Of a DNA stretch of 64,000 nt, positions 1 to 64,000 are shown piece by piece; positions within the stretch are counted from its first letter, which is position 1; each line of letters opens with the position of its first letter. Origin of the DNA: an uncultured Ruficoccus sp. GTDB lineage: Bacteria; Verrucomicrobiota; Verrucomicrobiia; Opitutales; Cerasicoccaceae. Under the pieces are notes generated by a model. That model was not told the origin of the DNA. It saw only the letters and a list, made by a program, of their open reading frames with translations, and did no database searches. The stretch lies in assembly GCA_965140785.1 (NCBI GenBank), contig OZ223518.1, positions 1-64,000 of the forward strand, in the 5' to 3' direction. The position numbers and the translations under genes were made by a program.

Positions 1-79
1 CGACCGGGATCTTCTCGGCGATGAAACTGGCGAGCGAGGCGAGGAGAATGATCAGGACGACTATGATTTCCCAACTCAT
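1..79 (-). CDS. N-terminus of a membrane transporter (SLC13/TrkA-C permease-like), truncated by window edge
   Basis: Reverse strand from ATG at 79 reads MSWEIIVVLIILLASLASFIAEKIPV, a hydrophobic start typical of this family. Confidence 0.5.
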   Translation of the reverse strand, partial: MSWEIIVVLIILLASLASFIAEKIPV

Positions 80-264
80 GACAGCAGACGAAAGGGAGAA
101 GATGCGCCCATCCTGAAAAATGCCAAGGTTTCTTTTTTTTCAGAATGCCGCCCTGGGTATTCGCTTCATGTCGATGGGACATCTCTATCGCCGGACGGGC
201 ACCGCAATTGTGAGCGCAAAAGGTTGAGTCCCGGCGGCGAATACTCCATCGTGAACATACTCTG

Positions 265-1071
265 ATGAAAATACTCCCTCTCTTACTGTTGGGCTTGGTG
301 GCGACTTGCGCCCGGGCCGAAACGATTACCTCCACGGTCGCCGCCGTCGATGACGATGCGCTCACCCTGACCCTGGACGATGGCCGCGAGGTCAAAGTCT
401 CCCGGGGCGACGCCCGCATCGGCTATGTCGGTAAGCGCATTCAGGGGAAACTGGAGGCGGGCGATCCGCTGCCGAGTTTGACCGATATCTGGCCGATCAG
501 TCCGGTGGAGGACCTGCGCGAGATGATCGCGATCAACGGGACACTGCTTGCCGACACGCGGGCGCGGGGCCGGAAGGCTTTCCGCCAGTTGGGCGAGTCC
601 GTGCCGCCGTTCGCGCTGTGGAATCAGGACGGTGAATTGGTCACGAACGAATCTTACAAAGGCCACCCGCTGGTGCTGACGTTCATTTTCACCCGCTGCA
701 AAATGGCCACCATGTGCCCGGCCACCACGGCCAAGATGATCGCTCTGCAGCGCCAGGCCGCCGAGGCCGGGCTGGATGAGGCCCGCTTTGCGCTGATCAC
801 CTTCGACCCCGAGTACGACACGCCCGGTATATTAAACGAGTACGGCACGCAGCGCGGGGCCGACTTTGCCACGCTAAACTTTCTCACCGCTCCGAAGAAC
901 GTTACCGACGCGCTCATGAAGCAGTTCGGCATCCTCACGATCCACGAGGACGGTACCATCAACCACACCGCCGCCACCCTTCTGATCGACCCCGACGGCA
1001 CGATCACCTACCGCAGCGAGGGTCCCGGCTGGACCGCCGAGGAGTTTCTGGAAAAGCTGAAGAGCGAATAG
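265..1071 (+). CDS. SCO1/SenC family copper-binding thioredoxin-fold protein with signal peptide and extra N-terminal domain
   Basis: FIFTRCKMATMCP, ITFDPEYDTP and INHT motifs; N-terminal signal peptide. Confidence 0.85.
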   Translation: MKILPLLLLGLVATCARAETITSTVAAVDDDALTLTLDDGREVKVSRGDARIGYVGKRIQGKLEAGDPLPSLTDIWPISPVEDLREMIAINGTLLADTRARGRKAFRQLGESVPPFALWNQDGELVTNESYKGHPLVLTFIFTRCKMATMCPATTAKMIALQRQAAEAGLDEARFALITFDPEYDTPGILNEYGTQRGADFATLNFLTAPKNVTDALMKQFGILTIHEDGTINHTAATLLIDPDGTITYRSEGPGWTAEEFLEKLKSE

Positions 1072-1160
1072 CACGGGCTCGGACCATCGTGAACCGGCGG
1101 CTGCCTGCCGTCAGCGTGCGCCTGTCCGTTTGCCGCTCGCCTGCCGTCTCCGGGCTGCGG

Positions 1161-1190
1161 CAACTTTCAAACCCTCAAACGCTCAAACTC
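1161..1190 (+). repeat. Short 8-bp tandem repeat tract (AAACYYTC-like)
   Basis: caactttc aaaccctc aaacgctc aaactc; similar tract on the minus strand at 63135-63173. Confidence 0.55.
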
Positions 1191-1251
1191 CCTTGCGAAG
1201 CGCGCAAGCCCGCTTGACGTTCGCGGGGCAAAGGCTCATATCTGCCCGCTT

Positions 1252-1569
1252 ATGTCAGAGTTCTCGAATGTCACGGTGGTCCGCGAGGCCAATGTTTATT
1301 TTGGCGGCCAGGTCGTCAGCCGCACGGTGCGCTTCGCCGACGGCACGCGCAAGACGCTGGGCTACATGCAGGCCGGTGAGTACACCTTCGACACCGGCGT
1401 GGCCGAGGTCATGGAAGTCCTCGGCGGCGAAATGACCGTCCTGCTCCCCGGCCAGAGCGAGTGGCAGACGTTTGCCAAGGGCCAGTCCTACGATGTCCCG
1501 GCCAACGCCAGCTTCTCCCTGAAAATCACCGGCGACGGCGCCGACTACTGCTGCTCGTACGCGGAGTAA
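1252..1569 (+). CDS. ppnP: Pyrimidine/purine nucleoside phosphorylase (YaiE/PpnP, cupin fold)
   Basis: ANVYFGGQVVSR, KTLG..GEYTF.T...E.M and C-terminal YCCSY; ~105 aa. Confidence 0.9.
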   Translation: MSEFSNVTVVREANVYFGGQVVSRTVRFADGTRKTLGYMQAGEYTFDTGVAEVMEVLGGEMTVLLPGQSEWQTFAKGQSYDVPANASFSLKITGDGADYCCSYAE

Positions 1570-1584
1570 GGCGTTAGGGGGGCG

Positions 1585-2595
1585 TCAGTCGTCACGCATA
1601 AAATCTTCCAAAGGGAGCAGTTTCAGTTCGCCGGTCTGGAAGCGCTCAAAATATTGGGGCTCATCCTTGCGCATCTGGTCGCGTTCTTCGCGGCTCATCA
1701 TGTGCTGCCCGATAAGGCCCGCGTTGCTGTTCACGATGACCGTGGTCCCGTCGGGCAGGCGGTAGTCAAAATTTCCGGCATAGAGGTCGCCTGCCGGCAT
1801 ACCCGGAAACTTATTAGCCCGGGCGCCCTCCTTTGTTCGGATGAGGATGAGCGCGCAGCTGTAATCAGAATCGACACCGTCAGCCCGCTGTAGCACGGCG
1901 GCCAGCGTCGCCTCCCCCGCAGGAAAGTCATACCGACCGGGCAGGTTGACCGCACCGAACACACCGATCCGGTCTGTGCACGGGGCCTGGAGTGGAAGTG
2001 GAGGCTCAAGCGGAAGCGTATTCAAGGGGGCGAGCCCAAGTTCGCCTGCCGTCCGGCGTTCGAAAAAGATTTTTTCGGCGGTCTTTAGCTGCTTGTATTC
2101 GTCCTCGTCGAACTTGCTCCAAGCCCGGCCTTCCATCCTGAGGGAAACGCCGTCAGCCAACGGATAATCCGTGTCACCGGCATAGAAATCCTTCAGGGAG
2201 AGGCGGTAGAAATCCCGTTTCTTATCCGGATCGGGGGGAGCCGCGATAATGATCTGGTAGTTCGCGCATTTGGAATAGCGATTTATTTTTTCAAGCGCGG
2301 TGGCCAGCGTCGCCTCCTGGGGCGAGAGGGCAAGCCGCCCGTGTGAGAGGTTGAATTTGCCATAAAACCGTATCGTTGCGGTATTTTCCTCTGTCGCGTC
2401 GGGCGAGGTATACTTGGTCTCAATGCGTGCCAGCATTTCCTCCAGAGCGTTCTTGCCGGTCTCCTTGCCTGTGGCCTGTTGGGGGCTCTCTGATTCGTTG
2501 ACTTTGTCCTTGGTGCTAGCCTGAGCGTGAGTGACTCCGGTTGCGGCGAAGCTCAGTAAGACACACGCGACGGCGAGACAGACAGGGAGCTTCAT
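1585..2595 (-). CDS. Secreted hypothetical protein with two SLBB/beta-grasp-like repeats
   Basis: Signal peptide MKLPVCLAVAC...AQA; repeats IRFYGKFNLSHGRLAL..EATLATALEKI and IGVFGAVNLPGRYDF..EATLAAVLQRADGV. Confidence 0.6.
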   Translation of the reverse strand: MKLPVCLAVACVLLSFAATGVTHAQASTKDKVNESESPQQATGKETGKNALEEMLARIETKYTSPDATEENTATIRFYGKFNLSHGRLALSPQEATLATALEKINRYSKCANYQIIIAAPPDPDKKRDFYRLSLKDFYAGDTDYPLADGVSLRMEGRAWSKFDEDEYKQLKTAEKIFFERRTAGELGLAPLNTLPLEPPLPLQAPCTDRIGVFGAVNLPGRYDFPAGEATLAAVLQRADGVDSDYSCALILIRTKEGARANKFPGMPAGDLYAGNFDYRLPDGTTVIVNSNAGLIGQHMMSREERDQMRKDEPQYFERFQTGELKLLPLEDFMRDD

Positions 2596-2617
2596 CTTTC
2601 CGCTTTTACGCGTCCGC

Positions 2618-4321
2618 TTAGAACAGGTCAAGGTCTGTCACTGCGCCCTTGCTGGCGGGGCTGACGAGCTTGGCGTACTTGGCCAGGACGCCGCGCTTTT
2701 CCTTCGGGGGGAGCGGGGTGTAGGCGGCGAGGCGCTTTTCCAATTCGGCGTCCGGGATGTCGAGGGTGATCCGGTTCGTCTCGGCGTCGATAGTGATAGA
2801 GTCGCCCGGTTGGACCACGCCGATGGCACCGCCGGTAGCGGCCTCCGGGGTGATATGGCCGACGACGAAGCCGTGGCTGCCCCCGGAGAAGCGCCCGTCC
2901 GTGATGAGGGCGACTTCCTTGCCCAGGCCCTTGCCCATGACGGCGGAGGTGGGGGCGAGCATTTCGCGCATGCCGGGGCCGCCGACGGGGCCTTCGTTGC
3001 GCACGACGATGACGTGCCCGGCCTTGACTTCGCCGGAGAGGATGCCGCGCAGGCTGTCCTCTTCGCTCTCGTAAATAATCGCTGTCCCGGTGAACTTCAG
3101 CCCCTCCTTGCCGGAGATCTTGGCCACGGAGCCGTCGCGGGCGAGATTGCCGTAAAGGATGCGCAGGTGGCTGTCGGGCTTGATCGGGTTGTTAAAGGGG
3201 CGGACGACGTCCTGCTCGGAGGAGTAGGGCTCGACCCCGGCGAGGTTCTCGGCCACGGTCTGGCCGGTGACGGTGAGGCAGTCGCCGTGGAGCAGCCCCT
3301 CGTCGAGCAGGATGCGCATGAGTGGGGGCAGCCCGCCGATGCGGACGAGGTGGACCATGTTGTACTTGCCGCTGGGCTTGAGGTCGCCCAGGACGGGCAC
3401 GCGCTTGCCGATCTCGGAGAAATCGTCGAGGCTGAGTTCGACGCCCATGGCGTGGGCGATGGCCAACAGGTGCAGGACGGCGTTGGTCGAGCCGCCCAGG
3501 GCGATGACGACGGTGATGGCGTTTTCGAAGGCCTTACGGGTCATGATGTCGGCGGGGCGCAGGCCCAGCTTGCACAGGTTGACGACCGCCTCGGCGGCGC
3601 GGCGGCAATCCTGTTTTTTGGCCTTGGAAATAGCGAGCTGCTGGGAGCTGTTGGGCAGGCTCATACCCATGGCCTCAATGGCGCTGGCCATGGTGTTGGC
3701 CGTGTACATGCCGCCGCAGGAGCCGGGGCCGGGGATGGCGCACTCCTCGACCTTTTTCAACTCGTCGGCGGAAATCTTCCCCCCCGCGTAGGCGCCGACC
3801 GCCTCGAAGACCGAGACGACATCGAGGGGCTTTTCCTCCTTTTTATCCTCGGGCAAAAAGCCGGGCATGATGGTGCCGCCATAGACGAAGACCGCCGGGC
3901 GGTTCAGGCGGGCCATGGCGATGAGGCAACCGGGCATGTTCTTGTCGCAGCCGCCGATGGCGACCAGCCCGTCGAAGCCCTGACCGGCGACCACCGTCTC
4001 AATGGAGTCGGCGATGACCTCGCGCGAAACGAGGCTGTAGCGCATGCCGAGCGTGCCCATGCTGATGCCGTCGGCGATGGTGATGGTGCCGAAGGGGATG
4101 GCCTTGCCGCCGGCCTCGTCCGCCCCCGCGCAGGCCTCCTCGGCCAGCGTGTTGATGTGCATGTTGCAGGGGGTGAGTTTGCTCCAGGTCGAGGCGACCC
4201 CGATCTGCGGCTTCTGGAAATCCTCGTCGGAAAAGTCCACCGCCCGCAGCATGGAGCGGTTCGGAGCCCGGTCGGTCCCGTCAACGACTTTGGAGGAGTA
4301 CTCGCGGCTAATGTCTGGCAT
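2618..4321 (-). CDS. ilvD: Dihydroxy-acid dehydratase
   Basis: [54 protein letters not shown]; start taken at MPDISREY. Confidence 0.97.
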
Positions 4322-4390
4322 AAGTTTTAAATGTAACCCGAAACCTTTTAAAGAAAAGGGCAAAGGGCGGGGTTTATTGGAGAAGAAAAC

Positions 4391-4525
4391 GGACACGAAG
4401 AAGACACGAAGGGCACGAAAGGAAAGGTGGAAGGAAAACTCTCATCTACCCGGTCAACGAAGCACACCTTCTATTTCTTAAAAATCTTCGTGCCCTTCGT
4501 GTCTTCTTCGTGTCCTTCGTGACCC
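4391..4525. repeat. Perfect 29-bp inverted repeat built from CACGAAG-type units
   Basis: GGACACGAAGAAGACACGAAGGGCACGAA (4391-4419) is the exact reverse complement of 4487-4515; 4486-4525 matches 24290-24329 at 37/40. Confidence 0.9.
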
Positions 4526-4549
4526 CAAAAATAAAAAAAGCCTCACCCC

Positions 4550-5362
4550 TCACGCCATCAACACCGGCTCCTTGCCGCCGATGAAGTCCTGCACGGCCCG
4601 GGTAAAGGCCGCCGGAGCCTCCCAGGGGACGCGGTGGCCCGCGCCGGGGACGACCCGGTGGGTGATGGCCTCGCCGAGGCCAGCCAACTCGTCGCCGAAG
4701 GCGCGGAACTTTGCGTCGTGCTCGCCTGTGAGGACCAGCAGCGGCGGGGCGGAGGCAGCCTGCCGGTGCTGGTAAAGCGCGGCCAGGGTCGGGCGCAGGT
4801 CGTTCTGGCCGCCCAGCGAAAAAGTCTCGAAAGTCCGCGCCACCTGTTCCCGGTCAAAGTCGCTCTCGCGGGGCGGGCGGGGGTTTTTCACCGGCTTGTC
4901 CTTCCGCTGGAAGACCGCCTGGGCGTTCCACTCGGTCAGCAGCTTTTTCCAGGGCTCGGTCCGGAAGCGTTCGGCCCAGCGCCGGTCCTGGTCGAGGCGG
5001 GCGGTTTTGTCGGCTTCGTCGGTGAGGCCGGGGTGGGCCGCGACCACGATGACCCCGCGCCAGAGCTCGGGGCGGTGCAGGAGCGCGTGCAGGGTCAGGC
5101 GCCCGCCCAGCGAATACCCCAGCAGCCAGGGGCGAACGGCGCAGCCGTTGTGGGCGGCGGCGCTGTCGCGTCGTTCTTGCTCAACCCGTTGGCAGAAAGC
5201 TTCCGCCCATCCGGCGAACGTCCTCGCCCGCGCCGCCCACAGGTCCTCCCGCATCCAGGTGACAGGCTCACCCTGCCCATCCCGCAACGCCGTGCTGAAT
5301 TTCTCCCAGACGGCGGGCGTCTGGAGGTTTCCGTGGATAGCGTAGAGGAGGGGAGCGGACAT
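4550..5362 (-). CDS. menH: Alpha/beta hydrolase, MenH (SHCHC synthase)-like
   Basis: GYSLGGR nucleophile elbow, GEHDAKF, GAGH; DxxWAERF..WNAQAVF segment typical of MenH. Confidence 0.7.
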   Translation of the reverse strand: MSAPLLYAIHGNLQTPAVWEKFSTALRDGQGEPVTWMREDLWAARARTFAGWAEAFCQRVEQERRDSAAAHNGCAVRPWLLGYSLGGRLTLHALLHRPELWRGVIVVAAHPGLTDEADKTARLDQDRRWAERFRTEPWKKLLTEWNAQAVFQRKDKPVKNPRPPRESDFDREQVARTFETFSLGGQNDLRPTLAALYQHRQAASAPPLLVLTGEHDAKFRAFGDELAGLGEAITHRVVPGAGHRVPWEAPAAFTRAVQDFIGGKEPVLMA

Positions 5363-5523
5363 GGGCGGCGGGCGGATCGGTGTTGAAGATAGGCCTTTCA
5401 CAAAGCCGTGCAGAGCACAAAGCAATTCCACACGGCGTCCCTCGTCTCGGCCTGTTCGAAGTTCGTTCCGGTGGCCATCAAGCAGGGGCTGCCGGAAGTT
5501 TTTTAATGGATGAATATTGTGGT

Positions 5524-5840
5524 GTTAGCCTAGTTCATTGAAGATGTATTTTGAGCCACAAAAGCCACAAAACTCACAAAAAATCAGGATAAGACTCGAA
5601 TCTAGAAAGGGCAGTTCCGGTTTTGTGCTTTTTGTGCCTTTTTGTGGCCATTAGTATTTTATTGGAAACTAGGCCACGTGGACAAAATACTCATGTCGCC
5701 GCCTTTGGCGCTTTTAGGCCCCAAATCCATGTCCTCAGCTCGACAATTCGGCAAATTGCCTCGCTTCGAAACCTGAATTTCGGACCAAAAATCGCCTTCG
5801 GTTGCTCGTTCCGTATTTTGTCCACGCGGCCTAGGCTAAC
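5524..5840. mobile_element. MITE-like element family C copy 1 (terminal GTTAGCCTAGTTC...CTAGGCTAAC), interrupted by a family A insertion
   Basis: Flanks match 45803-45946; right terminus split at CTAG by 5673-5830. Confidence 0.75.
5673..5830 (-). mobile_element. Structured rod-like repeat family A copy 1, flanked by CTAG direct repeat
   Basis: 18-bp terminal IR GCCACGTGGACAAAATAC/GTATTTTGTCCACGCGGC; CTAG at 5669-5672 and 5831-5834; internal motifs shared with 9906-10066 and 44995-45155. Confidence 0.8.
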
Positions 5841-5844
5841 GGGA

Positions 5845-5866
5845 TATTTATGTGAACAAATTTTCA
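5845..5866 (+). promoter_or_regulatory. Candidate LexA (SOS) box upstream of the Y-family polymerase
   Basis: TATTT-ATGT-GAACA resembles the Verrucomicrobia TGTTC-N4-GAACA motif (2 mismatches); overlapping GAAC-AAAT-TTTC. Confidence 0.45.
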
Positions 5867-5958
5867 CTAAATTGACTTGCGCGCAAGCGGCAAATCGGCG
5901 AGGATGGGAAAGTCTTGAGCGGGCCGAATTCCGCTCCCGCGAACCCGTCCGATAACCC

Positions 5959-7209
5959 ATGCCGCTGCGTTACATCTTTGTCGATCTGGACAGCTACTTC
6001 GCCTCGTGCGAGCAGCACCTGCAGCCGCGCTTGCGCGGGCGGCCTGTCGGCGTGGTGCCGGGCCTGAACGAGGGCACCTGCTGCATCGCCGCCAGCTACG
6101 CGGCCAAGGCCTGCGGGGTCAAAACCGGTACCGGCGTGCGCGAGGCGCGCTTCCTGTGCCCGGAGATCGAGCTGGTGGAGTCGCACCCGCGCCAATACGT
6201 GGAGATTCACCATGAAATCAAGGACGCGGTCGAGCGGCACCTGCATATTATTGACGTCAAATCCATCGACGAGATGTACGGCGAGCTGCCCTCGCACCAC
6301 CGCAACGAGTCCGACGCGCGCCGGATTGTCGAGGCCATCCGCACCGACATCGCCGAAAACGTCGGCCCCTCCCTGACCTGTTCCTTCGGCGTCGGGCCGA
6401 ACATCCTGCTGAGCAAGGTCGGCAGCGGCATGAACAAGCCCAGCGGGACCACCCTGATCCACGACCACAGCTGGCCGGGCTGCTTCGTCGGGCTGAAGCT
6501 GCGCGACTGGTACGGCATCGGCAAAAACATGGAGCGTCGCTTGGCCGCCCACGGCATCCGTACCATTGAGCAGCTTTACGGAGCCGATTGCCGCCTGCTG
6601 CGCCAGATCTGGGGCGGGATCGAGGGTGAACGGCTCTTCGCTGAGCTGCGCGGGGCAGAGGTCGAGCGCCCGCCCATTCGGCACCGCCACCTCAGCCATT
6701 CGCACGTGCTGCCCCCGCGCAAGCGCACCCGCTCGGGGGCGTTCGCCGTGCTCAACCGCCTGACCCAGAAGGTCGCGACCCGCTTGCGGCACGAAGGGTT
6801 TTTCGCCGGGTCGATGGAGATCGGCGTGCGCTACGCCTTTCGTTCGAAGTGGACGGCCGAGACGCATTTTTTCGAGACGCAGGAGACGGCGGTCTTTTTA
6901 AAAATGCTGCGCAAGCTCTGGGCGGACATGCCGCACGGTCAGGATGCTTCGACCGGGCTCAGCATAGGCGATCCCACGCAGGTCTGGGTCGTGCTGGGCA
7001 AGCTCGTTCCCACCGAGCAGGACTGCCCGCCGCTTTTCGCCGACTGGCGCGACGAACGCCGCGCCGCCCTCGACCGTACGATGGACACGCTCAACCGCCG
7101 CTACGGCACCCGCTGCCTCTACTACGCCGGGGCCCACGAAGGCCGTGACGAGGCCCCCATGCGCATCTCCTTCACCCACGTGCCCGACCTGGAGGTGGAG
7201 CGGGATTAA
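5959..7209 (+). CDS. Y-family DNA polymerase (DinB/Pol IV-like)
   Basis: FVDLDSYFASCE, IAASYAAK..GVKTG, SIDE catalytic motif, SFGVGPN..L.K...MNKP.G. Confidence 0.92.
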   Translation: MPLRYIFVDLDSYFASCEQHLQPRLRGRPVGVVPGLNEGTCCIAASYAAKACGVKTGTGVREARFLCPEIELVESHPRQYVEIHHEIKDAVERHLHIIDVKSIDEMYGELPSHHRNESDARRIVEAIRTDIAENVGPSLTCSFGVGPNILLSKVGSGMNKPSGTTLIHDHSWPGCFVGLKLRDWYGIGKNMERRLAAHGIRTIEQLYGADCRLLRQIWGGIEGERLFAELRGAEVERPPIRHRHLSHSHVLPPRKRTRSGAFAVLNRLTQKVATRLRHEGFFAGSMEIGVRYAFRSKWTAETHFFETQETAVFLKMLRKLWADMPHGQDASTGLSIGDPTQVWVVLGKLVPTEQDCPPLFADWRDERRAALDRTMDTLNRRYGTRCLYYAGAHEGRDEAPMRISFTHVPDLEVERD

Positions 7210-7299
7210 GGAGGAACCCGGTACGATTCGGGCAGGGTGGGATTTTGGACTGGTAATAGCGCCGCTCCGGTCCATGAGTAGGGGCGACCGCCTTTTGCC

Positions 7300-7623
7300 A
7301 TGGACAAAGAAAAAGTTCCTTTTCCCTTCCAGGCCGCCCGTTACAGCTTCTGGGCGCCGATCGGCTCATTTTTCCTCAATTTCGGGGCTAACGCCGCTTC
7401 GGCCGAGAGCCAGACCGCTTCGCTGGTTATCGGCCTGCTGTGCATCCTGCTGGTCGTGTCCGGGTTTATTCTGGCGATTTACGCCTTGATCGTTTCGGGC
7501 CAGCCCCGCCGAAAGGGGCACCTCGGCTACGCTATTGCCGGGCTGATCCTGAACGGGCTGCTCCTCCTCGCGATGGTTTTCGCGATCATGGCGATCGCGC
7601 AGGCCATGGCTGAGCAAGCCTGA
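7300..7623 (+). CDS. Small hypothetical membrane protein
   Basis: Two to three hydrophobic segments; G.AIAGLILNG motif. Confidence 0.65.
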   Translation: MDKEKVPFPFQAARYSFWAPIGSFFLNFGANAASAESQTASLVIGLLCILLVVSGFILAIYALIVSGQPRRKGHLGYAIAGLILNGLLLLAMVFAIMAIAQAMAEQA

Positions 7624-7624
7624 G

Positions 7625-8917
7625 CTAGGGCCTGTTAACGCGGACGTAAACCCGGTCGTTGGTGCGGACTTTTTCGGGGATGGGGAAGGTGATCTCGTCG
7701 CCGGGGCGGGCGGTGTCGATCGTTTGCTCTTCGATTCGCATGGGCGGGCAGGGCAGCGTCACGACGCCAGTGGTCGGCCCCTGTACCATGAGTTCTTCGC
7801 CGACTTTGATCCCGCGATTTTCCACGCGCACATGGGCGATGCCGGACTTCGGGTAGTAGTTGAGGACGCGCCCGAGGTGGAACTTGCGGTGGGAGGCTGC
7901 GCTGCCGCCGGCTTCGCTCCACGCGTTGAGCGGCTGGCCGTGGTAGAACCCCTCCGAAAATCCCCGGTGGTAAACGCTTGCGAGCCGCGGCATCTCCTCG
8001 GCTTTGAGCGTGTCCAGGCCGTCCTGCCACGCGGGCGAGGGCTCGGCGGGGCGAGTCATGCAGGTGTCGAGCACACGGCGGTAGGCGGACGTGACCACGG
8101 ACACATACTCGGGGTTGCGGTTGCGGCCCTCGACCTTGAAACTGTGAACGCCCGCCTCAACCAGCTGTTCGATAAAGGGCAGCGTGCAGAGGTCTTTGGG
8201 ACTCATCACGTAATCGTGTCCGAGATCGAAGGCCAGGTCGCCGTCTCTGGAGGAAACGGCGTACTCCCGCCGGCAGGGTTGGAGGCACTCGCCCCGGTTG
8301 GCGGACTTGCCGTACTGGTGGTAAGACATGAAGCACCGCCCGCTGAGCGCGACACACATCGCGCCATGGGCGAAAGTCTCCAGCTCCACGTGGGCGAGCC
8401 CGCTCTGGTCGAGCCGGGTGCGTATCTGGCGGATGTGCTCCAGGGTGCATTCGCGGGCAAGGACGGCGCGGTTCACGCCGAAACTCTCATGGTAAAAGCG
8501 CAGCGCGTCCGTGTTGGCGACCGAGGCCTGCGTGGAGAGCATGACCGGCAGCCCGCAACGGCGTGCCGCCAGCAGCACCGCCGGGTCCCACGCGATCACG
8601 GCGTCGATCCCCGCCTCGGCGGCGCGGGGAAGTAGCCGGTCCAGCACAGCGCGTTCATCCTCGTAAACGATGGTGTTGACCGTCAGGTAGGCCTTGGCAC
8701 CGGCCTCATGCGCCTGTCGGGCAATGTCTGGAAGATCGTTGTCCGTAAACGCCGACTGGGAGCGCATGTTAAACGCCTCGGAGCCGAAATAAACGGCGTC
8801 CGCCCCGGCCTTGAGCGCCGCGGTCAGGCAGGTGAAGTTGCCCGCCGGGGCCAGCAGCTCCAGCGTCGAGCGCCGGAGACTGGGAGGGGTTTCGCATGAG
8901 CCGTCCATCGGGGGCAT
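7625..8917 (-). CDS. Peptidase U32 family protein (tRNA/rRNA hydroxylation Fe-S type)
   Basis: ELLAPAGN, GADAVYFG, ETFAHGAMC..SGRC, NRGECLQPCRR, MSPKDLC, FKVEGR; exact start uncertain. Confidence 0.9.
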   Translation of the reverse strand: MPPMDGSCETPPSLRRSTLELLAPAGNFTCLTAALKAGADAVYFGSEAFNMRSQSAFTDNDLPDIARQAHEAGAKAYLTVNTIVYEDERAVLDRLLPRAAEAGIDAVIAWDPAVLLAARRCGLPVMLSTQASVANTDALRFYHESFGVNRAVLARECTLEHIRQIRTRLDQSGLAHVELETFAHGAMCVALSGRCFMSYHQYGKSANRGECLQPCRREYAVSSRDGDLAFDLGHDYVMSPKDLCTLPFIEQLVEAGVHSFKVEGRNRNPEYVSVVTSAYRRVLDTCMTRPAEPSPAWQDGLDTLKAEEMPRLASVYHRGFSEGFYHGQPLNAWSEAGGSAASHRKFHLGRVLNYYPKSGIAHVRVENRGIKVGEELMVQGPTTGVVTLPCPPMRIEEQTIDTARPGDEITFPIPEKVRTNDRVYVRVNRP

Positions 8918-9064
8918 TTAAGGCGGGGTGTTGCCGCCAGGCAAGCTGGGATGTACGCGCTGGATTTGCCGTGCTATTGGCGGAGTCCCGAACAAGCGCT
9001 TGCCACCCGGCAAAGAAGCGTTGCCATCGGGCGGCGGAGATATTCAATGGGCTGCTTTGACGCG

Positions 9065-9859
9065 ATGGAATTCAACCTGAAAAAGATACTCAAGGCGCTC
9101 CTGCTGTCCAATTCCGAGCCGTTGTCCATCCGGGACATCCAGGCCGTCATCACCCGTTACCACGAGCAGGCCGAAGCTGAGCCGCCCGAGCCCGAGGCGG
9201 AGGAGCCCGCCGGCAACGGCGACGAGCAGGGCGTGATCGAGCCCATCATGGAGCAGGTCCCCTCGCTCCTGACCGCGACCCAGATCCGCGACGCCATGGA
9301 CGCCATCGCGCACGAGTTGGAAGAGCAGCGCGAGGTTTACCGGCTGCTCCAGGGGCCCGCCGGGTACCGCATCGCCACCGCCCCTGACTACGCCGAGTGG
9401 GTGCGCCTGCTGCGCAACGAGGCCAAACCGATGAAGCTTTCCCAGCCCGCGCTGGAGACCCTGTCCATCATCGCCTACCGCCAGCCCGTCACCCGGGCCG
9501 AGATGGAGGCCATCCGCGGCGTTTCGGTGGACAGCGCCGTGAGCAAGCTGCTGGAGCTGGAGCTGGCCCTCGTCACCGGGCGGGCCGACCTGCCGGGCCG
9601 CCCCATCCAGTACGGCACCACGGACAAGTTCCTGGAGTTCATCGGCGTGCGTTCGATCGAGGAGTTGCCCGCCTCCGATGTGCTTTCGCCCAGCCAGATC
9701 ACCGAGTGGTTCCGTCGCTCCACTCAGGAGGACGAGGAACTGACTGACAAGGACGTCGGCCTGCCCGAAGAGCCGCAGGAAGAAGCCACGCCGGAGGTCG
9801 GGGACGAAGAGGCCGACGAGGAGGAAGAGGAAATCCGCACCGCTCCCGCCGAGGACTGA
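9065..9859 (+). CDS. scpB: SMC-Scp complex subunit ScpB
   Basis: LSQPALETLSIIAYRQPVTRAEMEAIRGV and PGRPIQYGTT.KFLE; acidic tail. Confidence 0.95.
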   Translation: MEFNLKKILKALLLSNSEPLSIRDIQAVITRYHEQAEAEPPEPEAEEPAGNGDEQGVIEPIMEQVPSLLTATQIRDAMDAIAHELEEQREVYRLLQGPAGYRIATAPDYAEWVRLLRNEAKPMKLSQPALETLSIIAYRQPVTRAEMEAIRGVSVDSAVSKLLELELALVTGRADLPGRPIQYGTTDKFLEFIGVRSIEELPASDVLSPSQITEWFRRSTQEDEELTDKDVGLPEEPQEEATPEVGDEEADEEEEEIRTAPAED

Positions 9860-9905
9860 GCTTCTGGCCGGTTCGATCAGGCACTTGTATGATTTTGCCA
9901 ACACA

Positions 9906-10066
9906 GGCTGTGTCTTCAAATTATCTCACGTCGTCCACTCGGTCGGATTTTGGCCCGTATTTCATTTCCTCGGTTCGACAAATCTGGATTTGCCTCACCT
10001 CGAAAGCCAAAATACGTTCTCAAAACCAACCTTTGCGGACTCGTTCCGTAATGTGAAGACACAGCC
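9906..10066 (-). mobile_element. Structured rod-like repeat family A copy 2
   Basis: Terminal IR GGCTGTGTCTTCAAATTA/TAATGTGAAGACACAGCC; shared TCACGTC, TCGACAAAT..ATTTGCCTC and CTCGTTCCGT motifs. Confidence 0.8.
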
Positions 10067-10114
10067 AAAAATAAAAATCTCCGTTTTCGTTACCATCTTT
10101 TGTAAAACCCGCCC

Positions 10115-11182
10115 ATGGATCTGGAAAAAGTCCGCACCCGTATTGATGAGATTGACCGCGAGATCGTGGCCAAGCTGAACGAGCGGCTCACCCTCGCCGG
10201 GGATGTCGCCGCCGCCAAGGCCGAGGCCGGGCTGCCGATTTTTATGCCCGAGCGCGAGGAGCAAATCTTTTTAAAACTGGCCAAGCTCAACACCGGTCCG
10301 CTCGACGAGGCCACCCTGCGCCGCATCTACGGGGAGATCATTTCCGTCACCCGCGCCCGCCAGCGCAAGCTGCGCATTGCCTACCTCGGGCCGGAGGCCA
10401 CCTACACCGAGCAGGCCGCGATCAAGCAGTTCGGCGGGCAGATCGAGACCATGCCCCAGCCGCTGATCCCGGACGTTTTCACCGCGGTGGAAAAGGACGA
10501 GGCCGACTACGGCGTCATCCCGATTGAGAACTCGACCGGCGGCGCCGTCCTGCACGCGCTCGACATGCTGGCCGAGACCGAACTGAAGATCGTTTCCCAG
10601 GTGTACCTGCCGGTCGAGCACTGCCTGATCTCCCGATGGCCCCTGGAGGCCATTACCGAAGTTCACTCCAAGGATCAGGCCCTGATCCAGTGCCGCGACT
10701 GGCTCGCCCGCCACCTGCCCAAGGCCCACCAGTTCGAGTGCGAAAGCACGGCCCAGGCCGTGCGCCACGCCGGCGAACACGAGGGCAGGGCCGCCATCGC
10801 CTCCGAGCTGGCCGCGGTCAAGTACGACGTCCCGGTCGTCGAGAGGGGCATTCAGGACCGCCCGGACAACGTCACGCGCTTCCTCGTCATCGGGGCCAAG
10901 CCCTGCGGACGCACCGGCGAGGGCGCCGACAAGACCAGCCTGGTCTTTTCCATCAACGACGAGATCGGGGCGCTCGAACGCGCCGTCAAGGCCTTCAGCT
11001 CGCGCGGGATCAACATGACCAAGATTGAATCCCGCCCCAGCCGCCGCAAGGCCTGGGACTACCTCTTTTTCGTGGACATCATCGGCCACTGGGAGGACGA
11101 GGTCGTCCAGGCCGCCGCCGACGATCTCAAAAAAGCCTGCCGCCTGGTCAAATGGCTCGGCAGCTACCCGAATACGAAGTAG
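10115..11182 (+). CDS. pheA: Chorismate mutase/prephenate dehydratase (P-protein)
   Basis: N-terminal LEKVRTRIDEID; AYLGPEATY, PIENSTGG, NVTRF, NMTKIESRP, WLGSYP. Confidence 0.96.
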   Translation: MDLEKVRTRIDEIDREIVAKLNERLTLAGDVAAAKAEAGLPIFMPEREEQIFLKLAKLNTGPLDEATLRRIYGEIISVTRARQRKLRIAYLGPEATYTEQAAIKQFGGQIETMPQPLIPDVFTAVEKDEADYGVIPIENSTGGAVLHALDMLAETELKIVSQVYLPVEHCLISRWPLEAITEVHSKDQALIQCRDWLARHLPKAHQFECESTAQAVRHAGEHEGRAAIASELAAVKYDVPVVERGIQDRPDNVTRFLVIGAKPCGRTGEGADKTSLVFSINDEIGALERAVKAFSSRGINMTKIESRPSRRKAWDYLFFVDIIGHWEDEVVQAAADDLKKACRLVKWLGSYPNTK

Positions 11183-11202
11183 CGACTGGGCAACCCTATC
11201 TC

Positions 11203-11616
11203 ATGTCAGACGAAGCACCCAGCACCGGCCTTTTTTCGAGCAGGAAGTCCCTGTGGGTATTGGGGATCGGTTTTGCTATCCTCGTGCTGGTGCACGGCTA
11301 CGCGCTCTGGGAGCAGGCGGAGCCCTTCGATGATCGGCCCTTTGACGCCGAAACCTGGCGCATGTTCGCCGGGAGCGAGGTGCCCGACAATCCCCGGGGC
11401 CGGATGGCCGAGGCGGTTGTGTCCGAAGTCCTGGAGCCGGGTATGACCCGCGAAGCGGTGGTGGAAATGCTCGGCCCGGCCGAGTTTGAGGACCCGACGG
11501 GCCCGCTCACCTACAACCTCGGTATGTGGTCCGGCCCGCGCACGGAGTACGACTGGTTGGATATTTATTTTGATACTGACGGGCGTTTCACCCATGCTGA
11601 GATCGTCCAGCATTAA
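11203..11616 (+). CDS. Hypothetical membrane-anchored protein with SmpA/BamE-like motif
   Basis: Single TM helix, then PGMTREAVVEMLGP. Confidence 0.6.
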   Translation: MSDEAPSTGLFSSRKSLWVLGIGFAILVLVHGYALWEQAEPFDDRPFDAETWRMFAGSEVPDNPRGRMAEAVVSEVLEPGMTREAVVEMLGPAEFEDPTGPLTYNLGMWSGPRTEYDWLDIYFDTDGRFTHAEIVQH

Positions 11617-11631
11617 CAAAAAAGTATTCCT

Positions 11632-12675
11632 ATGACCCAACCTTTACGCATCGGTTTTATCGGAGCAGGTGGTAACACCCGCCAAATGCACATCCCCGGC
11701 TTCCAGGCTATTGAGGGCGTCGAACTCGCTGTCGTCTGCAACCGCAGCCAGGCCTCTTCGGAAAAGGTGGCCAGAGAATTCGGTATCGCCCGCGCCACTG
11801 CTGACTGGCGTTCGGTGGTGGACGATCCCGAGGTGGACGCCATCTGTATCGGCACCTGGCCCTACATGCACGCCGAGGTGACCATCGCCGCCCTGAAGGC
11901 GGGCAAGCACGTGCTGACCGAGGCCCGCATGGCCCGCGACCTGGACGAGGCCACCCGGATGTTTCAGGCCGCCCACAAGCACCCGGAGTTGATTGCCCAG
12001 ATCGTCCCGGCCCCTTTCACCTTTAAATACGACGCCACCATTATGGGCATGCTCGCCTCCGGTGGACTGGGCAAGCTGCGCGAAATCCGTGCCGCCCACC
12101 TCACCGCCGGGGCCGCCGATGCTTCCTCCGCCATCACCTGGCGTCAGGATGGCGAACTCAGCGGCAAGAACATCCTGACCATGGGCATCCACTACGAGAC
12201 CATCCAGCGTTGGCTCGGCGGGCAGGACCCGGCCTGGGTGCAGGCCACGGGCGCGGTTTACACCCCCGAGCGCATGAACGCCGAGACCGGCCAGATGCAG
12301 GCGGTGGACATCCCCGACTCGCTCAACGTCGTGGCCGGTTACGCCGATGGGTTCCAACTGGTTATGACCTTCAGCGCCGTCGCGACCGGCGGCAGCTACT
12401 GGGGCATGCGTCTCGACGGCGATCTGGGCAGCCTGCGCTACGACCTTTCCACCCAGAGCCTTTTCCAGAGCAGAGTGGGGCAGGGGGAGGAAAAAACCGT
12501 CCCCGTCGCCCCCGAGGCCGAGGGTAAGTGGCAGGTCGAGGCGGACTTCGTGGCCTCCATCCGCGAGGACAAGCCGGTCACGCTGACCAGCTTCGCCGAC
12601 GGCCTGCGCTACATGCGCTTCACCGAGCGCGTCTGGGAGTCCTGGACGAGCGAAGGCCGCCGCGTGGCCTGGTAG
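11632..12675 (+). CDS. Gfo/Idh/MocA family oxidoreductase
   Basis: IGFIGAG Rossmann motif, VDAICIGTWPYMH, AGKHVLTEAR. Confidence 0.9.
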   Translation: MTQPLRIGFIGAGGNTRQMHIPGFQAIEGVELAVVCNRSQASSEKVAREFGIARATADWRSVVDDPEVDAICIGTWPYMHAEVTIAALKAGKHVLTEARMARDLDEATRMFQAAHKHPELIAQIVPAPFTFKYDATIMGMLASGGLGKLREIRAAHLTAGAADASSAITWRQDGELSGKNILTMGIHYETIQRWLGGQDPAWVQATGAVYTPERMNAETGQMQAVDIPDSLNVVAGYADGFQLVMTFSAVATGGSYWGMRLDGDLGSLRYDLSTQSLFQSRVGQGEEKTVPVAPEAEGKWQVEADFVASIREDKPVTLTSFADGLRYMRFTERVWESWTSEGRRVAW

Positions 12676-12915
12676 CCATGGCTTTTTCTGGGCTGCGTAA
12701 GGCTTCACGGCTCGCTCCCTTCTCCCGTTGATAAGCGAAGCGATTCCCGATAATCATTAATCTCCGTTCGGTAGCGGGACAGGAGCCTTTCTGGCTCTGC
12801 TGGGGCAAACGCTGGTCCAGCCGGACCCCCATTTCGACCCGCAGGATCGAGGGTGCAGGGCATGCCTGCAAAAAACCTTTGCCACCACGGGGCGAAACCC
12901 TTTTCCCTTTCCGCT

Positions 12916-13368
12916 ATGCCCAAAGTCGATCTCGAACTCGTCAAACTCGTCCTGCAGCGCAACGAACTGGATTTGCGCCAGGTTTCCCAGATCATTGAGG
13001 ATATCAATGTGGAAATGGCCGCCATGGTGGAGGACGAGGACAAGCCGCCGCCCGTCAAGAAGCAGTTCGTCATGATGGTCTCCGATCCCGAGGGCAAGCT
13101 CGCCGGGCAGAACATGACCGGCTGGGTGCTGCAAATCCCCGAAGAGGACAGCCCCTACGTGGCCAACGAACGCCTGATCAAGTCCGGCTACGCCTACAAC
13201 GCCTCGCCCAAGGGCCGTCGCATCCCCGTTCAGTCCATTGGCGAAATCTGCGAGGTCGTGACGACGAAGTTCACCAAGGAGAACAACGTCTGGATCAAGA
13301 CCAAGGAGCCGATCCTGCTCGTCACCACCGACAACAAGCTGCCCATGGACAAAGACGGCAAGTTTTAG
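12916..13368 (+). CDS. Conserved hypothetical protein
   Basis: Clean ORF with GC-rich third positions directly upstream of truB; start taken at MPKVDL. Confidence 0.75.
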   Translation: MPKVDLELVKLVLQRNELDLRQVSQIIEDINVEMAAMVEDEDKPPPVKKQFVMMVSDPEGKLAGQNMTGWVLQIPEEDSPYVANERLIKSGYAYNASPKGRRIPVQSIGEICEVVTTKFTKENNVWIKTKEPILLVTTDNKLPMDKDGKF

Positions 13369-13469
13369 GACTGTGTGGCGGTCGAAATCCGGTGTTTCCG
13401 GTGGAAAAAAGCGCCGGTTCAGCCTTGCCAGAGGCGGGGGACTTGAGAAAATGATTGTTTGCTCAATTC

Positions 13470-14201
13470 ATGACTTCGACGACACAGAACGATTTTGAAG
13501 GCGTGCTGCTGGTGGACAAGCCCAGCGGCCCCACCTCGCACGACGTGGTGGACCGCCTGCGCCGCAAGCTGAAGATGAAGCGCATCGGCCACGCCGGTAC
13601 GCTCGACCCCAACGCGACGGGCCTGCTCATCATGCTGGTGGGCCGGGCGACCAAGGTCTCGCAGTACCTCATGTCGCTGGACAAGGCCTACGAGGGCACC
13701 ATCAAGCTGGGCGAGGAAACCAACACCTACGACAGCGACGGCGAGGTGACCGAGGCCAAGCCGCTGCCGGAGGGCCTCGACGCCGCCGCCATCGACGAGG
13801 TGCTCCAGACCTTCGTCGGCGACCAGTACCAGACCCCGCCCATGTTTTCGGCCAAGAAGGTCGATGGTGTGCCGCTCTACAAGCTCGCCCGCAAGGGGAA
13901 GGAAGTGAAGCGCGAGCCGCGCTTTATCCGCATCTCGGAGATCGAGTTGCTCGACTACACCGAGCCGTGCGCAGAGATCGGGATGGCCTGCTCGAAGGGC
14001 ACCTACGTGCGCACGGTGGCCCATGACGTCGGGCAGAAGCTCGGCTGCGGGGCGCACCTGTCCGAGCTGCGGCGCATCGCCGTCGGCCATTTTCACGTGG
14101 AGGATGCCGTCACACTCGAAGAGCTGGAGGAGATGAGCCTGAGCGCTTTCCGCCGCCGCCTGATTCCCATTTATCAGGCCGTGCCCAGCCACGTGCTCTG
14201 A
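13470..14201 (+). CDS. truB: tRNA pseudouridine(55) synthase
   Basis: [41 protein letters not shown]. Confidence 0.97.
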
Positions 14202-14287
14202 GGTTTGGGGTAAACGGTTGGGCGTTTGTCGGTTATCGGTTGCACTCCGCGTCCGGGTTGTTCAGGTTTTTATCGGGTTTTGGGGCT

Positions 14288-14320
14288 GACAAATGATCCA
14301 TGACAAATGACCATGACCCC
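14288..14320 (+). repeat. Heptamer tandem tract (GACAAAT-like) just before the ribF start
   Basis: gacaaat gatccat gacaaat gaccat gacccc. Confidence 0.55.
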
Positions 14321-14327
14321 GTAACCG

Positions 14328-15266
14328 ATGGCCTACTCTTCGCTCGATAACCTCCAACTGCCGGACCGGCCGCTCCATCTGGCTATCGGGATGTTTGACG
14401 GCATGCATCTGGGCCATCAGTCGGTGATCGAGGCGGCCGTCAGTTCGGCCTCCAGCACGGGCGGTCTGTCCGGGGTGCTGACCTTCTGGCCGCATCCGAG
14501 CCGTCTCTTTCGCAAGCCCGAGGCGGCGACCAAGCTGTTCATGCCCCTGGAGCAGAAGGAGGCCGCACTGACGCAGATGGGGGTGGGCTGCGTCATCGTG
14601 CAGGAGTTCACGCATGATTTCGCCGCCATTGAGGCCGAGGATTTCCCCGCTTTTCTCAAGCTCAAGCTTCCCACCCTGTCCGCGCTCTACGTGGGGGAAA
14701 ACTTCCGCTACGGCAAGGGCCGGGTAGGCACAATCCAGACGCTGATTGGCACCTGCCGCCATCTGGGGCTGCATGTTTTTAGCGCCGAACGCCTGCGGGT
14801 GGACGGCGAGCCTATCTCCAGCACCCGCATCCGCGCTTGCCTGTTGGCCGGAGAGATGACACAGGCCAACGCCCTGCTGGGCTACCCCTACACGTCGGAG
14901 GGTCGGGTCATTCCCGGACGCCAGCTGGGCCGCACCCTGGGCTTCCCCACACTTAATCTCCCCTGGGAGCCGGAGATGCAGCCCCGCTACGGCGTCTATG
15001 CGGTGCGCGTACGGCAGACAGGCGTATCCGATGAGTGGATACGTGGCGTGGCCAACTACGGGCTACGCCCCACGGTGGAAAAGGAGCCCGCCCGCCCGCT
15101 GCTGGAGGTGCACTTATTGGAAGATGTTGAGTGGGGGCCGGGGATGGAGTTGACGGTGCAGTGGCTGCACTTCCTGCGCCCCGAGCAGAAGTTCGCCAGC
15201 CTCGACGAGCTCAAGGCCCGCATCAACACCGACCGCATCGAGGCCTCCGCCTATTTCCGGCGTTAG
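14328..15266 (+). CDS. ribF: Bifunctional riboflavin kinase/FAD synthetase
   Basis: IGMFDGMHLGH, VGENFRYG, ISSTRIR, GRTLGFPTLN, LEVHLL, FLRPEQKF. Confidence 0.97.
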   Translation: MAYSSLDNLQLPDRPLHLAIGMFDGMHLGHQSVIEAAVSSASSTGGLSGVLTFWPHPSRLFRKPEAATKLFMPLEQKEAALTQMGVGCVIVQEFTHDFAAIEAEDFPAFLKLKLPTLSALYVGENFRYGKGRVGTIQTLIGTCRHLGLHVFSAERLRVDGEPISSTRIRACLLAGEMTQANALLGYPYTSEGRVIPGRQLGRTLGFPTLNLPWEPEMQPRYGVYAVRVRQTGVSDEWIRGVANYGLRPTVEKEPARPLLEVHLLEDVEWGPGMELTVQWLHFLRPEQKFASLDELKARINTDRIEASAYFRR

Positions 15267-15281
15267 GTCAGCATTTTTGAT

Positions 15282-15466
15282 TTTAACCGCAAAGACGCAA
15301 AGGCACAAAGGTTGTGATCGTATGCCAGGTGGAAAGACCTCTGCGTTCTCCGTGCCATCGGGTGTTTGTTCGTGATTTGAATAGGGTCATAGCACGGATT
15401 AAGTGTAATCCGTGGATAAATACGCTGCATTCAAATGCCCTGAAACCTTTGCGCCTTTGTGGTTAA
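15282..15466. repeat. Imperfect inverted repeat of CGCAAAG-type units enclosing a CACGGATTA/TAATCCGTG hairpin
   Basis: ttaaccgcaaagacgcaaagg ... cctttgcgcctttgtggttaa; inner 9-bp IR at about 15393-15414. Confidence 0.7.
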
Positions 15467-15489
15467 TAAAAAACTGTTGATCCTACCGC

Positions 15490-16129
15490 TCAGTTTTCGA
15501 CCATCGGAACGAAGCGGACCGTGCCTAGATGGTGCTTCTCGAAGCCTTCATCAGTCCGGATGACCAGGAGGAGGTCTTGGGTCTGGTCAACCGGCCCGAC
15601 GGCGATGATCAGCCGCCAGCCGGGAGCGAGTTGGTCGAGCAGGGCGGGCGGCACTTGTACGCGGCAGCGGCGGGTGGCGACAATCGCGTCGAAGGGAGCC
15701 GCTTCGGGCCAGCCCAAGTGCCCGTCCCCGCGGCGCGGAAACGGATGTTCGCCATAGCCCAATTTCTCGCAGCGATTTCCGCGGCTTTCCGGGCGGTCAG
15801 GGCGGGGTGGCGCTCGATGGTGTAAACCTCGCGTACAACCTCGGCCAGCAGAGCCGTTTGGTAGCCCGAGCCGGTACCGATTTCCAGCACGCGCGCGCTT
15901 GCGGTGCGGGCGCGGCCAGATCCATCATGTGCGCGACGAGACTGGGCTGGGAAATCGTCTGGCCCGAGTCCGATGGGCAGGGGGCTGGTCCAGTGCGGCT
16001 TGCGTCGAGGGATTCGGCGGGAACGAAATGCCTGCGCGGTCCACTTTGAGCACGGCGCGGCTGTACGGACACTTTCGTGCTGTAAAGCACACCTTGGGTG
16101 GGCGAGGGACTTTCTTCCATGCTTTCCAC
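15490..16129 (-). pseudogene. pcm: Protein-L-isoaspartate O-methyltransferase, multiply frameshifted (pseudogene or sequencing error)
   Basis: [35 protein letters not shown] and VRFVPM fall in different frames. Confidence 0.85.
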
Positions 16130-16144
16130 GGCAGAAAAACGATA

Positions 16145-18474
16145 TCAGAAGAACGGGCTGCGGTCCATGATGGAAAGGTCGAGCTTGTCGATCTGCTCCC
16201 GGCAGTTATGAACTCTCGCTGGCCAGATCGCTGTAGCGGCGTACGAGGGCGAGGAAAGACCGCCACATCCCCCGCCGCGACATCGAACGGTTGAGGTGCT
16301 CCTTGCGCAGCATGATGAGCAGCTCCATGTTCAGCTTGAGCCGGGCGATATGCGTATTCAGGTTTGGATACGCCTCGGGACGCTGGTCTCCGGTCTGCGA
16401 AAGTCTTTTCGAATTTCTCCAGGCACTCGCTTTAGGTTGGTCGTTGAGCTCGATCCATGATGGGGGGCCATGCGCTCGGCCAGTACGGGCACCATGGGGC
16501 GGCGGATGGCCCGTTCCAGCGCTTGCAGACGAAAGCGCAGCCCTTGCAGGCACAGGGCGAGCTTGCTGGTACTTGAGGCGCTGGGGCTCCTCGTTTTTGT
16601 GCAGGCCGATCTGGCTAACCCATTCCTGGCAGGTGCCGGGCAGGTCGATGAGCGTGTTCTCGAGTGAGCCGACGACGGCGATCGGGCTCTCGCCCGCGCA
16701 GCACTTGCGGCGTGTAGATATCCAGGTAGTCCCGGCAGTCCTTGAAAAAGGTTTTCAGGGTCGAGCGCAGTTGGTGCTCAGGGATGACGGGCCAGATCAC
16801 GCGCAGGACGATTGCACAGACCATAAAGCCCAGTAGATGATACCCAGTCAAACGCTCGATACCGGGCTCCAGTGAGACGCTCCTGGCTGGTTGGAAACCG
16901 AGGTCATCAGCAGAAAGGCAAGGAAAGCCTGGAAACCCGGCGTAGGAGTAGCGGGCCGGGCCCGTAGTTGATCCAGGGCAGAAGACCATGAAGCAAAGAA
17001 ACAGAATAGGGGCCAGTTGATCGTATGTCTGGAGGTGCGGGGTCACTGTGAGCAGGAAAAAGACCGCCGCGGTTGTACCACCGAGCAAGCAGCCGACCAG
17101 CCGGAGCATGGATTTGTGGTTACTGGCCACAATGGTTTTCTGAATCAGGATCGAGGCCGTGATGACACCCGGCAGGCCGCCGGGGCATGCTGCGTCCACT
17201 GCCAGAGGTAGAGGGCGTAGAGATGACGGCGACGCCGACCTTGACCCCGTGCTTGAGGCGCATCGTGCTCGGGCCGCCAAGGTGCCTTGTTGCGATGGAC
17301 GCGTTCCATGACCTCGCGGCGCTCGCGGCCGGGTTGGAGGATTGCCACAGCAGCCTTGCGCATGAGCATGACCACCCGCTCGATTTCAGCAAGGTTGGCG
17401 TAGTACGCCATGAAAGAGGTGGTGTCGCTCAGTTCATAGCTGCAGGGGCTTTTCGCTGGAGCGAAGCGCCTTCGAGGTGTTGCTGGAGGGCCGCGTGGGC
17501 GTCAGGGGCGACCGCCGGTGGGCAGCGGGCCGGGCTTGGCGAAGAAACTCCGCCAGTGCGCAGAGTTCTGCCCGTAGCGCGTCGGTGTAAGCGCGAAGCT
17601 TGGGGGCACTGAGATTTTCCTGGTAGCTGCCGGGGGAAGTCCCCCTGCGTCGAGTGCAGGGTGGTGACTGATGGAGACAAAAGTGCTCTCCATGAGCTGC
17701 AAGAGCACCGCTGCAAGGCTGCTGCGGTGGTTGGAGAAGCGGCTGGAGTCGAGCATCGCCTGCGGGAGCAGCACGCGCAGCTTCGGGAAGGCCCCGCTGA
17801 GCTTTCTCGCTCAACTTGTCGGCATCGGGGACCTTATGCCCCGTACCCACTGTACGAGGGCGGTCGAGTGATCAAAGAGATCTTGATGCAGTCCTTGAGT
17901 GTTGACGGCCATTTGGCGGCCCATTTCCCGGCTCGCGCTCTGGGGCCAGAGCAGGGAGTTGACGGTGAGCGCGACGATCGACCCCCAGGCTGATTTCGGA
18001 CACCCGGAAGAAGACCACCGGCCAGAGCTGATCCAGATCGTTGAAGACCTCGGCATTGATGATGGAGATCGTGATCCCGCACAGAGAAAAAACGTGTACG
18101 GGTAGAACTTGCCCGTGCCCATATAGCCAGCGAATGACCAGCATCCCGAAAAGCATCGCGGCAGTAGCCAAACTGGTTCTGCGGGAAAAGGCCGCAGATG
18201 AAGTACGAGGCGGCCCCGCTGCCACGAGCGTGCCAATGATCCGCATGATGCCCTTTTCCAGCGAGGCGCCGATGTAGGGCAGGGTGGCCACAAGCACGGA
18301 GATGCCCGCCCAGTAGGGGCGTTGCCAGCCCAGTCCCATGGCGATGCCGATCGCGATGACGGCGGCCAGCGAGGCCTTGAAGGCCGTCAGCCAGCGCAGT
18401 TTGTTGAACTTCGGCCAGTGCCCGCGCAGGGTATCCGGGGAGAGAGGACGGGCAATGGATTCAAGAACGGACAT
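16145..18474 (-). pseudogene. FUSC/AaeB-family efflux inner-membrane protein, multiply frameshifted
   Basis: AFKASLAAVIA..GWQRPYWAGIS..GASLEKGIMRIIGTL; second module LKHGVKVG..KSMLRLVGCLLGG; C-terminal piece ...[14 protein letters not shown] ending at 16145; fragments spread over several frames. Confidence 0.8.
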
Positions 18475-18543
18475 GAGAGGTTATACGACGTCTCCGATAA
18501 TTCGCATTGTCATTAACGGCACTTGTGCTGATTGTAAACGCCG

Positions 18544-18801
18544 ATGATTGTGGATTTGATGGAGCGGCTCTCGCGTGTGGTCCCACCCGGATGGCGTCTG
18601 CCGGCTGAAATCGATCTGTGGGGCTTCTATCTGACGCCCATTTTCGTCGTGTTTCCGCTGGGCATCGCGCTGGCCGGACTGACCGTTTGGTTGATTGACC
18701 GCGCCCGCCTAACCGGCTTTATCTGGCATCCGCCGTTATTTTTGTTTTCGCTCGCCATCATCTACGGGGTGGCGCTATCGCTGCTCTTTATGCCCGTCTG
18801 A
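18544..18801 (+). CDS. DUF1656/AaeX-like small membrane protein
   Basis: EIDLWGFYL.P and FIWHPPLF motifs; precedes a HlyD gene. Confidence 0.85.
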   Translation: MIVDLMERLSRVVPPGWRLPAEIDLWGFYLTPIFVVFPLGIALAGLTVWLIDRARLTGFIWHPPLFLFSLAIIYGVALSLLFMPV

Positions 18802-18808
18802 CCGGTCT

Positions 18809-19735
18809 ATGCTCAAAACTATTGTTAAAGTCCTCATCACGCTGAGCGCCGTGGCCGTGGCCGCGGTCCTCGCCTGGGTTTACTGGAAACAGTACCTGCT
18901 CAACCCATGGACCCGTGACGGGCAGGTGCAGGCCTACGTGGTCGGGATGGCCGCCCGGGTAAGCGGGCCGATGATCGACGTGCCCGTGCAGGACAACCAG
19001 TTCGTCTCGGAGGGGGATCTGTTGTTTGCGATCGACCCGACCGACTACCAGCAGGATGTGGGCGCCGCCGAGGCAGCTCTGAACAAGGCCAAGACCGTGG
19101 CCGAGTTGCTCAAGCTCGAGATCGAGCGCCGCACGCCGTTGCTTGCGCAGCAGTTGATCTCGCTGGAGGATTACCAGATCCTGCAGGCCAAGTACGCCGA
19201 AGCCCTCGCCGATATCGAGGTGGCAAAGGCGGACCTGGATCTGGCCGAGCTGAACCTGAGCTACACGCGGGTATATGCTCCGGTGAACGGCTACGTGACG
19301 AATCTCGTGGTCACGACCGGCACCTATGTGACCAAGGGGCAGCCTCTGATGGCGCTGGTCGATGCCAACAATTTCTGGGTCACGGGCTACTTTCGCGAAA
19401 CGGACCTCAAAGGCGTCGTTCCGGGCAAGCGGGCCAAAGTGCGCTTCATGGGCCATTATAACGAGCCCCTGGAGGGGGTCGTACAGAGCGTGGGTTGGGG
19501 TATCTTCCGGGCTGACGGCTCGGAGGGAAAAAACCTCCTGCCCGTCGTCGCTCCAACCGTGGACTGGGTGCGGCTGGCCCAGCGTTTTCCCGTGCGGATC
19601 CACCTGATCGATCCGCCGAAGGACTTGCCGCTACGGATCGGCGCGACCGCCTCGGTGCTGATTTTGCCCGACGCGGGTGGAGTACGCCCAGCAGCCGACA
19701 TCCGGAGAAGCCACCCTGACCGACGGTCGGGGTGA
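18809..19735 (+). CDS. HlyD/AaeA-family membrane fusion protein (3' end possibly chimeric)
   Basis: PWTRDGQV, DNQFV..GDLLF.IDP, WVRLAQRFPVRI; tail overlaps the next gene by 59 nt. Confidence 0.9.
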   Translation: MLKTIVKVLITLSAVAVAAVLAWVYWKQYLLNPWTRDGQVQAYVVGMAARVSGPMIDVPVQDNQFVSEGDLLFAIDPTDYQQDVGAAEAALNKAKTVAELLKLEIERRTPLLAQQLISLEDYQILQAKYAEALADIEVAKADLDLAELNLSYTRVYAPVNGYVTNLVVTTGTYVTKGQPLMALVDANNFWVTGYFRETDLKGVVPGKRAKVRFMGHYNEPLEGVVQSVGWGIFRADGSEGKNLLPVVAPTVDWVRLAQRFPVRIHLIDPPKDLPLRIGATASVLILPDAGGVRPAADIRRSHPDRRSG

Positions 19736-20669
19736 TCCGGTGGCCCTGCCGCCGGAGCCGCAGCGCATCGTCAGCCTGGCTCCGAGCACGACAGAACTGG
19801 TTTTCGCTCTCGGGGCGGGGGACCGGCTGATCGCGGATACGGCTTATTGCCAGTTCCCGGAGGAGGCCCGCGATCTGCCCCACATCCAGGGCTTTGATTC
19901 GCCCAATGCCGAACGCCTGCTTGAGTTGGAGCCGGACCTGGTTCTCGCCTCGAATATCACCAGCCCAGCCACGGCCAACCGCCTGCGCGAATTGGGCCTG
20001 CCCGTCTTTGTCCTGCCCTCCCAGGGGCTCGACGGTCTGGTCACCGACATCGAGCTGCTGGGTAATGTGCTTGGGCGCAACGAGGCGGCGGCGGACCTGC
20101 TGGCGAAGTTTACCCAGATCCGGACTGAGCTGGGTATGCGCTTCGCAGGCCTGAATGACGAGGAGCGCCCCCGGGTCTTCCTCGCCTACGGCGAGCGCGA
20201 GACCTACACCGCCGGACCGGGAACTTTTCCGGATCAGTTGATCCGCGAGGCCGGGGGGCGCAACATTGCCTATGACGTGAAGGGCGACTGGGTGGAGCTT
20301 TCGCAGGAGACTGTACTGGAACGCGACCCGCAGGTGATTCTCCTGCCGGGTGAGACCGAAGAGCGGATCGAGCCCGCCGGTGTGGACCTCTTGGCTGCCT
20401 ACCGCCAAGACCCGCTCTGGGGCGAACTGAGCGCCGTGCGCGAGGGGCGTGTCTATGTGATCGACAACACCCTTTTTAACATTCCCGGCCCGCGCCTGAC
20501 CCTGGCCCTGGAGGCGCTCGCCGATACCCTGCACCCGCCGGAAGCCGCACCGGCAGCAGACGAAACGCCGGCAGCCGCCATTCCGGCCCCGGTGGAGACC
20601 GCGGCCCCACTGCCTCAAGAGGATGAGTCTTCCGAGACGAACGTCCTTCCGGTGGGCAGTGCCCAATGA
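19677..20669 (+). CDS. BtuF-like cobalamin/metal-chelate ABC substrate-binding protein, apparently lacking its N-terminal signal peptide
   Basis: TDGRG..PQRIVSLAPSTTELVFALG, LEPDLVL, AVREGRVY, PGPRL; frame closed upstream by TGA at 19659-19661. Confidence 0.85.
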   Translation: MEYAQQPTSGEATLTDGRGDPVALPPEPQRIVSLAPSTTELVFALGAGDRLIADTAYCQFPEEARDLPHIQGFDSPNAERLLELEPDLVLASNITSPATANRLRELGLPVFVLPSQGLDGLVTDIELLGNVLGRNEAAADLLAKFTQIRTELGMRFAGLNDEERPRVFLAYGERETYTAGPGTFPDQLIREAGGRNIAYDVKGDWVELSQETVLERDPQVILLPGETEERIEPAGVDLLAAYRQDPLWGELSAVREGRVYVIDNTLFNIPGPRLTLALEALADTLHPPEAAPAADETPAAAIPAPVETAAPLPQEDESSETNVLPVGSAQ

Positions 20670-20729
20670 TTTTTCGTGACGCCGTGATTATGGCCTGACA
20701 GCGGGGAAATAAGTCTTACTTTTTTTGGA

Positions 20730-21212
20730 ATGAGTCTGGATAGCTTCCTGCAAAACCTTCGCTCGCTGGGTGAGTTAATTACGGGCGTGCCGGTGGGGTC
20801 CGGCGCTTTTTATCTGCTACTGGGCGTGACGCTTTTTGCCCTGCTGGTGGCGGGTAAGCTCATCACCTCGGCTCTCGGAGGCGGCGGGCGTGGGTTTGTC
20901 CCTATCTTTCTCGCGCAGGTCCTGATTGTGGCCCTCGGATTGCTCGGGGCCGCGCTGGTACTGACCGTGCTCGCCCCGCATACCAGCAGCGTGCTGTTGT
21001 TGCGCGGGGCCACCATAACCGGAGCCGGGGCGGGGGCTTTTACCGGCGTCGTGCTTTTCAGCCGCTTCCTCATGGGGGTGCCCCGGGGAGTGGGGCTGGC
21101 CGTGACGATTCTGACCCTGGCCATCGGCTACGGAGCGCTTTGGGGGGCTCAGCAGTTGCTCGGATCGGGCGAGCAGGTGCTGGAGGAGTATCAGAAGCAG
21201 GTGACTGAATAA
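20730..21212 (+). CDS. Hypothetical membrane protein (about 4 TM)
   Basis: Hydrophobic segments, clean ORF. Confidence 0.65.
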   Translation: MSLDSFLQNLRSLGELITGVPVGSGAFYLLLGVTLFALLVAGKLITSALGGGGRGFVPIFLAQVLIVALGLLGAALVLTVLAPHTSSVLLLRGATITGAGAGAFTGVVLFSRFLMGVPRGVGLAVTILTLAIGYGALWGAQQLLGSGEQVLEEYQKQVTE

Positions 21213-21348
21213 GCCATTGTCTCCGAGAGACTTTCGCGACTGGTTTTAGCTGGATTTTATCATCTTTGATAGAATTTGGCGGTTTTTTTTCAAAACCTCT
21301 CACGGCCAAGATTGACTTTTCTCCGCTGGATTCCTTTATTTAACCAGC

Positions 21349-22125
21349 GTGACCACCCCCCAACGAACCGTACCCGCTCCCAAAAAAGTCCAGCTCATGG
21401 CTACTTGCCTGTGCGACGCGTTTTTTGACGACGTCGCCAAGGCTACCGTTCAGGTGCTGGAGTACCTCGGGGTCGAGGTGAGCTTTCCGCCCGACCAGAC
21501 CTGCTGCGGCCAGCCCGCCTTCAACGCCGGAGACTGGAAGGCCTCGCGCAAGGTCGTGCGCCACGTCATGGACACCTTCAAGGGGGACGAGCCGGTCATC
21601 GTGCCGTCCGGCTCCTGCGCGGCCATGCTCTTCCACGGCGCGTTGCTGGAGTTCGAGAAAGAGCCCGACCTGCCCGAGGTCGAGCAACTGGCCGGTCGCA
21701 CCTGGGAACTGCTCGACTACATCGTCAATGGCCTCGGGGTGAAGGAGTGGCCCGGCTCCTTCCCGCATAAAATTTCCTTCCATCGCTCCTGCCATCTGCG
21801 CGGGACCTGCAGCGGCCCGGCTTCCATGCAGCTCATGCAGTCCATCGACGGGCTGGAGCTGGCCGCCTTCGGCGAGGCCGAGCAGTGCTGCGGCTTCGGC
21901 GGGGCCTTCTCGGTCAGCCACCCGAATGTTTCCGGAAAAATGGGCGAGCTCAAGATCGAGCACATCCTGGCCGCCAATCCCGAGTATCTGGTGGCCGCCG
22001 ACATGGGCTGCCTCATCCACCTCGGGGGCATCGTGGACAAGTCCGGGCGCACCCTGCCGCGCTTCCACGTGGCCCAGGTCCTGCGCGACGCGCTCATCTC
22101 CGCCAACCTTTTACCCGCCGCCTGA
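21349..22125 (+). CDS. lutA: L-lactate utilisation protein A (CCG-domain Fe-S protein)
   Basis: ATCLCD, QTCCGQPAFNAG, PSGSC, HRSCH, CCGFGG.FS, DMGCL. Confidence 0.9.
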   Translation: MTTPQRTVPAPKKVQLMATCLCDAFFDDVAKATVQVLEYLGVEVSFPPDQTCCGQPAFNAGDWKASRKVVRHVMDTFKGDEPVIVPSGSCAAMLFHGALLEFEKEPDLPEVEQLAGRTWELLDYIVNGLGVKEWPGSFPHKISFHRSCHLRGTCSGPASMQLMQSIDGLELAAFGEAEQCCGFGGAFSVSHPNVSGKMGELKIEHILAANPEYLVAADMGCLIHLGGIVDKSGRTLPRFHVAQVLRDALISANLLPAA

Positions 22126-22127
22126 TC

Positions 22128-23534
22128 ATGCCGACCAAGACCCAGCAGGACATCGACCGCTTCGCCCGCGACCTCGACCCGGGCGTTTACCAATCGGTTT
22201 ACAGCGGCACCAAGGCCACCACCGAGAAGCGCCACGACGTGCTTTTCAAGGACTTTCCGGACCCGGACCTGCTTCGCCGCACCGCCGGCCAGATCAAGCA
22301 GCACACGCTGGAAAACCTCGACACCTACCTGCCGCAGGCCGAGGCCGCGCTCAAGGCCAACGGCGCCCAGGTGCACTTCGCCGCCGACGGCGACGCGGCC
22401 AACCGCATCATCCTCGACATCATGAAGGCCAACGGCGCCAAGCGCATGGTCAAGTCCAAGAGCATGGTCAGCGAGGAGACCGGACTGGCTCACTTTCTCG
22501 AAGAAGCGGGCATGCACTGCCTGGAGACCGACTTGGGCGAGTTCATCATCCAGATCGACCACGACCACCCCTCCCACATCGTCAAGCCCGTGGCGCACAA
22601 AAACCGCCGCGACATCGCCAAGAGCTTCGAACGCGAGGGGCTCGGCGACTACAACGACGACCCGGCCACCATCACCCGCCGTGCCCGCGAGCACCTGCGC
22701 GGGAAGTACTTCGAGGCCGATGTCGGCCTGACCGGGGCGAACTTCGTCTCGGCCGAGAGCGGGCGGCTCAGCATTGTCACCAACGAGGGTAACGCGCGCT
22801 TCTGCATGGCCGCCACCCCGATTCACATTGCCATCGTCGGGATCGAGAAACTCATCCCGTACGACCGCGACCTGGCGCTTTTTACCTCGCTGATCGGGCG
22901 TTCCGGCACCGGCCAGCATCTGACCGTTTACACACAGTTCATCAACGGCCCCCGCCGCGAGAACCAGCCCGACGGCCCCGAGCAGATGCACGTGGTTTTC
23001 GTCGATAACAAGCGGACCGAGGTTCTCGCCTCCAACTGCCGGGAAATCCTGCGCTGCATTCGTTGCGGCGCCTGCCTGAACGTCTGCCCGGTCTACCGGC
23101 AGGCCAGCGGTCACGCCTACCGCAGCGTTTATCCCGGCCCGGTCGGGGCGGTCCTGAGCCCGCTGCTGGCGGGCAGCCGCTTCCCGGAGCTGGCCGACCT
23201 GCCCAAGGCTTCCAGCCTCTGCGGCGCGTGCAACGAGGTCTGCCCGGTCAACATCCCCATCCCGGATCTGCTCCTACGCCTGCGCGACAAGGCCAAGACC
23301 GAACACGCCGACAAGGCCATGAAGGGCACCCCGCCGATGGGCATGTACGGCCTGCTGGCCAGTCAGCCCCACGCCTGGCGCGCCGCCATGACCATGGGCG
23401 CCGCCATGAACCTTACGCCGACCGCCATTATGAACATGATCCCCCCGGCCGCGGCCTGGAACTCCTGCCGCCAGCTCCCCAAGTGGCGCGGCGGCAAGTT
23501 CCGCCACTGGATGAAGGACCGCTCGAAAAACTAG
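22128..23534 (+). CDS. lutB: L-lactate utilisation protein B (LUD plus 4Fe-4S domains)
   Basis: KSKSMVSEE, ETDLGEFIIQ, TNEGN, CIRCGACLNVCPVY, LCGACNEVCPV. Confidence 0.92.
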   Translation: MPTKTQQDIDRFARDLDPGVYQSVYSGTKATTEKRHDVLFKDFPDPDLLRRTAGQIKQHTLENLDTYLPQAEAALKANGAQVHFAADGDAANRIILDIMKANGAKRMVKSKSMVSEETGLAHFLEEAGMHCLETDLGEFIIQIDHDHPSHIVKPVAHKNRRDIAKSFEREGLGDYNDDPATITRRAREHLRGKYFEADVGLTGANFVSAESGRLSIVTNEGNARFCMAATPIHIAIVGIEKLIPYDRDLALFTSLIGRSGTGQHLTVYTQFINGPRRENQPDGPEQMHVVFVDNKRTEVLASNCREILRCIRCGACLNVCPVYRQASGHAYRSVYPGPVGAVLSPLLAGSRFPELADLPKASSLCGACNEVCPVNIPIPDLLLRLRDKAKTEHADKAMKGTPPMGMYGLLASQPHAWRAAMTMGAAMNLTPTAIMNMIPPAAAWNSCRQLPKWRGGKFRHWMKDRSKN

Positions 23535-23572
23535 CGTGGCGACCGCGAGCCTTTTTTTGCGACATCGCGCAT

Positions 23573-23607
23573 CACTAATGACTAATCACCATTGACCAAT
23601 GACTAAC
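23573..23607 (+). repeat. Five heptamer repeats containing the lutC start codon
   Basis: cactaat gactaat caccatt gaccaat gactaac; ATG at 23599. Confidence 0.7.
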
Positions 23608-24219
23608 GACGACCGCGAACTGGTCATGAGCCGCATCCGCGAGGCGCTCGCCCCGCTGCCCGAACGGGCGGAGTACCCCGAGTACGACCCGCAGCTTCCC
23701 GTGTGCAGGGCGCACCCGGATTTTCCCGATGACTGGGAGCTTTTTTCGCACAAAATGAAGCAGGTCAACGGCACCCCGATCAAGGGACTGGACGCGCTCG
23801 GCGCCTGGCTCAGAGAGCAGGGCTGCACCCTCGGCTACTGCGATCCGGTGATGGCCGACGAGTTGCGCGCCCATCCGACTTTCGCTGGCCTGACGCTGGA
23901 GACGACTTTCGAGCGCGAGCGGGTGGACGACTACAGCTTCGGCATCACGCGGGCTTCCGGCGCGATCGCCGAGACCGGCTCGCTCATGCTCAAGGACGCC
24001 GACACCTCTTCCCGTCTCGGCGCGCTCGCGCCGTGGATTCACGTCGCCTTGTTAAAGCCCGAAGGCTTGTATCCGGATACGGTGACGGCGATCCAGCACT
24101 TCGGTGACGACCCCTCGATCATCTGGGCCACCGGCCCCTCCAAGACCGCCGATGTCGAAGGCATCCTCATCGAGGGCGTCCACGGCCCCGGCATGCAGGT
24201 CTGCTGCCTCGTCGAGTAG
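23599..24219 (+). CDS. lutC: L-lactate utilisation protein C (LUD domain)
   Basis: AIAETGS, TGPSKTADVE..LIEGVHGP. Confidence 0.9.
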   Translation: MTNDDRELVMSRIREALAPLPERAEYPEYDPQLPVCRAHPDFPDDWELFSHKMKQVNGTPIKGLDALGAWLREQGCTLGYCDPVMADELRAHPTFAGLTLETTFERERVDDYSFGITRASGAIAETGSLMLKDADTSSRLGALAPWIHVALLKPEGLYPDTVTAIQHFGDDPSIIWATGPSKTADVEGILIEGVHGPGMQVCCLVE

Positions 24220-24230
24220 GAGAAGCGCTG

Positions 24231-24329
24231 ACCGCCAAGACGCCAAGACGCAAGGGGCGGAGACGATAAAACTTCATCGCCTCAAAAAACTTCGTGCCCT
24301 TCGTGTCTTCTTTGTGTGCCTCGTGACCC
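24231..24329. repeat. CGCCAAG/CACGAAG-type tandem-unit repeat between convergent genes
   Basis: cgccaaga cgccaaga cgcaagg; 24290-24329 is 37/40 identical to 4486-4525. Confidence 0.75.
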
Positions 24330-24338
24330 TGCTTTTCT

Positions 24339-25562
24339 CTAGAAGTACAGGCCGCAGTTGATGTTGAAGCGCAGGCGCCAACTGTCGTTGGTCCCGGTGC
24401 CGAGGGCGTTGGAGTAGTTCGGCCCGACAAAGGGGTCGTTTTGCGCCAGGGCGATATCGACGTAGATCTTGACCGGGTCCATGTCGAGGAACGCCCCGGT
24501 GACGTTCTGCTGGGAGTTGTGGAAGCTGTCCTCGCTTTTGATGATGGCGCTGTAGTCGTTGTAGAGTGTGACCGAGCGGATAAACTCGCTGTCGATCGGG
24601 ATCAGGTACGAGAGGCTGGCCACGAAGATATCCGCCTCGGTGGCGACGTAGTAGGGCGCGTCATAGGCGCCCATGACCACGAGGTTGCCGGGCTGGCCGG
24701 GTGGGTTTTCCAGGTCGTAATCGTAGTGGCTGTATTCGAGCTTGAGGTTGAAGCGCTCGTACTGGATCTCCGTGTGCACGCCCACGGCCCACATGCCCCC
24801 GTCCCGGCCCGTGGACTGGTTGGGGATCATCTTGTACATGAGCGAGAGGCCGGGCTGGAGCGTGAGCTGGTCGTTGACGGTGACGGTGCGCTGCGCCCAG
24901 AGGTTGAACTGGTTGCGTTCCTGGTTGGACGAGTTGGCGGAGCGCACCACGTCGTAGGAATAGCGCGCACTGTCCATGCTTTGACCGAAGCCGTTCCACT
25001 CCTCGCGCAGGAAGTAAGCGGCCTTAAAAGTCCACGGTCCGCGTGTGAGACTGTACACCGCGCCGAAGTCGTAGTCGTCCTCCAGCCCGACGTAATAAGC
25101 CAGGGAAAAGAAATAGTTATTCGAGGCGAAGGGCAGCACGCCGAAGGGAACTTTGGCGATGCCTGCCTTGATGTCCTGCCGTTCGTCATCCCAACGGTAG
25201 CCGAGCCAGCCGTCGTGAAAGAACGCGCTCTGGTCCCCGCTGCTGTTGTAGTAGCGGAACTGCGTGTGCCCGTACCAGGACTCGTAATCGAGAGCGAGCG
25301 AAAGCCAGGCGGTGTCGAAGCGGAGGTTCTCGGCGGCGCTGGTGTTCTCGTCGTAGTTGGTCGCGATGACATTACCGCGCAGGGTCGCGCCGAAGGTGAG
25401 CGGGCCGACGCTCAGGTCGGGGACAAGCTGCTCCTGCACCGGTTCGGTCTCGACTTTTTTCTCCGAGCGCTTGCGCACGCCGCTGCTGGCCAGCAGGGCG
25501 GGGCAGAGGGCCAGGAAAAGCCCTCCGAGAATCAAGCGGAGTGTAGTGGGTTTTAGATACAA
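24339..25562 (-). CDS. Putative outer-membrane beta-barrel porin
   Basis: Signal peptide, aromatic-rich alternating strands, C-terminal RFNINCGLYF. Confidence 0.75.
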   Translation of the reverse strand: MYLKPTTLRLILGGLFLALCPALLASSGVRKRSEKKVETEPVQEQLVPDLSVGPLTFGATLRGNVIATNYDENTSAAENLRFDTAWLSLALDYESWYGHTQFRYYNSSGDQSAFFHDGWLGYRWDDERQDIKAGIAKVPFGVLPFASNNYFFSLAYYVGLEDDYDFGAVYSLTRGPWTFKAAYFLREEWNGFGQSMDSARYSYDVVRSANSSNQERNQFNLWAQRTVTVNDQLTLQPGLSLMYKMIPNQSTGRDGGMWAVGVHTEIQYERFNLKLEYSHYDYDLENPPGQPGNLVVMGAYDAPYYVATEADIFVASLSYLIPIDSEFIRSVTLYNDYSAIIKSEDSFHNSQQNVTGAFLDMDPVKIYVDIALAQNDPFVGPNYSNALGTGTNDSWRLRFNINCGLYF

Positions 25563-25581
25563 GATGAAGGGAGCTTTCTCT

Positions 25582-26913
25582 TTAGTCCTCGTTAGGGCGG
25601 GCGTTCGGGTCCACGAGGATGATGTCCTGCTGGGACTTGCAGTAGGTCTCGCGGATGCAAAACAGGCTGATGAACATGGCCAGCAGGCACAGCGCGGGGA
25701 TGTAGGTCAGGGCCAGGTCGAAGTTGTTGGAGGCGAAGTTGTCGCTGTTTTTATTGGCCAGCGTGAGCGTGACCAGAAAGCCGAAGATAACCGGGTTGGC
25801 CGTGTCGAAGAGGAGCATGAGTCCGTTGTTCAGGCCCATGGAGGTCGCACTGAGCCGGTCGGTCACCTTTTCCACGATGGTGGCGAAGCCGACATTCTGC
25901 GCCCCGCCGGCGAAGCCGATGAAGAAGAAGATGACCGCGAAGGTGAAGAAGCTCCCGCTGTCGATCACGCGCAGCAACAGCGTGGCGGTCAGCGCCAGCA
26001 CTGCGAGGAAGGTGAGCGTGCTCTTGCGCCGCCGCATGCGGTCGGAGATCAGGCCCGCTACCGGGCAGCCGATCGCGTAGCCCACCCAGAGCACCGAGAT
26101 CGCGTCGGCGGCGGTGTTCTGCGTCAGGCCCTTGGCGATGAGCACGCGCGTGCCCCAGATCGCGCCCAGCGTGGCGATCGAGGTGTACATAAGGGCCGAG
26201 TAGATGGCGACGAACCACGCCTGCTTGTTGCGGACCAGCATGCCCAACTGGAACGAGATCTTCATCGGGGGCGTCAACACGCGGAACTCGCCGGGCTGGT
26301 CCGACTTTTTCCCGCGCACGAAGATCAGGCTCAGCACCATGATGCCAAAGCCGCAAAAGCCCAGCGCTGTGATCATCGTGCGCCAGTCGATGCCTTCCTT
26401 TTTCAAAAAATAGATCAGGGGGCCGCCGGCCAGGATGGGGCCGAGGGTGCCGACGAGCTGCGACATCCCGGCGAAGAAGCCGAAGTACTTGCGCGGAAAC
26501 CATTCGCGCGCGATGACCAGCAGGCAGATGAAGGCGAAGGACGAGCCGAAACCCATCAGCAGTCGCCCGGCCAGCCCGAGGGCGAAGCTGTCGGCCATGG
26601 CGAATAGGATCGCCGAGACGCCGCACACCGCCGAGGCGAAGACCATGGTGAGCTTGACCCCGAACTTGTCCGTGATGATCCCGACCGGGATCTGCATCAG
26701 CCCGTAGGTGAGATAATAGCACGAGCCGATGAGCGAGAACGTCTCGGCGTTCAGGTGCAGGTCTTTGATGATCTGCGGCGACAGGCTCCCCAGAAATGTT
26801 CTGAGGAAAAACTCGTACAGAAAGAACAGGGCGGCGATGGCCCAGATGAAAATCCCGATCAGGCGTATCCGGTCGGCACCTCCGCCCGAGCCCTTGATGG
26901 CGACTCCACTCAT
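25582..26913 (-). CDS. MFS transporter
   Basis: About 12 TM; G..TDKFG.K and G.ISDRMRRRK motif A copies. Confidence 0.9.
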   Translation of the reverse strand: MSGVAIKGSGGGADRIRLIGIFIWAIAALFFLYEFFLRTFLGSLSPQIIKDLHLNAETFSLIGSCYYLTYGLMQIPVGIITDKFGVKLTMVFASAVCGVSAILFAMADSFALGLAGRLLMGFGSSFAFICLLVIAREWFPRKYFGFFAGMSQLVGTLGPILAGGPLIYFLKKEGIDWRTMITALGFCGFGIMVLSLIFVRGKKSDQPGEFRVLTPPMKISFQLGMLVRNKQAWFVAIYSALMYTSIATLGAIWGTRVLIAKGLTQNTAADAISVLWVGYAIGCPVAGLISDRMRRRKSTLTFLAVLALTATLLLRVIDSGSFFTFAVIFFFIGFAGGAQNVGFATIVEKVTDRLSATSMGLNNGLMLLFDTANPVIFGFLVTLTLANKNSDNFASNNFDLALTYIPALCLLAMFISLFCIRETYCKSQQDIILVDPNARPNED

Positions 26914-26935
26914 AACACTCTATATCGCGACGACC

Positions 26936-28000
26936 TTAGCTCGGGGGTTCCTCTTCCACCTCCCAGGCGTCCATCGCGGTGGCGGCCTGGTCGAGCTGAT
27001 TGAAGGTGGCGATGCGAAAGAGATGATCGCCCTCGTAAACCATGGGCATGTCGTTGATGCCGACGATAATGCCGTCGCTGGGCGCGGAGACCTTCACCTC
27101 CTGAAAGTTGCCCAGCGGTTCGGTGATCTTGGCCAGGGCCTGGCCCTTGGAGACGCGATCACCGAGACTCTGAAAGGGGTGGGCGATGCCGCTTTTGGTG
27201 GCGTACACCCATTCGCTCTCCTCGGAGATGACAGGCTCGTGAACCTTGAAGGGGCGGTCGTGGCTGTCGGCGGGCAGCATGCCGATGCGGCGCAACATGT
27301 GCGACACTCCCAGGGAGCCCTGCTTGATCGCGTACTTGTTAAAGCGCATGGCCTCGCCGGCCTCGTAGGTGAGCATGGGTTTGCCCATCTCCTGGGCGCA
27401 GCGTTGGAGCGTGTTTTCCGCCGGATCGACATCCACCACGACCGAGACCGGGAAGGCCTCGGCGAGCTGGCGGTTGGTCTGGTTGTTAAAGTCCGCGTAC
27501 AGGTGCGGCAGCGAGCGGTGGTTCATCTCGCCGCACTGAAACTGCACGCAGAGGTCGCTCTGGGAGACCAGGCTGCTCAGGAAAAGGTGGGCCGTGCGGG
27601 CGGCGTAGTGGCCGTTCTCGCTGCCCGGGAAGGCCGTCTCCAGCAATTGGTCGCCGGGCAGGTAGCGCGAGCGGTTGAGCATGCCGAAGACATTGAGAAC
27701 GGGCACGGCGATGATCGTGCCGTGCAGGCGCTTGAGCGCGGCCATCTCTATCACGCGCTTGATGATCTCCATGCCGTTGAACTCGTCCCCGCGCATGGTG
27801 GCGAAGAGCAGGCAGGTCGGCCCCTCGGTCTTGCCGTGGATGACCTTGACCGGCATGTAGAGCGGGGCGTAGTTGGTCAGCTCCGGCATGGGCAGTCCCA
27901 GCGAGGCGCGTTCGCCCGGATTGACCGACTCGTCGAAAATCTTGAAGGGGCGGCTCTTCTTGCCGGTAAGCTTGTCGGAAAAGGCTTCGATAATGTCCAT
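26936..28000 (-). CDS. Succinylglutamate desuccinylase/aspartoacylase-family protein, zinc ligands degenerate
   Basis: GDEFNG, GTIIAVPVLN.FG, FPG, YEAGE and C-terminal barrel-hybrid domain; HGDE>RGDE, DLH>QFQ. Confidence 0.85.
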   Translation of the reverse strand: MDIIEAFSDKLTGKKSRPFKIFDESVNPGERASLGLPMPELTNYAPLYMPVKVIHGKTEGPTCLLFATMRGDEFNGMEIIKRVIEMAALKRLHGTIIAVPVLNVFGMLNRSRYLPGDQLLETAFPGSENGHYAARTAHLFLSSLVSQSDLCVQFQCGEMNHRSLPHLYADFNNQTNRQLAEAFPVSVVVDVDPAENTLQRCAQEMGKPMLTYEAGEAMRFNKYAIKQGSLGVSHMLRRIGMLPADSHDRPFKVHEPVISEESEWVYATKSGIAHPFQSLGDRVSKGQALAKITEPLGNFQEVKVSAPSDGIIVGINDMPMVYEGDHLFRIATFNQLDQAATAMDAWEVEEEPPS

Positions 28001-28320
28001 GGGCAATCTCCTCGGAGGCCGCGTTGACGGCTGGAAATATGACTGCATGCCGGGAGCCTCACAACTCCCGGCCATTGGACGGAGGATCAACCGAGCCGTC
28101 CAACAGATGAGCGATCATGCAAACGGCGACACTCAGCAAGCGACCGTTAATGATCAGGGAGCCTTGAGTGAAGCGGCGTCCGGGCGCCTAGACAAGTGCT
28201 TTCTTAAATTACTTTAAGATTTAAAATGATATAGCAGGGGCAGGGAAGAACGACTGGAGGGTGTCATGCTCTTTCAATACACGTGTGGGAAGCCCGTCGG
28301 GAGCTGTCGCGAGGATCGGC

Positions 28321-30642
28321 CTACAGCAGGTCGGCCAGCGAATTGCCGAAGCTCTGGTTCTGGCGCGGGGGACGGGGGCCGTTGGAGCGGTTGCCGCCGC
28401 CGTGACGCGGGCTGCCGCGGTTGTCGCGCGGAGCGCCGGGGCGATTATCGCGGCGGTTGCCACCGGAGCCGGCACGCTCGTGCGGTTTGCCGCCTTCGCG
28501 CTGGGTGCGCATGGTCAGGGAGATGCGCTTGCGGGCCGCATCGACCTCCAGCACGGTGACGAGCACGCGCTGGTGGACCTTGACCACCTCGGCGGGGTCT
28601 TCGACGAACTTGTCCGCCAACTGGCTGATGTGGACGAGGCCGTCCTGGTGCACGCCGATGTCCACAAAAGCTCCGAAGGCGGCGACGTTGGTCACAATGC
28701 CGGGCAGTTGCAGGCCCTCCTTGAGATCGGAGATTTCGTTGATGCCTTCGGCGAAGCTGAAGGACTCGAACTGCTCGCGCGGGTCGCGACCGGGCTTGGA
28801 AAGCTCCTGCTGAATGTCCTGCAGGGTGGGGAGGCCGACCTCGTCGCTGATGTACTTGTCTAAATCGATGCGGCGACGGTGCTGGTCGCTGGTCAACAGC
28901 TCGGAGACGGAGCAGCCGGCGTCGGTCGCCATGCGCTCGACCAGCTCGTAGCGCTCGGGGTGAACGGCGGAGGCGTCCAGCGGATGCTCGCCGTCGCGGA
29001 TGCGCAGGAAGCCCGCGCACTGCTCAAAACTTTTCGGTCCCATGCCGGACACTTTTAACAGGTCCTTGCGCGAGCGGAAGGGGCCGTTCTGTGTGCGGGC
29101 GGTGACGATGTTCTCGGCCAGGCGGGTGTTGAGCCCGGAGACGTATTTCAAGAGTTGCTTGCTGGCGGTGTTGACCTCGACGCCGACCGAGTTCACGCAG
29201 CTGACGACGACGTCGTCGAGGCTGTCCTTGAGCTTGATCTGGTCGACATCGTGCTGGTACTGACCCACGCCGATGCTCTTGGGGTCGAGCTTGACCAGCT
29301 CGGCCAGCGGGTCCATCAGGCGGCGGCCGATGCTGACCGCGCCGCGCACGGTCACGTCCTTATCGGGGAACTCCTCCCGTGCCACTTCGGAGGCTGAGTA
29401 GATGGAGGCGCCGCTTTCGTTGACCATAACCACGGAGATGGAGCCGGGCAGGCCGCACTTGCGGACAAAGGCTTCGGTCTCGCGGCTGGCGGTGCCGTTA
29501 CCGATGGCGACGGCCTCGATGTTAAACTGGTGGCACAGGCCGAGCACCATGTCGCGGGCTTCGTCGTCCTTGCGCGCGCCCTGGCCGGGGTAGATGACAG
29601 TGTCGTGGAGGAGCTCGCCCTGCGCGCCGAGCACCACGGTCTTGCAGCCGGTGCGGAAGCCGGGGTCGATGGCGAGGGTGCGCTTCTGGCCGAGCGGGGA
29701 GGCCAGCAGGAGCTCACGCAGGTTTTCCATAAACACCTTGATCGCCTGCTCGTCGGCTTTTTTCTTTGAGGCCAGGCGCATGTCGGTCTCCATGGCGGGA
29801 CCGAGCAGGCGCTTAAAGGAGTCCTCGGCGGCGAGGGAAACCTGTTCCCCGGCGGGGCCGTTGCCGGTGAGGAAGCGGCGCTTCATGAGGCTGGTGCCGC
29901 GCTCCTCCTCGACCGCGATGCGGAAGTAGAGAAAGCCCTCGGTGGAGCCGCGACGCACGGCCAGCAGCCGGTGCGAGGGGATGTTCGCCAGGGGCTCGGA
30001 GTAGTCGAAGTAGTCCTTGTACTTGGCGCCTTTCTCCTCCATCTCAAACATGACCTTGGCGGTGAGGACGGATTCTTTCTCAAAGACCGTGCGCATCTGG
30101 GCGCGCATCTCGGTATCGTCGCTGAAGCGCTCGGCCAGGATGTCGCGGGCGCCCTTGAGGGCATCGTCGGCGGTGGGCACGGCCTTATCCTCCTCCTCGG
30201 ACTCGACCACGAATTTCGCGGCCTCGTCGGCGATGGGAGCGTTCTGGTTTTCAAAGATAAAGTCGGCCAGCGGGGTGAGGCCCTTTTCCTGGGCGATCAT
30301 GGCGCGGGTGCGGCGCTTCGGGCGGTAGGGCTGGTAAATGTCCTCCAGGCGCGAGACGGTCTCGGCGGCGTCGATCTGGGCGCGCAGGGCGTCGGTCATG
30401 AGCTTGCGCTCGTCGAGGGATTTGACGATGGACTCGCGGCGCTGGTCGAGGGCCTTGAGCTCGCCCAGACGGTCACGGATGGCGGTGATCTGGACCTCGT
30501 CGAGCTGGCCGGTGGCTTCCTTGCGGTAGCGGGCGATAAAGGGGACGGTCGCGCCCTCGTCGAACAGCTTGGCGGTAGCCGTGATCTGCCCGGGGGCGAG
30601 CTTGAGTTCTTCGGAAAGTTTGGAGAGGTGAGCTTGTTCCAT
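28321..30642 (-). CDS. tex: Tex transcriptional accessory protein (S1 domain)
   Basis: GATVPFIARYRKEATG, LEDIYQPY, IDPGFRTGCK, IGVGQYQHDV, FGAFVDIGVHQDGLVHIS. Confidence 0.96.
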   Translation of the reverse strand: MEQAHLSKLSEELKLAPGQITATAKLFDEGATVPFIARYRKEATGQLDEVQITAIRDRLGELKALDQRRESIVKSLDERKLMTDALRAQIDAAETVSRLEDIYQPYRPKRRTRAMIAQEKGLTPLADFIFENQNAPIADEAAKFVVESEEEDKAVPTADDALKGARDILAERFSDDTEMRAQMRTVFEKESVLTAKVMFEMEEKGAKYKDYFDYSEPLANIPSHRLLAVRRGSTEGFLYFRIAVEEERGTSLMKRRFLTGNGPAGEQVSLAAEDSFKRLLGPAMETDMRLASKKKADEQAIKVFMENLRELLLASPLGQKRTLAIDPGFRTGCKTVVLGAQGELLHDTVIYPGQGARKDDEARDMVLGLCHQFNIEAVAIGNGTASRETEAFVRKCGLPGSISVVMVNESGASIYSASEVAREEFPDKDVTVRGAVSIGRRLMDPLAELVKLDPKSIGVGQYQHDVDQIKLKDSLDDVVVSCVNSVGVEVNTASKQLLKYVSGLNTRLAENIVTARTQNGPFRSRKDLLKVSGMGPKSFEQCAGFLRIRDGEHPLDASAVHPERYELVERMATDAGCSVSELLTSDQHRRRIDLDKYISDEVGLPTLQDIQQELSKPGRDPREQFESFSFAEGINEISDLKEGLQLPGIVTNVAAFGAFVDIGVHQDGLVHISQLADKFVEDPAEVVKVHQRVLVTVLEVDAARKRISLTMRTQREGGKPHERAGSGGNRRDNRPGAPRDNRGSPRHGGGNRSNGPRPPRQNQSFGNSLADLL

Positions 30643-30840
30643 TGGGTAAAAAGCCGAAAAGTGAGGCACAAAGGCCGGGCCTTGGCAAAGACAATTTCCG
30701 GGTGGGGGCGGGCGGCTGGGGCAGGCTCCAGGATTGGAGAGGCATAGCGCCCCTGAAGTCCCATATCAGCCATACTTTTGTCCGGAAAGTACATCTGAAA
30801 GCAGTTGCCTCCCTCGCCGAATGAGTGTGGGCTTGGCGAG

Positions 30841-31686
30841 ATGAAATCGCTGCGTTACCCATTTCTCGCTCTGCTCCTGAGCACGCTGGCCGTCTGCGCG
30901 CAGTCGGTGCTTTTTGTGGGCAACAGCTTTACCTTGGTCCCCATGGAGTACGGTGCTGGCACGGTTAACGACCTACACGGCAAGGATATCGGCGGCATCC
31001 CCGCCATTTTTAAAGAGCTGGCAAAGGAGGGAGGGCACGAGCCCGAGGTGAGTTCCGAACTGTCTGGGGGCAAGACCCTGGAGTGGCACTATAACAACCA
31101 GGCGGACAAGATCGACCAGCCGTGGGACATTGTTGTGTTGCAAGAGTACAGCTCGCGCCCGTTGACAACTACCGTCGGCGGAGCCAGTTCGAGCAACCGC
31201 GAGGCTTTTCTGGATTACGCGCAAAAGCTGATCGAACTCGTGCGCCAGGAAAACCCGGACGTGAAAGTCTACCTCTACGAGACCTGGGCCCGACCCAATC
31301 TGGTGGAAAAGGGCTATTTTGATAATCTGGCAGATATGCAGACCGAACTGCGCGAAGGCTACCAGATGGCTGCTGAACAGAATGACGTGACGGGTGTTGT
31401 GCCCGTGGGGGACGCCTTTATGAAGGCGGTCAGAAATGGCATCTCCGACGATCCCTCGACCGAGGAGAAGGAGGGCTCCATCTGTCTATGGGGCGGCGAC
31501 CACTACCACCAGAATGAATACGGGGCCTATCTCTCGGCGCTCGTCATGTACGCGAAAATTTACCAAGCCGATCCACGGGAGCTGCCCGTGGGCGAGGGGA
31601 GTGCGGCAGCCCGGCTCGGGATCGACCCAGAGGTGGCCCGTTCGCTTCAGGATCTCGCCGGTGATATTGTTTCATCTGCCGGTTGA
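30841..31686 (+). CDS. Secreted SGNH-hydrolase-like (DUF4886-like) protein
   Basis: Signal peptide; VLFVGNSF, WD.VVLQE.S, YETWAR, D..H..GAYL. Confidence 0.7.
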   Translation: MKSLRYPFLALLLSTLAVCAQSVLFVGNSFTLVPMEYGAGTVNDLHGKDIGGIPAIFKELAKEGGHEPEVSSELSGGKTLEWHYNNQADKIDQPWDIVVLQEYSSRPLTTTVGGASSSNREAFLDYAQKLIELVRQENPDVKVYLYETWARPNLVEKGYFDNLADMQTELREGYQMAAEQNDVTGVVPVGDAFMKAVRNGISDDPSTEEKEGSICLWGGDHYHQNEYGAYLSALVMYAKIYQADPRELPVGEGSAAARLGIDPEVARSLQDLAGDIVSSAG

Positions 31687-31807
31687 AATCGGCCTCACGG
31701 AGACCTGCGCCGTTAACCTGTATTTTTAGGCTCGAAGCCCGGTTGCCTGTCTGGACAATCGGGTTTTTCTTTTATCTATCCGAAAGACGCTTCGACCACA
31801 CTGACTC

Positions 31808-32161
31808 ATGCTGAAGTTTTACGCTTACAAAGGCTGCGGCACCTGCCGCAAGGCCAGGAAATTTCTGGATGAAAACGGCATCGCCTACGAGGAGATCGCC
31901 ATCCGCGAAACCCCGCCGCAGACGGGCGAGTGCAAAGAAATGCTGGCCGCCTACGATGGGGAGCTGCGCAAGCTCTTCAATACATCCGGCGGCGACTACA
32001 AGGCGCTCGGGATGAAGGACAAGCTCTCCGGCCTGGGCACCGAGGAGGCTTGCGAACTGCTCGGCTCCAACGGCAACCTGGTCAAGCGGCCCTTCCTCAT
32101 CGGCGACGGCGTGGCGCTGGTCGGCTTTAACGAAGCCGTCTGGGAAAAGACGCTCGGCTAA
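31808..32161 (+). CDS. ArsC/Spx family thioredoxin-like protein
   Basis: CGTCRKA, LFNTSG..Y, LVKRPFL, VGF. Confidence 0.9.
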   Translation: MLKFYAYKGCGTCRKARKFLDENGIAYEEIAIRETPPQTGECKEMLAAYDGELRKLFNTSGGDYKALGMKDKLSGLGTEEACELLGSNGNLVKRPFLIGDGVALVGFNEAVWEKTLG

Positions 32162-32242
32162 CGCGGCCAATGCTCTCGCTCGATCGCTTTAAATGATATC
32201 ATAGCAGCCCTCTCTTTGCAGGGTCGAACGGCTTTTGTTTTT

Positions 32243-32336
32243 AACCACAGAGACACAAAGGACACAGAGGATGAAAAGGACTCACCTTTTGTGTCTGTTC
32301 GCGGCCAAATGACTTATGTCAGGAACCAGGCTAACA
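32243..32336. repeat. Degenerate family C right end with CACAGAG-type units
   Basis: cacagaga cacaaagga cacagagg; 3' gcggccaaatgacttatgtcaggaaccaggctaac resembles gtggccattaacttttgcctagaactaggctaac. Confidence 0.55.
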
Positions 32337-32346
32337 CGAAAGTGCT

Positions 32347-32811
32347 CTAGGAGGTGGCTTCCAGTTCCTCGACCAGGCGCTTGAGCCGGTGGAGGTAGCG
32401 TTCGCCCTGCGGGTGGCCGGTGGCCATGATGAAGCGGATGAGCCAGCGCAGGTACCACGGGATCATCCGGTCCGGGAGCTCGATGGTTTGCGTGAGGTGA
32501 ATGCCCCGACGGGTGGACTTGAGGGTGAAACTCAGGCTGGTGCCCTCGAGGCGGTCATTGTCCGGGTGTGCCATGCGCCAGGTCAGGCGGGTGGGCGGTT
32601 CATAGTCGCTGAGAGTCTGTTCGCACCACAGCTCCCGTCTGCCCATGCGGTAGCAGGCGCGGATGCGGGCGCCTTCTCCGCTGGTGGGACCGTCCAGCGG
32701 CTCCCAGGCGATGAGCTTTGAGCTCCATTCCTCCATCAGGGCCGGGTCTTCCAGAAACAGCCAGACCGCCTCCGGTCGTGCCTGAATGGTGATGGATTCC
32801 CGTAGCTTCAC
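32347..32811 (-). CDS. SRPBCC/START-fold protein
   Basis: SITIQARPEAVW..L.DP, YEPP.RL.W, C-terminal L.RLK.LVE. Confidence 0.85.
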   Translation of the reverse strand: MKLRESITIQARPEAVWLFLEDPALMEEWSSKLIAWEPLDGPTSGEGARIRACYRMGRRELWCEQTLSDYEPPTRLTWRMAHPDNDRLEGTSLSFTLKSTRRGIHLTQTIELPDRMIPWYLRWLIRFIMATGHPQGERYLHRLKRLVEELEATS

Positions 32812-32913
32812 GCAGACTATTCATAACGAGTACGAAGTTCAGTGGCCATTCCAGAATTCATGGAGGGTGCTTATGCTTTGGATCAAAAGGGGTAATGATT
32901 CAAAAAAATCATC

Positions 32914-32929
32914 ATGTCATCGATGTCAT
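32914..32929. promoter_or_regulatory. Candidate LacI-type operator (16-bp CG-centred palindrome)
   Basis: ATGTCATCGATGTCAT, 7 of 8 pairs, in the AT-rich divergent region upstream of the symporter. Confidence 0.45.
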
Positions 32930-33129
32930 ATTATTTATGGCTTTGACCACAGCAGAATGATCGTCACAGTCGTCGGAGTCTCTTTTGGCTGAGGGGAGGC
33001 GCCTAATTCCGCGGTAAAGGGAATTGATGCAGAGATGAACCCGTCTCGCATTATCTTGCTTTGCCGTGGGCGCACATATGAATCGTTCCCTCGCCAGTCT
33101 TTTGGCAGGGGGGAGCTTTATCACGACCC

Positions 33130-35259
33130 ATGCATATAATAGACTGGATATTTGTTTTCACGCCGTTGCTGATCGTGTTCGGGATCGGGGCTTTAACGCA
33201 GAAGTACATGCGCAGTGTGGCGGACTTCATGTCCGGCGGGCGTGTGGCCGGACGCTACCTGCTGGCGGTGTCCAAGGGAGAAATGCAGGCCGGCGCGGTG
33301 GTATTCGCGGCGGTCTTTGAAGTGATCGCGCGGGCGGGTTTTACCTGGACCTGGTGGCAGTGGATTAACATCCCGGTGGGGCTGATTGTGGCCACAACCG
33401 GGTTTGTGGTTTACCGCTACCGCGAGACGCGGGCGATGACGCTGGCGCAGTTTTTTGAAATCCGCTACAGCAAGCGCTTCCGTGTGTTCACGGGCTTCCT
33501 GGGCTTTTTCGCCGGACTGGTGAACTTCGGGATCATCCCGGTGATCGGGGCGCGGTTTATCACGTCCTTTCTGGGGCTGCCTCCGGTTCTTTGTCAGTTT
33601 GATCCCAACATCGATATCAATCTGTATCTGTTCAGTATTCACATCGGTGAAATCATCATCGGCACGCACCTGCTGGTGATGGCCGTGCTGTTGTCGATCA
33701 CGCTGTTTCTGACGCTGGCCGGCGGGCAGATCACCGTCATGGTGACGGACTGCCTGGAGGGGATGCTCTCGCAGATTCTTTACCTGGTCATCATCGGCTG
33801 CCTGCTGTACATGTTCAGTTGGGCTGAGATTACGGACGTGCTCACGGCCCGCCCTCCGGGCCAGTCGATGCTCAACCCCTTCGACTCGATGGGGCTGGAG
33901 GACTTTAATCTGTGGTATGTGCTGATGGCGGCCTGTTTCAGTGTGTACGGGACGATGGCTTGGCAGAACCAGAGCGCCTACAACTCGGCGGGCCTGACCC
34001 CGCACGAGAACCGGATGGGCAACATCCTCGGGCGCTGGCGCGAATACGGCAAGCAGGCGCTGCTGTACCTGCTGGCCATGTGCGCGCTGACCTACCTGCT
34101 GCATCCGGACTTCGCCGAGCAGGCCAAGAGCGTGATGGGTGCGCTGTCACAGATCCCCGGGGAGCGCTCTCAGGAGCAGATGCGGATCCCCATGGCGGTC
34201 TCCTACATGCTGCCCGTCGGGGTCAAGGGCGCCTTCTGCGCGATTCTGATCATGGGCATCTTCGGGGGTGACTCGACCCACCTGCACTCCTGGGGGAGCC
34301 TTTTCATCCAGGACGTGCTGGTGCCGCTGCGCAAGCGACCCTTCGGGCCCAAACAGCACATCAAGGTGCTGCGTCGCTCGATCACCGGCGTGGCTATCTT
34401 TGTCTTTATTTTCGGGGCGCTGTTTCCCCAGACGGAGTTTATCATCATGTGGTGGGTGATCACCATGGCCATCTATGTCGGGGGGGCCGGGGCGGTCATC
34501 ATCGGCGGGCTGTATTGGAAAAAAGGTACCACCGCCGCCGCCTGGACGGCGCTCATCACCGGCTCGGGCCTGAGCGTGGGCGGGATCATCACCCGGATGA
34601 TTTTTGTGAAGGTGTTGGAGAGAGATTTTCCGCTCAACGGCATGGAGATCAGCTTCTACTCGTGTATCATCGCCATGACGCTCTACGTGTTGGTTTCCTT
34701 GCTGACGTGCAAGGAAGACTTTAACATGGACCGCATGCTCCACCGCGGCAAATACGCCAAGGTGACCGCAGCCCTGGGCGACCCGCGTCCGCCCGAGCCC
34801 AATCGGCCCCGCAGCCTGTTCGCGCGCGCGGTGGGCATCGACAAGAACTTCAGCAAAACCGACAAGGTGATCGCCTACGGGCTGCTCGGCTGGGGGCTGT
34901 TCTGGTTCTCGGTCTTCATCGTGGGCACGGCGTGGAATCTCCTGCCGCGAATCCAGTTCTTCGCTGACCTGGGGCTGGAGCCCTGGTCGGAAGAGACCTG
35001 GAAAACGTTCTGGCACGTGGCGGGGATCGGCATCCCGGTCTTCATGTCGCTGCTGACAGCGGTGTGGTTCACCTGGGGCGGCACGCGGGACATCTTCCGG
35101 CTCTTCAAGCACCTCAAGTCCGAGGTCGTAAACGAGCTCGACGACGGCACCGTCGTCGGCCACCAGAACCTCGACGACGCCGTTATCACCCACGACCCCG
35201 ACGGCGCTCAGCAGGACGACAAAATCCACCCCGACCAGCTGCCGGAGAATAGGAAATAA
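33130..35259 (+). CDS. Sodium:solute symporter family protein
   Basis: DFMSGGR.AGR, R.TRAMTL..FFE.RYS, GGLYWKKGT; many TM helices. Confidence 0.9.
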   Translation: MHIIDWIFVFTPLLIVFGIGALTQKYMRSVADFMSGGRVAGRYLLAVSKGEMQAGAVVFAAVFEVIARAGFTWTWWQWINIPVGLIVATTGFVVYRYRETRAMTLAQFFEIRYSKRFRVFTGFLGFFAGLVNFGIIPVIGARFITSFLGLPPVLCQFDPNIDINLYLFSIHIGEIIIGTHLLVMAVLLSITLFLTLAGGQITVMVTDCLEGMLSQILYLVIIGCLLYMFSWAEITDVLTARPPGQSMLNPFDSMGLEDFNLWYVLMAACFSVYGTMAWQNQSAYNSAGLTPHENRMGNILGRWREYGKQALLYLLAMCALTYLLHPDFAEQAKSVMGALSQIPGERSQEQMRIPMAVSYMLPVGVKGAFCAILIMGIFGGDSTHLHSWGSLFIQDVLVPLRKRPFGPKQHIKVLRRSITGVAIFVFIFGALFPQTEFIIMWWVITMAIYVGGAGAVIIGGLYWKKGTTAAAWTALITGSGLSVGGIITRMIFVKVLERDFPLNGMEISFYSCIIAMTLYVLVSLLTCKEDFNMDRMLHRGKYAKVTAALGDPRPPEPNRPRSLFARAVGIDKNFSKTDKVIAYGLLGWGLFWFSVFIVGTAWNLLPRIQFFADLGLEPWSEETWKTFWHVAGIGIPVFMSLLTAVWFTWGGTRDIFRLFKHLKSEVVNELDDGTVVGHQNLDDAVITHDPDGAQQDDKIHPDQLPENRK

Positions 35260-35310
35260 GCCGCCTGCGGCCCACCAGAACCGGCGCTTTTGCGCGGCCC
35301 GGATTTTACC

Positions 35311-35339
35311 AAGCCATGCTCTTCGGAGCATGGCTTTTT
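35311..35339 (+). terminator. Intrinsic terminator
   Basis: AAGCCATGCTC-TTCG-GAGCATGGCTT followed by a T-run. Confidence 0.85.
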
Positions 35340-35412
35340 GCTGGAGCGTGGAGGAGGGGAGGTGAAGGTGGTTTGAGGTTGTGGCCCCGTTCGTTTCCTT
35401 TTACGTAAGGAC

Positions 35413-35847
35413 ATGAAGCTTGCCTCTTGCTGTGCGTCACTTGCCGTTTTTCTGGGTACTTGTTTGCTGTTCGCGGAAAGTGAGAATTCCGCCATCTCTT
35501 TCTCGTCGCCAACGGCTATCTTGCAGGGCAGTGAACCCGGGCCGGCCGAGCGGGCATGGAATCGTTTGCCGGCTCAGAAGCGGCAGGCTATTGAACAAGC
35601 ACTGTTATTGCGACTTGGCCTGTCCAGTACTGGCAGGATCGTGACCCTCGGGTGCTATACCTTGCCGCAGGCCTGTGAACTTGGGGAAAAGGGTGATCCT
35701 GTCTTTCATTTTATGCAGGAAGACCTTCAGGGGCGTCGCTTCGTATGGGCCTGCTTACTCAATAGCCAAGCAATGAAAATACAAGTCCTCTATCGGGTGA
35801 ACGATGCGGACGCATTTGGGCAGATCCTGAATATTGCGTCGAAATAG
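35413..35847 (+). CDS. Hypothetical secreted protein, less GC-biased codon usage
   Basis: AAGGA before ATG; signal-peptide-like N-terminus. Confidence 0.55.
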   Translation: MKLASCCASLAVFLGTCLLFAESENSAISFSSPTAILQGSEPGPAERAWNRLPAQKRQAIEQALLLRLGLSSTGRIVTLGCYTLPQACELGEKGDPVFHFMQEDLQGRRFVWACLLNSQAMKIQVLYRVNDADAFGQILNIASK

Positions 35848-35886
35848 TGACAGCATTGCATCACACCCGGTCCTTCAGTGGGGAAG

Positions 35887-35963
35887 TGGTGGGAGTAACT
35901 GGGCTCGAACCAGTGACCTCATCCATGTCAAGGATGCGCTCTAGCCAACTGAGCTATACCCCC
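35887..35963 (-). tRNA. tRNA-Val (GAC)
   Basis: GGGGGTATAGCTCAGTTGGCTAGAGCGCATCCTT-GAC-ATGGATGAGGTCACTGGTTCGAGCCCAGTTACTCCCACCA; full cloverleaf with encoded CCA. Confidence 0.97.
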
Positions 35964-36161
35964 ACTGAAGAGAAGGTATTGAACGAATAGATTTTATTTG
36001 GGCTGGCAAGGGAATTTTTCGCTAAATTTTCCGTGGCGAAGCGGGTGCGATGCAGCTCGAAAGAGCCGCTCGGGTGGCTGCGGAAGGCAAAATCGCGATT
36101 GGAAGAGCTCGGGGCGCAGAAACGGCTTTTCTCCGGGCGGGATTTTGCGCAACCTCAGGGC

Positions 36162-37820
36162 ATGCTCGAAGAACTGCATATCCGCGACCTGGCCTTGATG
36201 GACGAGGCGGTGTTGGAGTTCGAGCCCGGCTACACCGCAGTGACCGGGGAGACCGGCGCGGGAAAGAGCGTTCTGCTCGGTGCGCTCTCGCTGCTGGCGG
36301 GCAATCGGGCCGAGAAGACCGTGATCCGCCAGGGGCAGGAGGCCTGCGAGGTGGCCGCGACGCTGCATTTCGCCCAACCGGAGCGGATCGACGCCGTGCT
36401 GGAGGAGCTGGACCTGCCGCTTTGCGAGGAGGGGGCGCTCGTGCTGCGCCGGGTGATCCACCGGCAGCGGGCGGCCAAGGTACAGGTCAACGGGGCGCTG
36501 GCCACGCTGGCCGCGCTTCAGGAACTGGGCGGGCACTGGATCGATTTTCACGGCCCCGGCGAGCCGCAGAAGCTCTTTAAGGCGCGGCACCAGCTCGCCA
36601 TGCTCGATGCCTTCGCCGGGCTGGCCGACGAGCTTGAAGCCTACGGCGTCGGCTACGCGGAGTGGCAGGGCCTGCTCAAGCAGGCTGAGGATCTGCGCAC
36701 GGCGGACCGGCTGGACGCGGACGAGCAGGAATTTCTCTCCCGCCAGATCGCCAAGATCGATCAGGTGGAGGCGTCGGAGGAATCCATCGCCGAGCTTGAG
36801 CGGGACTTTCAGCGCCTGGACCGGGCGCAGGAGTTGACCGAACTGGCCGGGCAACTGGAGGCCGGTTTGACGGGCGACGAGGGCGTGGCCGCTCAGCTCG
36901 GCCCGATGCAGCGGGCGGCGTACGAGCTGGCCCAGCTCGACGAGGAGGCCGCGGCCCTGGCCAATCGCCTGGAGGCCGCCATCATTGAGCTTCAGGACCT
37001 GGGCGGGGAATTTGCCCTGCTGGCCGGTCAGGCGGACTTCGAACCGGAAGCGGCGGAGGCCCTGCAGGCACGGATGGCGACCTGGCTCGAGATCAAGCGC
37101 AAGTACGGCCCCACGGCGGAAGAAGTTCTTGTCCGGCGCGAGGAAATGGCCGCGCGGCTGGCGTCCCAGTCCGATATCGAGGGCACATTGACCCGGCTGG
37201 CCGCTGAGGCTGCGGCTAAAGAAAAGACTTTGCGCAAGCTCGCCGCCGCGCTGACTAAAAAACGCGAAGTAGCGGCCAAGACCCTGAGCACCGAGGTGCG
37301 TACGCTGCTCAAGCGGCTGGGGTTCAAGAAAGCGGGCTTCGAGATCGACGTGCGCACCAGCAAGGAGCTTGGGCCCTTCGGCGATTCCGGGTGCGAGTAT
37401 CTGTTCTCCGCCAATGCGGGGCAGGAACTGCTGCCGCTCAACCGCATCGCCTCCAGTGGCGAGACCGCCCGCGTCATGCTGGCGCTCAAGGCCGTGCTGG
37501 CCCGGGCGGACCACACGCCGTTGCTGGTTTTCGACGAGGTCGATGCCAATGTCGGGGGTGAGATCGGGGCCGAGGTCGGGCGCGAATTGGCGGCGCTGGC
37601 CGGGGAACATCAGGTGCTGTGCGTGACGCACCTGCCGCAGGTGGCGGCGCGGGCACGCCAGCACTATGTCGTGACCAAGTCGCAGCAGGAGGATGCCACC
37701 ACTGTATCCATTCAGCCACTACACGCCGATACCCCCGCCCGCGAGGAAGAGTTGGCCCGCATGCTGGGCGACCGCAAGTCGGCCTCCGCCCGCGAGCATG
37801 CGCGTTCGCTTCTGCAATAA
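36162..37820 (+). CDS. recN: DNA repair protein RecN
   Basis: TGETGAGKS Walker A, ASSGETARVMLALK, FDEVDANVGG, CVTHLPQVAA, EELARMLG. Confidence 0.96.
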   Translation: MLEELHIRDLALMDEAVLEFEPGYTAVTGETGAGKSVLLGALSLLAGNRAEKTVIRQGQEACEVAATLHFAQPERIDAVLEELDLPLCEEGALVLRRVIHRQRAAKVQVNGALATLAALQELGGHWIDFHGPGEPQKLFKARHQLAMLDAFAGLADELEAYGVGYAEWQGLLKQAEDLRTADRLDADEQEFLSRQIAKIDQVEASEESIAELERDFQRLDRAQELTELAGQLEAGLTGDEGVAAQLGPMQRAAYELAQLDEEAAALANRLEAAIIELQDLGGEFALLAGQADFEPEAAEALQARMATWLEIKRKYGPTAEEVLVRREEMAARLASQSDIEGTLTRLAAEAAAKEKTLRKLAAALTKKREVAAKTLSTEVRTLLKRLGFKKAGFEIDVRTSKELGPFGDSGCEYLFSANAGQELLPLNRIASSGETARVMLALKAVLARADHTPLLVFDEVDANVGGEIGAEVGRELAALAGEHQVLCVTHLPQVAARARQHYVVTKSQQEDATTVSIQPLHADTPAREEELARMLGDRKSASAREHARSLLQ

Positions 37821-37949
37821 CGCCGAGCGGCTCGAAGCGCCTCGAACAAAAGAAAAGCGCGACCAATGGCCGCGCTGATGTTTTCCGGCCAGGCCGGATG
37901 AAAACGGGGAGGGTTCGAGAAGACTATATCACCGTTTATCGCAGCCGGC

Positions 37950-38177
37950 TCAGTCCGGCGTTTCCACATCCATGATGGGATTCTCGCCAGCTTCGGGAGC
38001 GTCCGCAGCCGGGTCGTCATATCCCAGATCCTCGTCCATGGTGTCCTGTTCCTGCTGGTTTTCGTAGCTCATGACGCGCTGGTCGGCAGCCGCTTCCTGA
38101 GGAGTGGTGGGCGCGCCAGTGCAACCGGCGAAGGCGGCGAGGGCGAGAAGGAGAAAGGCGTGGGCAAGGATTTTCAT
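37950..38177 (-). CDS. Small acidic lipoprotein
   Basis: MKILAHAFLLLALAAFAG-C lipobox. Confidence 0.75.
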   Translation of the reverse strand: MKILAHAFLLLALAAFAGCTGAPTTPQEAAADQRVMSYENQQEQDTMDEDLGYDDPAADAPEAGENPIMDVETPD

Positions 38178-38278
38178 GTCTGGATCAGATTGGTAATTAT
38201 CCCATCAAGTTTCCGCAGGCTGACCAAAGGTTCCTGTCGGGGTCTGGGAGAGCAGGGAGGCGGTGGATGGCGCGGGGC

Positions 38279-38479
38279 TTAGTCCACTTGGTTTTCGACG
38301 CCGAGCGGATTTTCGTCCGAGGGGGCGTTGATGCTGCCGGCGCCTTCGTTCAGCGATTCCTGATAGGCTTCGGTGGAGCGGTCCATCTCGCTGGCGCGAG
38401 CTTCGGATTGGGGGGTGTTCTGGCAGCCGGCGAAAAAGAGCAGACCCAGGGAGAAGAAGACGGTGAGAGTGGTTTTCAT
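38279..38479 (-). CDS. Small acidic lipoprotein
   Basis: AGAGGAC RBS; MKTTLTVFFSLGLLFFAG-C lipobox. Confidence 0.75.
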   Translation of the reverse strand: MKTTLTVFFSLGLLFFAGCQNTPQSEARASEMDRSTEAYQESLNEGAGSINAPSDENPLGVENQVD

Positions 38480-38540
38480 GTCCTCTAGCTTAACCCGTTG
38501 TATGCCTCTGGCAATACAAATGAGAAGGGGATACAAGCTG

Positions 38541-38586
38541 TGCCGTGGCTATACTGCCGTGGCTATACTGCCGTGGCTATGATGCC
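38541..38586. repeat. 14-bp direct tandem repeat x3
   Basis: TGCCGTGGCTATAC TGCCGTGGCTATAC TGCCGTGGCTATGA TGCC. Confidence 0.9.
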
Positions 38587-38590
38587 TCAG

Positions 38591-38779
38591 TCAGCGCGCG
38601 GGATGCACGGTCTGGTCGACCTCGCTGCGGACGGTTTGTTGCTCCTGCTGCTGGATCATCATCTGATTGGCGCGTTGCTCGGCTTCGTTGTCATCAGCGG
38701 TGGCGCTGGCCGATGGGCTGCTGCAACCGGCACAGGCGAACAGGAGGAGAGCCGGGAAAATCGGGAGTACGTTTTTCAT
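38591..38779 (-). CDS. Small Gln-rich lipoprotein
   Basis: MKNVLPIFPALLLFACAG-C lipobox. Confidence 0.7.
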   Translation of the reverse strand: MKNVLPIFPALLLFACAGCSSPSASATADDNEAEQRANQMMIQQQEQQTVRSEVDQTVHPAR

Positions 38780-38864
38780 GGGTGAAAAGGTAATCGCCGG
38801 GGTGGAACGGGCAACGCAAATTCGTGGCCGGACCGGGCGGGCCTACTCAGTCGTTTTCCCGCAA

Positions 38865-40739
38865 TCAAACTTGCGTTGCGGGGGTTGTTTTGGCGTTGGG
38901 GGCGGGGCGGGCGAGCCCGAGCGCGATCAGGCAGATCTGGCTGAGGATGAAGATCACGATCCAGAAGAACGCCTTGTCCATGAAGCCGTAGGAGTGCAGG
39001 CCGACGCCGAGCATGTTCGTCCCGAACCACGACCAGACCGTGACGATGTTGCCGAAAACGGCCAGCAGCATGAAGCCGCGCTCGCCGACGAGGCGACCGA
39101 CGCGGGCATGCAGCATGAGCGCACACCACAGCACGATGATGAGCGCGCCGTTCTCCTTCGGGTCCCAGCCCCAGAAACGGCCCCAGCTCTGATCGGCCCA
39201 GACGCCGCCGAGCATGGTACCGACGAAGGAGAAAAGCAGGGCAAAACAGGTGATGCCGTACACCATGCGGTAGAGGGAAGCGGCGGTCTCGCGGGGCAGG
39301 CCGCCCGTCGGCAGGCGGCGCAGGACATACACGATGGCCAGCACCCCGGCCAGGAAGGTGGCCGAGTAGCCGATGGTGATAATGACCACGTGAGTTGCCA
39401 GCCAGAAGTTCGAGTCGAGCACGGCCTGCATCATTCCCAGCGTGTCGCCGCTGAGGGCTAGGTTGTGGGCGATGATCAGCGTGACGAAGCCGATCAGCCC
39501 GGCGACGAAGCTGCCGATGCCGTTGCGGTAGATGCGCTCCAGAATGATCCCGAGCAGGACCGCGCCCCAGCCCACGAAAATGGCCGAGGAGTAGAGGTTG
39601 GTCACGGGCGGGCGACCCTGGATGTACATACGGGCGCCCAGCCCGAAGGTGTGCACGAGGAAGGCCAGCACGAGCAGCCAGAAGGCCGAGCGCTGAAACG
39701 CCTGCGGCAGGCACAGCCAACTGATGGCGGCCAGGAGGAAAATCATGACGTACAAAATACTGGCCCGGTAGAAGGGCTCGAAGGTGTTGAAAAACTCCTC
39801 GAAGCCGACATGGCCCATCGGGCTGACCGGGTCGAGCCGCTCGTGCAGCCCGGCCAGGGTTTCGTTAAAGCCTGTCGCGTCACCTTGCCGCCACTGGACG
39901 GTGAGCTTGCCGTAGTCTTCGATTACGGGGTTGATCTGGTCGGTGCTGATGGTCAGCAGCAGGCCTTCGCCGAGGTTGAGCCAGTCATTGACCTCCTTAT
40001 CCGTCTCGGTCATTGGCGGGACGATGCCGAGGTCGCCGATGCGGGAGAGCTGGAGGTAGCGATTGGTCAGAAAGGTGAAACGCTCGAAGTCCTCCTTGTT
40101 GTAAGGCTTGTCCTGATCGCTGAGGCTGACGGCCTCGCGACCGGGGCCGACGATGCGCTCCCAGGCGCCGTACTCGAGCAGGAGCTGGTCGAGGTTGCCG
40201 CCGGGCTGGAGCGAGCGCGAGAGCAGGTCGTAGCGGGTGAGGGCGTTGGTGAGCTTGAGGAGCTGGCGCTCGTACACGCTGCGCAACTGGGGCTCGGGGT
40301 TGATCTGCGCACTCATCTCCTGAATGGTTTTAAAGTGCGGGCGCAGGTCGTCGAAGGAGAAGTACTTACGGTCGGCCTGCTGCCAGCCGAAGAGGCCGAG
40401 GACCTGCGGGTTGTCGATGCGGAAGACCGACATCTTGTCCGCGGCCACGGGGTTGAAGGACAGCTCCATGAACCAGGCGATGGCGCTGATCTTGCCGCCG
40501 TCGGCCAGCCGGGCGCTCTGGCGGCCACCGAGCAGGCGCAGGCTGTTGCGGGCGACCGAGTCCAGCGGCAGGACGCGCCCGCCCGACTGCACGGGCAGCT
40601 CGGCGAAGCTCTTGACATCGAACTCGGAGCTGTACCGCGGCGGCATCAGCCCGCGGCCCACGATGAGCAGGCCGACGATAGGAATGAGCCTGATGGAGAT
40701 GCTGAAGAGCAGACTGAGGAACGCGATAACCTGTTTCAT
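38865..40739 (-). CDS. ccsA: Cytochrome c biogenesis protein CcsA (system II) with large N-terminal soluble domain
   Basis: GRPPVTNLY, WLATHV, WADQSWGRFWGWDPKE (WWD), GLHSY. Confidence 0.93.
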   Translation of the reverse strand: MKQVIAFLSLLFSISIRLIPIVGLLIVGRGLMPPRYSSEFDVKSFAELPVQSGGRVLPLDSVARNSLRLLGGRQSARLADGGKISAIAWFMELSFNPVAADKMSVFRIDNPQVLGLFGWQQADRKYFSFDDLRPHFKTIQEMSAQINPEPQLRSVYERQLLKLTNALTRYDLLSRSLQPGGNLDQLLLEYGAWERIVGPGREAVSLSDQDKPYNKEDFERFTFLTNRYLQLSRIGDLGIVPPMTETDKEVNDWLNLGEGLLLTISTDQINPVIEDYGKLTVQWRQGDATGFNETLAGLHERLDPVSPMGHVGFEEFFNTFEPFYRASILYVMIFLLAAISWLCLPQAFQRSAFWLLVLAFLVHTFGLGARMYIQGRPPVTNLYSSAIFVGWGAVLLGIILERIYRNGIGSFVAGLIGFVTLIIAHNLALSGDTLGMMQAVLDSNFWLATHVVIITIGYSATFLAGVLAIVYVLRRLPTGGLPRETAASLYRMVYGITCFALLFSFVGTMLGGVWADQSWGRFWGWDPKENGALIIVLWCALMLHARVGRLVGERGFMLLAVFGNIVTVWSWFGTNMLGVGLHSYGFMDKAFFWIVIFILSQICLIALGLARPAPNAKTTPATQV

Positions 40740-41923
40740 GAGCGGGCTTGGGCGGAGCGGCGGGCGGTGAAGCGGACCAGGTGTATCATAAACTGGATAC
40801 ACATGCCGATGCCGACGACGAGGACGGCCAGGTAGGGCAGCAGCCAGCTGGGGTTGCGCACGACCTGGAGCATGGAGGCGGTGTTCTGCTTGGCAAAGGA
40901 AGCCTGATAAAAGGTGTAGCCGCCGTGGCGCAGGGGGTGGTTCATGTAGATGAGAGCGGGCTGGGGCGACTCGCCGGGAGTGAGGATGCGCACGTCGCTG
41001 GCGAAGTTTTTCGGGATATCGGTGCCGGGGTAAACGTCGTGGGTGAAGTTTTTCAGCGCCAGTGAGAAGGGCAGGTAGGTGCGCTTGAAGCGCAGGGCGA
41101 TCTCGTAGGTCTTGCCGCCCACCTCGACCGTCTGCGGCGGGAAGCGGTCATCGATCACGTTGGAAACGAGCCAGGAGCCCAGGGAGCCATCGGGGCCGAC
41201 CAGCTCGACAATGGCGGTGGTGGTATTGATGCCTTCCTGACTGTAGTCGGGCGCCTTCTCCACCGCAAACAGCCCCATGCGGGCGGCGGCGCCTCGGGTG
41301 GCACGCGGGGCGGGGCCGTTGGGATTTTGCATTTGGGTGCCCAGCCCGGCATTGATCATGAAGTCCTGCACATTGACCGTCAGGCCGAGGTCGGGCAGTT
41401 CGATGGGGCGCTCTTTTTTCAATAAACTTTGCGGGATACTGGTGACCGTGTCATAGTCGGGATTCGAGCGGTCGATGAGGACCAACTCGTTGCTCAGGTG
41501 GGTCTGGGCGAAGTTGCTCTGGCCGCCTTCGTCGATCCACATCTGGCTCTCTTCCTGCAGCCAGCTGACGAGAAAGCCGCTCACGATGAGCAGGACGACT
41601 CCGAGGTGGGTGAGGGCGATGCCGGCTTTTTTCCAGCTCGGGCGGTAGTAGCGGAAATGTGCGCAGCAGAGGTTGACCAGCAGGAGGATGCCCAGGGCGA
41701 AGCCGCCGGGCAGGGGCACTTTTAGCCAATGCAACTGCATGCCGCCGAACCACTCCGCCGGGTAGTGCCAGAAGACCAGGAAGCTCTCGAAGTAACGGCG
41801 CTGGGTCTCGTGGATGCCGAAGTGTACCTGATCGAGGGTACCGAAGAAGACCAGCAGGATACTAAAGGCCAGCAACACCACGGTCAGCCGCAGCGAACTT
41901 ATGAAACGGAAAAGGGACTTCAT
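40736..41923 (-). CDS. Cytochrome c biogenesis ResB/Ccs1-like protein
   Basis: SSLRLTVVLL..GTL.Q, THLG, IYMNHPL..GYTFYQASF; overlaps ccsA start (ATGA). Confidence 0.88.
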   Translation of the reverse strand: MKSLFRFISSLRLTVVLLAFSILLVFFGTLDQVHFGIHETQRRYFESFLVFWHYPAEWFGGMQLHWLKVPLPGGFALGILLLVNLCCAHFRYYRPSWKKAGIALTHLGVVLLIVSGFLVSWLQEESQMWIDEGGQSNFAQTHLSNELVLIDRSNPDYDTVTSIPQSLLKKERPIELPDLGLTVNVQDFMINAGLGTQMQNPNGPAPRATRGAAARMGLFAVEKAPDYSQEGINTTTAIVELVGPDGSLGSWLVSNVIDDRFPPQTVEVGGKTYEIALRFKRTYLPFSLALKNFTHDVYPGTDIPKNFASDVRILTPGESPQPALIYMNHPLRHGGYTFYQASFAKQNTASMLQVVRNPSWLLPYLAVLVVGIGMCIQFMIHLVRFTARRSAQARS

Positions 41924-42606
41924 GAGGCAGGGAAGCGCACGGAGCGCACGAAATCGAGGAAGGCGGGCGTCTGGGCCTGCACGGTGGCGGTGTCGCCCAT
42001 CAATTTAAAGAACCAGCTGGCTCCGGCGTGGGGGATGATCGCCCCGACCACGCTCTGGCCGCCGGGTCCGTCGAAATGAACGAAGAAACCGGTGTCGTCA
42101 CTGGCGGTCGTGAGGGCGTGCTGCTGGCGCTCGGCGTCGAGCTGGGCCTGCGTCATGGGGCCGAGGCCGACCTGGCCGGCCCAGCGGTTGACGTTGGCCA
42201 GGTCGCCGCCGACATCGCCCGGAAAGACCAGCACGCTGACCTCGGCGCTGCCGCCGGAGGGGCCGGGGATTTTCCAGCTGCCCTTGCGCATGGTGCCCAG
42301 GGGCTGGGCTTCCCAGTCAGCCGGGGCGGTCCACTGGGGCGTCTGGAAGCCAGCGGCCTGTTCAGCCAAGCCGGGAAGCGCGGTCATGCCCATGCCGCTA
42401 CCGGCAGGTTGAGCGGTTGCGCCGGGCTGAGCGGAAGTGGCTGAGCCGGCGTTGGCCGGGGCTGGCGAGGCGGCAGGCATCATGGGGGCGGAGGCCGGGC
42501 GTTCCTCCTTGGGAACCCGGTAGGTCGTCACCTCCTCGTCGGAACAGCCGCTGAGCAGGAGCGCCAGTGAGAGCAGCGCGCCCGCCGTGCAGGGGAAATA
42601 TCGCAT
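41920..42606 (-). CDS. Lipoprotein, first gene of the ccs operon
   Basis: LLLSG-C lipobox; GGDLANVNRW..Q.GL, WFFKL.G; ATGA coupling. Confidence 0.8.
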   Translation of the reverse strand: MRYFPCTAGALLSLALLLSGCSDEEVTTYRVPKEERPASAPMMPAASPAPANAGSATSAQPGATAQPAGSGMGMTALPGLAEQAAGFQTPQWTAPADWEAQPLGTMRKGSWKIPGPSGGSAEVSVLVFPGDVGGDLANVNRWAGQVGLGPMTQAQLDAERQQHALTTASDDTGFFVHFDGPGGQSVVGAIIPHAGASWFFKLMGDTATVQAQTPAFLDFVRSVRFPAS

Positions 42607-42787
42607 GGCCGAACGATTCCCATATTGCGCCCCCGGTCAAGGCTAACCGGTGGCCGGAAGTTTGACTTATGGGTGCGATTAGCGTTAGTTTTGGGAAAAC
42701 AAAGTTGGATAAACCAGCCGCCGGGCGGGAAGGACTTGAATCGCCCCCGCCGGGTTGGTAATTACCGTCGAAAGAAAGGGTTTTTTG

Positions 42788-43516
42788 ATGAAAGTACAGG
42801 TATTACAGCACGTTCCGTTCGAGTGGATCGGCAGCATGGAGCCTTGGCTGCTGGAGCGCGGGGCGGAGATTTTTACGGCGAAACTCTACGAGTCGGACGA
42901 CCTGCCAGACCCGGCGACGGTGGATCTGGTGATCGCCATGGGCGGGCCGATGAGCGTCAACGACGAGGCCGGGCACCCCTGGCTGGTGCCGGAGAAGGCC
43001 TTCCTGCGCGAAGCCGTCCAGCGCGGCGTGCCCACGCTCGGGGTGTGCCTGGGCGCGCAGCTCATCGCCAACGCGCACGGGGCCACCGTGGGGCGCAACC
43101 CGCAGCCGGAGATCGGCTGGTTCCCCATCGAGTCCGTGCCCGCGCCCCGGGGGACGTTTACCTTTCCGGCCAGGCTCGACGTTTACCACTGGCATGGGGA
43201 AACCTTCGGGTTGCCGGCGGAGGCCTCCCTGCTCGCGTCCAGTCTGGCGTGCAAGAACCAGGCCTTCCAGATGGGGGATAACGCCATCGGCATGCAGTTT
43301 CACCTGGAAACGACCCCCGAAACAGCCGCTCTGCTGGTCGAGAACTGCCGAGACGAGATCGTGCCGGGCGAGTACGTCCAGAGCGCCGAGGCCATGCTCG
43401 CCGCCCCGCCCGAGCGTTATGCGGCCATCAACAAACTCTCGGGCCGCATCCTCGACTACGTGCTCGGCAACCGCACCGGAGCGAAAAAGCGCCCCGAGGA
43501 CGTGATCATATTTTAG
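42788..43516 (+). CDS. Type 1 glutamine amidotransferase
   Basis: LQHVPFE, MGGPMSVND, GVCLGAQL, QFHLE triad. Confidence 0.92.
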   Translation: MKVQVLQHVPFEWIGSMEPWLLERGAEIFTAKLYESDDLPDPATVDLVIAMGGPMSVNDEAGHPWLVPEKAFLREAVQRGVPTLGVCLGAQLIANAHGATVGRNPQPEIGWFPIESVPAPRGTFTFPARLDVYHWHGETFGLPAEASLLASSLACKNQAFQMGDNAIGMQFHLETTPETAALLVENCRDEIVPGEYVQSAEAMLAAPPERYAAINKLSGRILDYVLGNRTGAKKRPEDVIIF

Positions 43517-43531
43517 AGGCGGGCGTTTTTT

Positions 43532-43654
43532 CTGGGCTTATGCAGCCCAGACCCGCAGCAGACGAAGTCTGCACTTTCGATGCTGCGCATCGTGTCTGCA
43601 ATTGCTGAAATGGATATCCATTTCAGCAATTGCAGAGCAAAAGCATCAAAACTG
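43532..43654 (+). repeat. Four-hairpin structured element family B copy X, including a perfect 42-bp palindrome
   Basis: Hairpins 43532-43550, 43558-43572, 43578-43592, 43595-43636; same order and spacing as the reverse complement of 58845-58975. Confidence 0.85.
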
Positions 43655-43745
43655 GGTCTCCACCATAGGATGGAATCTCTGTGGCAGGGGCCTTTGAGGA
43701 ACAGTGAGTGCTGACGATTGGTCAGGCAAGCTCTGTGCATTGCTT

Positions 43746-43830
43746 GGGGTAGCGGCCTTTTGGACGCGTAGGGGCGATAGCCCCTTCATGTCCCGTGCGG
43801 TCACGCACCCGCGTAGGGGCGCAGCCCCTC
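43746..43830. repeat. Two GTAG-type REP-like hairpins
   Basis: GCGTAGGGGCGATAGCCCCT (43766-43785) and GCGTAGGGGCGCAGCCCCTC (43811-43830); the latter is identical to 46006-46025. Confidence 0.75.
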
Positions 43831-43855
43831 AATCGGGTCAAGCGCCGAGCGCTTG

Positions 43856-44959
43856 TCACCCACCGATTTTGAAGAGGGTGACGTCGCCGTCTTTGAAGAG
43901 GTACTCTTTGCCTTCGAGGCGGTACTTGCCGGCGTCGCGGGCGGCGGCGATGGAGCCGGCGGCAATGAGGTCGTCGTAGGAGACGACTTCGGCCTTGATG
44001 AATTTCTTCTCGAAGTCGGTGTGGATGACCCCGGCGCATTGGGGGGCCTTCATGCCGAGGCGGAAGGTCCAGGCGCGGGTTTCCTTTTCGCCGGTGGTGA
44101 AGTAGCTGGCCAGCCCGAGCAGGCGGTAGGCCTCGCGGATGAGGCGGTTGCAGCCGCTGTCGGAGATGCCGAGGCTTTCGAGGTATTCTTTGGCCTCGTC
44201 GGGGGCGAGTTCGCCCAGTTCCTCCTCGACGCGGGCACAGATCGGGCAGTAGCCGGCACCGTGGTGCTCGGCGGCCCAGGCGGCGACCTTCTGGACGAGC
44301 GGGAGGTTGTCGGCGTCGGCCAGCTCGTCTTCCTTCACATTGCAGGCGTAGAGGACTTTTTTGGCCGAGAGCAGGTTGTAGAATTTTAAAAGCGCGCGCT
44401 CGTCGTCAGTCAGCTCCATGGTGATGACGGGCTTGCCCTCGCCGGTGTGGGCGAGGATGCGGGTGAGCAGGGCGTGGTGGGTCTGGGCTTCCTTGTCGCC
44501 GCTCTTGGCCTTCTTGGCCCAGCTGTTGAGCTGGCGCTCGACGCTTTCAAGGTCGGCCAGGACGAGTTCGGTGTTGATGATCTCGATATCGCGGACGGGA
44601 TCGACGCCGCCCATGTTGTGGATGACGTCGTCGTCCTCGAAGCAGCGCACGACGTGGACGATGGCGTCCACCTCGCGGATGTTGGCGAGAAACTTGTTGC
44701 CTAAACCTTCGCCCTTGCTGGCCCCGGCGACGAGCCCGGCGATGTCCACGAACTCGATGGCGGCGGGAATGATCGTGCGGGTACCGCCGATCTTGGCTAG
44801 CGGCGCCAAGCGTTCGTCCGGCACCTCAACGACACCGACATTCGGCTCGATGGTGCAGAAGGGATAGTTCGCTGCCTCCGCCTTACGGGTGCGGGTGAGG
44901 GCGTTGAAAAGGGTGCTTTTGCCCACGTTGGGCAGTCCGACGATTCCGGCTTGGAGCAT
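43856..44959 (-). CDS. ychF: Redox-regulated ATPase YchF
   Basis: [50 protein letters not shown]. Confidence 0.97.
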
Positions 44960-44994
44960 AGTTGCGGTGGAAAATGTTTTTGAGCTAAACCTGA

Positions 44995-45155
44995 GGGATC
45001 GTTCACCAATGACTCATGTCGTCTGCTTGGCTGGGTTCTGGGGCCTTTTTCGTGTTCTCCCCTCGACAATTCTCAACATTGCCTCGGTTCGAAGCCCGAA
45101 AACGTTTCTCAAAACCAGCCTGCGCATACTCGTTCCGTCATTTGCAAACAATCCC
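44995..45155 (-). mobile_element. Structured rod-like repeat family A copy 3
   Basis: Terminal IR GGGATCGTTCACCAATGAC/GTCATTTGCAAACAATCCC; shared TCATGTC, TCGACAAT..ATTGCCTC and CTCGTTCCGT. Confidence 0.8.
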
Positions 45156-45306
45156 AAGCTCTAAAGGGAAAATCCCCCGCTCGCCAAGCGTTATCTCCGG
45201 CCGGAGCAATTCAATCGGGTCCGGCGGACCCGTCGGGCGTAGGGCTTTACCCCCGGCGGGGCGTTTTTGGCTTTCGCCGGGCGGGATTTCTCTTTCAGCT
45301 AAAGGG

Positions 45307-45777
45307 ATGGACAAAACCCAGGTCTTCGACGCGCTGCGCAGCAAGCTCCAGTCCGAGTTGGCGGTGGCGGTGGGCGCTTCGCGCGACGCCGCCGACTACG
45401 CGACCAACGAAGAGTCCCGCGCGGAGTCCAAATACGACACTCAGGGGCTTGAAGCCTCCTACCTGGCCGCCGGTCAGGCCACGCTGGCCCGCGCTCTGGC
45501 CGAGGCGGTGGGCATCCTCGACAGTCTGCACGGGGAGTTGACCACTCCGCGCGAAAGTGTCCTGCGCGGCGCGTTGGTCCAGTGCAGCCTCGGGCGGTTC
45601 AAGGAATGGTTTTACCTCGCCCCGGTCGGCGGCGGGGAAACCCTGGACATCGACGGGACGGAGGTGACCGTCGTGACCGCGCAGTCTCCTATCGGAGCGG
45701 CCATCACCGGCAAAGCCGCCGGGGCGAAGTTCAAGCTCCCCAACGGGGCCGACGGAAGCATCGTGAAGGTGGTCTGA
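45307..45777 (+). CDS. GreA/GreB-family protein
   Basis: AESKYDT..LEASYLA.GQ, VT..SPIG.A..GK..G. Confidence 0.8.
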   Translation: MDKTQVFDALRSKLQSELAVAVGASRDAADYATNEESRAESKYDTQGLEASYLAAGQATLARALAEAVGILDSLHGELTTPRESVLRGALVQCSLGRFKEWFYLAPVGGGETLDIDGTEVTVVTAQSPIGAAITGKAAGAKFKLPNGADGSIVKVV

Positions 45778-45802
45778 GGGAGCGTCTGGGCGCTAGTGTG
45801 GC

Positions 45803-45946
45803 GTTAGCTTAGTTCATTGAAGATGTATTTGAGCCACTAAAAGGCACAAAAAGCACAGAACTGAAACTGACCCCTCTAGATTCGCGGCTTATCCTGATTT
45901 TTTGTGAGTTTTGTGGCCATTAACTTTTGCCTAGAACTAGGCTAAC
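45803..45946. mobile_element. MITE-like element family C copy 2
   Basis: Termini GTTAGCTTAGTTC/GAACTAGGCTAAC; flanks match 5524-5840, core inverted. Confidence 0.75.
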
Positions 45947-45984
45947 ATAATACTAGACTGTTCGAACGCACTCCAGACTGGGCA

Positions 45985-46025
45985 GGGGTAGCCGCCTTTC
46001 TGGCGGCGTAGGGGCGCAGCCCCTC
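45985..46025. repeat. GTAG-type REP-like double hairpin
   Basis: GGGGTAGCCGCCTTTCTGGCGGCGTAGGGGCGCAGCCCCTC, similar to 43746-43785. Confidence 0.7.
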
Positions 46026-46046
46026 AGTGCCAGCGGGTGCAATCCG

Positions 46047-47657
46047 TTACCACATGCCCTGGTTGAGGGATTCGTTGACTTCGGCCAATTGGGTGAAACC
46101 GGTCTTGAGCTGGTCCACGCGCTCGGCGTGAAAGCCGGTGCGGGGGACGAGGGGGAGTTCCTCGAGTTCCTGGGCCTGCTCACGGAAGAAATCGGTCAGC
46201 GATCGGCCTTTGGCGCGCCCGCGATTGCGGATGATGCCGATGATTTTGTTGCGTTCGTTCAGGGTGATGCGCTTGCCCTCCAGAGAGGCGTACTCCTTGA
46301 CCACGGCATTGTGGGCGGTGATCCACTGGGAGAGGCGCGGGTTCTCGATGCCGGGAATGATGATGGGGGAGAATGGGTCACTGTAGTAAACGGCCATGAT
46401 GGAACCGGACTGCTCCATGGCGGCCTCGGCATCGATCAGGCGTTGGTTGATCATGGCGAGAGCCTCGGCGTGGAAGGGAATCCACTTGATGCGGTCGTCG
46501 AGCTTGACGCCAAAGCGGCGGACCTTGTCGAAGCCCGTCCCGGCCATGATCCAGTCTTTTTCACTGGTGGGGCTGAAGGTGGCGTAGGTGGCGACGGCCA
46601 CGACGACGTCCTTGTCGTTGACGATGGGGCTGCCGCTGTTGCCGGGGACGAACTTCGCGCTGGTCTCGATGCGGTCGAAGGCGTCGCCCTTGACCTCGCC
46701 CCGGATCTCGGTGATGACGCCCGCGCCCGCGCTGTTGCCGTAGACGGTGACATCCTCGCCAATGTCGGCCTCGGTCGTGAAGGTCAGGCAGGGGGGCTGC
46801 TGGTTAATGGTGATGCGGGCCAGGTCGCGGTCCTGGGCCAGCTCGATCAGGCGGGGCTTGAGCTGGGTGCCGTCGCGCATGCGGATGCTCAAGTCCTTGC
46901 CGGAGCCGACGACGTGGCTGTTGGTGAAGAAGTAAACCACGCCGTCCATCTGGCAGAGAAAGCCCGTGCCCGAGCCCTCGGCGGTGGTGACGAGCCCGAC
47001 GGCGTCCTCGGGGTCCCGCACGGGCATGAAGCGGCTCGCGTGCTGGGAAGCATGGACGCGTTCAGCTTTTTCCTCTTCGGCGTCAGCCAGCTTTTGGAGC
47101 TGAGCGGCGCTGAACTTGGGGGTGGAGACTTCCTCGGGCTCATGCCGGGCGACCGCCTGCGCGGCCTCCGAGCGTTCGATGGCCTCGCGGTAGCGGTCGG
47201 TCTCAATGAGGCGGAAGAGATTCTGCGGGAAGGGGACCCGGCGCTGAGTGTCGCCGACCGGGACGACCAGCTCGACTTTCCCGTCCGCGGCGGCGGCGAC
47301 GGGGTAGGGCGTGCCCTTCTGGATGAGGATGACGCCCTTGTCGAAGTTCAGGACGATCATGCCGTTGACGCTGGCGTTTTTGCCCTCGCGGGTACTGACG
47401 GTGCGCCCGTTCTTTTTCTTGGGTAGCTCGACCACGTGGACGGCGTCCCCGAAGTCGTAGTTAATAAAGAACACGTCGTTATTTTCGCTGATGATCTCGA
47501 AGGACTGCGAGGGGTATATCTTGCGCTTGCCCTCGTCGATGGGATAGCGGACGGCAAAGCTGGCGTTGGGCAGCGCGACATACGTGGCGGCGTGGGCGGA
47601 TAGCGGGATCAGCGATAAAAGCAGGCTCAGGAAACAGTAGAGGAAAACGGCTCTCAT
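46047..47657 (-). CDS. Secreted trypsin-like (S1) serine protease
   Basis: Signal peptide; GTGF, TNSHV, RDLA, PGNSGSP triad motifs. Confidence 0.85.
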   Translation of the reverse strand: MRAVFLYCFLSLLLSLIPLSAHAATYVALPNASFAVRYPIDEGKRKIYPSQSFEIISENNDVFFINYDFGDAVHVVELPKKKNGRTVSTREGKNASVNGMIVLNFDKGVILIQKGTPYPVAAAADGKVELVVPVGDTQRRVPFPQNLFRLIETDRYREAIERSEAAQAVARHEPEEVSTPKFSAAQLQKLADAEEEKAERVHASQHASRFMPVRDPEDAVGLVTTAEGSGTGFLCQMDGVVYFFTNSHVVGSGKDLSIRMRDGTQLKPRLIELAQDRDLARITINQQPPCLTFTTEADIGEDVTVYGNSAGAGVITEIRGEVKGDAFDRIETSAKFVPGNSGSPIVNDKDVVVAVATYATFSPTSEKDWIMAGTGFDKVRRFGVKLDDRIKWIPFHAEALAMINQRLIDAEAAMEQSGSIMAVYYSDPFSPIIIPGIENPRLSQWITAHNAVVKEYASLEGKRITLNERNKIIGIIRNRGRAKGRSLTDFFREQAQELEELPLVPRTGFHAERVDQLKTGFTQLAEVNESLNQGMW

Positions 47658-47825
47658 AAACAGCGGGAATGAAGGTGCACGCCCAGTAAAAGGCTTCCAT
47701 GGGGGATTGTCATGGCTAATATGAGAAAAGTTCACGAATCAGTGATGCTGATGGTGCTCCGGCGGGTTTGAGCACCGAAAGTCTTGGCGGTGGGGGCGGG
47801 GATACCGCCTCGATCCGGGTTCGAT

Positions 47826-47921
47826 GCGCAACCCTTTCAGGGGTGAAAAATGCTCTCGTCAGCTCCTTTTCCCCGGGTAGCGGGGCAACCGGGGGCTGGT
47901 ATGCGGAAACCCGTCGGGGGT
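47826..47921. repeat. Degenerate REP-like palindromic element (CGCAACCC...GGG / CCCGGGTAGC..GCAACCGGG)
   Basis: Short GC-rich hairpins with direct-repeat ends; single copy in the window. Confidence 0.35.
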
Positions 47922-47968
47922 CAGGGGAGGCCTCGAAATACGGGTGACAAGAACCCGTCAACCACGCC

Positions 47969-48340
47969 TTACGGGATCACCCGGTTGCAGCCGTGGGGGG
48001 CGGGGCGCCCGGCCTCGTCGATAGAGACGAAGACAATGCGGTCGATGGTGATGATCTTGTCTTTGGTTACCTTGTTGCGAACCTCGCAGCAGAGGGTGAT
48101 CGAGGAGGTGCCGAAGGCCACGACGTCCATGCCCAGCTCGATCACGTCGCCGGGCTTGGCGGAGGACTTGAAGTCGATTTCAGAGATGAACTTGGTGACG
48201 ATGTGCGGGTTGTTGTCGAGCTGGCACATCGCGAAGATGGCGGCCTCCTCGTCAATCCACTGGAGCAGTTGCCCTCCGAAGAGGCTACCGTGTGCGTTGA
48301 GGTCGGCGGGCCGGATCCATTTGCGGCTGTAGAATCTCAT
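47969..48340 (-). CDS. Acyl-CoA thioesterase (hotdog fold)
   Basis: DLNAHGSLFGG.LL.WIDE, GTSSI, VFVSIDE.G. Confidence 0.9.
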   Translation of the reverse strand: MRFYSRKWIRPADLNAHGSLFGGQLLQWIDEEAAIFAMCQLDNNPHIVTKFISEIDFKSSAKPGDVIELGMDVVAFGTSSITLCCEVRNKVTKDKIITIDRIVFVSIDEAGRPAPHGCNRVIP

Positions 48341-48422
48341 GATGAAGCAGGTCTAAAAATGAGAGAAAAACGCAGGTGCACCGGGGGAGGTTTGTGGGGG
48401 CTGGTCTCGAAGGAGAGCCCGA

Positions 48423-50000
48423 TCAATGCCCGGCGGCGGCCGGTTTACCGGGGTCAGGGCGCTTGCGCATAAACAGGAGCAGCGGGATGACGCAGGCCAG
48501 GCTGAGGCCGAAAATAGCAAAAATGCGCTCGAAGGCCAGGCTGCTGGCGATGAGATTGTTGACATACTCGATGGTCTTGAGCGCGAAAAGCCGTGCCGTG
48601 TCGAGGGTGATGCCCTGATCGGTGAAGTGCCGCTCAAGGTTGGACATGGTGACGATGGAGGCCGGATCATTGGGGACAACGGCGTTGGCCAGGACGAGCT
48701 CGAAGTTGGCCTTGACCCTGCCCAGGATACTGGCGGCGATGACGATGCCCACCCCGCTGCCGAACTGGCGGGTGAGGTTGAGCAGGCCGCAGGCGTTGGC
48801 CTGTTGCTCGGGGCGCAGGTCGGCCACGGCCAGGGCGTTGAGCGGGACAAAGATGATGCCCAGTCCGATGCCGCGCAGCAGGAAGGGCAGGTACAGGTCG
48901 ATCTTCGGCGTGTCGAAGCTGAAGGTGCTGTACTTGAACATGGCGAAGAAAAAGATCCCCAGCCCGATCAGAATGAGCGCGTAGGGGTTGATGCGGTGGG
49001 CGACCTTGCCCGCGATGTACATGCTCAGGCCCGTTCCTGCCGCCACCGGGAACATGATCAACCCCGTCTCCAGGGCCGAGAAGCCCATCAGGTCGATCAA
49101 CAGCATGGGGGTGACGAAAACGATGGCCAGGGTGCACAGCGCCTGCATGAAGCTGAAAATACAGCAGGCGGTGAACTGGAGGTTCTTTAAAATGCGCAGG
49201 TCCACAATGGGATCGGTGACATTGAGCTCGCGCAGGACAAACATGATGGCGCTGGCCCCGCAGAGAACGGCGAGGTTCATGCCGTTGCCCAGGAAGCCCC
49301 AGTTCATATCCGAGGCCTCGACCAGCAGGTACTGGAGTGAGCCGATGGCAAAAGTCAGCAGGAGCAGCCCCTGTAAGTCGATCTTCTTGACCTTTTCGCG
49401 GTAGGCCGAGTCGGGCACGATCAGGGCGACGAAGACCACGGCGACGAGGCCGAAGGGTACGGTAACATAGAAAATCCACGGCCAGGAAAGGATGCCCGTG
49501 ATGTAGCCGCCGATGGCGGGCCCCATGGCCGGACCGACCATCAGGCCGAGGCCCCACAGGGACATGGCCCGGGCGTGTTCGCGGGGCGGAAATACCTCGT
49601 AGATGATCGCTTGGGCAGTGGCGACAAGCGCGCCGCCGCCCATGCCCTGAAGCACGCGCCAGATGATGATCTCGCTCAGCGAGGTGGACAGCCCGCACAT
49701 GAGGCTGGCAAAGGTGAAAAGCAGCAGCGATCCGTTGAAATAGCGCTTGCGCCCGAAGAGCTGGGCCAGCCAGCCGGTCATGGGAATGATAATGACATTG
49801 GCCAGCAGGTAGCCGTTGGAGACCCAGCTGATCTGCTCCAGCGAGGCGTCGAGACTGCCCATCATATCGGGCAGCGAGACGGTGATGATGCTCGCGTCCA
49901 GCCCCTCCAGGAACGAGGCCAGCGTCACCACCGCGACGATCAGGTAGCGCAGCGGGTGGCCGTCCTCGCCGTAGGTGTTCGGCTGTGGGCTTTTGTCCAT
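48423..50000 (-). CDS. DHA2 family (EmrB/QacA) efflux MFS transporter
   Basis: LD.SI..VSLP, W..NGYLLA, FGRKR, RVLQGMGGG, GPAMGP.IGG, WIFY..VP.G. Confidence 0.92.
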   Translation of the reverse strand: MDKSPQPNTYGEDGHPLRYLIVAVVTLASFLEGLDASIITVSLPDMMGSLDASLEQISWVSNGYLLANVIIIPMTGWLAQLFGRKRYFNGSLLLFTFASLMCGLSTSLSEIIIWRVLQGMGGGALVATAQAIIYEVFPPREHARAMSLWGLGLMVGPAMGPAIGGYITGILSWPWIFYVTVPFGLVAVVFVALIVPDSAYREKVKKIDLQGLLLLTFAIGSLQYLLVEASDMNWGFLGNGMNLAVLCGASAIMFVLRELNVTDPIVDLRILKNLQFTACCIFSFMQALCTLAIVFVTPMLLIDLMGFSALETGLIMFPVAAGTGLSMYIAGKVAHRINPYALILIGLGIFFFAMFKYSTFSFDTPKIDLYLPFLLRGIGLGIIFVPLNALAVADLRPEQQANACGLLNLTRQFGSGVGIVIAASILGRVKANFELVLANAVVPNDPASIVTMSNLERHFTDQGITLDTARLFALKTIEYVNNLIASSLAFERIFAIFGLSLACVIPLLLFMRKRPDPGKPAAAGH

Positions 50001-50021
50001 ATCCCCGGTGTGAGCCTGAAA

Positions 50022-51647
50022 TTAGCGTCCGTCGGTGCCGACGGAGCCGGGGTTGCGCTTCTCGGCGACCTGCTGGAGATCGGAGGCGGTACTGGCAGCA
50101 GTGGAAGCCGGGGCGGTTCCGGATGAAGGCTGGGGCGGCGGGCTGGCGCTCGTCGTGTCGCCGGGGGACTGGTTGTCCGCGCCGGTGCCCGGAGCGTCAG
50201 TAGCGGGTGCCGCTTGGGAGCCGGAGGAAGCGGCGTCCGTCTGGCCGGAGGCCGGGGTGGCGGGGGGTGGCGTGGCAGCCTTGCCGCTCGTATCTGTGGA
50301 GGAGGACTTATCCGGTGCGGAGGCGTCGGAAGGAGAAGTGTTGGTGGACGATTTCACCGGAGTGGCGTCGGCGTCCGAGTCTGCGGTGTCCGTGGCCGGA
50401 GCCGGGGAGGGCGTGGGGGCATCGCTGCCAGTGGCGTCCGTTTTGCTGCTGTCGGGCTTGGATGTATCGGGCGAGGCCTGTGCGGGCTGGTTTTTCTCGC
50501 CGGTTTCAATGGCGGCCTTGGCCTTGCGGTAGGCGACGACCTGCTTGTCCTTCTCGTCGAGCGGATCGGTCATGATGATGACGGTCGCGCTCATGCCGGG
50601 AAGCATACGGGCCTTTTGGCTGGGATCGAGAATGCGGATACGCACCGGGATGAGGGCCTCGGTCTTGATAAAGTTGCCGGAAGCGTTGTTGCGCGGGATG
50701 AGGGCGAACTCGGACCCGGCGGCCGGGCTGATGCTCTCGACCTCTCCGTAGAAAGTTTCGTTCGGGAAGGCGTCGAGCGAGAGGATGACCGGGTAGTCGA
50801 TCTTCACCTGTTCGATTTTGCTCTCCTTGATGTTGGCTGTGACCCAGGTGTCGGTCTTGGAAACAACGGCCATGAGGTACTGGTTGGACTGGACGAGGAC
50901 GCCGGGGCTGATGTTTTTCTGGGCCACGTAGCCCTCAATCGGGCTGCGGATGGAGGTGTTGATCAGGCGTAGTTTCGCCTGCTCGAGTTCGGCCTTGGCC
51001 TGATCAAGATTGTAGTCACCCAGGCGCTGGCTGGCCTGCTCCTCGGCGAGCTGCTTCTGTGCGAAAAGAGACTGCTTCTCCAGGGTGTTGACGTTGGCCA
51101 TCCACGAGTCGATGTCCGAGAGGGCTTTGGTGTACTGGGACTGGACGAAACCGGGCTTGTCCTTCTGCGCCTCCAGGTCCTTGGCCTTTTGCTGGGCCTC
51201 GGCGAGATTGTCCTTGGCCTCGCTCAACTGTGCGTTGATGAGCTGGAGGTTGGCCTGGGCGCTCTGGAGCTGGGCGGCGTTGAGGCCGGGCTGCTTCTCG
51301 GTGCCGAGCTTGGACTGGACGAGGTCGAAGTTGGCCTGCGCGCGCTGGACCTCCCACTGGTAGAAATTGTTGTCAAGCTGGACAAGGGTCTGATCGGCTT
51401 TGACAAGGTCGTTCTCGTGAAGCTCGACGGCGGTCACATAGCCCTGTTCGGGGGCGAAAATTTTCACCACGAGGCTTTTGACCTCGGCGTTGTCGGTGGT
51501 GACGCGGGTGCGCTCCTTTTGCCACTCCACATAGCCGAACCAGGCGAAGCCGGCGGCGCCGATGATGACGAGCGGCCACAGCAGCTTGGCGACCAGCGGA
51601 TGCAGTTTGGGCTTGGATTTAGCCCCAGTTTCGTTTTTCTCCTCCAT
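50022..51647 (-). CDS. EmrA/HlyD family membrane fusion protein with long Ser/Thr/Pro/Ala-rich tail
   Basis: TTDNA.V, ANIKES, PAAGSEFALIP.NNASGNF.K, PGMSA; about 150-aa low-complexity C-terminus. Confidence 0.9.
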   Translation of the reverse strand: MEEKNETGAKSKPKLHPLVAKLLWPLVIIGAAGFAWFGYVEWQKERTRVTTDNAEVKSLVVKIFAPEQGYVTAVELHENDLVKADQTLVQLDNNFYQWEVQRAQANFDLVQSKLGTEKQPGLNAAQLQSAQANLQLINAQLSEAKDNLAEAQQKAKDLEAQKDKPGFVQSQYTKALSDIDSWMANVNTLEKQSLFAQKQLAEEQASQRLGDYNLDQAKAELEQAKLRLINTSIRSPIEGYVAQKNISPGVLVQSNQYLMAVVSKTDTWVTANIKESKIEQVKIDYPVILSLDAFPNETFYGEVESISPAAGSEFALIPRNNASGNFIKTEALIPVRIRILDPSQKARMLPGMSATVIIMTDPLDEKDKQVVAYRKAKAAIETGEKNQPAQASPDTSKPDSSKTDATGSDAPTPSPAPATDTADSDADATPVKSSTNTSPSDASAPDKSSSTDTSGKAATPPPATPASGQTDAASSGSQAAPATDAPGTGADNQSPGDTTSASPPPQPSSGTAPASTAASTASDLQQVAEKRNPGSVGTDGR

Positions 51648-51813
51648 TATTAGTATTACGCATGGCGGCGAGGCCCTGCTGAGGCAACACTTTATGCCCG
51701 CGGAGAGCCTTTCCGCGAAAAAGGTACGTAAGAAAGGTTGACATGCGGGGGTAAAAAGCCTTTTTTCTCCTGCTTTTCCCAAAAGAACCCGCAGAAAACA
51801 GAATACTTTTTAC

Positions 51814-52242
51814 ATGGCACTCCGAATCAGATTGCAGCGTCACGGCGCTTCCCACTCGCCGGTTTATCGCATGGTTGTGACCGAATCCAGCCATCGCCGC
51901 GACGGCCGCCACGCCGAAGTTATCGGCCACTATAACCCGAAGGCCCGCGGCCAGGACACCGAGCTCAATCTCAAGCTCGAGCGCGTGGACTACTGGCTCG
52001 GCGTTGGAGCTCAGCCCTCCGATACCGCCCGCACCCTGATCAACCGCGCCCGCCGCGAAGGTGGCGTGATCGCCGCTTCCGTGCCCGCCCCGCAGCCGGC
52101 CAAGCAAGCCGAAGCCGCCGCTCCCAAGGCCGAGGAAGCCAAGCCCGAAGCTCCCGCCGAAGAGCCCAAGGCCGAAGCTCCCGCCGCTGAAGAAGCTCCC
52201 GCCAAGGAAGCTGCCTCGGAAGAGGAAAAGCCCCAGGCTTAA
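51814..52242 (+). CDS. rpsP: 30S ribosomal protein S16 with Ala/Glu/Pro-rich extension
   Basis: LRIRLQRHG..P.YR.VV..RRDGR..E..G.YNP, WL..GAQPSDT. Confidence 0.97.
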   Translation: MALRIRLQRHGASHSPVYRMVVTESSHRRDGRHAEVIGHYNPKARGQDTELNLKLERVDYWLGVGAQPSDTARTLINRARREGGVIAASVPAPQPAKQAEAAAPKAEEAKPEAPAEEPKAEAPAAEEAPAKEAASEEEKPQA

Positions 52243-52265
52243 GCGACTTTTAGATATTTTGCCCG

Positions 52266-52297
52266 AAACGGCTTCTCGACGGAGAAGCCGTTTTTTG
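52266..52297 (+). terminator. Intrinsic terminator after rpsP
   Basis: AAACGGCTTCTC-GACG-GAGAAGCCGTTT plus T-run. Confidence 0.85.
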
Positions 52298-52316
52298 TTT
52301 TCCTCGTTGGCAACGC

Positions 52317-52919
52317 ATGAAGGCCGTTCTGATTTTTTTGTGTTTGCTTCTGTCCACTCAGATGGCAGGAGCCAATGAGCCGTACGACAATTTCAGGTTA
52401 GCGCTGATTGGCTATTTGCGGGCGTTTGAAACATTATCTGTTTCCGATGACTCAGCGCTCAATGCGCAACTCGTTCGAAAGGCTGGTTTTGACCTACAGC
52501 AGAGTTGGGACAAGGCAAAATCCTATGTGGAAGAAACCGACCCGGAGCTTGGCGAATACCTCAACCCGCGGGTGAGGTTCCTTGTCTTGGCAACTTACAT
52601 GATCCAATACGACCCAGAATTGGACAGAACTCTGCCTTTAGGCTCCAGTTCGTATACGGATGCGTGGAAGCAGGGGTATGCTGATGCGTATAAGCAGACG
52701 CCACAAAGCTATATTTCTGACCTAACTAAGCGTCTTCAGGGGGTACATCCGGACGAGAAATTTCAACTCAAGAACGGTTTGCTGTACTCTAAACACGTTA
52801 TGTTTATGGCGGATGCCATTTCTGTTTCGCTGCTTGAAACGATTCAGGCGACTATGGGGAAGCCTGTTCTTCAACAGCAAATTGACGCAATTCTGGAGCC
52901 GAAGAGCCAGGCTGACTGA
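52317..52919 (+). CDS. Hypothetical secreted protein, less GC-biased, between rpsP and trmD
   Basis: Signal peptide MKAVLIFLCLLLSTQMAGA; no RimM similarity recognisable. Confidence 0.7.
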   Translation: MKAVLIFLCLLLSTQMAGANEPYDNFRLALIGYLRAFETLSVSDDSALNAQLVRKAGFDLQQSWDKAKSYVEETDPELGEYLNPRVRFLVLATYMIQYDPELDRTLPLGSSSYTDAWKQGYADAYKQTPQSYISDLTKRLQGVHPDEKFQLKNGLLYSKHVMFMADAISVSLLETIQATMGKPVLQQQIDAILEPKSQAD

Positions 52920-52929
52920 TTTCTTTATC

Positions 52930-53604
52930 ATGTTGAACACAATCGACCTGTTGACGCTTTTTCCGAAAATGGCGGAGGGCTTCCTGACCGAGAGCATTCT
53001 CGGGCGGGCCGTGGCGCAGGGGCTGATGTCGATCAATGTGCACAACCTGCGCGACTGGTCCACGGACAAGCATCACCGCGTGGACGACCGGCCCTTCGGG
53101 GGCGGGGCGGGGATGGTGCTGATGCCCGAGCCGCTTTTTGCCGCCATTGAGGAGATCAAAACCCCCGAGACAACAACGATTTACCTATGCCCGGACGGTG
53201 AGCCGCTCTCCACCCCGATGGCCCGTGAACTGGCCGAGCTGCCCCACCTGCTGCTGGTCAGCGGGCATTACGAGGGGGTGGACCAACGGGTGCGCGACGC
53301 GCTGGTGGACCGAGAGGTTTCCATCGGCGATTACGTCCTGACCAACGGCACGTTGCCGGCGGCGGTCCTGATTGACTGCGTGGTGCGGCAGATCCCGGGT
53401 GTTTTAGGTGAAGAAAAATCCTTGACGCAGGACAGCTTCAACGACAATTTCCTCACTTTTCCTCAATTCACGCGCCCGGCGGATTACCGCGGAATGAAGG
53501 TTCCGGAGGTCCTGCTCAGCGGAGACCATGCGGCCATCGAGCGTTGGAGAGAGGAAGAAAGAAGAAGGCAGACCCGCCTCCGGCGGCCCGATCTTAACGC
53601 ATAA
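52930..53604 (+). CDS. trmD: tRNA (guanine37-N1)-methyltransferase
   Basis: VDDRPFGGGAGM, GHYEGVDQR, SIGDYVL, PQFTRP, VPEVLLSGDH. Confidence 0.97.
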   Translation: MLNTIDLLTLFPKMAEGFLTESILGRAVAQGLMSINVHNLRDWSTDKHHRVDDRPFGGGAGMVLMPEPLFAAIEEIKTPETTTIYLCPDGEPLSTPMARELAELPHLLLVSGHYEGVDQRVRDALVDREVSIGDYVLTNGTLPAAVLIDCVVRQIPGVLGEEKSLTQDSFNDNFLTFPQFTRPADYRGMKVPEVLLSGDHAAIERWREEERRRQTRLRRPDLNA

Positions 53605-53642
53605 TTTAGTATCCATCCGGATATCCAGAACCACCTTTCGCC

Positions 53643-54014
53643 ATGCAAGCGATTCTCGAAAACATCACTCAAGACCAACTCAAGACCGACCTCGTTAAGT
53701 TCAAGGTCGGCGACGGCGTGCGCGTCCACACCAAGGTGCGCGAAGGCGACAAGGAACGTATCCAGATCTTCGCTGGCATCGTGATTTGCCGCAAGGGCCG
53801 GGGCATTGCCGAGACTTTCACCGTGCGCCGCATCTCCTACGGCGAAGGCGTGGAGCGCGTTTTCCCCGTCAACTCCCCCAACATCGAAAAGATCGAGGTG
53901 GACCGCGAATCCGTGACCATGCGCGCCCGCATGTACTACCTGCGTGGCCGTATCGGCAAGCAGGCTAACAAGGTGAAGGAAAAGCGCCTCGTCGAGGCCG
54001 GCCGCGGCCGCTAA
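53643..54014 (+). CDS. rplS: 50S ribosomal protein L19
   Basis: [31 protein letters not shown]. Confidence 0.98.
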
Positions 54015-54046
54015 ACCCCGCGTTCACCCAACCCGTTCTATTTCCC

Positions 54047-54559
54047 ATGGCAACGACAGACATTCTTCTTCTCGAACCCGTCACCGGCCTCGGTGGCGAA
54101 GGCGACCAGGTCACCGTCAAGGCTGGCTACGCCCGTAATTTCCTCCTCCCGCGCAAGGTGGCCCTCCCGGTCAACCGCGCCAACCAGAAGTACATCGACG
54201 CCCTCCAGAAGCGCCGCGCCGAGCGCGAAGCCAAGGAACTGGGTAACGCCCAGGAGCTCGCCGCCAAGATCGAAAAGGTCGGTATCGCCATCGCGGTCAA
54301 GACCGGCGAAGGCGGCAAGATGTTCGGCTCGGTCACTTCGCAGGACCTGATCGACCGCCTCAAGGAAGACGGCATCGAGCTCGAGCGCAAGCAGCTCAAC
54401 CTCTACACCCCGGTCAAGAGCCTGGGCAAGCACACCACCAAGGTGAAGCTGCATCCGGAAATTTCCGTCGAGTTCGAGTGGGAAGTCGTTTCCGAGAACC
54501 CGATCGAAGAGACCGAGGACGCCGAGGTCGCCGCCGAGGAAGCCCCCAAGGCCGAGTAG
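54047..54559 (+). CDS. rplI: 50S ribosomal protein L9
   Basis: LG..GD.V.VKAGYARNFLLP, GKMFGSVT, VKLHPEI. Confidence 0.97.
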   Translation: MATTDILLLEPVTGLGGEGDQVTVKAGYARNFLLPRKVALPVNRANQKYIDALQKRRAEREAKELGNAQELAAKIEKVGIAIAVKTGEGGKMFGSVTSQDLIDRLKEDGIELERKQLNLYTPVKSLGKHTTKVKLHPEISVEFEWEVVSENPIEETEDAEVAAEEAPKAE

Positions 54560-54568
54560 CAACAGGCA

Positions 54569-54630
54569 GGACAGGAGTCCTCCACCTGTGATCTTTCGGA
54601 TCACTGATGGCTTTACTCAGACAAAGCCAT
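54569..54630 (+). ncRNA. Degenerate fluoride(crcB)-riboswitch-like structured motif (tentative)
   Basis: GGACAGGAGTCCTCC-ACCT-GTGATC(TTTCG)GATCAC-TGATGGCTTTAC, with competing hairpin ATGGCTTT/AAAGCCAT. Confidence 0.3.
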
Positions 54631-54655
54631 GGGCCGCAAAGAAATCCTTTTATGC

Positions 54656-54689
54656 AAAACCTCCGTCCGGTACCGGGCGGAGGTTTTTT
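54656..54689 (+). terminator. Intrinsic (possibly bidirectional) terminator
   Basis: AAAACCTCCGTCCGG-TA-CCGGGCGGAGGTTTTTT. Confidence 0.8.
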
Positions 54690-54801
54690 GTGTTCAGCTA
54701 TTCTGCGGGAAGGTCTGACAGAGCCGGAGCATATGTCTCCGGTCTTTCTTTACGTCCTTCCTGTTAAAAGCCGCTTTTTGTCCGGCACGTTGAAGGCAGT
54801 C

Positions 54802-56346
54802 TTAAGCCAAGTCGGCGTCGGCTTCTTCCTCTTCGGCGAGTTCCTTCTCGGTCGGGCGGGCGCCGATCTTATCGAGGCTGATGCCCTTGGTCTCGATCGC
54901 GAATATGGTTGTGATGACCGCGCCTAGTATAGACGCGCCGACCAGGCCGTAGAGGAGTAGCTTATCGCCGATGTCCTGGAGCAGGATGGGGAAGAGAAAC
55001 GCAGTCATGACGGCTCCGATCTTGGCAAAGGAGGCGGCGAAGCCCGCGCCCTTGCCACGGATGTGGGTGGGGAAGACCTCGCCCGCGATGAGGTAGGTCA
55101 TGGCGTTGGGGCCGAGGTTGGTCATGAAGAAAAAGAGCATGAACCCGGCGAAGAGGAGCGGCATGTTATTGCTGCCGTCCGCCTGGAGGGAGAGGGCGGC
55201 CAGCAAGAGCCCGACCGCGCAGCCGATGAAGCCGATGACCTGGAGCTTGATGCGGCCCAGCCTATCGACCAGCAGGATAGCGAAAATAATCCCCACGACG
55301 AAGAGCAGGTCCATCAGGGCTGAGCCCTTGGCGGCAAGCATGTCGTTGTGGATGATGTCGGACAGGCTGGTGTTGACGCGCTGCTGACCGATCAAGGTTG
55401 CCAGGATGGTGGGGGTGAAGATGCCGATCCCGTAGGTGGCCAGGTCCTGAATAAACCAGGGGACCGACGCGAGAATGGTGGCCTTGCGGTGCTGCTTGCT
55501 GAAGAGCGTAGCGTAACCGCAGCGGGGGCGTTGGGCCCCGTCTTTATGGGGGTTGCTCAGCTTGATCTCGCGGGGATACTGGGGGCGGCGGCGCAGCAGC
55601 CGGTGGGTGGCCTTTTCCGCCTCCTGAATGCGGCCGCGGGAAACCAGCCAGTGGCCGCTGTCGGTGACGTAGAAGCGCCCGACGATGACCAGGATAGCCG
55701 GGATGATCGCGCTGGCGTACATCCAGCGCCAGGCGTTTTCGACCGGGTCGCCGGCCAGGATCGCGTAGCCGATGGCGGTGCCGATGAGGGCGCCGACCGC
55801 CTGAAAGGCGAAGGCGCTCAGCACCAGCCGCCCACGGGCGGTGGTCGGAATGCTCTCGGAGATGACCATGTGCGCGGTCGGATAGTCACAGCCCAGCGCG
55901 ACGCCGATGCCGAACAGAAAGACCACGACCCAGGTGAAGCCGGGTGCGAGCGACAGGGCGATGAGGAACACGGTGAAGATCACCATCTCCGCGATGAACA
56001 TGCGCTTGCGCCCGAAGACATCGGCCAATCCGCCCAGGGCCGTCGCGCCCACCAGGATACCGGCGAGGGTGGCGGCGGTGACAAAGCCCTTGGAGGAGGC
56101 TGCGAGGTCGAACTCACGGGAAAGCAGGGGCAGCGCCACCCCGGTCATGAACACGACCATGCCCTCGAAGAACTTTCCGGCGCAAGCCAGCGCCCAGATG
56201 CGCCACTGCATTTGCGTCATCGGGGCAGTGGGAACACGGGTGCCATCCGCCCACATCGGGCATTCGTCGATGTAGTCCTGAACCGAGCGTTCCCGGGCCG
56301 GCTGGCCGGGGTCCGGTTGGAGGCGGGTGACGGGATTTTCAGACAT
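54802..56346 (-). CDS. MFS transporter (sugar/organic-anion porter-like)
   Basis: GGLADVFGRKR, G..LG.DYP, ESIP...RG, VDRLGR, EVFPTHIRG.G.G. Confidence 0.9.
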   Translation of the reverse strand: MSENPVTRLQPDPGQPARERSVQDYIDECPMWADGTRVPTAPMTQMQWRIWALACAGKFFEGMVVFMTGVALPLLSREFDLAASSKGFVTAATLAGILVGATALGGLADVFGRKRMFIAEMVIFTVFLIALSLAPGFTWVVVFLFGIGVALGCDYPTAHMVISESIPTTARGRLVLSAFAFQAVGALIGTAIGYAILAGDPVENAWRWMYASAIIPAILVIVGRFYVTDSGHWLVSRGRIQEAEKATHRLLRRRPQYPREIKLSNPHKDGAQRPRCGYATLFSKQHRKATILASVPWFIQDLATYGIGIFTPTILATLIGQQRVNTSLSDIIHNDMLAAKGSALMDLLFVVGIIFAILLVDRLGRIKLQVIGFIGCAVGLLLAALSLQADGSNNMPLLFAGFMLFFFMTNLGPNAMTYLIAGEVFPTHIRGKGAGFAASFAKIGAVMTAFLFPILLQDIGDKLLLYGLVGASILGAVITTIFAIETKGISLDKIGARPTEKELAEEEEADADLA

Positions 56347-56565
56347 GGCAGCTATATCGATAAGCAGCACTTCCGTCCAACCCGCGCAATCCTTATCCCG
56401 GATCGTTGCCTAATCTTAACATGTCACAGCAGCAGGGCGCTTTCTTTTTGATCAAGGATTTTAGCGGAGAATTGAATTTCAAAAATACGTTAGCTTTTAT
56501 GCATACTGCCAGTTCTCATGGGGTTGCGCTAGGTGTCGGTGGCCGGGTTTGTGCCCTGCGGGCAC

Positions 56566-56599
56566 AAAAAAGCTGCCGGAGGGTGAAATCCGGCAGCTT
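56566..56599 (-). terminator. Intrinsic terminator after clpP
   Basis: AGCTGCCGGA/TCCGGCAGCT stem with A-run on + (U-run on -). Confidence 0.75.
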
Positions 56600-56687
56600 G
56601 GAAAGGGGGCAGGGCGTGGAAGGGATGTCCCTCCCCTTTCCCGGCCTGTCTGAATGCGCAAGCGCTCGTAGGTGGTCTGTGCGCCCT

Positions 56688-57308
56688 CTAGAGGGACTCT
56701 ACGATCTTGTCCACGAGGCCGTATTTGATGGCCTCGGGAGCGGTCAGGTAAAAGTCGCGGTCGGTGTCCCTGGCGATATTTTCCAGCGGCTGACCGGAGG
56801 AGGCGGCGAGGATGTTGTTGAGCTCGACGCGGAGCTTTTCCATTTCCTCGGCCTGGATGTTAATGTCCACGGCGGGGGCGACGATGCGACCCATGATCAG
56901 CGGTTGGTGGATGAGCACGCGGGCATGGGGGAAGATGAAGCGGTTGCCCTTGTCCGCGCCGCACAGGAGGATCGAGCCCATGCTGGCGGCCATACCGGTG
57001 ACGGTGACGCGGATGGGCGAGTTGAGCAGCTTCATCGTGTCATAGACGGCCATGCCGGCAGTGATGGAGCCGCCGGGGGAGTTGATGTAGAAGTCGATGG
57101 GCTCGCCGGGCTTGTCGCAGTCCATGTAGAGGAGCTTTTCCATCACCTCCTGCATGGACTCGTCATTGACCTCGCCCCAGAGGAAAATTTTGCGCTGTTC
57201 GAGGAATTTCTTCTCTACCAGCATGCGGAAGCCGCCCTTGGACTCTTCCTTGCCTTTTTCTTCGCATCCGCCGTCGAAGCGGGCTGTGTCTGTATCGAAT
57301 TTCGTCAT
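56688..57308 (-). CDS. clpP: ATP-dependent Clp protease proteolytic subunit
   Basis: YINSPGG, GMAASMG, LIHQP, DTDRDFY, YGLVD. Confidence 0.96.
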   Translation of the reverse strand: MTKFDTDTARFDGGCEEKGKEESKGGFRMLVEKKFLEQRKIFLWGEVNDESMQEVMEKLLYMDCDKPGEPIDFYINSPGGSITAGMAVYDTMKLLNSPIRVTVTGMAASMGSILLCGADKGNRFIFPHARVLIHQPLIMGRIVAPAVDINIQAEEMEKLRVELNNILAASSGQPLENIARDTDRDFYLTAPEAIKYGLVDKIVESL

Positions 57309-57576
57309 AAGAGTGAGCTTGGAAATTGCGGGAGTAATTCCCGGGGGACTCATTGGGTACCTTGCGGTCATGAAGAGGCCGGTCAGTGTCCGTTATGTCC
57401 TTTGCATGATTAACGTAGGCATGATGCGCGGATTTACCAATCAAAAATGCGAATGTCTGCTCGGGGAGGGCGGGGGGCAAGATAGCGGGCTGGCGATTGG
57501 CCTGGCAGAGGGCCCTAACGCGCAGTGGGTGATTTTCCGGAGTTAATGCGCAGGGCAAATATCCGATGTGGGACGC

Positions 57577-57951
57577 ATGTCTGTAACCATCGCCTCCTCT
57601 ATGCCAACCGCTGAAGCTGATGAAGAACCGGGCCGAACGGGCCTTCTCGACCGGCTCCGGCCCTGGGTACGCCTGGCCATCCGGCACGTCAACTGGGAGG
57701 AGGGCGAAGAGCTCCGCTCCCGTAAGATCCTGGTCCGGGCCCGTCCCGGTGTGGAGCTCGAACTGCTGAGCGAGGATCACGAGCGGTCCCGGTTTCACGC
57801 CAGTCTGAGCAGGCTGAACGAGCGCGGCTATTATCAGCTGAAAATCTGGCCCCGCACGACGCGTGATTATTGCGAGGATGACATCCAACTGCTGGCCACA
57901 CACCCCTCGGGGCGGGAAAAAATGTACACGATCCGCGCCTTGGTGGATTGA
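57577..57951 (+). CDS. Hypothetical protein
   Basis: Clean ORF with GC-rich third positions; start uncertain. Confidence 0.5.
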   Translation: MSVTIASSMPTAEADEEPGRTGLLDRLRPWVRLAIRHVNWEEGEELRSRKILVRARPGVELELLSEDHERSRFHASLSRLNERGYYQLKIWPRTTRDYCEDDIQLLATHPSGREKMYTIRALVD

Positions 57952-58110
57952 GGGGGCGTTTTCGCGAGTCCTAGTTGTCTGGCTGCCCCTCAGAGGGGCG
58001 GCTGACTGTATGGGACTGCCCTTGGAGGAGATCGGTTACGAACTTTCCTCTCCGTGCCGGTAAAACCGTCTGCGGCTTGACCTGCGAACGTGAGCCGCTT
58101 TGCTGTCTTT

Positions 58111-58779
58111 ATGAGGATGCCGATTCTTTTTGCGCTGGCTGGCGCGTTCGCGGCGGGAAGCAGCCTGCCCCTGTATGGCGGGCTGGAGTGGGAGCGTACC
58201 GAGTTTACCGCGCCTGCGGTCTTCGGCCAGGCTTCGCTGGAGGCGACGTACCCCTTTAAAAACACCGGGACCGAGCCGGTGCGTATCCTCAAGGTGAAAA
58301 CTTCCTGCGGCTGTACCTACGCCGCCGCCAGCCAGGAGGTGATCGCTCCGGGTGAATCGGCGGAGGTAGCCGCGTTCTTCGAGACCGAATCACGGGAGGG
58401 CCCGCAGTCCTCGACCATTACGGTCCTCACCGATGAGCCGGACGAGTCGGCGACGACTCTGCGCTTCCGTTCGGATATTCCTGCGGCGGCCGAGCTGCCG
58501 ACCCGTGTGGTCCGCTGGAAAGCCGCCGATCCGCGCGAGGCCAGGACATTTGCCATCACCGTCCAGCCCGGCGTGAGCCTGCAACTGCTTCCGCCCAAAC
58601 GCCCGCTGCCGGTGGAGGTGAAGCTGGAGAAAAATCAAGCGACCGACGGCAAGCCCGGCTACACCCTCACCCTGGCCCCGCTCGACGGCGATAGCGGCGC
58701 GGGGATTCTACCGCTGGAGGCCCACTGGGCCGGTGAAGGCAAGCGCCTCTATAATCTTTACGTCCGAGTGGACAAATAG
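58111..58779 (+). CDS. DUF1573 domain-containing secreted protein
   Basis: FKNTG..P..I..V.TSCGCT, I.PGES; signal peptide. Confidence 0.85.
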   Translation: MRMPILFALAGAFAAGSSLPLYGGLEWERTEFTAPAVFGQASLEATYPFKNTGTEPVRILKVKTSCGCTYAAASQEVIAPGESAEVAAFFETESREGPQSSTITVLTDEPDESATTLRFRSDIPAAAELPTRVVRWKAADPREARTFAITVQPGVSLQLLPPKRPLPVEVKLEKNQATDGKPGYTLTLAPLDGDSGAGILPLEAHWAGEGKRLYNLYVRVDK

Positions 58780-58844
58780 AACACGGGGAAGGGACTGCTC
58801 TCCTCGTGTGGTGAATGCTAAGTTCCCAATATAATTGGCGGGTG

Positions 58845-58975
58845 CAGTTTGCATGTTTTGTCCCTCTGCGATTGAAGGGAACGGCTGAAGCCGTTCCCTT
58901 CAATCGCATACACGATGCCATCGGCATCGAACGTGCAGGCTTTGCCTGCCGCGGGTGCGGGCTGCGTAAGCCCGC
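58845..58975 (-). repeat. Four-hairpin structured element family B copy Y
   Basis: 20-bp perfect IR 58867-58908; hairpins 58913-58929, 58935-58949, 58957-58975; same architecture as 43532-43654. Confidence 0.85.
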
Positions 58976-59008
58976 AGAACATTCCGCCGAAGACTTTGAA
59001 GTCAGGCC

Positions 59009-59575
59009 CTAGATCAGGCCGAGCTCCATCTTGCCCTCTTCCGAGATCATGTCCTGATTCCACGGCGGGTCCCAGACGATATCCACCTGAGCCTCACTGA
59101 CGCCGGGGACGGACTCGACGCGGATGCGGGCATCCTCGGCGATGGCCGGTCCCATGCCGCAGCCGGGGGCGGTGAGGGTCATCTGGACGTTGACCTTGAA
59201 GCCGCCTTCCTCGCGCGGGTTGGAGTCGAGCGAGTACACCAGGCCGAGGTCCACGATGTTGACCGGGATCTCCGGGTCATAAACGGTCTTGAGCGCTTCC
59301 CACAGGGCGCCTTCGTCGGGCGGGCCGGAGTGGTCGGCGTCCGCAGCGGCAGGGGCGGTATCTTCGCTGTCGCCGCCGGGCTCGTCTTCACCGAGGGCGT
59401 CAGCGTCCTTGCCCAGGACACGGAACATCCCGTAGTCGCACACGATGGTAAAGTTGCCGCCGAGGCGGTGGGTGATGTCCACCTCCATGCCTTCGGGCAG
59501 GTTGATCTTGTCACCGGCAGGAATGACGGTGGCCTCGACTTCGCGGGTCAGGGTGCGGTGGTTGTCAGTAGGCAT
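59009..59575 (-). CDS. sufT: Fe-S cluster assembly protein SufT (DUF59)
   Basis: [37 protein letters not shown]. Confidence 0.92.
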
Positions 59576-59580
59576 GGCTG

Positions 59581-60906
59581 TTATTCGGCGTGCTGAAATT
59601 TTGACTGAACGAGATTCCTCAGATTATCTTTCAGCTCCTCGTTGTCGATCTTTTCGATGATCTCCTCGAAGAAGCCGAACACGAGCAGCTCGTAGGCGGC
59701 TTGTTTCGGGATGCCGCGTGCTCGCAGGTAGTAGAGCTGTTCCGCGTCGATCTGGCCGGTGGTGGCTCCGTGGGAGCATTTAACGTCGTTGGCCTCGATC
59801 TCCAGCCCCGGCAGCGAGCAAGCCTCGGCGGTGGGGGAGAGGAGGAGGTTGCGGTTGGTCTGGTAGGCGTCGGTCTGCTGGCCGGTGGGCTCGACCAGGA
59901 TCATGCCGGAGAAGATCGTCCGGGCATTGTCGAGGAGCGCGTTTTTATAAAGCAGATCGCTGGTGGCGTGCTCGCCGACGTGGGTCTGGAGCGTGCGCTG
60001 GTCAAACTCCTGCTCGCCAGTGGCGACGGTGAGCGAGTACATCTTGACGTCCGCGCCGGCGCCTTCGACACGGGTCTGGTTTTCCAGGCGGGCGTAGAGA
60101 GCGCCGAGGTTGACCGCGATAGTCTTCACCTGCGCGTCGCGGTGGGCGATGTTCGCCTCGACCTGAAAGGACTGCGCGGCGGGGGCGAGGTTCTGCACGA
60201 CCTTGCGGAATACCTGCGAGCCGGGTCCGGCGTGAATGGTGCCGGTGGCGATGGACAGCGACGGCTCGGGGGGCATTTCCCGGGGCGAGCCGTAGTAGTC
60301 CACGAAGTCCACCTTGCCGTTATCCTCGGTCACGAGCAGGGTGTGCGGGAAAATGGCCTCCTCGGTGTCGCTACACCAGTAGTAGGCGAAGAACGGGTCC
60401 TTGATCTCGACGCCCTTGGGCACGTAGAGGAAGGCGCCGTCTTGGAAGAAGGCGTTGTGCAGCGCGAGCAGCTTGTCCGAGCCGAGCTTCTGGTCCTCGG
60501 CCAGGAAGTACTTGCGGACGAGCTCAGGGTGCTCGGTGAAGGCCTGGCTGAGCGGCATCCATACAACGCCCTGCTTGATCAGCTCCTCGGCGGCGGCGTC
60601 GAAGGCCACGAGCCGGTTATCCACGAAGACGAGGCGACCCGCGCTCTTAGAGGACAGGTCGGAGCGGGCGATGAGCTGTTCCTTCTGCTCGGGCGTGGTC
60701 TCGGTGGCCGGGCGGAAGGCGTCCAAGTCAATGTTTTTAATGCCGGAGAAGCGCCAGCGCTCGTCCTTGCGCGAGGGCATCGGCAGCGTGGTATAGGCGT
60801 CCCAGTTGCTGCGTTTGATCTCCTGCAGCCACGGCAGCTCGGCCCAGGCGGCCAAGTGCGCGTCGAAGGTGGCGGCGTCAAAAGCGGGTTTATCTAAGGT
60901 TGGCAT
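59581..60906 (-). CDS. sufD: Fe-S cluster assembly protein SufD
   Basis: [40 protein letters not shown]. Confidence 0.93.
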
Positions 60907-60943
60907 CTCTAACTGTTTAAGAATGTAAAATTGTCTTCGGGCT

Positions 60944-61678
60944 TTAGTTATAGCGTTGGGTAATGTCTTCGACGGCCTGGCTATAGGCTTTGGCTTTCAA
61001 CTCTGAGACTTGGTCGTCATGTTGTGAATGGCGCGTATAACTGGCGGTGTTGGTCTTGTCCTCGTAGGAAACTGGCGTGAGTAAATCCCAGTCGCCAGAA
61101 AGCGTATCGATGATGGCAATCTTCAGTCTGATTCTCATCTGCTGCTGCTCATCCGGCACGGCTCCACCGACGATGGGGATCCATGACACGGCCTTGGTTG
61201 CATAGGCGTCCTGCGTGATTTCGAGCTGACCCCAGTACACGATTATGTAGGGGGCACCACCTCTTGCAGCTGCCAGCCGGAGGGATTTGTCTAGCGGCGG
61301 GACTTCATTCTTGGAGTCAACACCCGTCCACGCTCGACTATTGCCGTTGTCAGGAACTCCGCTCAGCGGGATCACATCATAGGCATTCTTCAGCCCATTA
61401 AGCATGCCATTGTCCGGAAAGGCCGCTCCAGACTGAATCAACACGATGGTATCACCATGCTTCAGGCCGACCTCTCCGGAACCGTTTTTGAGGGCATTGG
61501 CGATTTCCTGCTCGGTTATCTCATTCCCGCTGGCGCTGATTCCCAGGACAGAGAGCTCATTGAGCTCACCTTGATAGCCCCTGTCATGGTGGTAGCCCGC
61601 GTCTGAGATCGAGCGGGTTTCGCAGCCTGCAAAAAGCAGGCATGCCGTTAGCGCCAGGATGGTGATGGTTGTTTTCAT
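60944..61678 (-). CDS. Hypothetical lipoprotein between sufB and sufD, less GC-biased
   Basis: LLFAG-C lipobox; more A/T at third positions than flanking suf genes. Confidence 0.75.
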   Translation of the reverse strand: MKTTITILALTACLLFAGCETRSISDAGYHHDRGYQGELNELSVLGISASGNEITEQEIANALKNGSGEVGLKHGDTIVLIQSGAAFPDNGMLNGLKNAYDVIPLSGVPDNGNSRAWTGVDSKNEVPPLDKSLRLAAARGGAPYIIVYWGQLEITQDAYATKAVSWIPIVGGAVPDEQQQMRIRLKIAIIDTLSGDWDLLTPVSYEDKTNTASYTRHSQHDDQVSELKAKAYSQAVEDITQRYN

Positions 61679-61718
61679 GCGATGGATAGTAGAGAATGAA
61701 TCGGTTGATGAGTCCGAC

Positions 61719-63131
61719 TTAGCCGACGGAGCCTTCCATCTCCAGGTCGATGAGTCGCTTGAGCTCGACGGAGTACTCCATGGGGAACTCGCGCACGAGG
61801 TCGTTGACGAAGCCGTTGACGGCCAGGCTCATGGCCTCGCCCTCGTTCATGCCGCGCTGCTGCATGTAGAAGATCTGCTCGGCGCTGACCTTGGAGACGC
61901 TGGCCTCGTGCTGGACGCTGTTGTGGTCGCCGCGCACGTTGATGGCCGGGTAGGTGTCGGTGCGGCTGTTGGTGTTGATGAGCAGCGCGTCGCACTCGGT
62001 GTTGTTTTTGCAGCCCTTGAGGTGCTTGGGGATCTGGACCAGTCCGCGGTAGCTGGAGCGGCCCTTGCCCACGCTGATGGACTTGGAAATAATATTGGAG
62101 GTGGTCTCGTCGGCGGCGTGGACCATCTTCGCGCCCGTGTCCTGGTGCTGGCCGTCGTTGGCCAGGGCGATGGAGAGGACCTCGCCGCGGGCCTTGCGGC
62201 CCTTGAGGACGACGCCGGGATATTTCATCGTCAGGCGCGAGCCGATGTTGCAGTCGATCCAGCGCACCTCGGCCTCTTCCATGGCCATGCCGCGCTTGGT
62301 CACGAGGTTGAAGACGTTGTTGGACCAGTTCTGCACGGTGATGTACTGGATCTTGGCGCCGGGCATGGCGATCAGCTCGACCACGGCCGAGTGCAGGGTG
62401 GCCGTGTCGAACTTCGGGGCGGTGCAGCCCTCCATGTAGGTCATTTCGCTGCCCTCATCGGCAATGATGAGCGTGCGCTCGAACTGGCCGAAGTTCTCCG
62501 CGTTGATGCGGAAGTAGGCCTGGAGCGGCTGGGCGACCTTCACGCCCGGGGGCACGTAGATGAAGCTGCCGCCCGAGAAGCACGCGCTGTTGAGCGCGGA
62601 GAATTTATTGTCCCCGCTGGGGATGACCTTGCCGAACCACTTTTTGAAAATCTCAGGGTACTCGTGCAGCCCCTCGTGCGGGCCGACGAAGATCACGCCC
62701 AGCTCGCCCAGCTCCTCCTTCATGCGGGAGTAAACGGCCTCGGAGTCGAACTGCGCCTCGACCCCGGCGAGGAACTTGCGCTCGCTCTCGGGGATGCCGA
62801 GGCGCTCGAAGGTCTGCTTGACGTCGTCGGGCACCTCGTCCCACGAGCGGCTGGCCTTCTGACCCTTGGCCAGGTAGTAGCGCACGTCGTCAAAGACGAT
62901 GTTCTCCAAGTCCTTGGAGGCCCAGTTCGTCGGCAGGGGCTTGTCCTGGAAAATCTTGAGGGCGCGTTTGCGGAACTCGCGCACCCAGTCGGCTTCGTTC
63001 TTGGCGTTGGAAATGTAGTCGATGGTGTCCTGGCGCAGGCCGATGCCGGCGTCAAAGGCGTAGTCTTCGGCAAAGGAAAAGTCACCTTTGCTGCGGTCGA
63101 TGTCCAGATCGGGTGTGGCAGTGTCGCTCAT
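61719..63131 (-). CDS. sufB: Fe-S cluster assembly protein SufB
   Basis: [53 protein letters not shown]. Confidence 0.97.
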
Positions 63132-63134
63132 AAT

Positions 63135-63173
63135 AAGTTTAAAAGTTTAAGGTTTGAAAGTTTGAGAGTTGAG
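63135..63173 (-). repeat. 8-bp tandem tract directly upstream of the sufB start
   Basis: aagtttaa aagtttaa ggtttgaa agtttgag agttga; similar to the reverse complement of 1161-1190. Confidence 0.55.
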
Positions 63174-63227
63174 GGAGTGGTCTGTTGCACGGCTGTATCC
63201 AAAATGTCGATACGCTATTGATTCTTC

Positions 63228-64000
63228 TTAACGGTCCAGCACGATGCGGTAGCGGGCCTGGCCGGAGCGCAGGTGCTCGAAGGCATCGTTGATCTTGTCC
63301 ATGGGGAAGTGTTCGGTCACAGGCGCGATCTGGTGGCGGGCGCAGAACTCCAGCATATCGCCGACGGTGGCGGGGCTGCCCATGGGGGAGCCACTGATGG
63401 AGAGCTGGCCACCGATCAACTGGAAGGGGACGAACTCGCTCTGCGGCGCGGCGCCGACGAAGTGGAGCTTGCCGCCGGGGCGCAGGGCCGAGAGGTACGC
63501 GCCCCACTCGAGCCCGACATTGACGGTGACGAGCACCATGTCGAGCGAGCCCTGGATCTTCTTGACCGCCTCGGGGTCGCGGGAGGTGACGAAGTGGTGC
63601 GCACCCATTTTGCGGGCTTCCTCCTCCTTGTCCGGGCTGGAGGAAAACGCCGTCACCTCGCAGCCCCAGGCGTTGGCGAACTGGAGGGCGAGGTGGCCGA
63701 GGCCCCCGATGCCGACCACGCCGATGCGCTGTGTCGGGCGGATTTCGTTGATGACAAAGGGATTGAACACCGTGATGCCACCGCAGAAAAGCGGGCCGGC
63801 CTTGGCCGCGTCGAGCGCGGCGGGCAGCGGGATGGCCCACTCGCTCTTGCACACCGCGTGGCTGCCGAAGGCACCGTGTCGGCCCACGATGGTCTGCTCC
63901 GCGCCGGAGCAGCGGTTGTGGTGGCCGCTCATGCACTCGCGACAGTGCATGCACGAGCCGGAGAACCAGCCCAGGCCTACACGCTGCCCAAGCTGCAGGT
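63228..64000 (-). CDS. Zn-dependent NAD(P)H alcohol/aldehyde dehydrogenase (Ahr/YjgB-like), 5' end outside window
   Basis: C..C..C structural Zn cysteines, GPLFCGGITVF, GIGGLGH, ARYRIVL. Confidence 0.88.
   Translation of the reverse strand, partial: LQLGQRVGLGWFSGSCMHCRECMSGHHNRCSGAEQTIVGRHGAFGSHAVCKSEWAIPLPAALDAAKAGPLFCGGITVFNPFVINEIRPTQRIGVVGIGGLGHLALQFANAWGCEVTAFSSSPDKEEEARKMGAHHFVTSRDPEAVKKIQGSLDMVLVTVNVGLEWGAYLSALRPGGKLHFVGAAPQSEFVPFQLIGGQLSISGSPMGSPATVGDMLEFCARHQIAPVTEHFPMDKINDAFEHLRSGQARYRIVLDR

What the first reader, a model, noticed from the sequence alone, without database searches (positions are those of the whole stretch)
5673..45155. Family A: three ~160-bp rod-shaped elements with conserved loops but different, co-varying stems
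Seen: copies at 5673-5830 (158 bp), 9906-10066 (161 bp) and 44995-45155 (161 bp). Each has an 18-19-bp terminal inverted repeat, but the three termini differ in sequence (GCCACGTGGACAAAATAC; GGCTGTGTCTTCAAATTA; GGGATCGTTCACCAATGAC). The unpaired parts are conserved: TCAYGTC opposite CTCGTTCC, and TCGA opposite CCTC beside the apical CAA..TTG hairpin. Inner stems also co-vary (GTCC/GGAC vs GCTGG/CCAGC; CGTATTT/AAATACG vs TTTTCG/CGAAAA). Most plus-strand mismatches are C-A and become G-U on the minus strand, where the loops are purine-rich (GGAACGAG/GACRUGA, GAGG/UCGA). All three copies share one orientation but sit in unrelated contexts. Inference: selection acts on a minus-strand single-stranded fold, not on terminal sequence as in a classical MITE. 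This fits an uncharacterised mobile structured RNA or ssDNA element moved by an enzyme encoded elsewhere.
Basis: partly seen in the sequence, partly recalled or inferred. Interest (0 to 1): 0.85.

Follow-up and report, generated by a model that had tools for sequence, protein, structure and literature searches.

The report
Hairpin-shaped MITE of IS5-type transposases
The three 160-bp "rods" are copies of a small non-coding jumping element (a MITE) that borrows the transposase of IS5-family insertion sequences in a group of marine Verrucomicrobiota. It is an ordinary kind of element, except that its hairpin fold is kept unusually well.

Summary
Three ~160-bp copies lie at window 5672-5831, 9906-10066 and 44995-45155. 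They belong to a family with about 43 sites in this genome and to at least 37 sequence subfamilies in related genomes. The stems co-vary strongly: 48 of 56 pairs show changes on both sides, and 88% of cells are paired against 38-47% in slid controls. The window-minus strand folds better in 36 of 37 subfamilies.

This is a classical MITE:
- Copies are flanked by TA (inside CTAG/CTAR), or by a 3-bp TNA duplication in one subfamily.
- A filled and an empty site within one genome prove a TTA duplication.
- Orthologous sites in sister species are empty.
- The differing termini are terminal inverted repeats, identical over 17-19 nt to the ends of IS5-family insertion sequences in relatives.

What remains unexplained is the interior, which does not come from the IS. 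Its stems are kept by compensatory change. Its apical ~40 nt are at least 90% conserved and carry two GA/GA loops. Inserted copies decay without regard to pairing and show no orientation bias toward genes. Selection therefore seems to act on the element's own spread, not on a host RNA function. I rate it a new member of a known kind.

The parts
5672..5831 (-). Copy 1 of the MITE (160 bp). It belongs to the young 'c1' subfamily, which has 8 members in the 85% cluster. It lies between an alpha/beta-hydrolase gene (4550-5431, minus) and a Y-family polymerase gene (5959-7209, plus).
   Evidence: Sequence. Fold -79.9 kcal/mol, z -9.09. CM match 160.1 bits. Cluster size. Flanking genes.
5670..5671 (.). 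Left flanking TA of copy 1, within C-TA-G. Together with 5832-5833 it is the putative 2-bp target duplication.
   Evidence: In the structured-strand orientation most of the 34 tabulated copies read cTA|GG...CC|TAg.
5832..5833 (.). Right flanking TA of copy 1.
5672..5689 (+). Left terminal inverted repeat of copy 1 (GGCCACGTGGACAAAATA).
   Evidence: It pairs with 5814-5831 in the fold.
5814..5831 (+). Right terminal inverted repeat of copy 1. Its last 17 nt (ATTTTGTCCACGCGGCC) are identical to the end of an IS5-family transposase gene and IS in sister genome G004.
   Evidence: Alignment. Transposase identified.
5732..5770 (-). Apical domain of copy 1 and the most conserved part of the family (at least 90% per column in 37 representatives). 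On the minus strand it forms a hairpin with two 2x2 internal loops, each 5'-GA opposite 5'-GA. On the plus strand these read TC/TC.
   Evidence: Consensus line. Pair table (helix 4: 96% of cells paired, 9 of 13 pairs with change on both sides). The motif is absent from the IS sequences except inside a nested MITE.
9906..10066 (-). Copy 2 (161 bp, 'c2' subfamily), between scpB (8951-9859, plus) and pheA (10115-11182, plus). Its flanks have decayed to CA/AA. The orthologous intergenic site is shorter by roughly the element's length or more in G001-G004.
44995..45155 (-). Copy 3 (161 bp), an old diverged singleton. It lies 36 bp upstream of ychF (43856-44959, minus) and downstream of a trypsin-like protease gene (46047-47735, minus). 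The site is empty in G002 and G003, and the G003 empty site holds a CTAG.

Best explanation
Family A is a family of ~160-bp miniature inverted-repeat transposable elements (MITEs). They are mobilised in trans by DDE transposases of IS5-family insertion sequences that resemble the IS427/IS1031 groups. The hosts belong to one family of Opitutales-type Verrucomicrobiota.

Shown:
- The outer 17-19 bp of each arm are terminal inverted repeats identical to the ends of transposase-bearing ISs in relatives.
- Insertion duplicates TA (within CTAG/CTAR) or, in one subfamily, TNA.
- Sites are polymorphic between species.
- Different subfamilies carry different end sequences of one pattern, the same pattern seen at the ends of several related ISs. 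This explains why the two termini of a copy change together.

Also shown:
- The interior does not come from the IS.
- It is a quasi-palindrome whose pairing is kept between subfamilies by compensatory substitutions.
- One strand folds better, through G-U/G-T pairs and purine-purine GA/GA loops.
- A ~40-nt apical domain is nearly invariant.

Inferred: inserted copies decay without regard to pairing, show no orientation bias toward genes, and are most numerous where a cognate IS is present. Selection therefore probably acts on the lineages that keep transposing. The most likely benefit is a folded-back single strand or cruciform, perhaps with a protein bound to the apical domain, that brings the two ends of this very short element together for the transposase. 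The fold is not strictly required, because a 90-bp derivative without the core still reached 3 copies.
For: Target duplication:
- 23 of 32 scorable copies of the GAGGGCGTC-type subfamily have identical 3-bp flanks (TTA 13, TAA 7, TCA 3).
- A copy sits inside a transposase gene at G014:C32:431-593 with TTA on both sides. The uninterrupted paralogue on G014:C53 reads ...CACC TTA GGGC....
- In this genome most of the 34 tabulated copies are flanked c-TA-...-TA-g. Six of them read CTA[A/T] on one side, which argues against a 4-bp duplication.

Partner IS in G014:
- It is about 876 bp. IRL and IRR share 18 nt, and the MITE shares 15-19 nt with them.
- It has two overlapping frames joined at an A-run.
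- It matches Pfam DDE_Tnp_1 at 4.4e-30 and NCBIfam NF033580 'IS5 family transposase' at 131.7 bits against a cut-off of 110.

Partner IS in G004 (same genus):
- The transposase C-terminus runs into ...ATTTTGTCCACGCGGCC|TAG.
- This is identical over 17 element bases to the end of window copy 1; with the flanking TAG and one more base the identity runs over 21 alignment columns.
- NF033580 scores 163.9 bits.

Other ISs. Five further IS5-family genes in the same bacterial family end in sequences of the MITE pattern (rc GGnnGTnTnTnnAAA) followed by TA.

Mobility. Copies 2 and 3 have empty orthologous sites.

Distribution:
- 12 of 61 relatives including G000 have a match, with the genus 4/4 and the family 9/15.
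- 0 of 150 other genomes across the phylum match.
- 68 of 80 public loci found by motif are confirmed by the model.

Fold.

Decay after insertion:
- In 7 young clusters (66 copies) singletons fall equally on stem and loop sites (0.172 vs 0.184 per site, p 0.67).
- 68 of 144 stem singletons break the pair.
- The tight 32-copy cluster has 0 compensated changes.

Orientation. Of 43 sites, 16 have both neighbouring genes opposite to the structured strand, 7 both the same, 12 are convergent, 7 divergent and 1 is at a contig edge.

Literature. IS427-group ISs are 832-865 bp with IRs of 13-21 bp, mostly 2-bp DRs, and two ORFs with a frameshift motif (PMC3281130, Table 2 and passages).
Against: No cognate IS in this genome:
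- The only PF13586 hit in G000 is a decayed IS5-family remnant with different ends, at C34:140544-140795.
- The G004 and G014 transposases find nothing in G000.
- No pair of matching ends 300-6000 bp apart encloses a transposase.
- The assembly is 90.85% complete in 50 contigs, so an IS may simply be unassembled.
- G001 and G007 carry 8 and 10 matches without any such transposase hit.

Other weaknesses:
- The G004 IS is cut by a contig end, so its left end is unknown.
- A 2-bp and a 4-bp duplication cannot be strictly told apart for the main subfamilies, because CTAG is a palindrome.
- 8 of 32 copies of the TNA subfamily have flanks that differ only in the middle base. Simple duplication plus decay does not predict this.
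- The proposed benefit of the fold for transposition is inference only. No assay, transcript or structure probing was available.
- Among single-sided singletons G-T outnumbers A-C 29 to 14. This could mean weak selection on inserted copies after all.
- The gene calls are my own GC3 heuristic.
Confidence: 0.8

Rival explanations
1. The element is first of all a structured RNA, either a regulatory or protein-binding RNA module or an sRNA read from the window-minus strand. It merely rides on MITE ends, and the fold is kept because the RNA works for the host or for the element.
For: - Compensatory change occurs in all helices, including the inner ones (helix 3: 20 of 21 pairs; helix 4: 9 of 13).
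- G-U cells number 181 against 46 A-C cells.
- The minus-type strand is the more stable in 36 of 37 representatives.
- The apical domain, with two GA/GA loops, is at least 90% conserved and is absent from the IS.
- G-T outnumbers A-C 29 to 14 even among singletons.
Against: - There is no orientation bias toward neighbouring genes; if anything the structured strand is antisense (16 vs 7 in co-directional contexts).
- Inserted copies lose pairs freely, and loops evolve as fast as stems.
- No Rfam family matches at gathering level or at E<=10.
- No run of T follows the hairpin.
- A derivative without the core still spread to 3 loci.
Confidence: 0.12
2. The stem covariation is a by-product of DNA-level correction of quasi-palindromes, that is, template switching between the arms during replication or intra-element gene conversion. 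No selection for any fold is involved.
For: - The element is a 160-bp imperfect palindrome, the substrate of this known mutational process (recalled from E. coli quasipalindrome work, not read here).
- 38 of 144 stem singletons in young clusters are changed on both sides, more than independent hits would give.
Against: - Correction should erase the asymmetric loops. Yet the apical GA/GA loops and two wobble pairs persist in 29-32 of 37 subfamilies.
- It does not predict that one strand stays better paired in 36 of 37.
- The tight 32-copy cluster shows 0 compensated changes among 28 stem singletons.
- The two-sided changes sit in the more divergent clusters, where 'singletons' may be separate founder lineages.
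Confidence: 0.2
3. It is a single-strand DNA transposon of the IS200/IS605 (PATE) or REPIN/RAYT kind, moved by an HUH tyrosine transposase that recognises the hairpin.
For: - The fold is strand-asymmetric.
- Two Y1_Tnp hits exist in G000 and two in G014.
Against: - Target duplications are present, and HUH elements make none (established knowledge).
- The ends equal DDE IS ends.
- There is no Y1_Tnp hit in G004, G001 or G050, which hold 47, 8 and 19 matches.
Confidence: 0.03
4. The main subfamilies of this genome are moved by an IS630/Tc1-mariner-type transposase, which duplicates TA inside CTAG, and not by an IS5-family enzyme.
For: The flanks read C-TA-G. The IS630 target preference is recalled, not tested.
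Against: - The c1 end is identical to the end of an NF033580 IS5-family transposase gene.
- Related IS5-family ISs of the same bacterial family are likewise followed by TAG.
- IS427-group ISs also make 2-bp repeats (PMC3281130).
- I ran no search for IS630-type genes.
Confidence: 0.04

Closest known systems
MITEs derived from IS5-family insertion sequences, e.g. BrickBuilt/MITEPgRS of Porphyromonas gingivalis and the ATR element of Neisseria meningitidis (PMC4596501, passages read)
   Same: Short non-coding elements whose terminal inverted repeats are identical or nearly identical to those of IS5-family ISs in the same or related genomes. They have short target duplications, tens of copies per genome, an interior unrelated to the IS, and predicted long stem-loops.
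   Different: There is no sequence relation. This family is a single ~160-bp rod without internal tandem repeats. It occurs in Verrucomicrobiota. It keeps one core under at least 37 sets of co-varying stems and several sets of IS-matched ends.
IS427 group (and the IS1031 group) of the IS5 family, as the likely autonomous partners (PMC3281130, Table 2 and passages; the IS1031 'TNA, GAG ends' rule is recalled from ISfinder)
   Same: The partner IS in G014 is about 876 bp with 18-nt inverted repeats and two overlapping frames joined at an A-run. Duplications are 2-3 bp. The transposase matches NF033580 and PF01609.
   Different: Group assignment was not checked against ISfinder. The MITE itself encodes nothing and shares only its outer 15-19 nt with the IS.
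Correia/NEMIS elements of Neisseria, RUP of Streptococcus pneumoniae and ERIC of enterobacteria (recalled, not tested here)
   Same: These are 100-160-bp palindromic intergenic repeats, some with a TA duplication, that fold into long hairpins when transcribed. For some of them, compensated stems and RNA-level effects have been discussed.
   Different: Here a cognate transposase family is identified, and no orientation bias that would point to an mRNA-level role was seen.
REPINs / RAYT and IS200/IS605-derived palindromic elements
   Same: Hairpin-forming and strand-asymmetric, with many copies in intergenic DNA.
   Different: Those make no target duplication and depend on an HUH Y1 enzyme. Family A has TA/TNA duplications and DDE-IS ends, and it occurs in genomes without a Y1_Tnp hit.

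Membership tests
MITE (non-autonomous DNA transposon) | Short, with no coding capacity | tested here: met
   158-170 bp. Changes on both sides of the stems, and indels between subfamilies, leave no conserved frame. No ORF test was run.
MITE (non-autonomous DNA transposon) | Terminal inverted repeats | tested here: met
   Helix 1 has 17 pairs with 92% of cells paired.
MITE (non-autonomous DNA transposon) | Target-site duplication | tested here: met
   A filled site (G014:C32) and its empty paralogue (G014:C53) show a TTA duplication. 23 of 32 copies have identical TNA flanks. The main subfamilies are flanked by TA, though 2 bp vs 4 bp is not strictly resolved.
MITE (non-autonomous DNA transposon) | Many dispersed copies and presence/absence polymorphism | tested here: met
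   About 43 sites in G000. 47 and 44 matches in G004 and G014. Empty orthologous sites for copies 2 and 3.
MITE (non-autonomous DNA transposon) | Ends shared with an autonomous element that encodes the transposase | tested here: met
   Shown for two subfamilies. Not found for the other subfamilies, nor inside G000 itself.
IS5 family, IS427/IS1031-like partner | The partner's transposase belongs to the IS5 family | tested here: met
   NF033580 scores 163.9 and 131.7 bits against a cut-off of 110. PF01609 scores 5.1e-20 and 4.4e-30.
IS5 family, IS427/IS1031-like partner | About 0.85-kb IS, two overlapping ORFs with a frameshift site, 2-3-bp repeats | tested here: met
   The G014 IS is about 876 bp once the contig overlap is joined and the nested MITE removed. 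ORFs 19-345 and 188-442 overlap at an A-run. It is flanked by TTA/TTA. The frameshift itself is inferred. Reference values come from PMC3281130.
IS5 family, IS427/IS1031-like partner | Assignment to a named ISfinder group or IS | not testable with these tools
Any Rfam RNA family | Covariance-model match | tested here: not met
   At gathering level the window gives only a tRNA. Eight copies searched at E<=10 give two chance-level snoRNA/lncRNA hits.
IS200/IS605-type or REPIN (HUH-moved) element | No target duplication; a Y1 transposase in carrier genomes | tested here: not met
   Duplications are present. PF01797 hits are absent from 3 of 5 carrier genomes searched.
Intrinsic terminator or other gene-linked RNA hairpin | Fixed orientation relative to the upstream gene, with a T-run after the stem | tested here: not met
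   Orientation classes are 16/7/12/7. No terminator-like site spans a copy's outer stem in the scan of 5500-10200; one short site lies inside copy 2.

The most novel reading that the evidence does not exclude
The nearly invariant apical domain and the strand-specific rod may be a functional single-stranded module in their own right. That module could be an RNA or a folded DNA strand with tandem G-A loops that binds a host or transposase protein. On this reading it has been refitted repeatedly with the ends of different IS427-like transposases. Either the fold is an obligatory, strand-specific intermediate of MITE transposition, or it is a structured RNA that uses MITE ends as its vehicle. The odd TNA flanks that differ only in the middle base (8 of 32 copies) would then be a trace of an unusual strand-specific integration step.
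Probability: 0.2. Interest if true: 0.7.

Novelty: new member of a known kind. Interest (0 to 1): 0.4.

Why it matters
The finding gives marine Opitutales-type Verrucomicrobiota a defined MITE family together with its transposase partners. That is useful for annotation, because about 43 intergenic sites per genome would otherwise look like candidate RNAs. About 10 of the 43 sites abut a gene whose TAG stop lies in the target site.

It is also a warning case. Strong covariation statistics and a strand-asymmetric fold do not by themselves show an RNA gene. Two transposon ends bound by one enzyme co-vary as well.

The open part is why a 160-bp MITE keeps an IS-unrelated, compensated hairpin and an invariant GA-rich tip across dozens of subfamilies. 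This family would be a good system for testing whether folding helps very short elements bring their ends together.

Tried and rejected
- RNA evidence. The look-up of sequencing runs listed no RNA holder. Laying the contigs of three DNA runs gave no exact empty site, only one low-depth joint that skips 9774-10112 with unknown letters between.
- Autonomous copy in G000. The only pair of matching ends 300-6000 bp apart (C48:170775-174844) encloses ordinary genes: a PF03601-family protein, a LysR regulator and an unassigned ORF.
- Exact empty site for copy 1. The intergenic DNA is too diverged in G001-G004.
- Nested or interrupted copies on C43 and C47. These gave no clean junction.
- Per-copy mutation listing on the model alignment. 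It was spoilt by 1-nt register shifts, so I replaced it with cluster-wise realignment.
- A second G004 IS (C12). It is of another end type and truncated.
- Promoter scan. It found only weak consensus matches, including an outward -35-like hexamer in an end of copy 1. I do not treat this as evidence.
- Literature. Searches for a prior description were 'miniature inverted-repeat transposable' + 'Verrucomicrobia' (6 papers, none about such an element judging by title and abstract start), and MITEs + compensatory + secondary structure/stem-loop. I found no description of this family. ISfinder, Dfam and subscription journals were not searchable.
- Earlier notes of this scan. A look-up by sequence found nothing.

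Full report
**What is there.** With the full inverted repeat their limits are 5672-5831, 9906-10066 and 44995-45155. Each folds into one long rod. The window-minus strand is much the more stable as RNA: -79.9, -76.5 and -61.4 kcal/mol, with z -9.1, -9.7 and -5.6 and 0 of 200 shuffles as good. The plus strand of copy 1 reaches only -56.8. No Rfam family matches, either at gathering level on the window (only a tRNA) or at E<=10 on eight copies.

**A genome-wide family.** The window is contig C47 of a 4.36-Mb, 50-contig assembly. Iterated nhmmer found 57 hits, 33 of them near full length. A covariance model built from 31 copies found 53 matches at E<=0.01, some on both strands of one site, and I took 43 distinct sites forward. 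The copies fall into subfamilies with different stems. In the alignment with flanks nearly every copy is bordered by cTA...TAg.

**Covariation is real.**
- On the 31 own copies, 85.4% of cells pair, against 33-47% when the partners are slid. 39 of 56 pairs change on both sides, and 0 of 500 shuffles reach this.
- I then pooled own copies, copies from relatives and copies from public contigs. This gave 103 distinct sequences in 37 clusters at 85% identity. One representative per cluster was aligned to the model.
- On these representatives 88.0% of cells pair, against 38-47.5% slid, and 48 of 56 pairs change on both sides. All four helices take part: 14/17, 5/5, 20/21 and 9/13. This alignment is fitted to the model, which favours pairing, but the MAFFT-based count agrees.
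- G-U cells outnumber A-C cells 181 to 46.
- The same strand is the better folder in 36 of 37 representatives with RNA parameters and 35 of 37 with DNA parameters.
- The part conserved at 90% or more across the whole family is the apical ~40 nt. On the structured strand it carries two 2x2 loops of 5'-GA opposite 5'-GA.

**It moves like a MITE.**
- A motif scan of one genome per species returned 90 stretches, of which 80 were listed. The model confirmed 68 of the 80 at E<=1e-12. All 68 lie in contigs titled Cerasicoccus, Opitutales, Verrucomicrobiia or Verrucomicrobiota. The 12 unconfirmed loci are singletons, most of them in unrelated taxa, which fits the chance expectation.
- In the largest public subfamily (ends GAGGGCGTC...), 23 of 32 scorable copies have identical 3-bp flanks: TTA 13, TAA 7, TCA 3.
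- In genome G014 one copy sits inside a transposase gene with TTA on both sides. The uninterrupted paralogue reads ...CACC TTA GGGC.... This filled and empty pair shows the duplication directly.
- In the window's genome the flanks are TA inside CTAG. Six of the 34 tabulated copies read CTA[A/T] on one side, which favours a 2-bp over a 4-bp duplication. The palindromic target prevents a strict decision.
- The sites of window copies 2 and 3 are empty in sister species, and the G003 empty site for copy 3 contains CTAG.

**Whose ends they are.**
- In G014 the end of contig C38 overlaps the start of C32. Together they give an IS of about 876 bp (after removing the nested MITE) with 18-nt inverted repeats GAGGGCGTCTAAAAAGTC, flanked by TTA/TTA. 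The MITE shares 15-19 nt with these ends.
- That IS has two overlapping frames joined at an A-run. It matches PF01609 (4.4e-30) and NCBIfam NF033580 'IS5 family transposase' (131.7 bits, cut-off 110).
- In G004, a species of the window's own genus, an NF033580 transposase gene (163.9 bits) runs into ...ATTTTGTCCACGCGGCC followed by TAG. These 17 element bases are identical to the right end of window copy 1. Counting the flanking TAG and one more base, the identity runs over 21 alignment columns. The stop codon is supplied by the flank.
- Five more IS5-family genes of this bacterial family end in sequences of the same pattern followed by TA.
- These features agree with the IS427 group as tabulated in PMC3281130: 832-865 bp, IRs of 13-21 bp, mostly 2-bp repeats, two ORFs with a frameshift motif (Table 2 and passages). 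The TNA/GAG-end habit of the IS1031 group is recalled, not checked.
- MITEs recognised by IS5-family ends are on record elsewhere (PMC4596501, passages).

The differing, co-varying termini are thus the binding sites of different but related transposases.

**What speaks against this reading, or is missing.**
- G000 itself shows no cognate IS. Its only hit is a decayed IS5-family remnant with other ends, lying next to a MITE. The two transposase queries found nothing, and no transposase lies between matching ends. The assembly is 90.85% complete and repeats break assemblies, so this is weak evidence of absence.
- G001 and G007 have 8 and 10 matches and no such transposase hit. G004 (47 matches) and G014 (44) have one.
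- The left end of the G004 IS is lost at a contig end.
- In the TNA subfamily, 8 of the 9 unequal flank pairs differ only in the middle base. I cannot explain this.

**The interior.**
- The apical motif is not in the ISs, except inside the nested MITE, so the core is not IS-derived.
- Within 7 young clusters (66 copies) singletons hit stem and loop sites at the same rate: 0.172 vs 0.184 per site, p 0.67.
- 68 of 144 stem singletons break a pair, 38 keep it as a wobble and 38 are changed on both sides. The two-sided changes lie mostly in the more divergent clusters, and the tight 32-copy cluster has none.
- Among single-sided changes G-T outnumbers A-C 29 to 14.
- Orientation toward neighbouring genes shows no sense bias: both genes opposite to the structured strand 16, both the same 7, convergent 12, divergent 7, one at a contig edge. 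These rest on my GC3-based gene calls, which reproduced the Pfam-confirmed genes of the window.
- About 10 of the 43 sites abut a gene whose stop codon is the flanking TAG. This is expected for a CTAG-seeking element in a 60% G+C genome.
- A 90-bp deletion derivative without the core has 3 copies in G004. At least 37 full-length copies of its parent subfamily are listed there.

Together these results point to selection on the lineages that keep transposing, and away from selection on inserted copies. They also show that the core helps spread but is not indispensable. How the fold helps is inference. It could juxtapose the ends in a folded strand or cruciform, serve as a protein site at the tip, or act through an element RNA.

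**Rivals.** See the rival list for the full argument.
- A host-serving structured RNA is disfavoured by the orientation and decay data, but no RNA data could be had.
- Pure DNA-level quasi-palindrome correction does not explain the persistent asymmetric loops or the strand bias.
- HUH-type movement is contradicted by the duplications and by carrier genomes without a Y1_Tnp hit.
- IS630-type movement is contradicted by the end identity with IS5-family genes.

**Distribution and novelty.**
- Matches occur in 12 of 61 relatives including G000. The genus scores 4/4 and the family 9/15. Two genomes of other families in the order also match, one with 19 matches and one with a single weak match.
- None of 150 other genomes drawn evenly from the phylum matches.
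- I found no description in the searchable literature. ISfinder and Dfam could not be consulted.
I did not test it.

**Verdict.** This is a new MITE family of a known kind, with an unusually well documented compensated fold whose purpose is open.

Noticed in passing
G000 sites listed, e.g. C43:81213-81378, C26:49177-49341, C32:34122-34277: About 10 of the 43 Family A sites abut a flanking gene at distance -2 or -3. The gene's TAG stop codon is then the TAG of the CTAG target. In G004 the stop codon of the IS transposase itself is likewise supplied by the flank.
   Followed up: partly
L052-L131 (public contigs), counted: In the TNA-duplicating subfamily, 8 of 32 copies have flanks that are TNA on both sides but differ only in the middle base. 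Only 1 copy differs at an outer base. This is not what random decay of a duplication predicts.
   Followed up: partly
G000:C34:140544-140795 (L184:1482-2137): A decayed IS5-family element, with frameshifts and a TAG inside the match, lies directly beside a Family A copy (C34:140360-140520). Its ends (GCGAAYSGRCRTTCA) differ from the MITE's and resemble a complete ~850-bp IS at G003:C20:1-850.
   Followed up: partly
G004:C28 (L183:1380-1469), also G004:C48:29411-29500 and C11:74812-74899: A 90-bp internal-deletion derivative of the abundant G004 subfamily lacks the apical core. It is present at 3 loci at 97-100% identity, one of them directly abutting the end of the cognate IS.
   Followed up: yes
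G014:C38:41620-41735 and G014:C32:1-989: Two contig ends overlap by 59 nt and together make one IS5-family IS, itself interrupted by a Family A copy. This is an assembly break caused by the repeat.
   Followed up: yes
window 5656-5685 (minus strand): A promoter-like match uses a -35-like hexamer (TTGTCC) inside the terminal repeat of copy 1 and a -10-like hexamer in the flank. This is the arrangement by which IS ends can create outward hybrid promoters. It is a consensus match only.
   Followed up: no
G000 contigs C28, C41, C9, C44, C20, C15: Six contigs have 28-49% G+C, against about 60% for the rest of the assembly. They may be foreign DNA, plasmids or phages, or binning contaminants.
   Followed up: no
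G000:C10:480168-480497 and C43:224747-225076: Two Y1_Tnp (PF01797) matches lie in 309-aa open frames. Their presence does not track Family A.
   Followed up: no
window 35890-35963 (minus strand): A tRNA gene, the only Rfam match in the window at gathering level.
   Followed up: no
G000:C47:156926-157089, outside the window: A truncated Family A copy, starting at the apical domain, abuts the end of a coding region. It lies 116 bp from a full copy at C47:157205-157372.
   Followed up: no

Follow-up and report, generated by a model that had tools for sequence, protein, structure and literature searches.

A four-hairpin repeat behind stop codons in Ruficoccus and a subfamily with IS630-type ends

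Two copies of the repeat and their neighbouring genes

The stretch analysed here (the window; 64,000 nucleotides of contig OZ223518.1 of an uncultured Ruficoccus sp., assembly GCA_965140785.1) carries two full copies of a repeat made of four hairpins, H1 to H4 (Table 1). Copy 1 lies between the GATase and ychF genes, copy 2 between the DUF1573 and sufT-like genes. Both start shortly 3' of a stop codon (offsets of 14 nt for copy 1 and 33 nt for copy 2) between convergent genes, as a preliminary description of this DNA had observed. That description gave the shared layout as 43532-43654 (+) and 58845-58975 (-), where all hairpins, linkers and tails are present. H1 reads CTGGGCT-TATGC-AGCCCAG in copy 1 and GCGGGCT-TACGC-AGCCCGC in copy 2, H2 GCAGAC-GAA-GTCTGC and GCAGGC-AAA-GCCTGC, and H3 CGATGC-TGC-GCATCG and CGATGCC-GAT-GGCATCG. 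When pairing was checked copy by copy, 0 mismatches were found across the eight stems, so all stem changes keep pairing, and no terminator-like site (hairpin plus T run) was called inside either element, both as described. The count of two copies holds for full copies in the window, but not for the genome, and copy 2 proved to be longer than its hairpin core (58804-59011). Both strands of both copies score far above shuffled sequences when folded as RNA (z -7.9 to -9.5) or as DNA (z -9.2 to -10.2).

Table 1. Positions of the repeat copies, their parts and the adjoining genes in the window.
Feature	Position	Strand	Remarks
Class I glutamine amidotransferase (GATase) gene	42755..43516	+	PF00117; upstream of copy 1
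Copy 1, TIR-less four-hairpin core	43532..43664	+	H1 43532-43550, H2 43558-43572, H3 43578-43592, H4 43595-43636, tail to about 43664
Module Y (sister hairpin module)	43747..43830	-	HMM match 43747-43809; extra hairpin to 43830 read from sequence
ychF GTPase gene	43856..44959	-	PF06071, PF01926; converges on copy 1
DUF1573 gene	58090..58779	+	PF07610; converges on copy 2
Copy 2 whole, 208 bp, likely decayed IS630-type MITE	58804..59011	-	From length class, alignment and tree
Copy 2 right TIR	58804..58837	+	Terminal CTAG decayed by one base
Copy 2 four-hairpin core	58845..58975	-	H1 58957-58975, H2 58935-58949, H3 58913-58929, H4 58867-58908, tail to 58845
Copy 2 left TIR, decayed	58981..59011	-	Begins with the TAG stop codon of the sufT-like gene, inside CTAG 59009-59012
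sufT-like Fe-S assembly gene	59009..59575	-	PF01883; adjoins SufBD-family gene

The flanks of copy 1 match IS630 TIRs at best at 13/24 and 12/24 positions, which is chance level; copy 1 thus lacks the TIRs of an IS630-family MITE, and in the tree it is placed among TIR-less copies. Module Y sits 3' of the ychF stop codon in ychF sense, and forms with copy 1 a mosaic that fills the convergent GATase/ychF intergenic space.

Copy 2, judged by its sequence, is likely a decayed 208-bp member of the IS630-type MITE class. Its right TIR agrees with an IS630 TIR at 17/24 positions, exceeding all 2000 random windows (maximum 16), and with the right end of the intact IS630 in L035 at 24/34. The left TIR, at 13/24 to reference TIRs, is by itself not significant, and is backed by its position (the distance to H1 is as in intact copies) and by alignment. 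End to end, copy 2 aligns with an intact 206-bp copy, and in the tree it clusters with five TIR-bearing copies of the same genome (support 100/92). The stop codon of the sufT-like gene is its likely insertion site. A flank-adjacency search, the matches listed in a contig alignment and a metagenome scan (core in 1 stretch, sufT stop region in 0) showed no empty site for copy 2.

Dispersal at gene ends and pairing of the stems

In the source genome the repeat occupies 63 non-overlapping loci at E<0.01, with 0 in a reversed-genome decoy, and it is present in all four sister species searched (G001-G004). It exists as a TIR-bearing form of 206-211 bp and as a TIR-less core. TIR-less copies behind stop codons lie in gene sense in 70 cases and antisense in 2; the corresponding ratio for TIR-bearing copies is 13:4 (Fisher p 0.011 between the two forms, with kin copies not independent). 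Gaps between convergent genes hold 29/51 element sites, compared with 242/1073 overall, and the stop codon is TAG before 59/113 copies scored TIR-less versus 777/2988 genes. Some module is found at the orthologous site in 39/101 cases (158/1930 for genes generally) and the core itself in 16/101, so the copies are mostly lineage-specific. Truncated and internally deleted copies are common. Module Y has 117 matches in the source genome and 0 in the decoy, and TIRs adjoin neither sister module (W, 0/83; Y, 0/117). TIR-less homologues that retain the four-hairpin layout also lie behind stop codons in two other genera. Outside the family there was one weak match, in G034. The picture is of gene-end repeats dispersed by the dozen per genome in one genus, mainly directly after stop codons; specialists may be interested that about 200 such hairpin loci lie almost without exception in sense, with no mobilising enzyme in view. 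This orientation would be compatible with a putative 3'-UTR role.

The compensatory substitutions reported earlier are real. Across the aligned stems 95.4% of 1995 cells are paired, 27/40 pairs have changed on both sides, and 0/500 shuffles scored as high. The long hairpins of 96 TIR-less copies contain 1919 Watson-Crick, 2 G-T, 5 A-C and 19 other pairs, and on the sense strand G-T pairs do not exceed A-C; the stem-trimming score prefers Watson-Crick pairs and so biases their percentage upward, which leaves only the comparison of G-T with A-C neutral. Because G-U is not commoner than A-C, the covariation suggests palindrome repair in DNA instead of selection on an RNA fold, and the substitutions are no specific pointer to RNA.

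The suggestion of an unannotated ncRNA was not supported. In Rfam searches the whole window yielded one tRNA only, near copy 1 only miRNA and snoRNA models far below their cut-offs appeared, and nothing relevant to the element was found at gathering or E-value level. A dedicated structured RNA, whether a discrete sRNA or a regulatory 3'-UTR element with its fold under selection, would agree with the strong covariation, the sense orientation and the layout kept in the outgroup genera, but we regard it as very improbable, given the G-T counts, the lack of an Rfam match, the equal folding of both strands, the dozens of mostly lineage-specific copies after unrelated genes and the frequency of truncated and internally deleted ones. 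The element is best seen as one more form of a well-known type of repeat DNA rather than as a new RNA gene; strong covariation in hairpin repeats does not prove an RNA gene.

IS630 elements and the TIR-bearing form

The transposase link found, on sequence grounds, is IS630. Sister species G003 has intact IS630 elements with matching ends, and 3/3 of their proteins score above the cut-off of NCBIfam NF033545. In L035, a four-hairpin element directly adjoins an intact IS630 within a train of four CTAG-joined elements; its left end is identical to the TIR of the L037 IS630 at 29/30 bases, and the right end of the source-genome subfamily matches the L035 IS end at 29/34. Elements with both TIRs are non-coding, multi-copy and constant in length (18/21 measure 206-211 bp), and in 10/21 CTAG is intact on both sides. 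The preference of IS630 for CTAG is reportedly known, going by the title of a 1991 paper. IS630 transposases are DDE enzymes that work on double-stranded ends.

One empty-site pair was obtained, in G003: relative to the uninterrupted form in L035, a copy nested in the TIR of another MITE (L203) has TA duplicated. This pair came from inspecting the nested copy; the flank-adjacency search over 21 elements gave none. Contigs were also compared with the window and with one intact element, and none of the matches listed spanned an empty site, which is uninformative either way. A non-canonical word of four bases flanks two copies on either side but is not repeated in two others, so that 2-bp and 4-bp duplications both fit. 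Neighbours at 0.93 or more were found for 7/11 TIR-bearing copies in G003 and 5/9 in G004; the copies are thus near-identical, and recent bursts are seen, as far as sequence similarity tells, in these two sister species. TIR-bearing copies make up 8/28 of the full copies sampled in the source genome, 0/31 in G001 and 2/33 in G002.

No IS630 match was found in the source genome, G001 or G004; in the source genome (completeness 90.85%), which gave no match to DDE_3 or the L037-like transposase, the enzyme is therefore absent or unassembled. Nor was a TIR pair found around a transposase there. A looser single-end TIR threshold performed at chance level (333 versus 355 in the decoy) and was left out of the counts.

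The TIR-bearing form resembles RUP of Streptococcus pneumoniae, a MITE attributed to IS630-Spn1 (PMC2229807, PMC3049150): both are short non-coding intergenic repeats with a stable fold, TA ends and TIRs like those of the lineage's IS630, and both are prone to occur inside or next to other IS elements and where two genes converge. Unlike RUP, the present element is twice as long, its interior consists of four G+C-rich hairpins whose long stem changes freely, and this interior is also widespread without TIRs. The TIRs, the TA target and the duplication likewise resemble those of the IS630/ISY100 family, whose members depend on their TIRs for cut-and-paste transposition into TA, which is duplicated (PMC2170065); the element differs in having no transposase, none being found in the source genome.

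Relative age of the core and its ends

The TIR-less form is likely the older one, captured by IS630 ends, because it is found after stop codons in sense, joined to other hairpin modules and in outgroup genera. In an unrooted tree built from 124 cores alone (126 columns), a single group of 39 rows (SH-aLRT 88, not starred) takes in all 30 TIR-bearing cores. Median neighbour scores are 0.82-0.83 for TIR-less copies (G000, G001) versus 0.93-0.97 for TIR-bearing ones (G003, G004), and the TIR-less copies possess a separate consensus.

We consider it fairly probable that a genus-level hairpin repeat after stop codons predates the IS630 TIRs and was captured by them, the 206-211-bp form being a MITE that an IS630 transposase would move in trans. 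The scheme would start from the TIR-less core, which follows stop codons in sense and joins sister hairpin modules, as copy 1 does. One core lineage, to judge from the outgroups and the tree, would have come to lie between IS630 ends. The transposase would then excise the element and insert it at the TA in CTAG, often with a TAG stop rebuilt by the duplication; the ends, the target and one empty site are observed, and the action of the enzyme is assumed from IS630 biochemistry. Upon loss of the transposase the ends would decay, as in copy 2. Copying of one palindrome arm onto the other at the DNA level would keep the stems paired, and the element would be retained after stop codons, where stem-loops may be harmless or useful as mRNA 3' caps. 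This would make a clean case of MITE birth by IS630 ends enclosing a pre-existing repeat, and capture is testable since a single genus holds the TIR-bearing and the TIR-less form together with an intact transposase and signs of a recent burst.

The reverse order, in which all copies began as IS630 MITEs and the TIR-less ones lost their ends by erosion while selection or gene conversion preserved the hairpins, seems rather unlikely. In several copies part of the left TIR is deleted, which shows that decay is another way for TIR-less copies to form, and such intermediates fit this account, as do the greater divergence among TIR-less copies, the excess of TAG before copies scored TIR-less and the orthologous sites that often hold some module. 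It sits poorly with the 31/31 full G001 copies that have intact cores and no TIR trace, the TIR-less homologues in two other genera, the modules W and Y that are never TIR-adjacent, the stronger polarity of TIR-less than of TIR-bearing copies, and their own consensus.

The spread of the TIR-less copies is not accounted for by the capture mechanism. Conceivably, though we think it unlikely, the core without TIRs forms with its sister modules mobile 3'-UTR hairpin arrays in their own right, inserted in sense immediately after stop codons by a transcription- or RNA-coupled route that would require none of the enzymes searched for, and to which IS630 ends would add a second, independent spread.

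The preliminary description had also proposed, as an alternative to a structured 3'-UTR, a mobile module recognised as ssDNA. Mobility (through IS630 ends) and the 3'-end position were supported, but recognition through ssDNA, RAYT or Rep was not: the core flanks 0/11 Y1 loci (G000, G002, G008), and neither W nor Y was found in them (one short weak match to module Z occurs in L242). It is quite improbable that a RAYT, since lost from most of these genomes, spread the TIR-less core through ssDNA as a repeat of REP/BIME type, with IS630 capture as a side branch. The mosaic hairpin arrays found 3' of genes and in convergent gaps do resemble REP clusters, GTAG precedes some hairpins of module Y, and a published account (PMC3733652) describes a verrucomicrobium with GTAG repeats as well as REP families that have no transposase of their own. 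Beyond the empty Y1 loci, however, the RAYT-like genes of G008 bear unrelated hairpins, Y1 is unmatched in G001, G003 and G004 (three of the five genus members), and a GTAG or CGTC tag at the hairpin feet is absent from the consensus of 50 cores.

Other enzymes were considered and rejected. Reverse transcriptase, IS110 and IS91 are patchy in the genus, with none in G001, and their loci are without a module; IS4/IS5-type DDE_Tnp_1 loci have no core match and no matching TIR pair. The genome with most hits, which is near-complete, gave no match to RAYT, reverse transcriptase, IS110, IS91 or IS630.

A literature search, mostly outside subscription journals, found nothing specific on this hairpin family or on REP capture by IS ends. 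The repeat is close to REP/BIME/REPIN and the pneumococcal BOX (PMC3733652, PMC3049150) as modular hairpin arrays 3' of coding regions in shuffled combinations, but set apart by a core without a GTAG/CGTC tag, no RAYT flanked, a subfamily bounded by TIRs and a near-uniform strand orientation. The ERIC/IRU and Correia elements, structured repeats with TA at their ends, are transcribed along with neighbouring sequence and can alter mRNA stability according to orientation (PMC2229807); by analogy they may offer a model for the copies behind stop codons.

Structure and spread of the four-hairpin repeat

The four-hairpin repeat is real and is a variant of kinds already described, an IS630 MITE together with a REP/BOX-like 3' mosaic. 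Both stretches of the window match in sequence the two-copy layout claimed in the preliminary description, and the claim that stem changes preserve pairing is borne out by eight of eight stems without a mismatch. Whether folded as RNA or as DNA, both strands of each copy come out 8 to 10 SD better than shuffled sequences. They do lie between convergent genes as described (copy 1 in the GATase/ychF gap, copy 2 in the sufT-like/DUF1573 gap), and a terminator-like site was called within neither copy. An Rfam scan gave no relevant match for the element, and our literature searches turned up no account of this repeat family. Near-complementarity between the tail of copy 1 and the stretch made up of the linker and the H3 5' arm allows an alternative long stem, seen in the minus-strand fold; in the copy at locus L006, all three places of this stem are altered together.

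An iterated profile search of the window's genome (G000) recovered 63 non-overlapping loci at E<0.01 and 79 at E up to 1, with no match in the reversed genome used as a decoy. Covariance-model matches, which are not equivalent to copy numbers, occurred in 7/16 genomes of the family: 85 in G000 and 132, 122, 66 and 24 in four sister species of the genus; two further genera gave 12 and 1. A shorter model matched 5/121 genomes of the order (four within the genus plus one weak match), and when the species collection was scanned for an exact pattern, all 57 stretches recovered were in records titled Verrucomicrobiota or Verrucomicrobiia.

In an alignment of 50 copies, 95.4% of 1995 cells are paired and 27 of 40 pairs show changes on both sides, exceeding all 500 shuffles; 48 of the 50 long-hairpin arms are distinct. 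For an RNA-selected stem, tolerance of G-U on one strand would be expected. In the long hairpins G-T is not commoner than A-C, either among 96 TIR-less copies (2 vs. 5) or among 30 bearing terminal inverted repeats (TIRs; 3 vs. 5). Arm-to-arm copying in DNA by template switching would explain free change with perfect pairing.

Features of the window and of related loci
Feature	Location	Description
Copy 1	window 43532..43664 (+)	
Tail of copy 1	window 43642-43654	
Linker and H3 5' arm of copy 1	window 43573-43592	
Copy 2	window 58804..59011 (-)	
Second IS630-type element	window 45794-45955	162 bp; TIRs, CTAG on both sides; unrelated inner part made up of short A-rich repeats
Related ends	window 5515 and 32344	related to the ends of the 45794-45955 element
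Further W-/Y-type hairpin modules	window 12829-12881, 45987-46031, 54576-54631	
Other intergenic repeat family	window 9990-10068, 45079-45157, 5786-5820	~79 bp; two copies 72% alike
Element train	L035:753-2424 (G003)	small element with ends of another IS630 subgroup; intact IS630; four-hairpin MITE; 152-bp MITE
Y-module array	G000:C47:87843-88125	at least 6 units in tandem, spacing ~44 bp
Y1-domain gene	L001:1468-2388	

Copies between IS630 ends

A G000 subfamily of 206 bp has imperfect TIRs and lies at CTAG. No IS630 match was found in G000; DDE_3 matches number 12 in sister species G003 and four in G002, and all three G003 transposases tested passed the IS630 model NF033545. In the L035 train, four elements are joined at shared CTAG sites. 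The left end of its four-hairpin element equals the TIR of an IS630 (L037) at 29/30 bases; between the right end of the G000 subfamily and the L035 IS end, 29/34 bases agree. The ends of elements in this train act as new targets.

TIRs were scored as present in full copies at 16/24 or better against these IS630 TIRs (3 of 2000 random windows reach 16/24, none 17). At least one side bears a TIR in 8/28 copies in G000, 0/31 in G001, 2/33 in G002, 11/20 in G003 and 9/12 in G004, the counts for relatives covering fetched loci, a mostly best-scoring subset of all copies. Among elements with both TIRs, 18/21 are 206-211 bp and 10/21 have intact CTAG on both sides; one is nested inside another MITE's TIR, and comparison with the uninterrupted TIR shows TA duplicated (2 or 4 bp). 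For the IS630/ISY100 family, earlier work has established that TA is duplicated and that the transposase needs no partner for cut-and-paste (PMC2170065); RUP is the reference example of a MITE ascribed to an IS630 (PMC2229807, PMC3049150).

Copy 2 is likely a decayed, lineage-specific MITE insertion: counted from the TAG codon that ends the sufT-like gene, it runs 208 bp to 58804 and can be aligned over its full length with an intact copy. Its right end matches an IS630 TIR at 17/24, it joins five TIR-bearing G000 copies (support 100/92, long branch) in a tree that took in a few flanking bases, and five relatives lack it at their orthologous sufT sites. The score of its left TIR alone is not significant. 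One of the five sites carries a different TIR-bounded element at exactly that CTAG; no strain-level empty site was found among the sequencing-run contigs listed or in a metagenome scan.

TIR-less copies behind stop codons

Copy 1 has no TIR. Of 89 TIR-less full copies with enough flank, 70 have only a sense stop within 70 nt of H1 and 2 only an antisense stop near the tail; the same split is 13 to 4 in 28 TIR-bearing copies. Two sister hairpin modules, W and Y, share the polarity (51:3 and 63:4), and none touches a TIR (0/83 and 0/117). Merging the modules gives 206 loci in mixed combinations. Copies favour convergent gaps (29/51 vs. 242/1073, by a rough gene caller). By its polarity the element is linked with the strand that is transcribed; for ERIC repeats, effects on mRNA stability that depend on orientation have been documented (PMC2229807).

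The GATase-ychF site is occupied by a similar mosaic in G002 and by a TIR-led partial copy in G003; in G004 it carries no element. Among 130 copies of relatives with an intact 5' end, 101 have a usable upstream orthologue in G000; these orthologous sites hold the core in 16 cases and some module in 39 (background, 158/1930 genes with a gap), so that some of the sites are common to several genomes while the modules themselves undergo turnover. The stop-to-H1 linker of TIR-less copies (G001/G002; e.g., L147, L123, L006) is short, G/T-rich and C-poor (over 113 linkers: G 859, T 640, C 467, A 428), unlike the C-rich 20 nt after all stops.

Mobilising enzymes and order of events

The possibility raised earlier that a copy might flank a RAYT or Rep gene found no support, the core being carried by none of 11 Y1/RAYT loci. 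G001 (2 contigs, 98% complete) had no match to the Y1, IS630, reverse transcriptase, IS110 or IS91 families; its copies are diverged (near-identical neighbour for 0/31), which fits old spread. The near-identical neighbours of 7/32 copies in G002 could reflect recent spread or gene conversion. Two Y1-domain genes of 306-309 codons, at L001 and L002, fall below the RAYT cut-off (NF047646, 67 of 80 bits), and REP flanks are not evident.

Our reading is that IS630 ends likely captured an older repeat, because two other genera have TIR-less versions of the same layout behind stop codons, TIR-bearing copies group together by their cores, and the same TIR types also surround an unrelated interior (e.g., in the second IS630-type element). 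An unrooted tree built from few columns of the core alone (124 copies) requires 6 changes of the TIR label, against 27.1 for shuffled labels; one 39-row group (SH-aLRT 88) contains every one of the 30 TIR-bearing copies. Against capture, the left TIR is shortened by deletion in some copies and TAG stops are enriched ahead of copies scored TIR-less; decay therefore yields at least some of the TIR-less copies.
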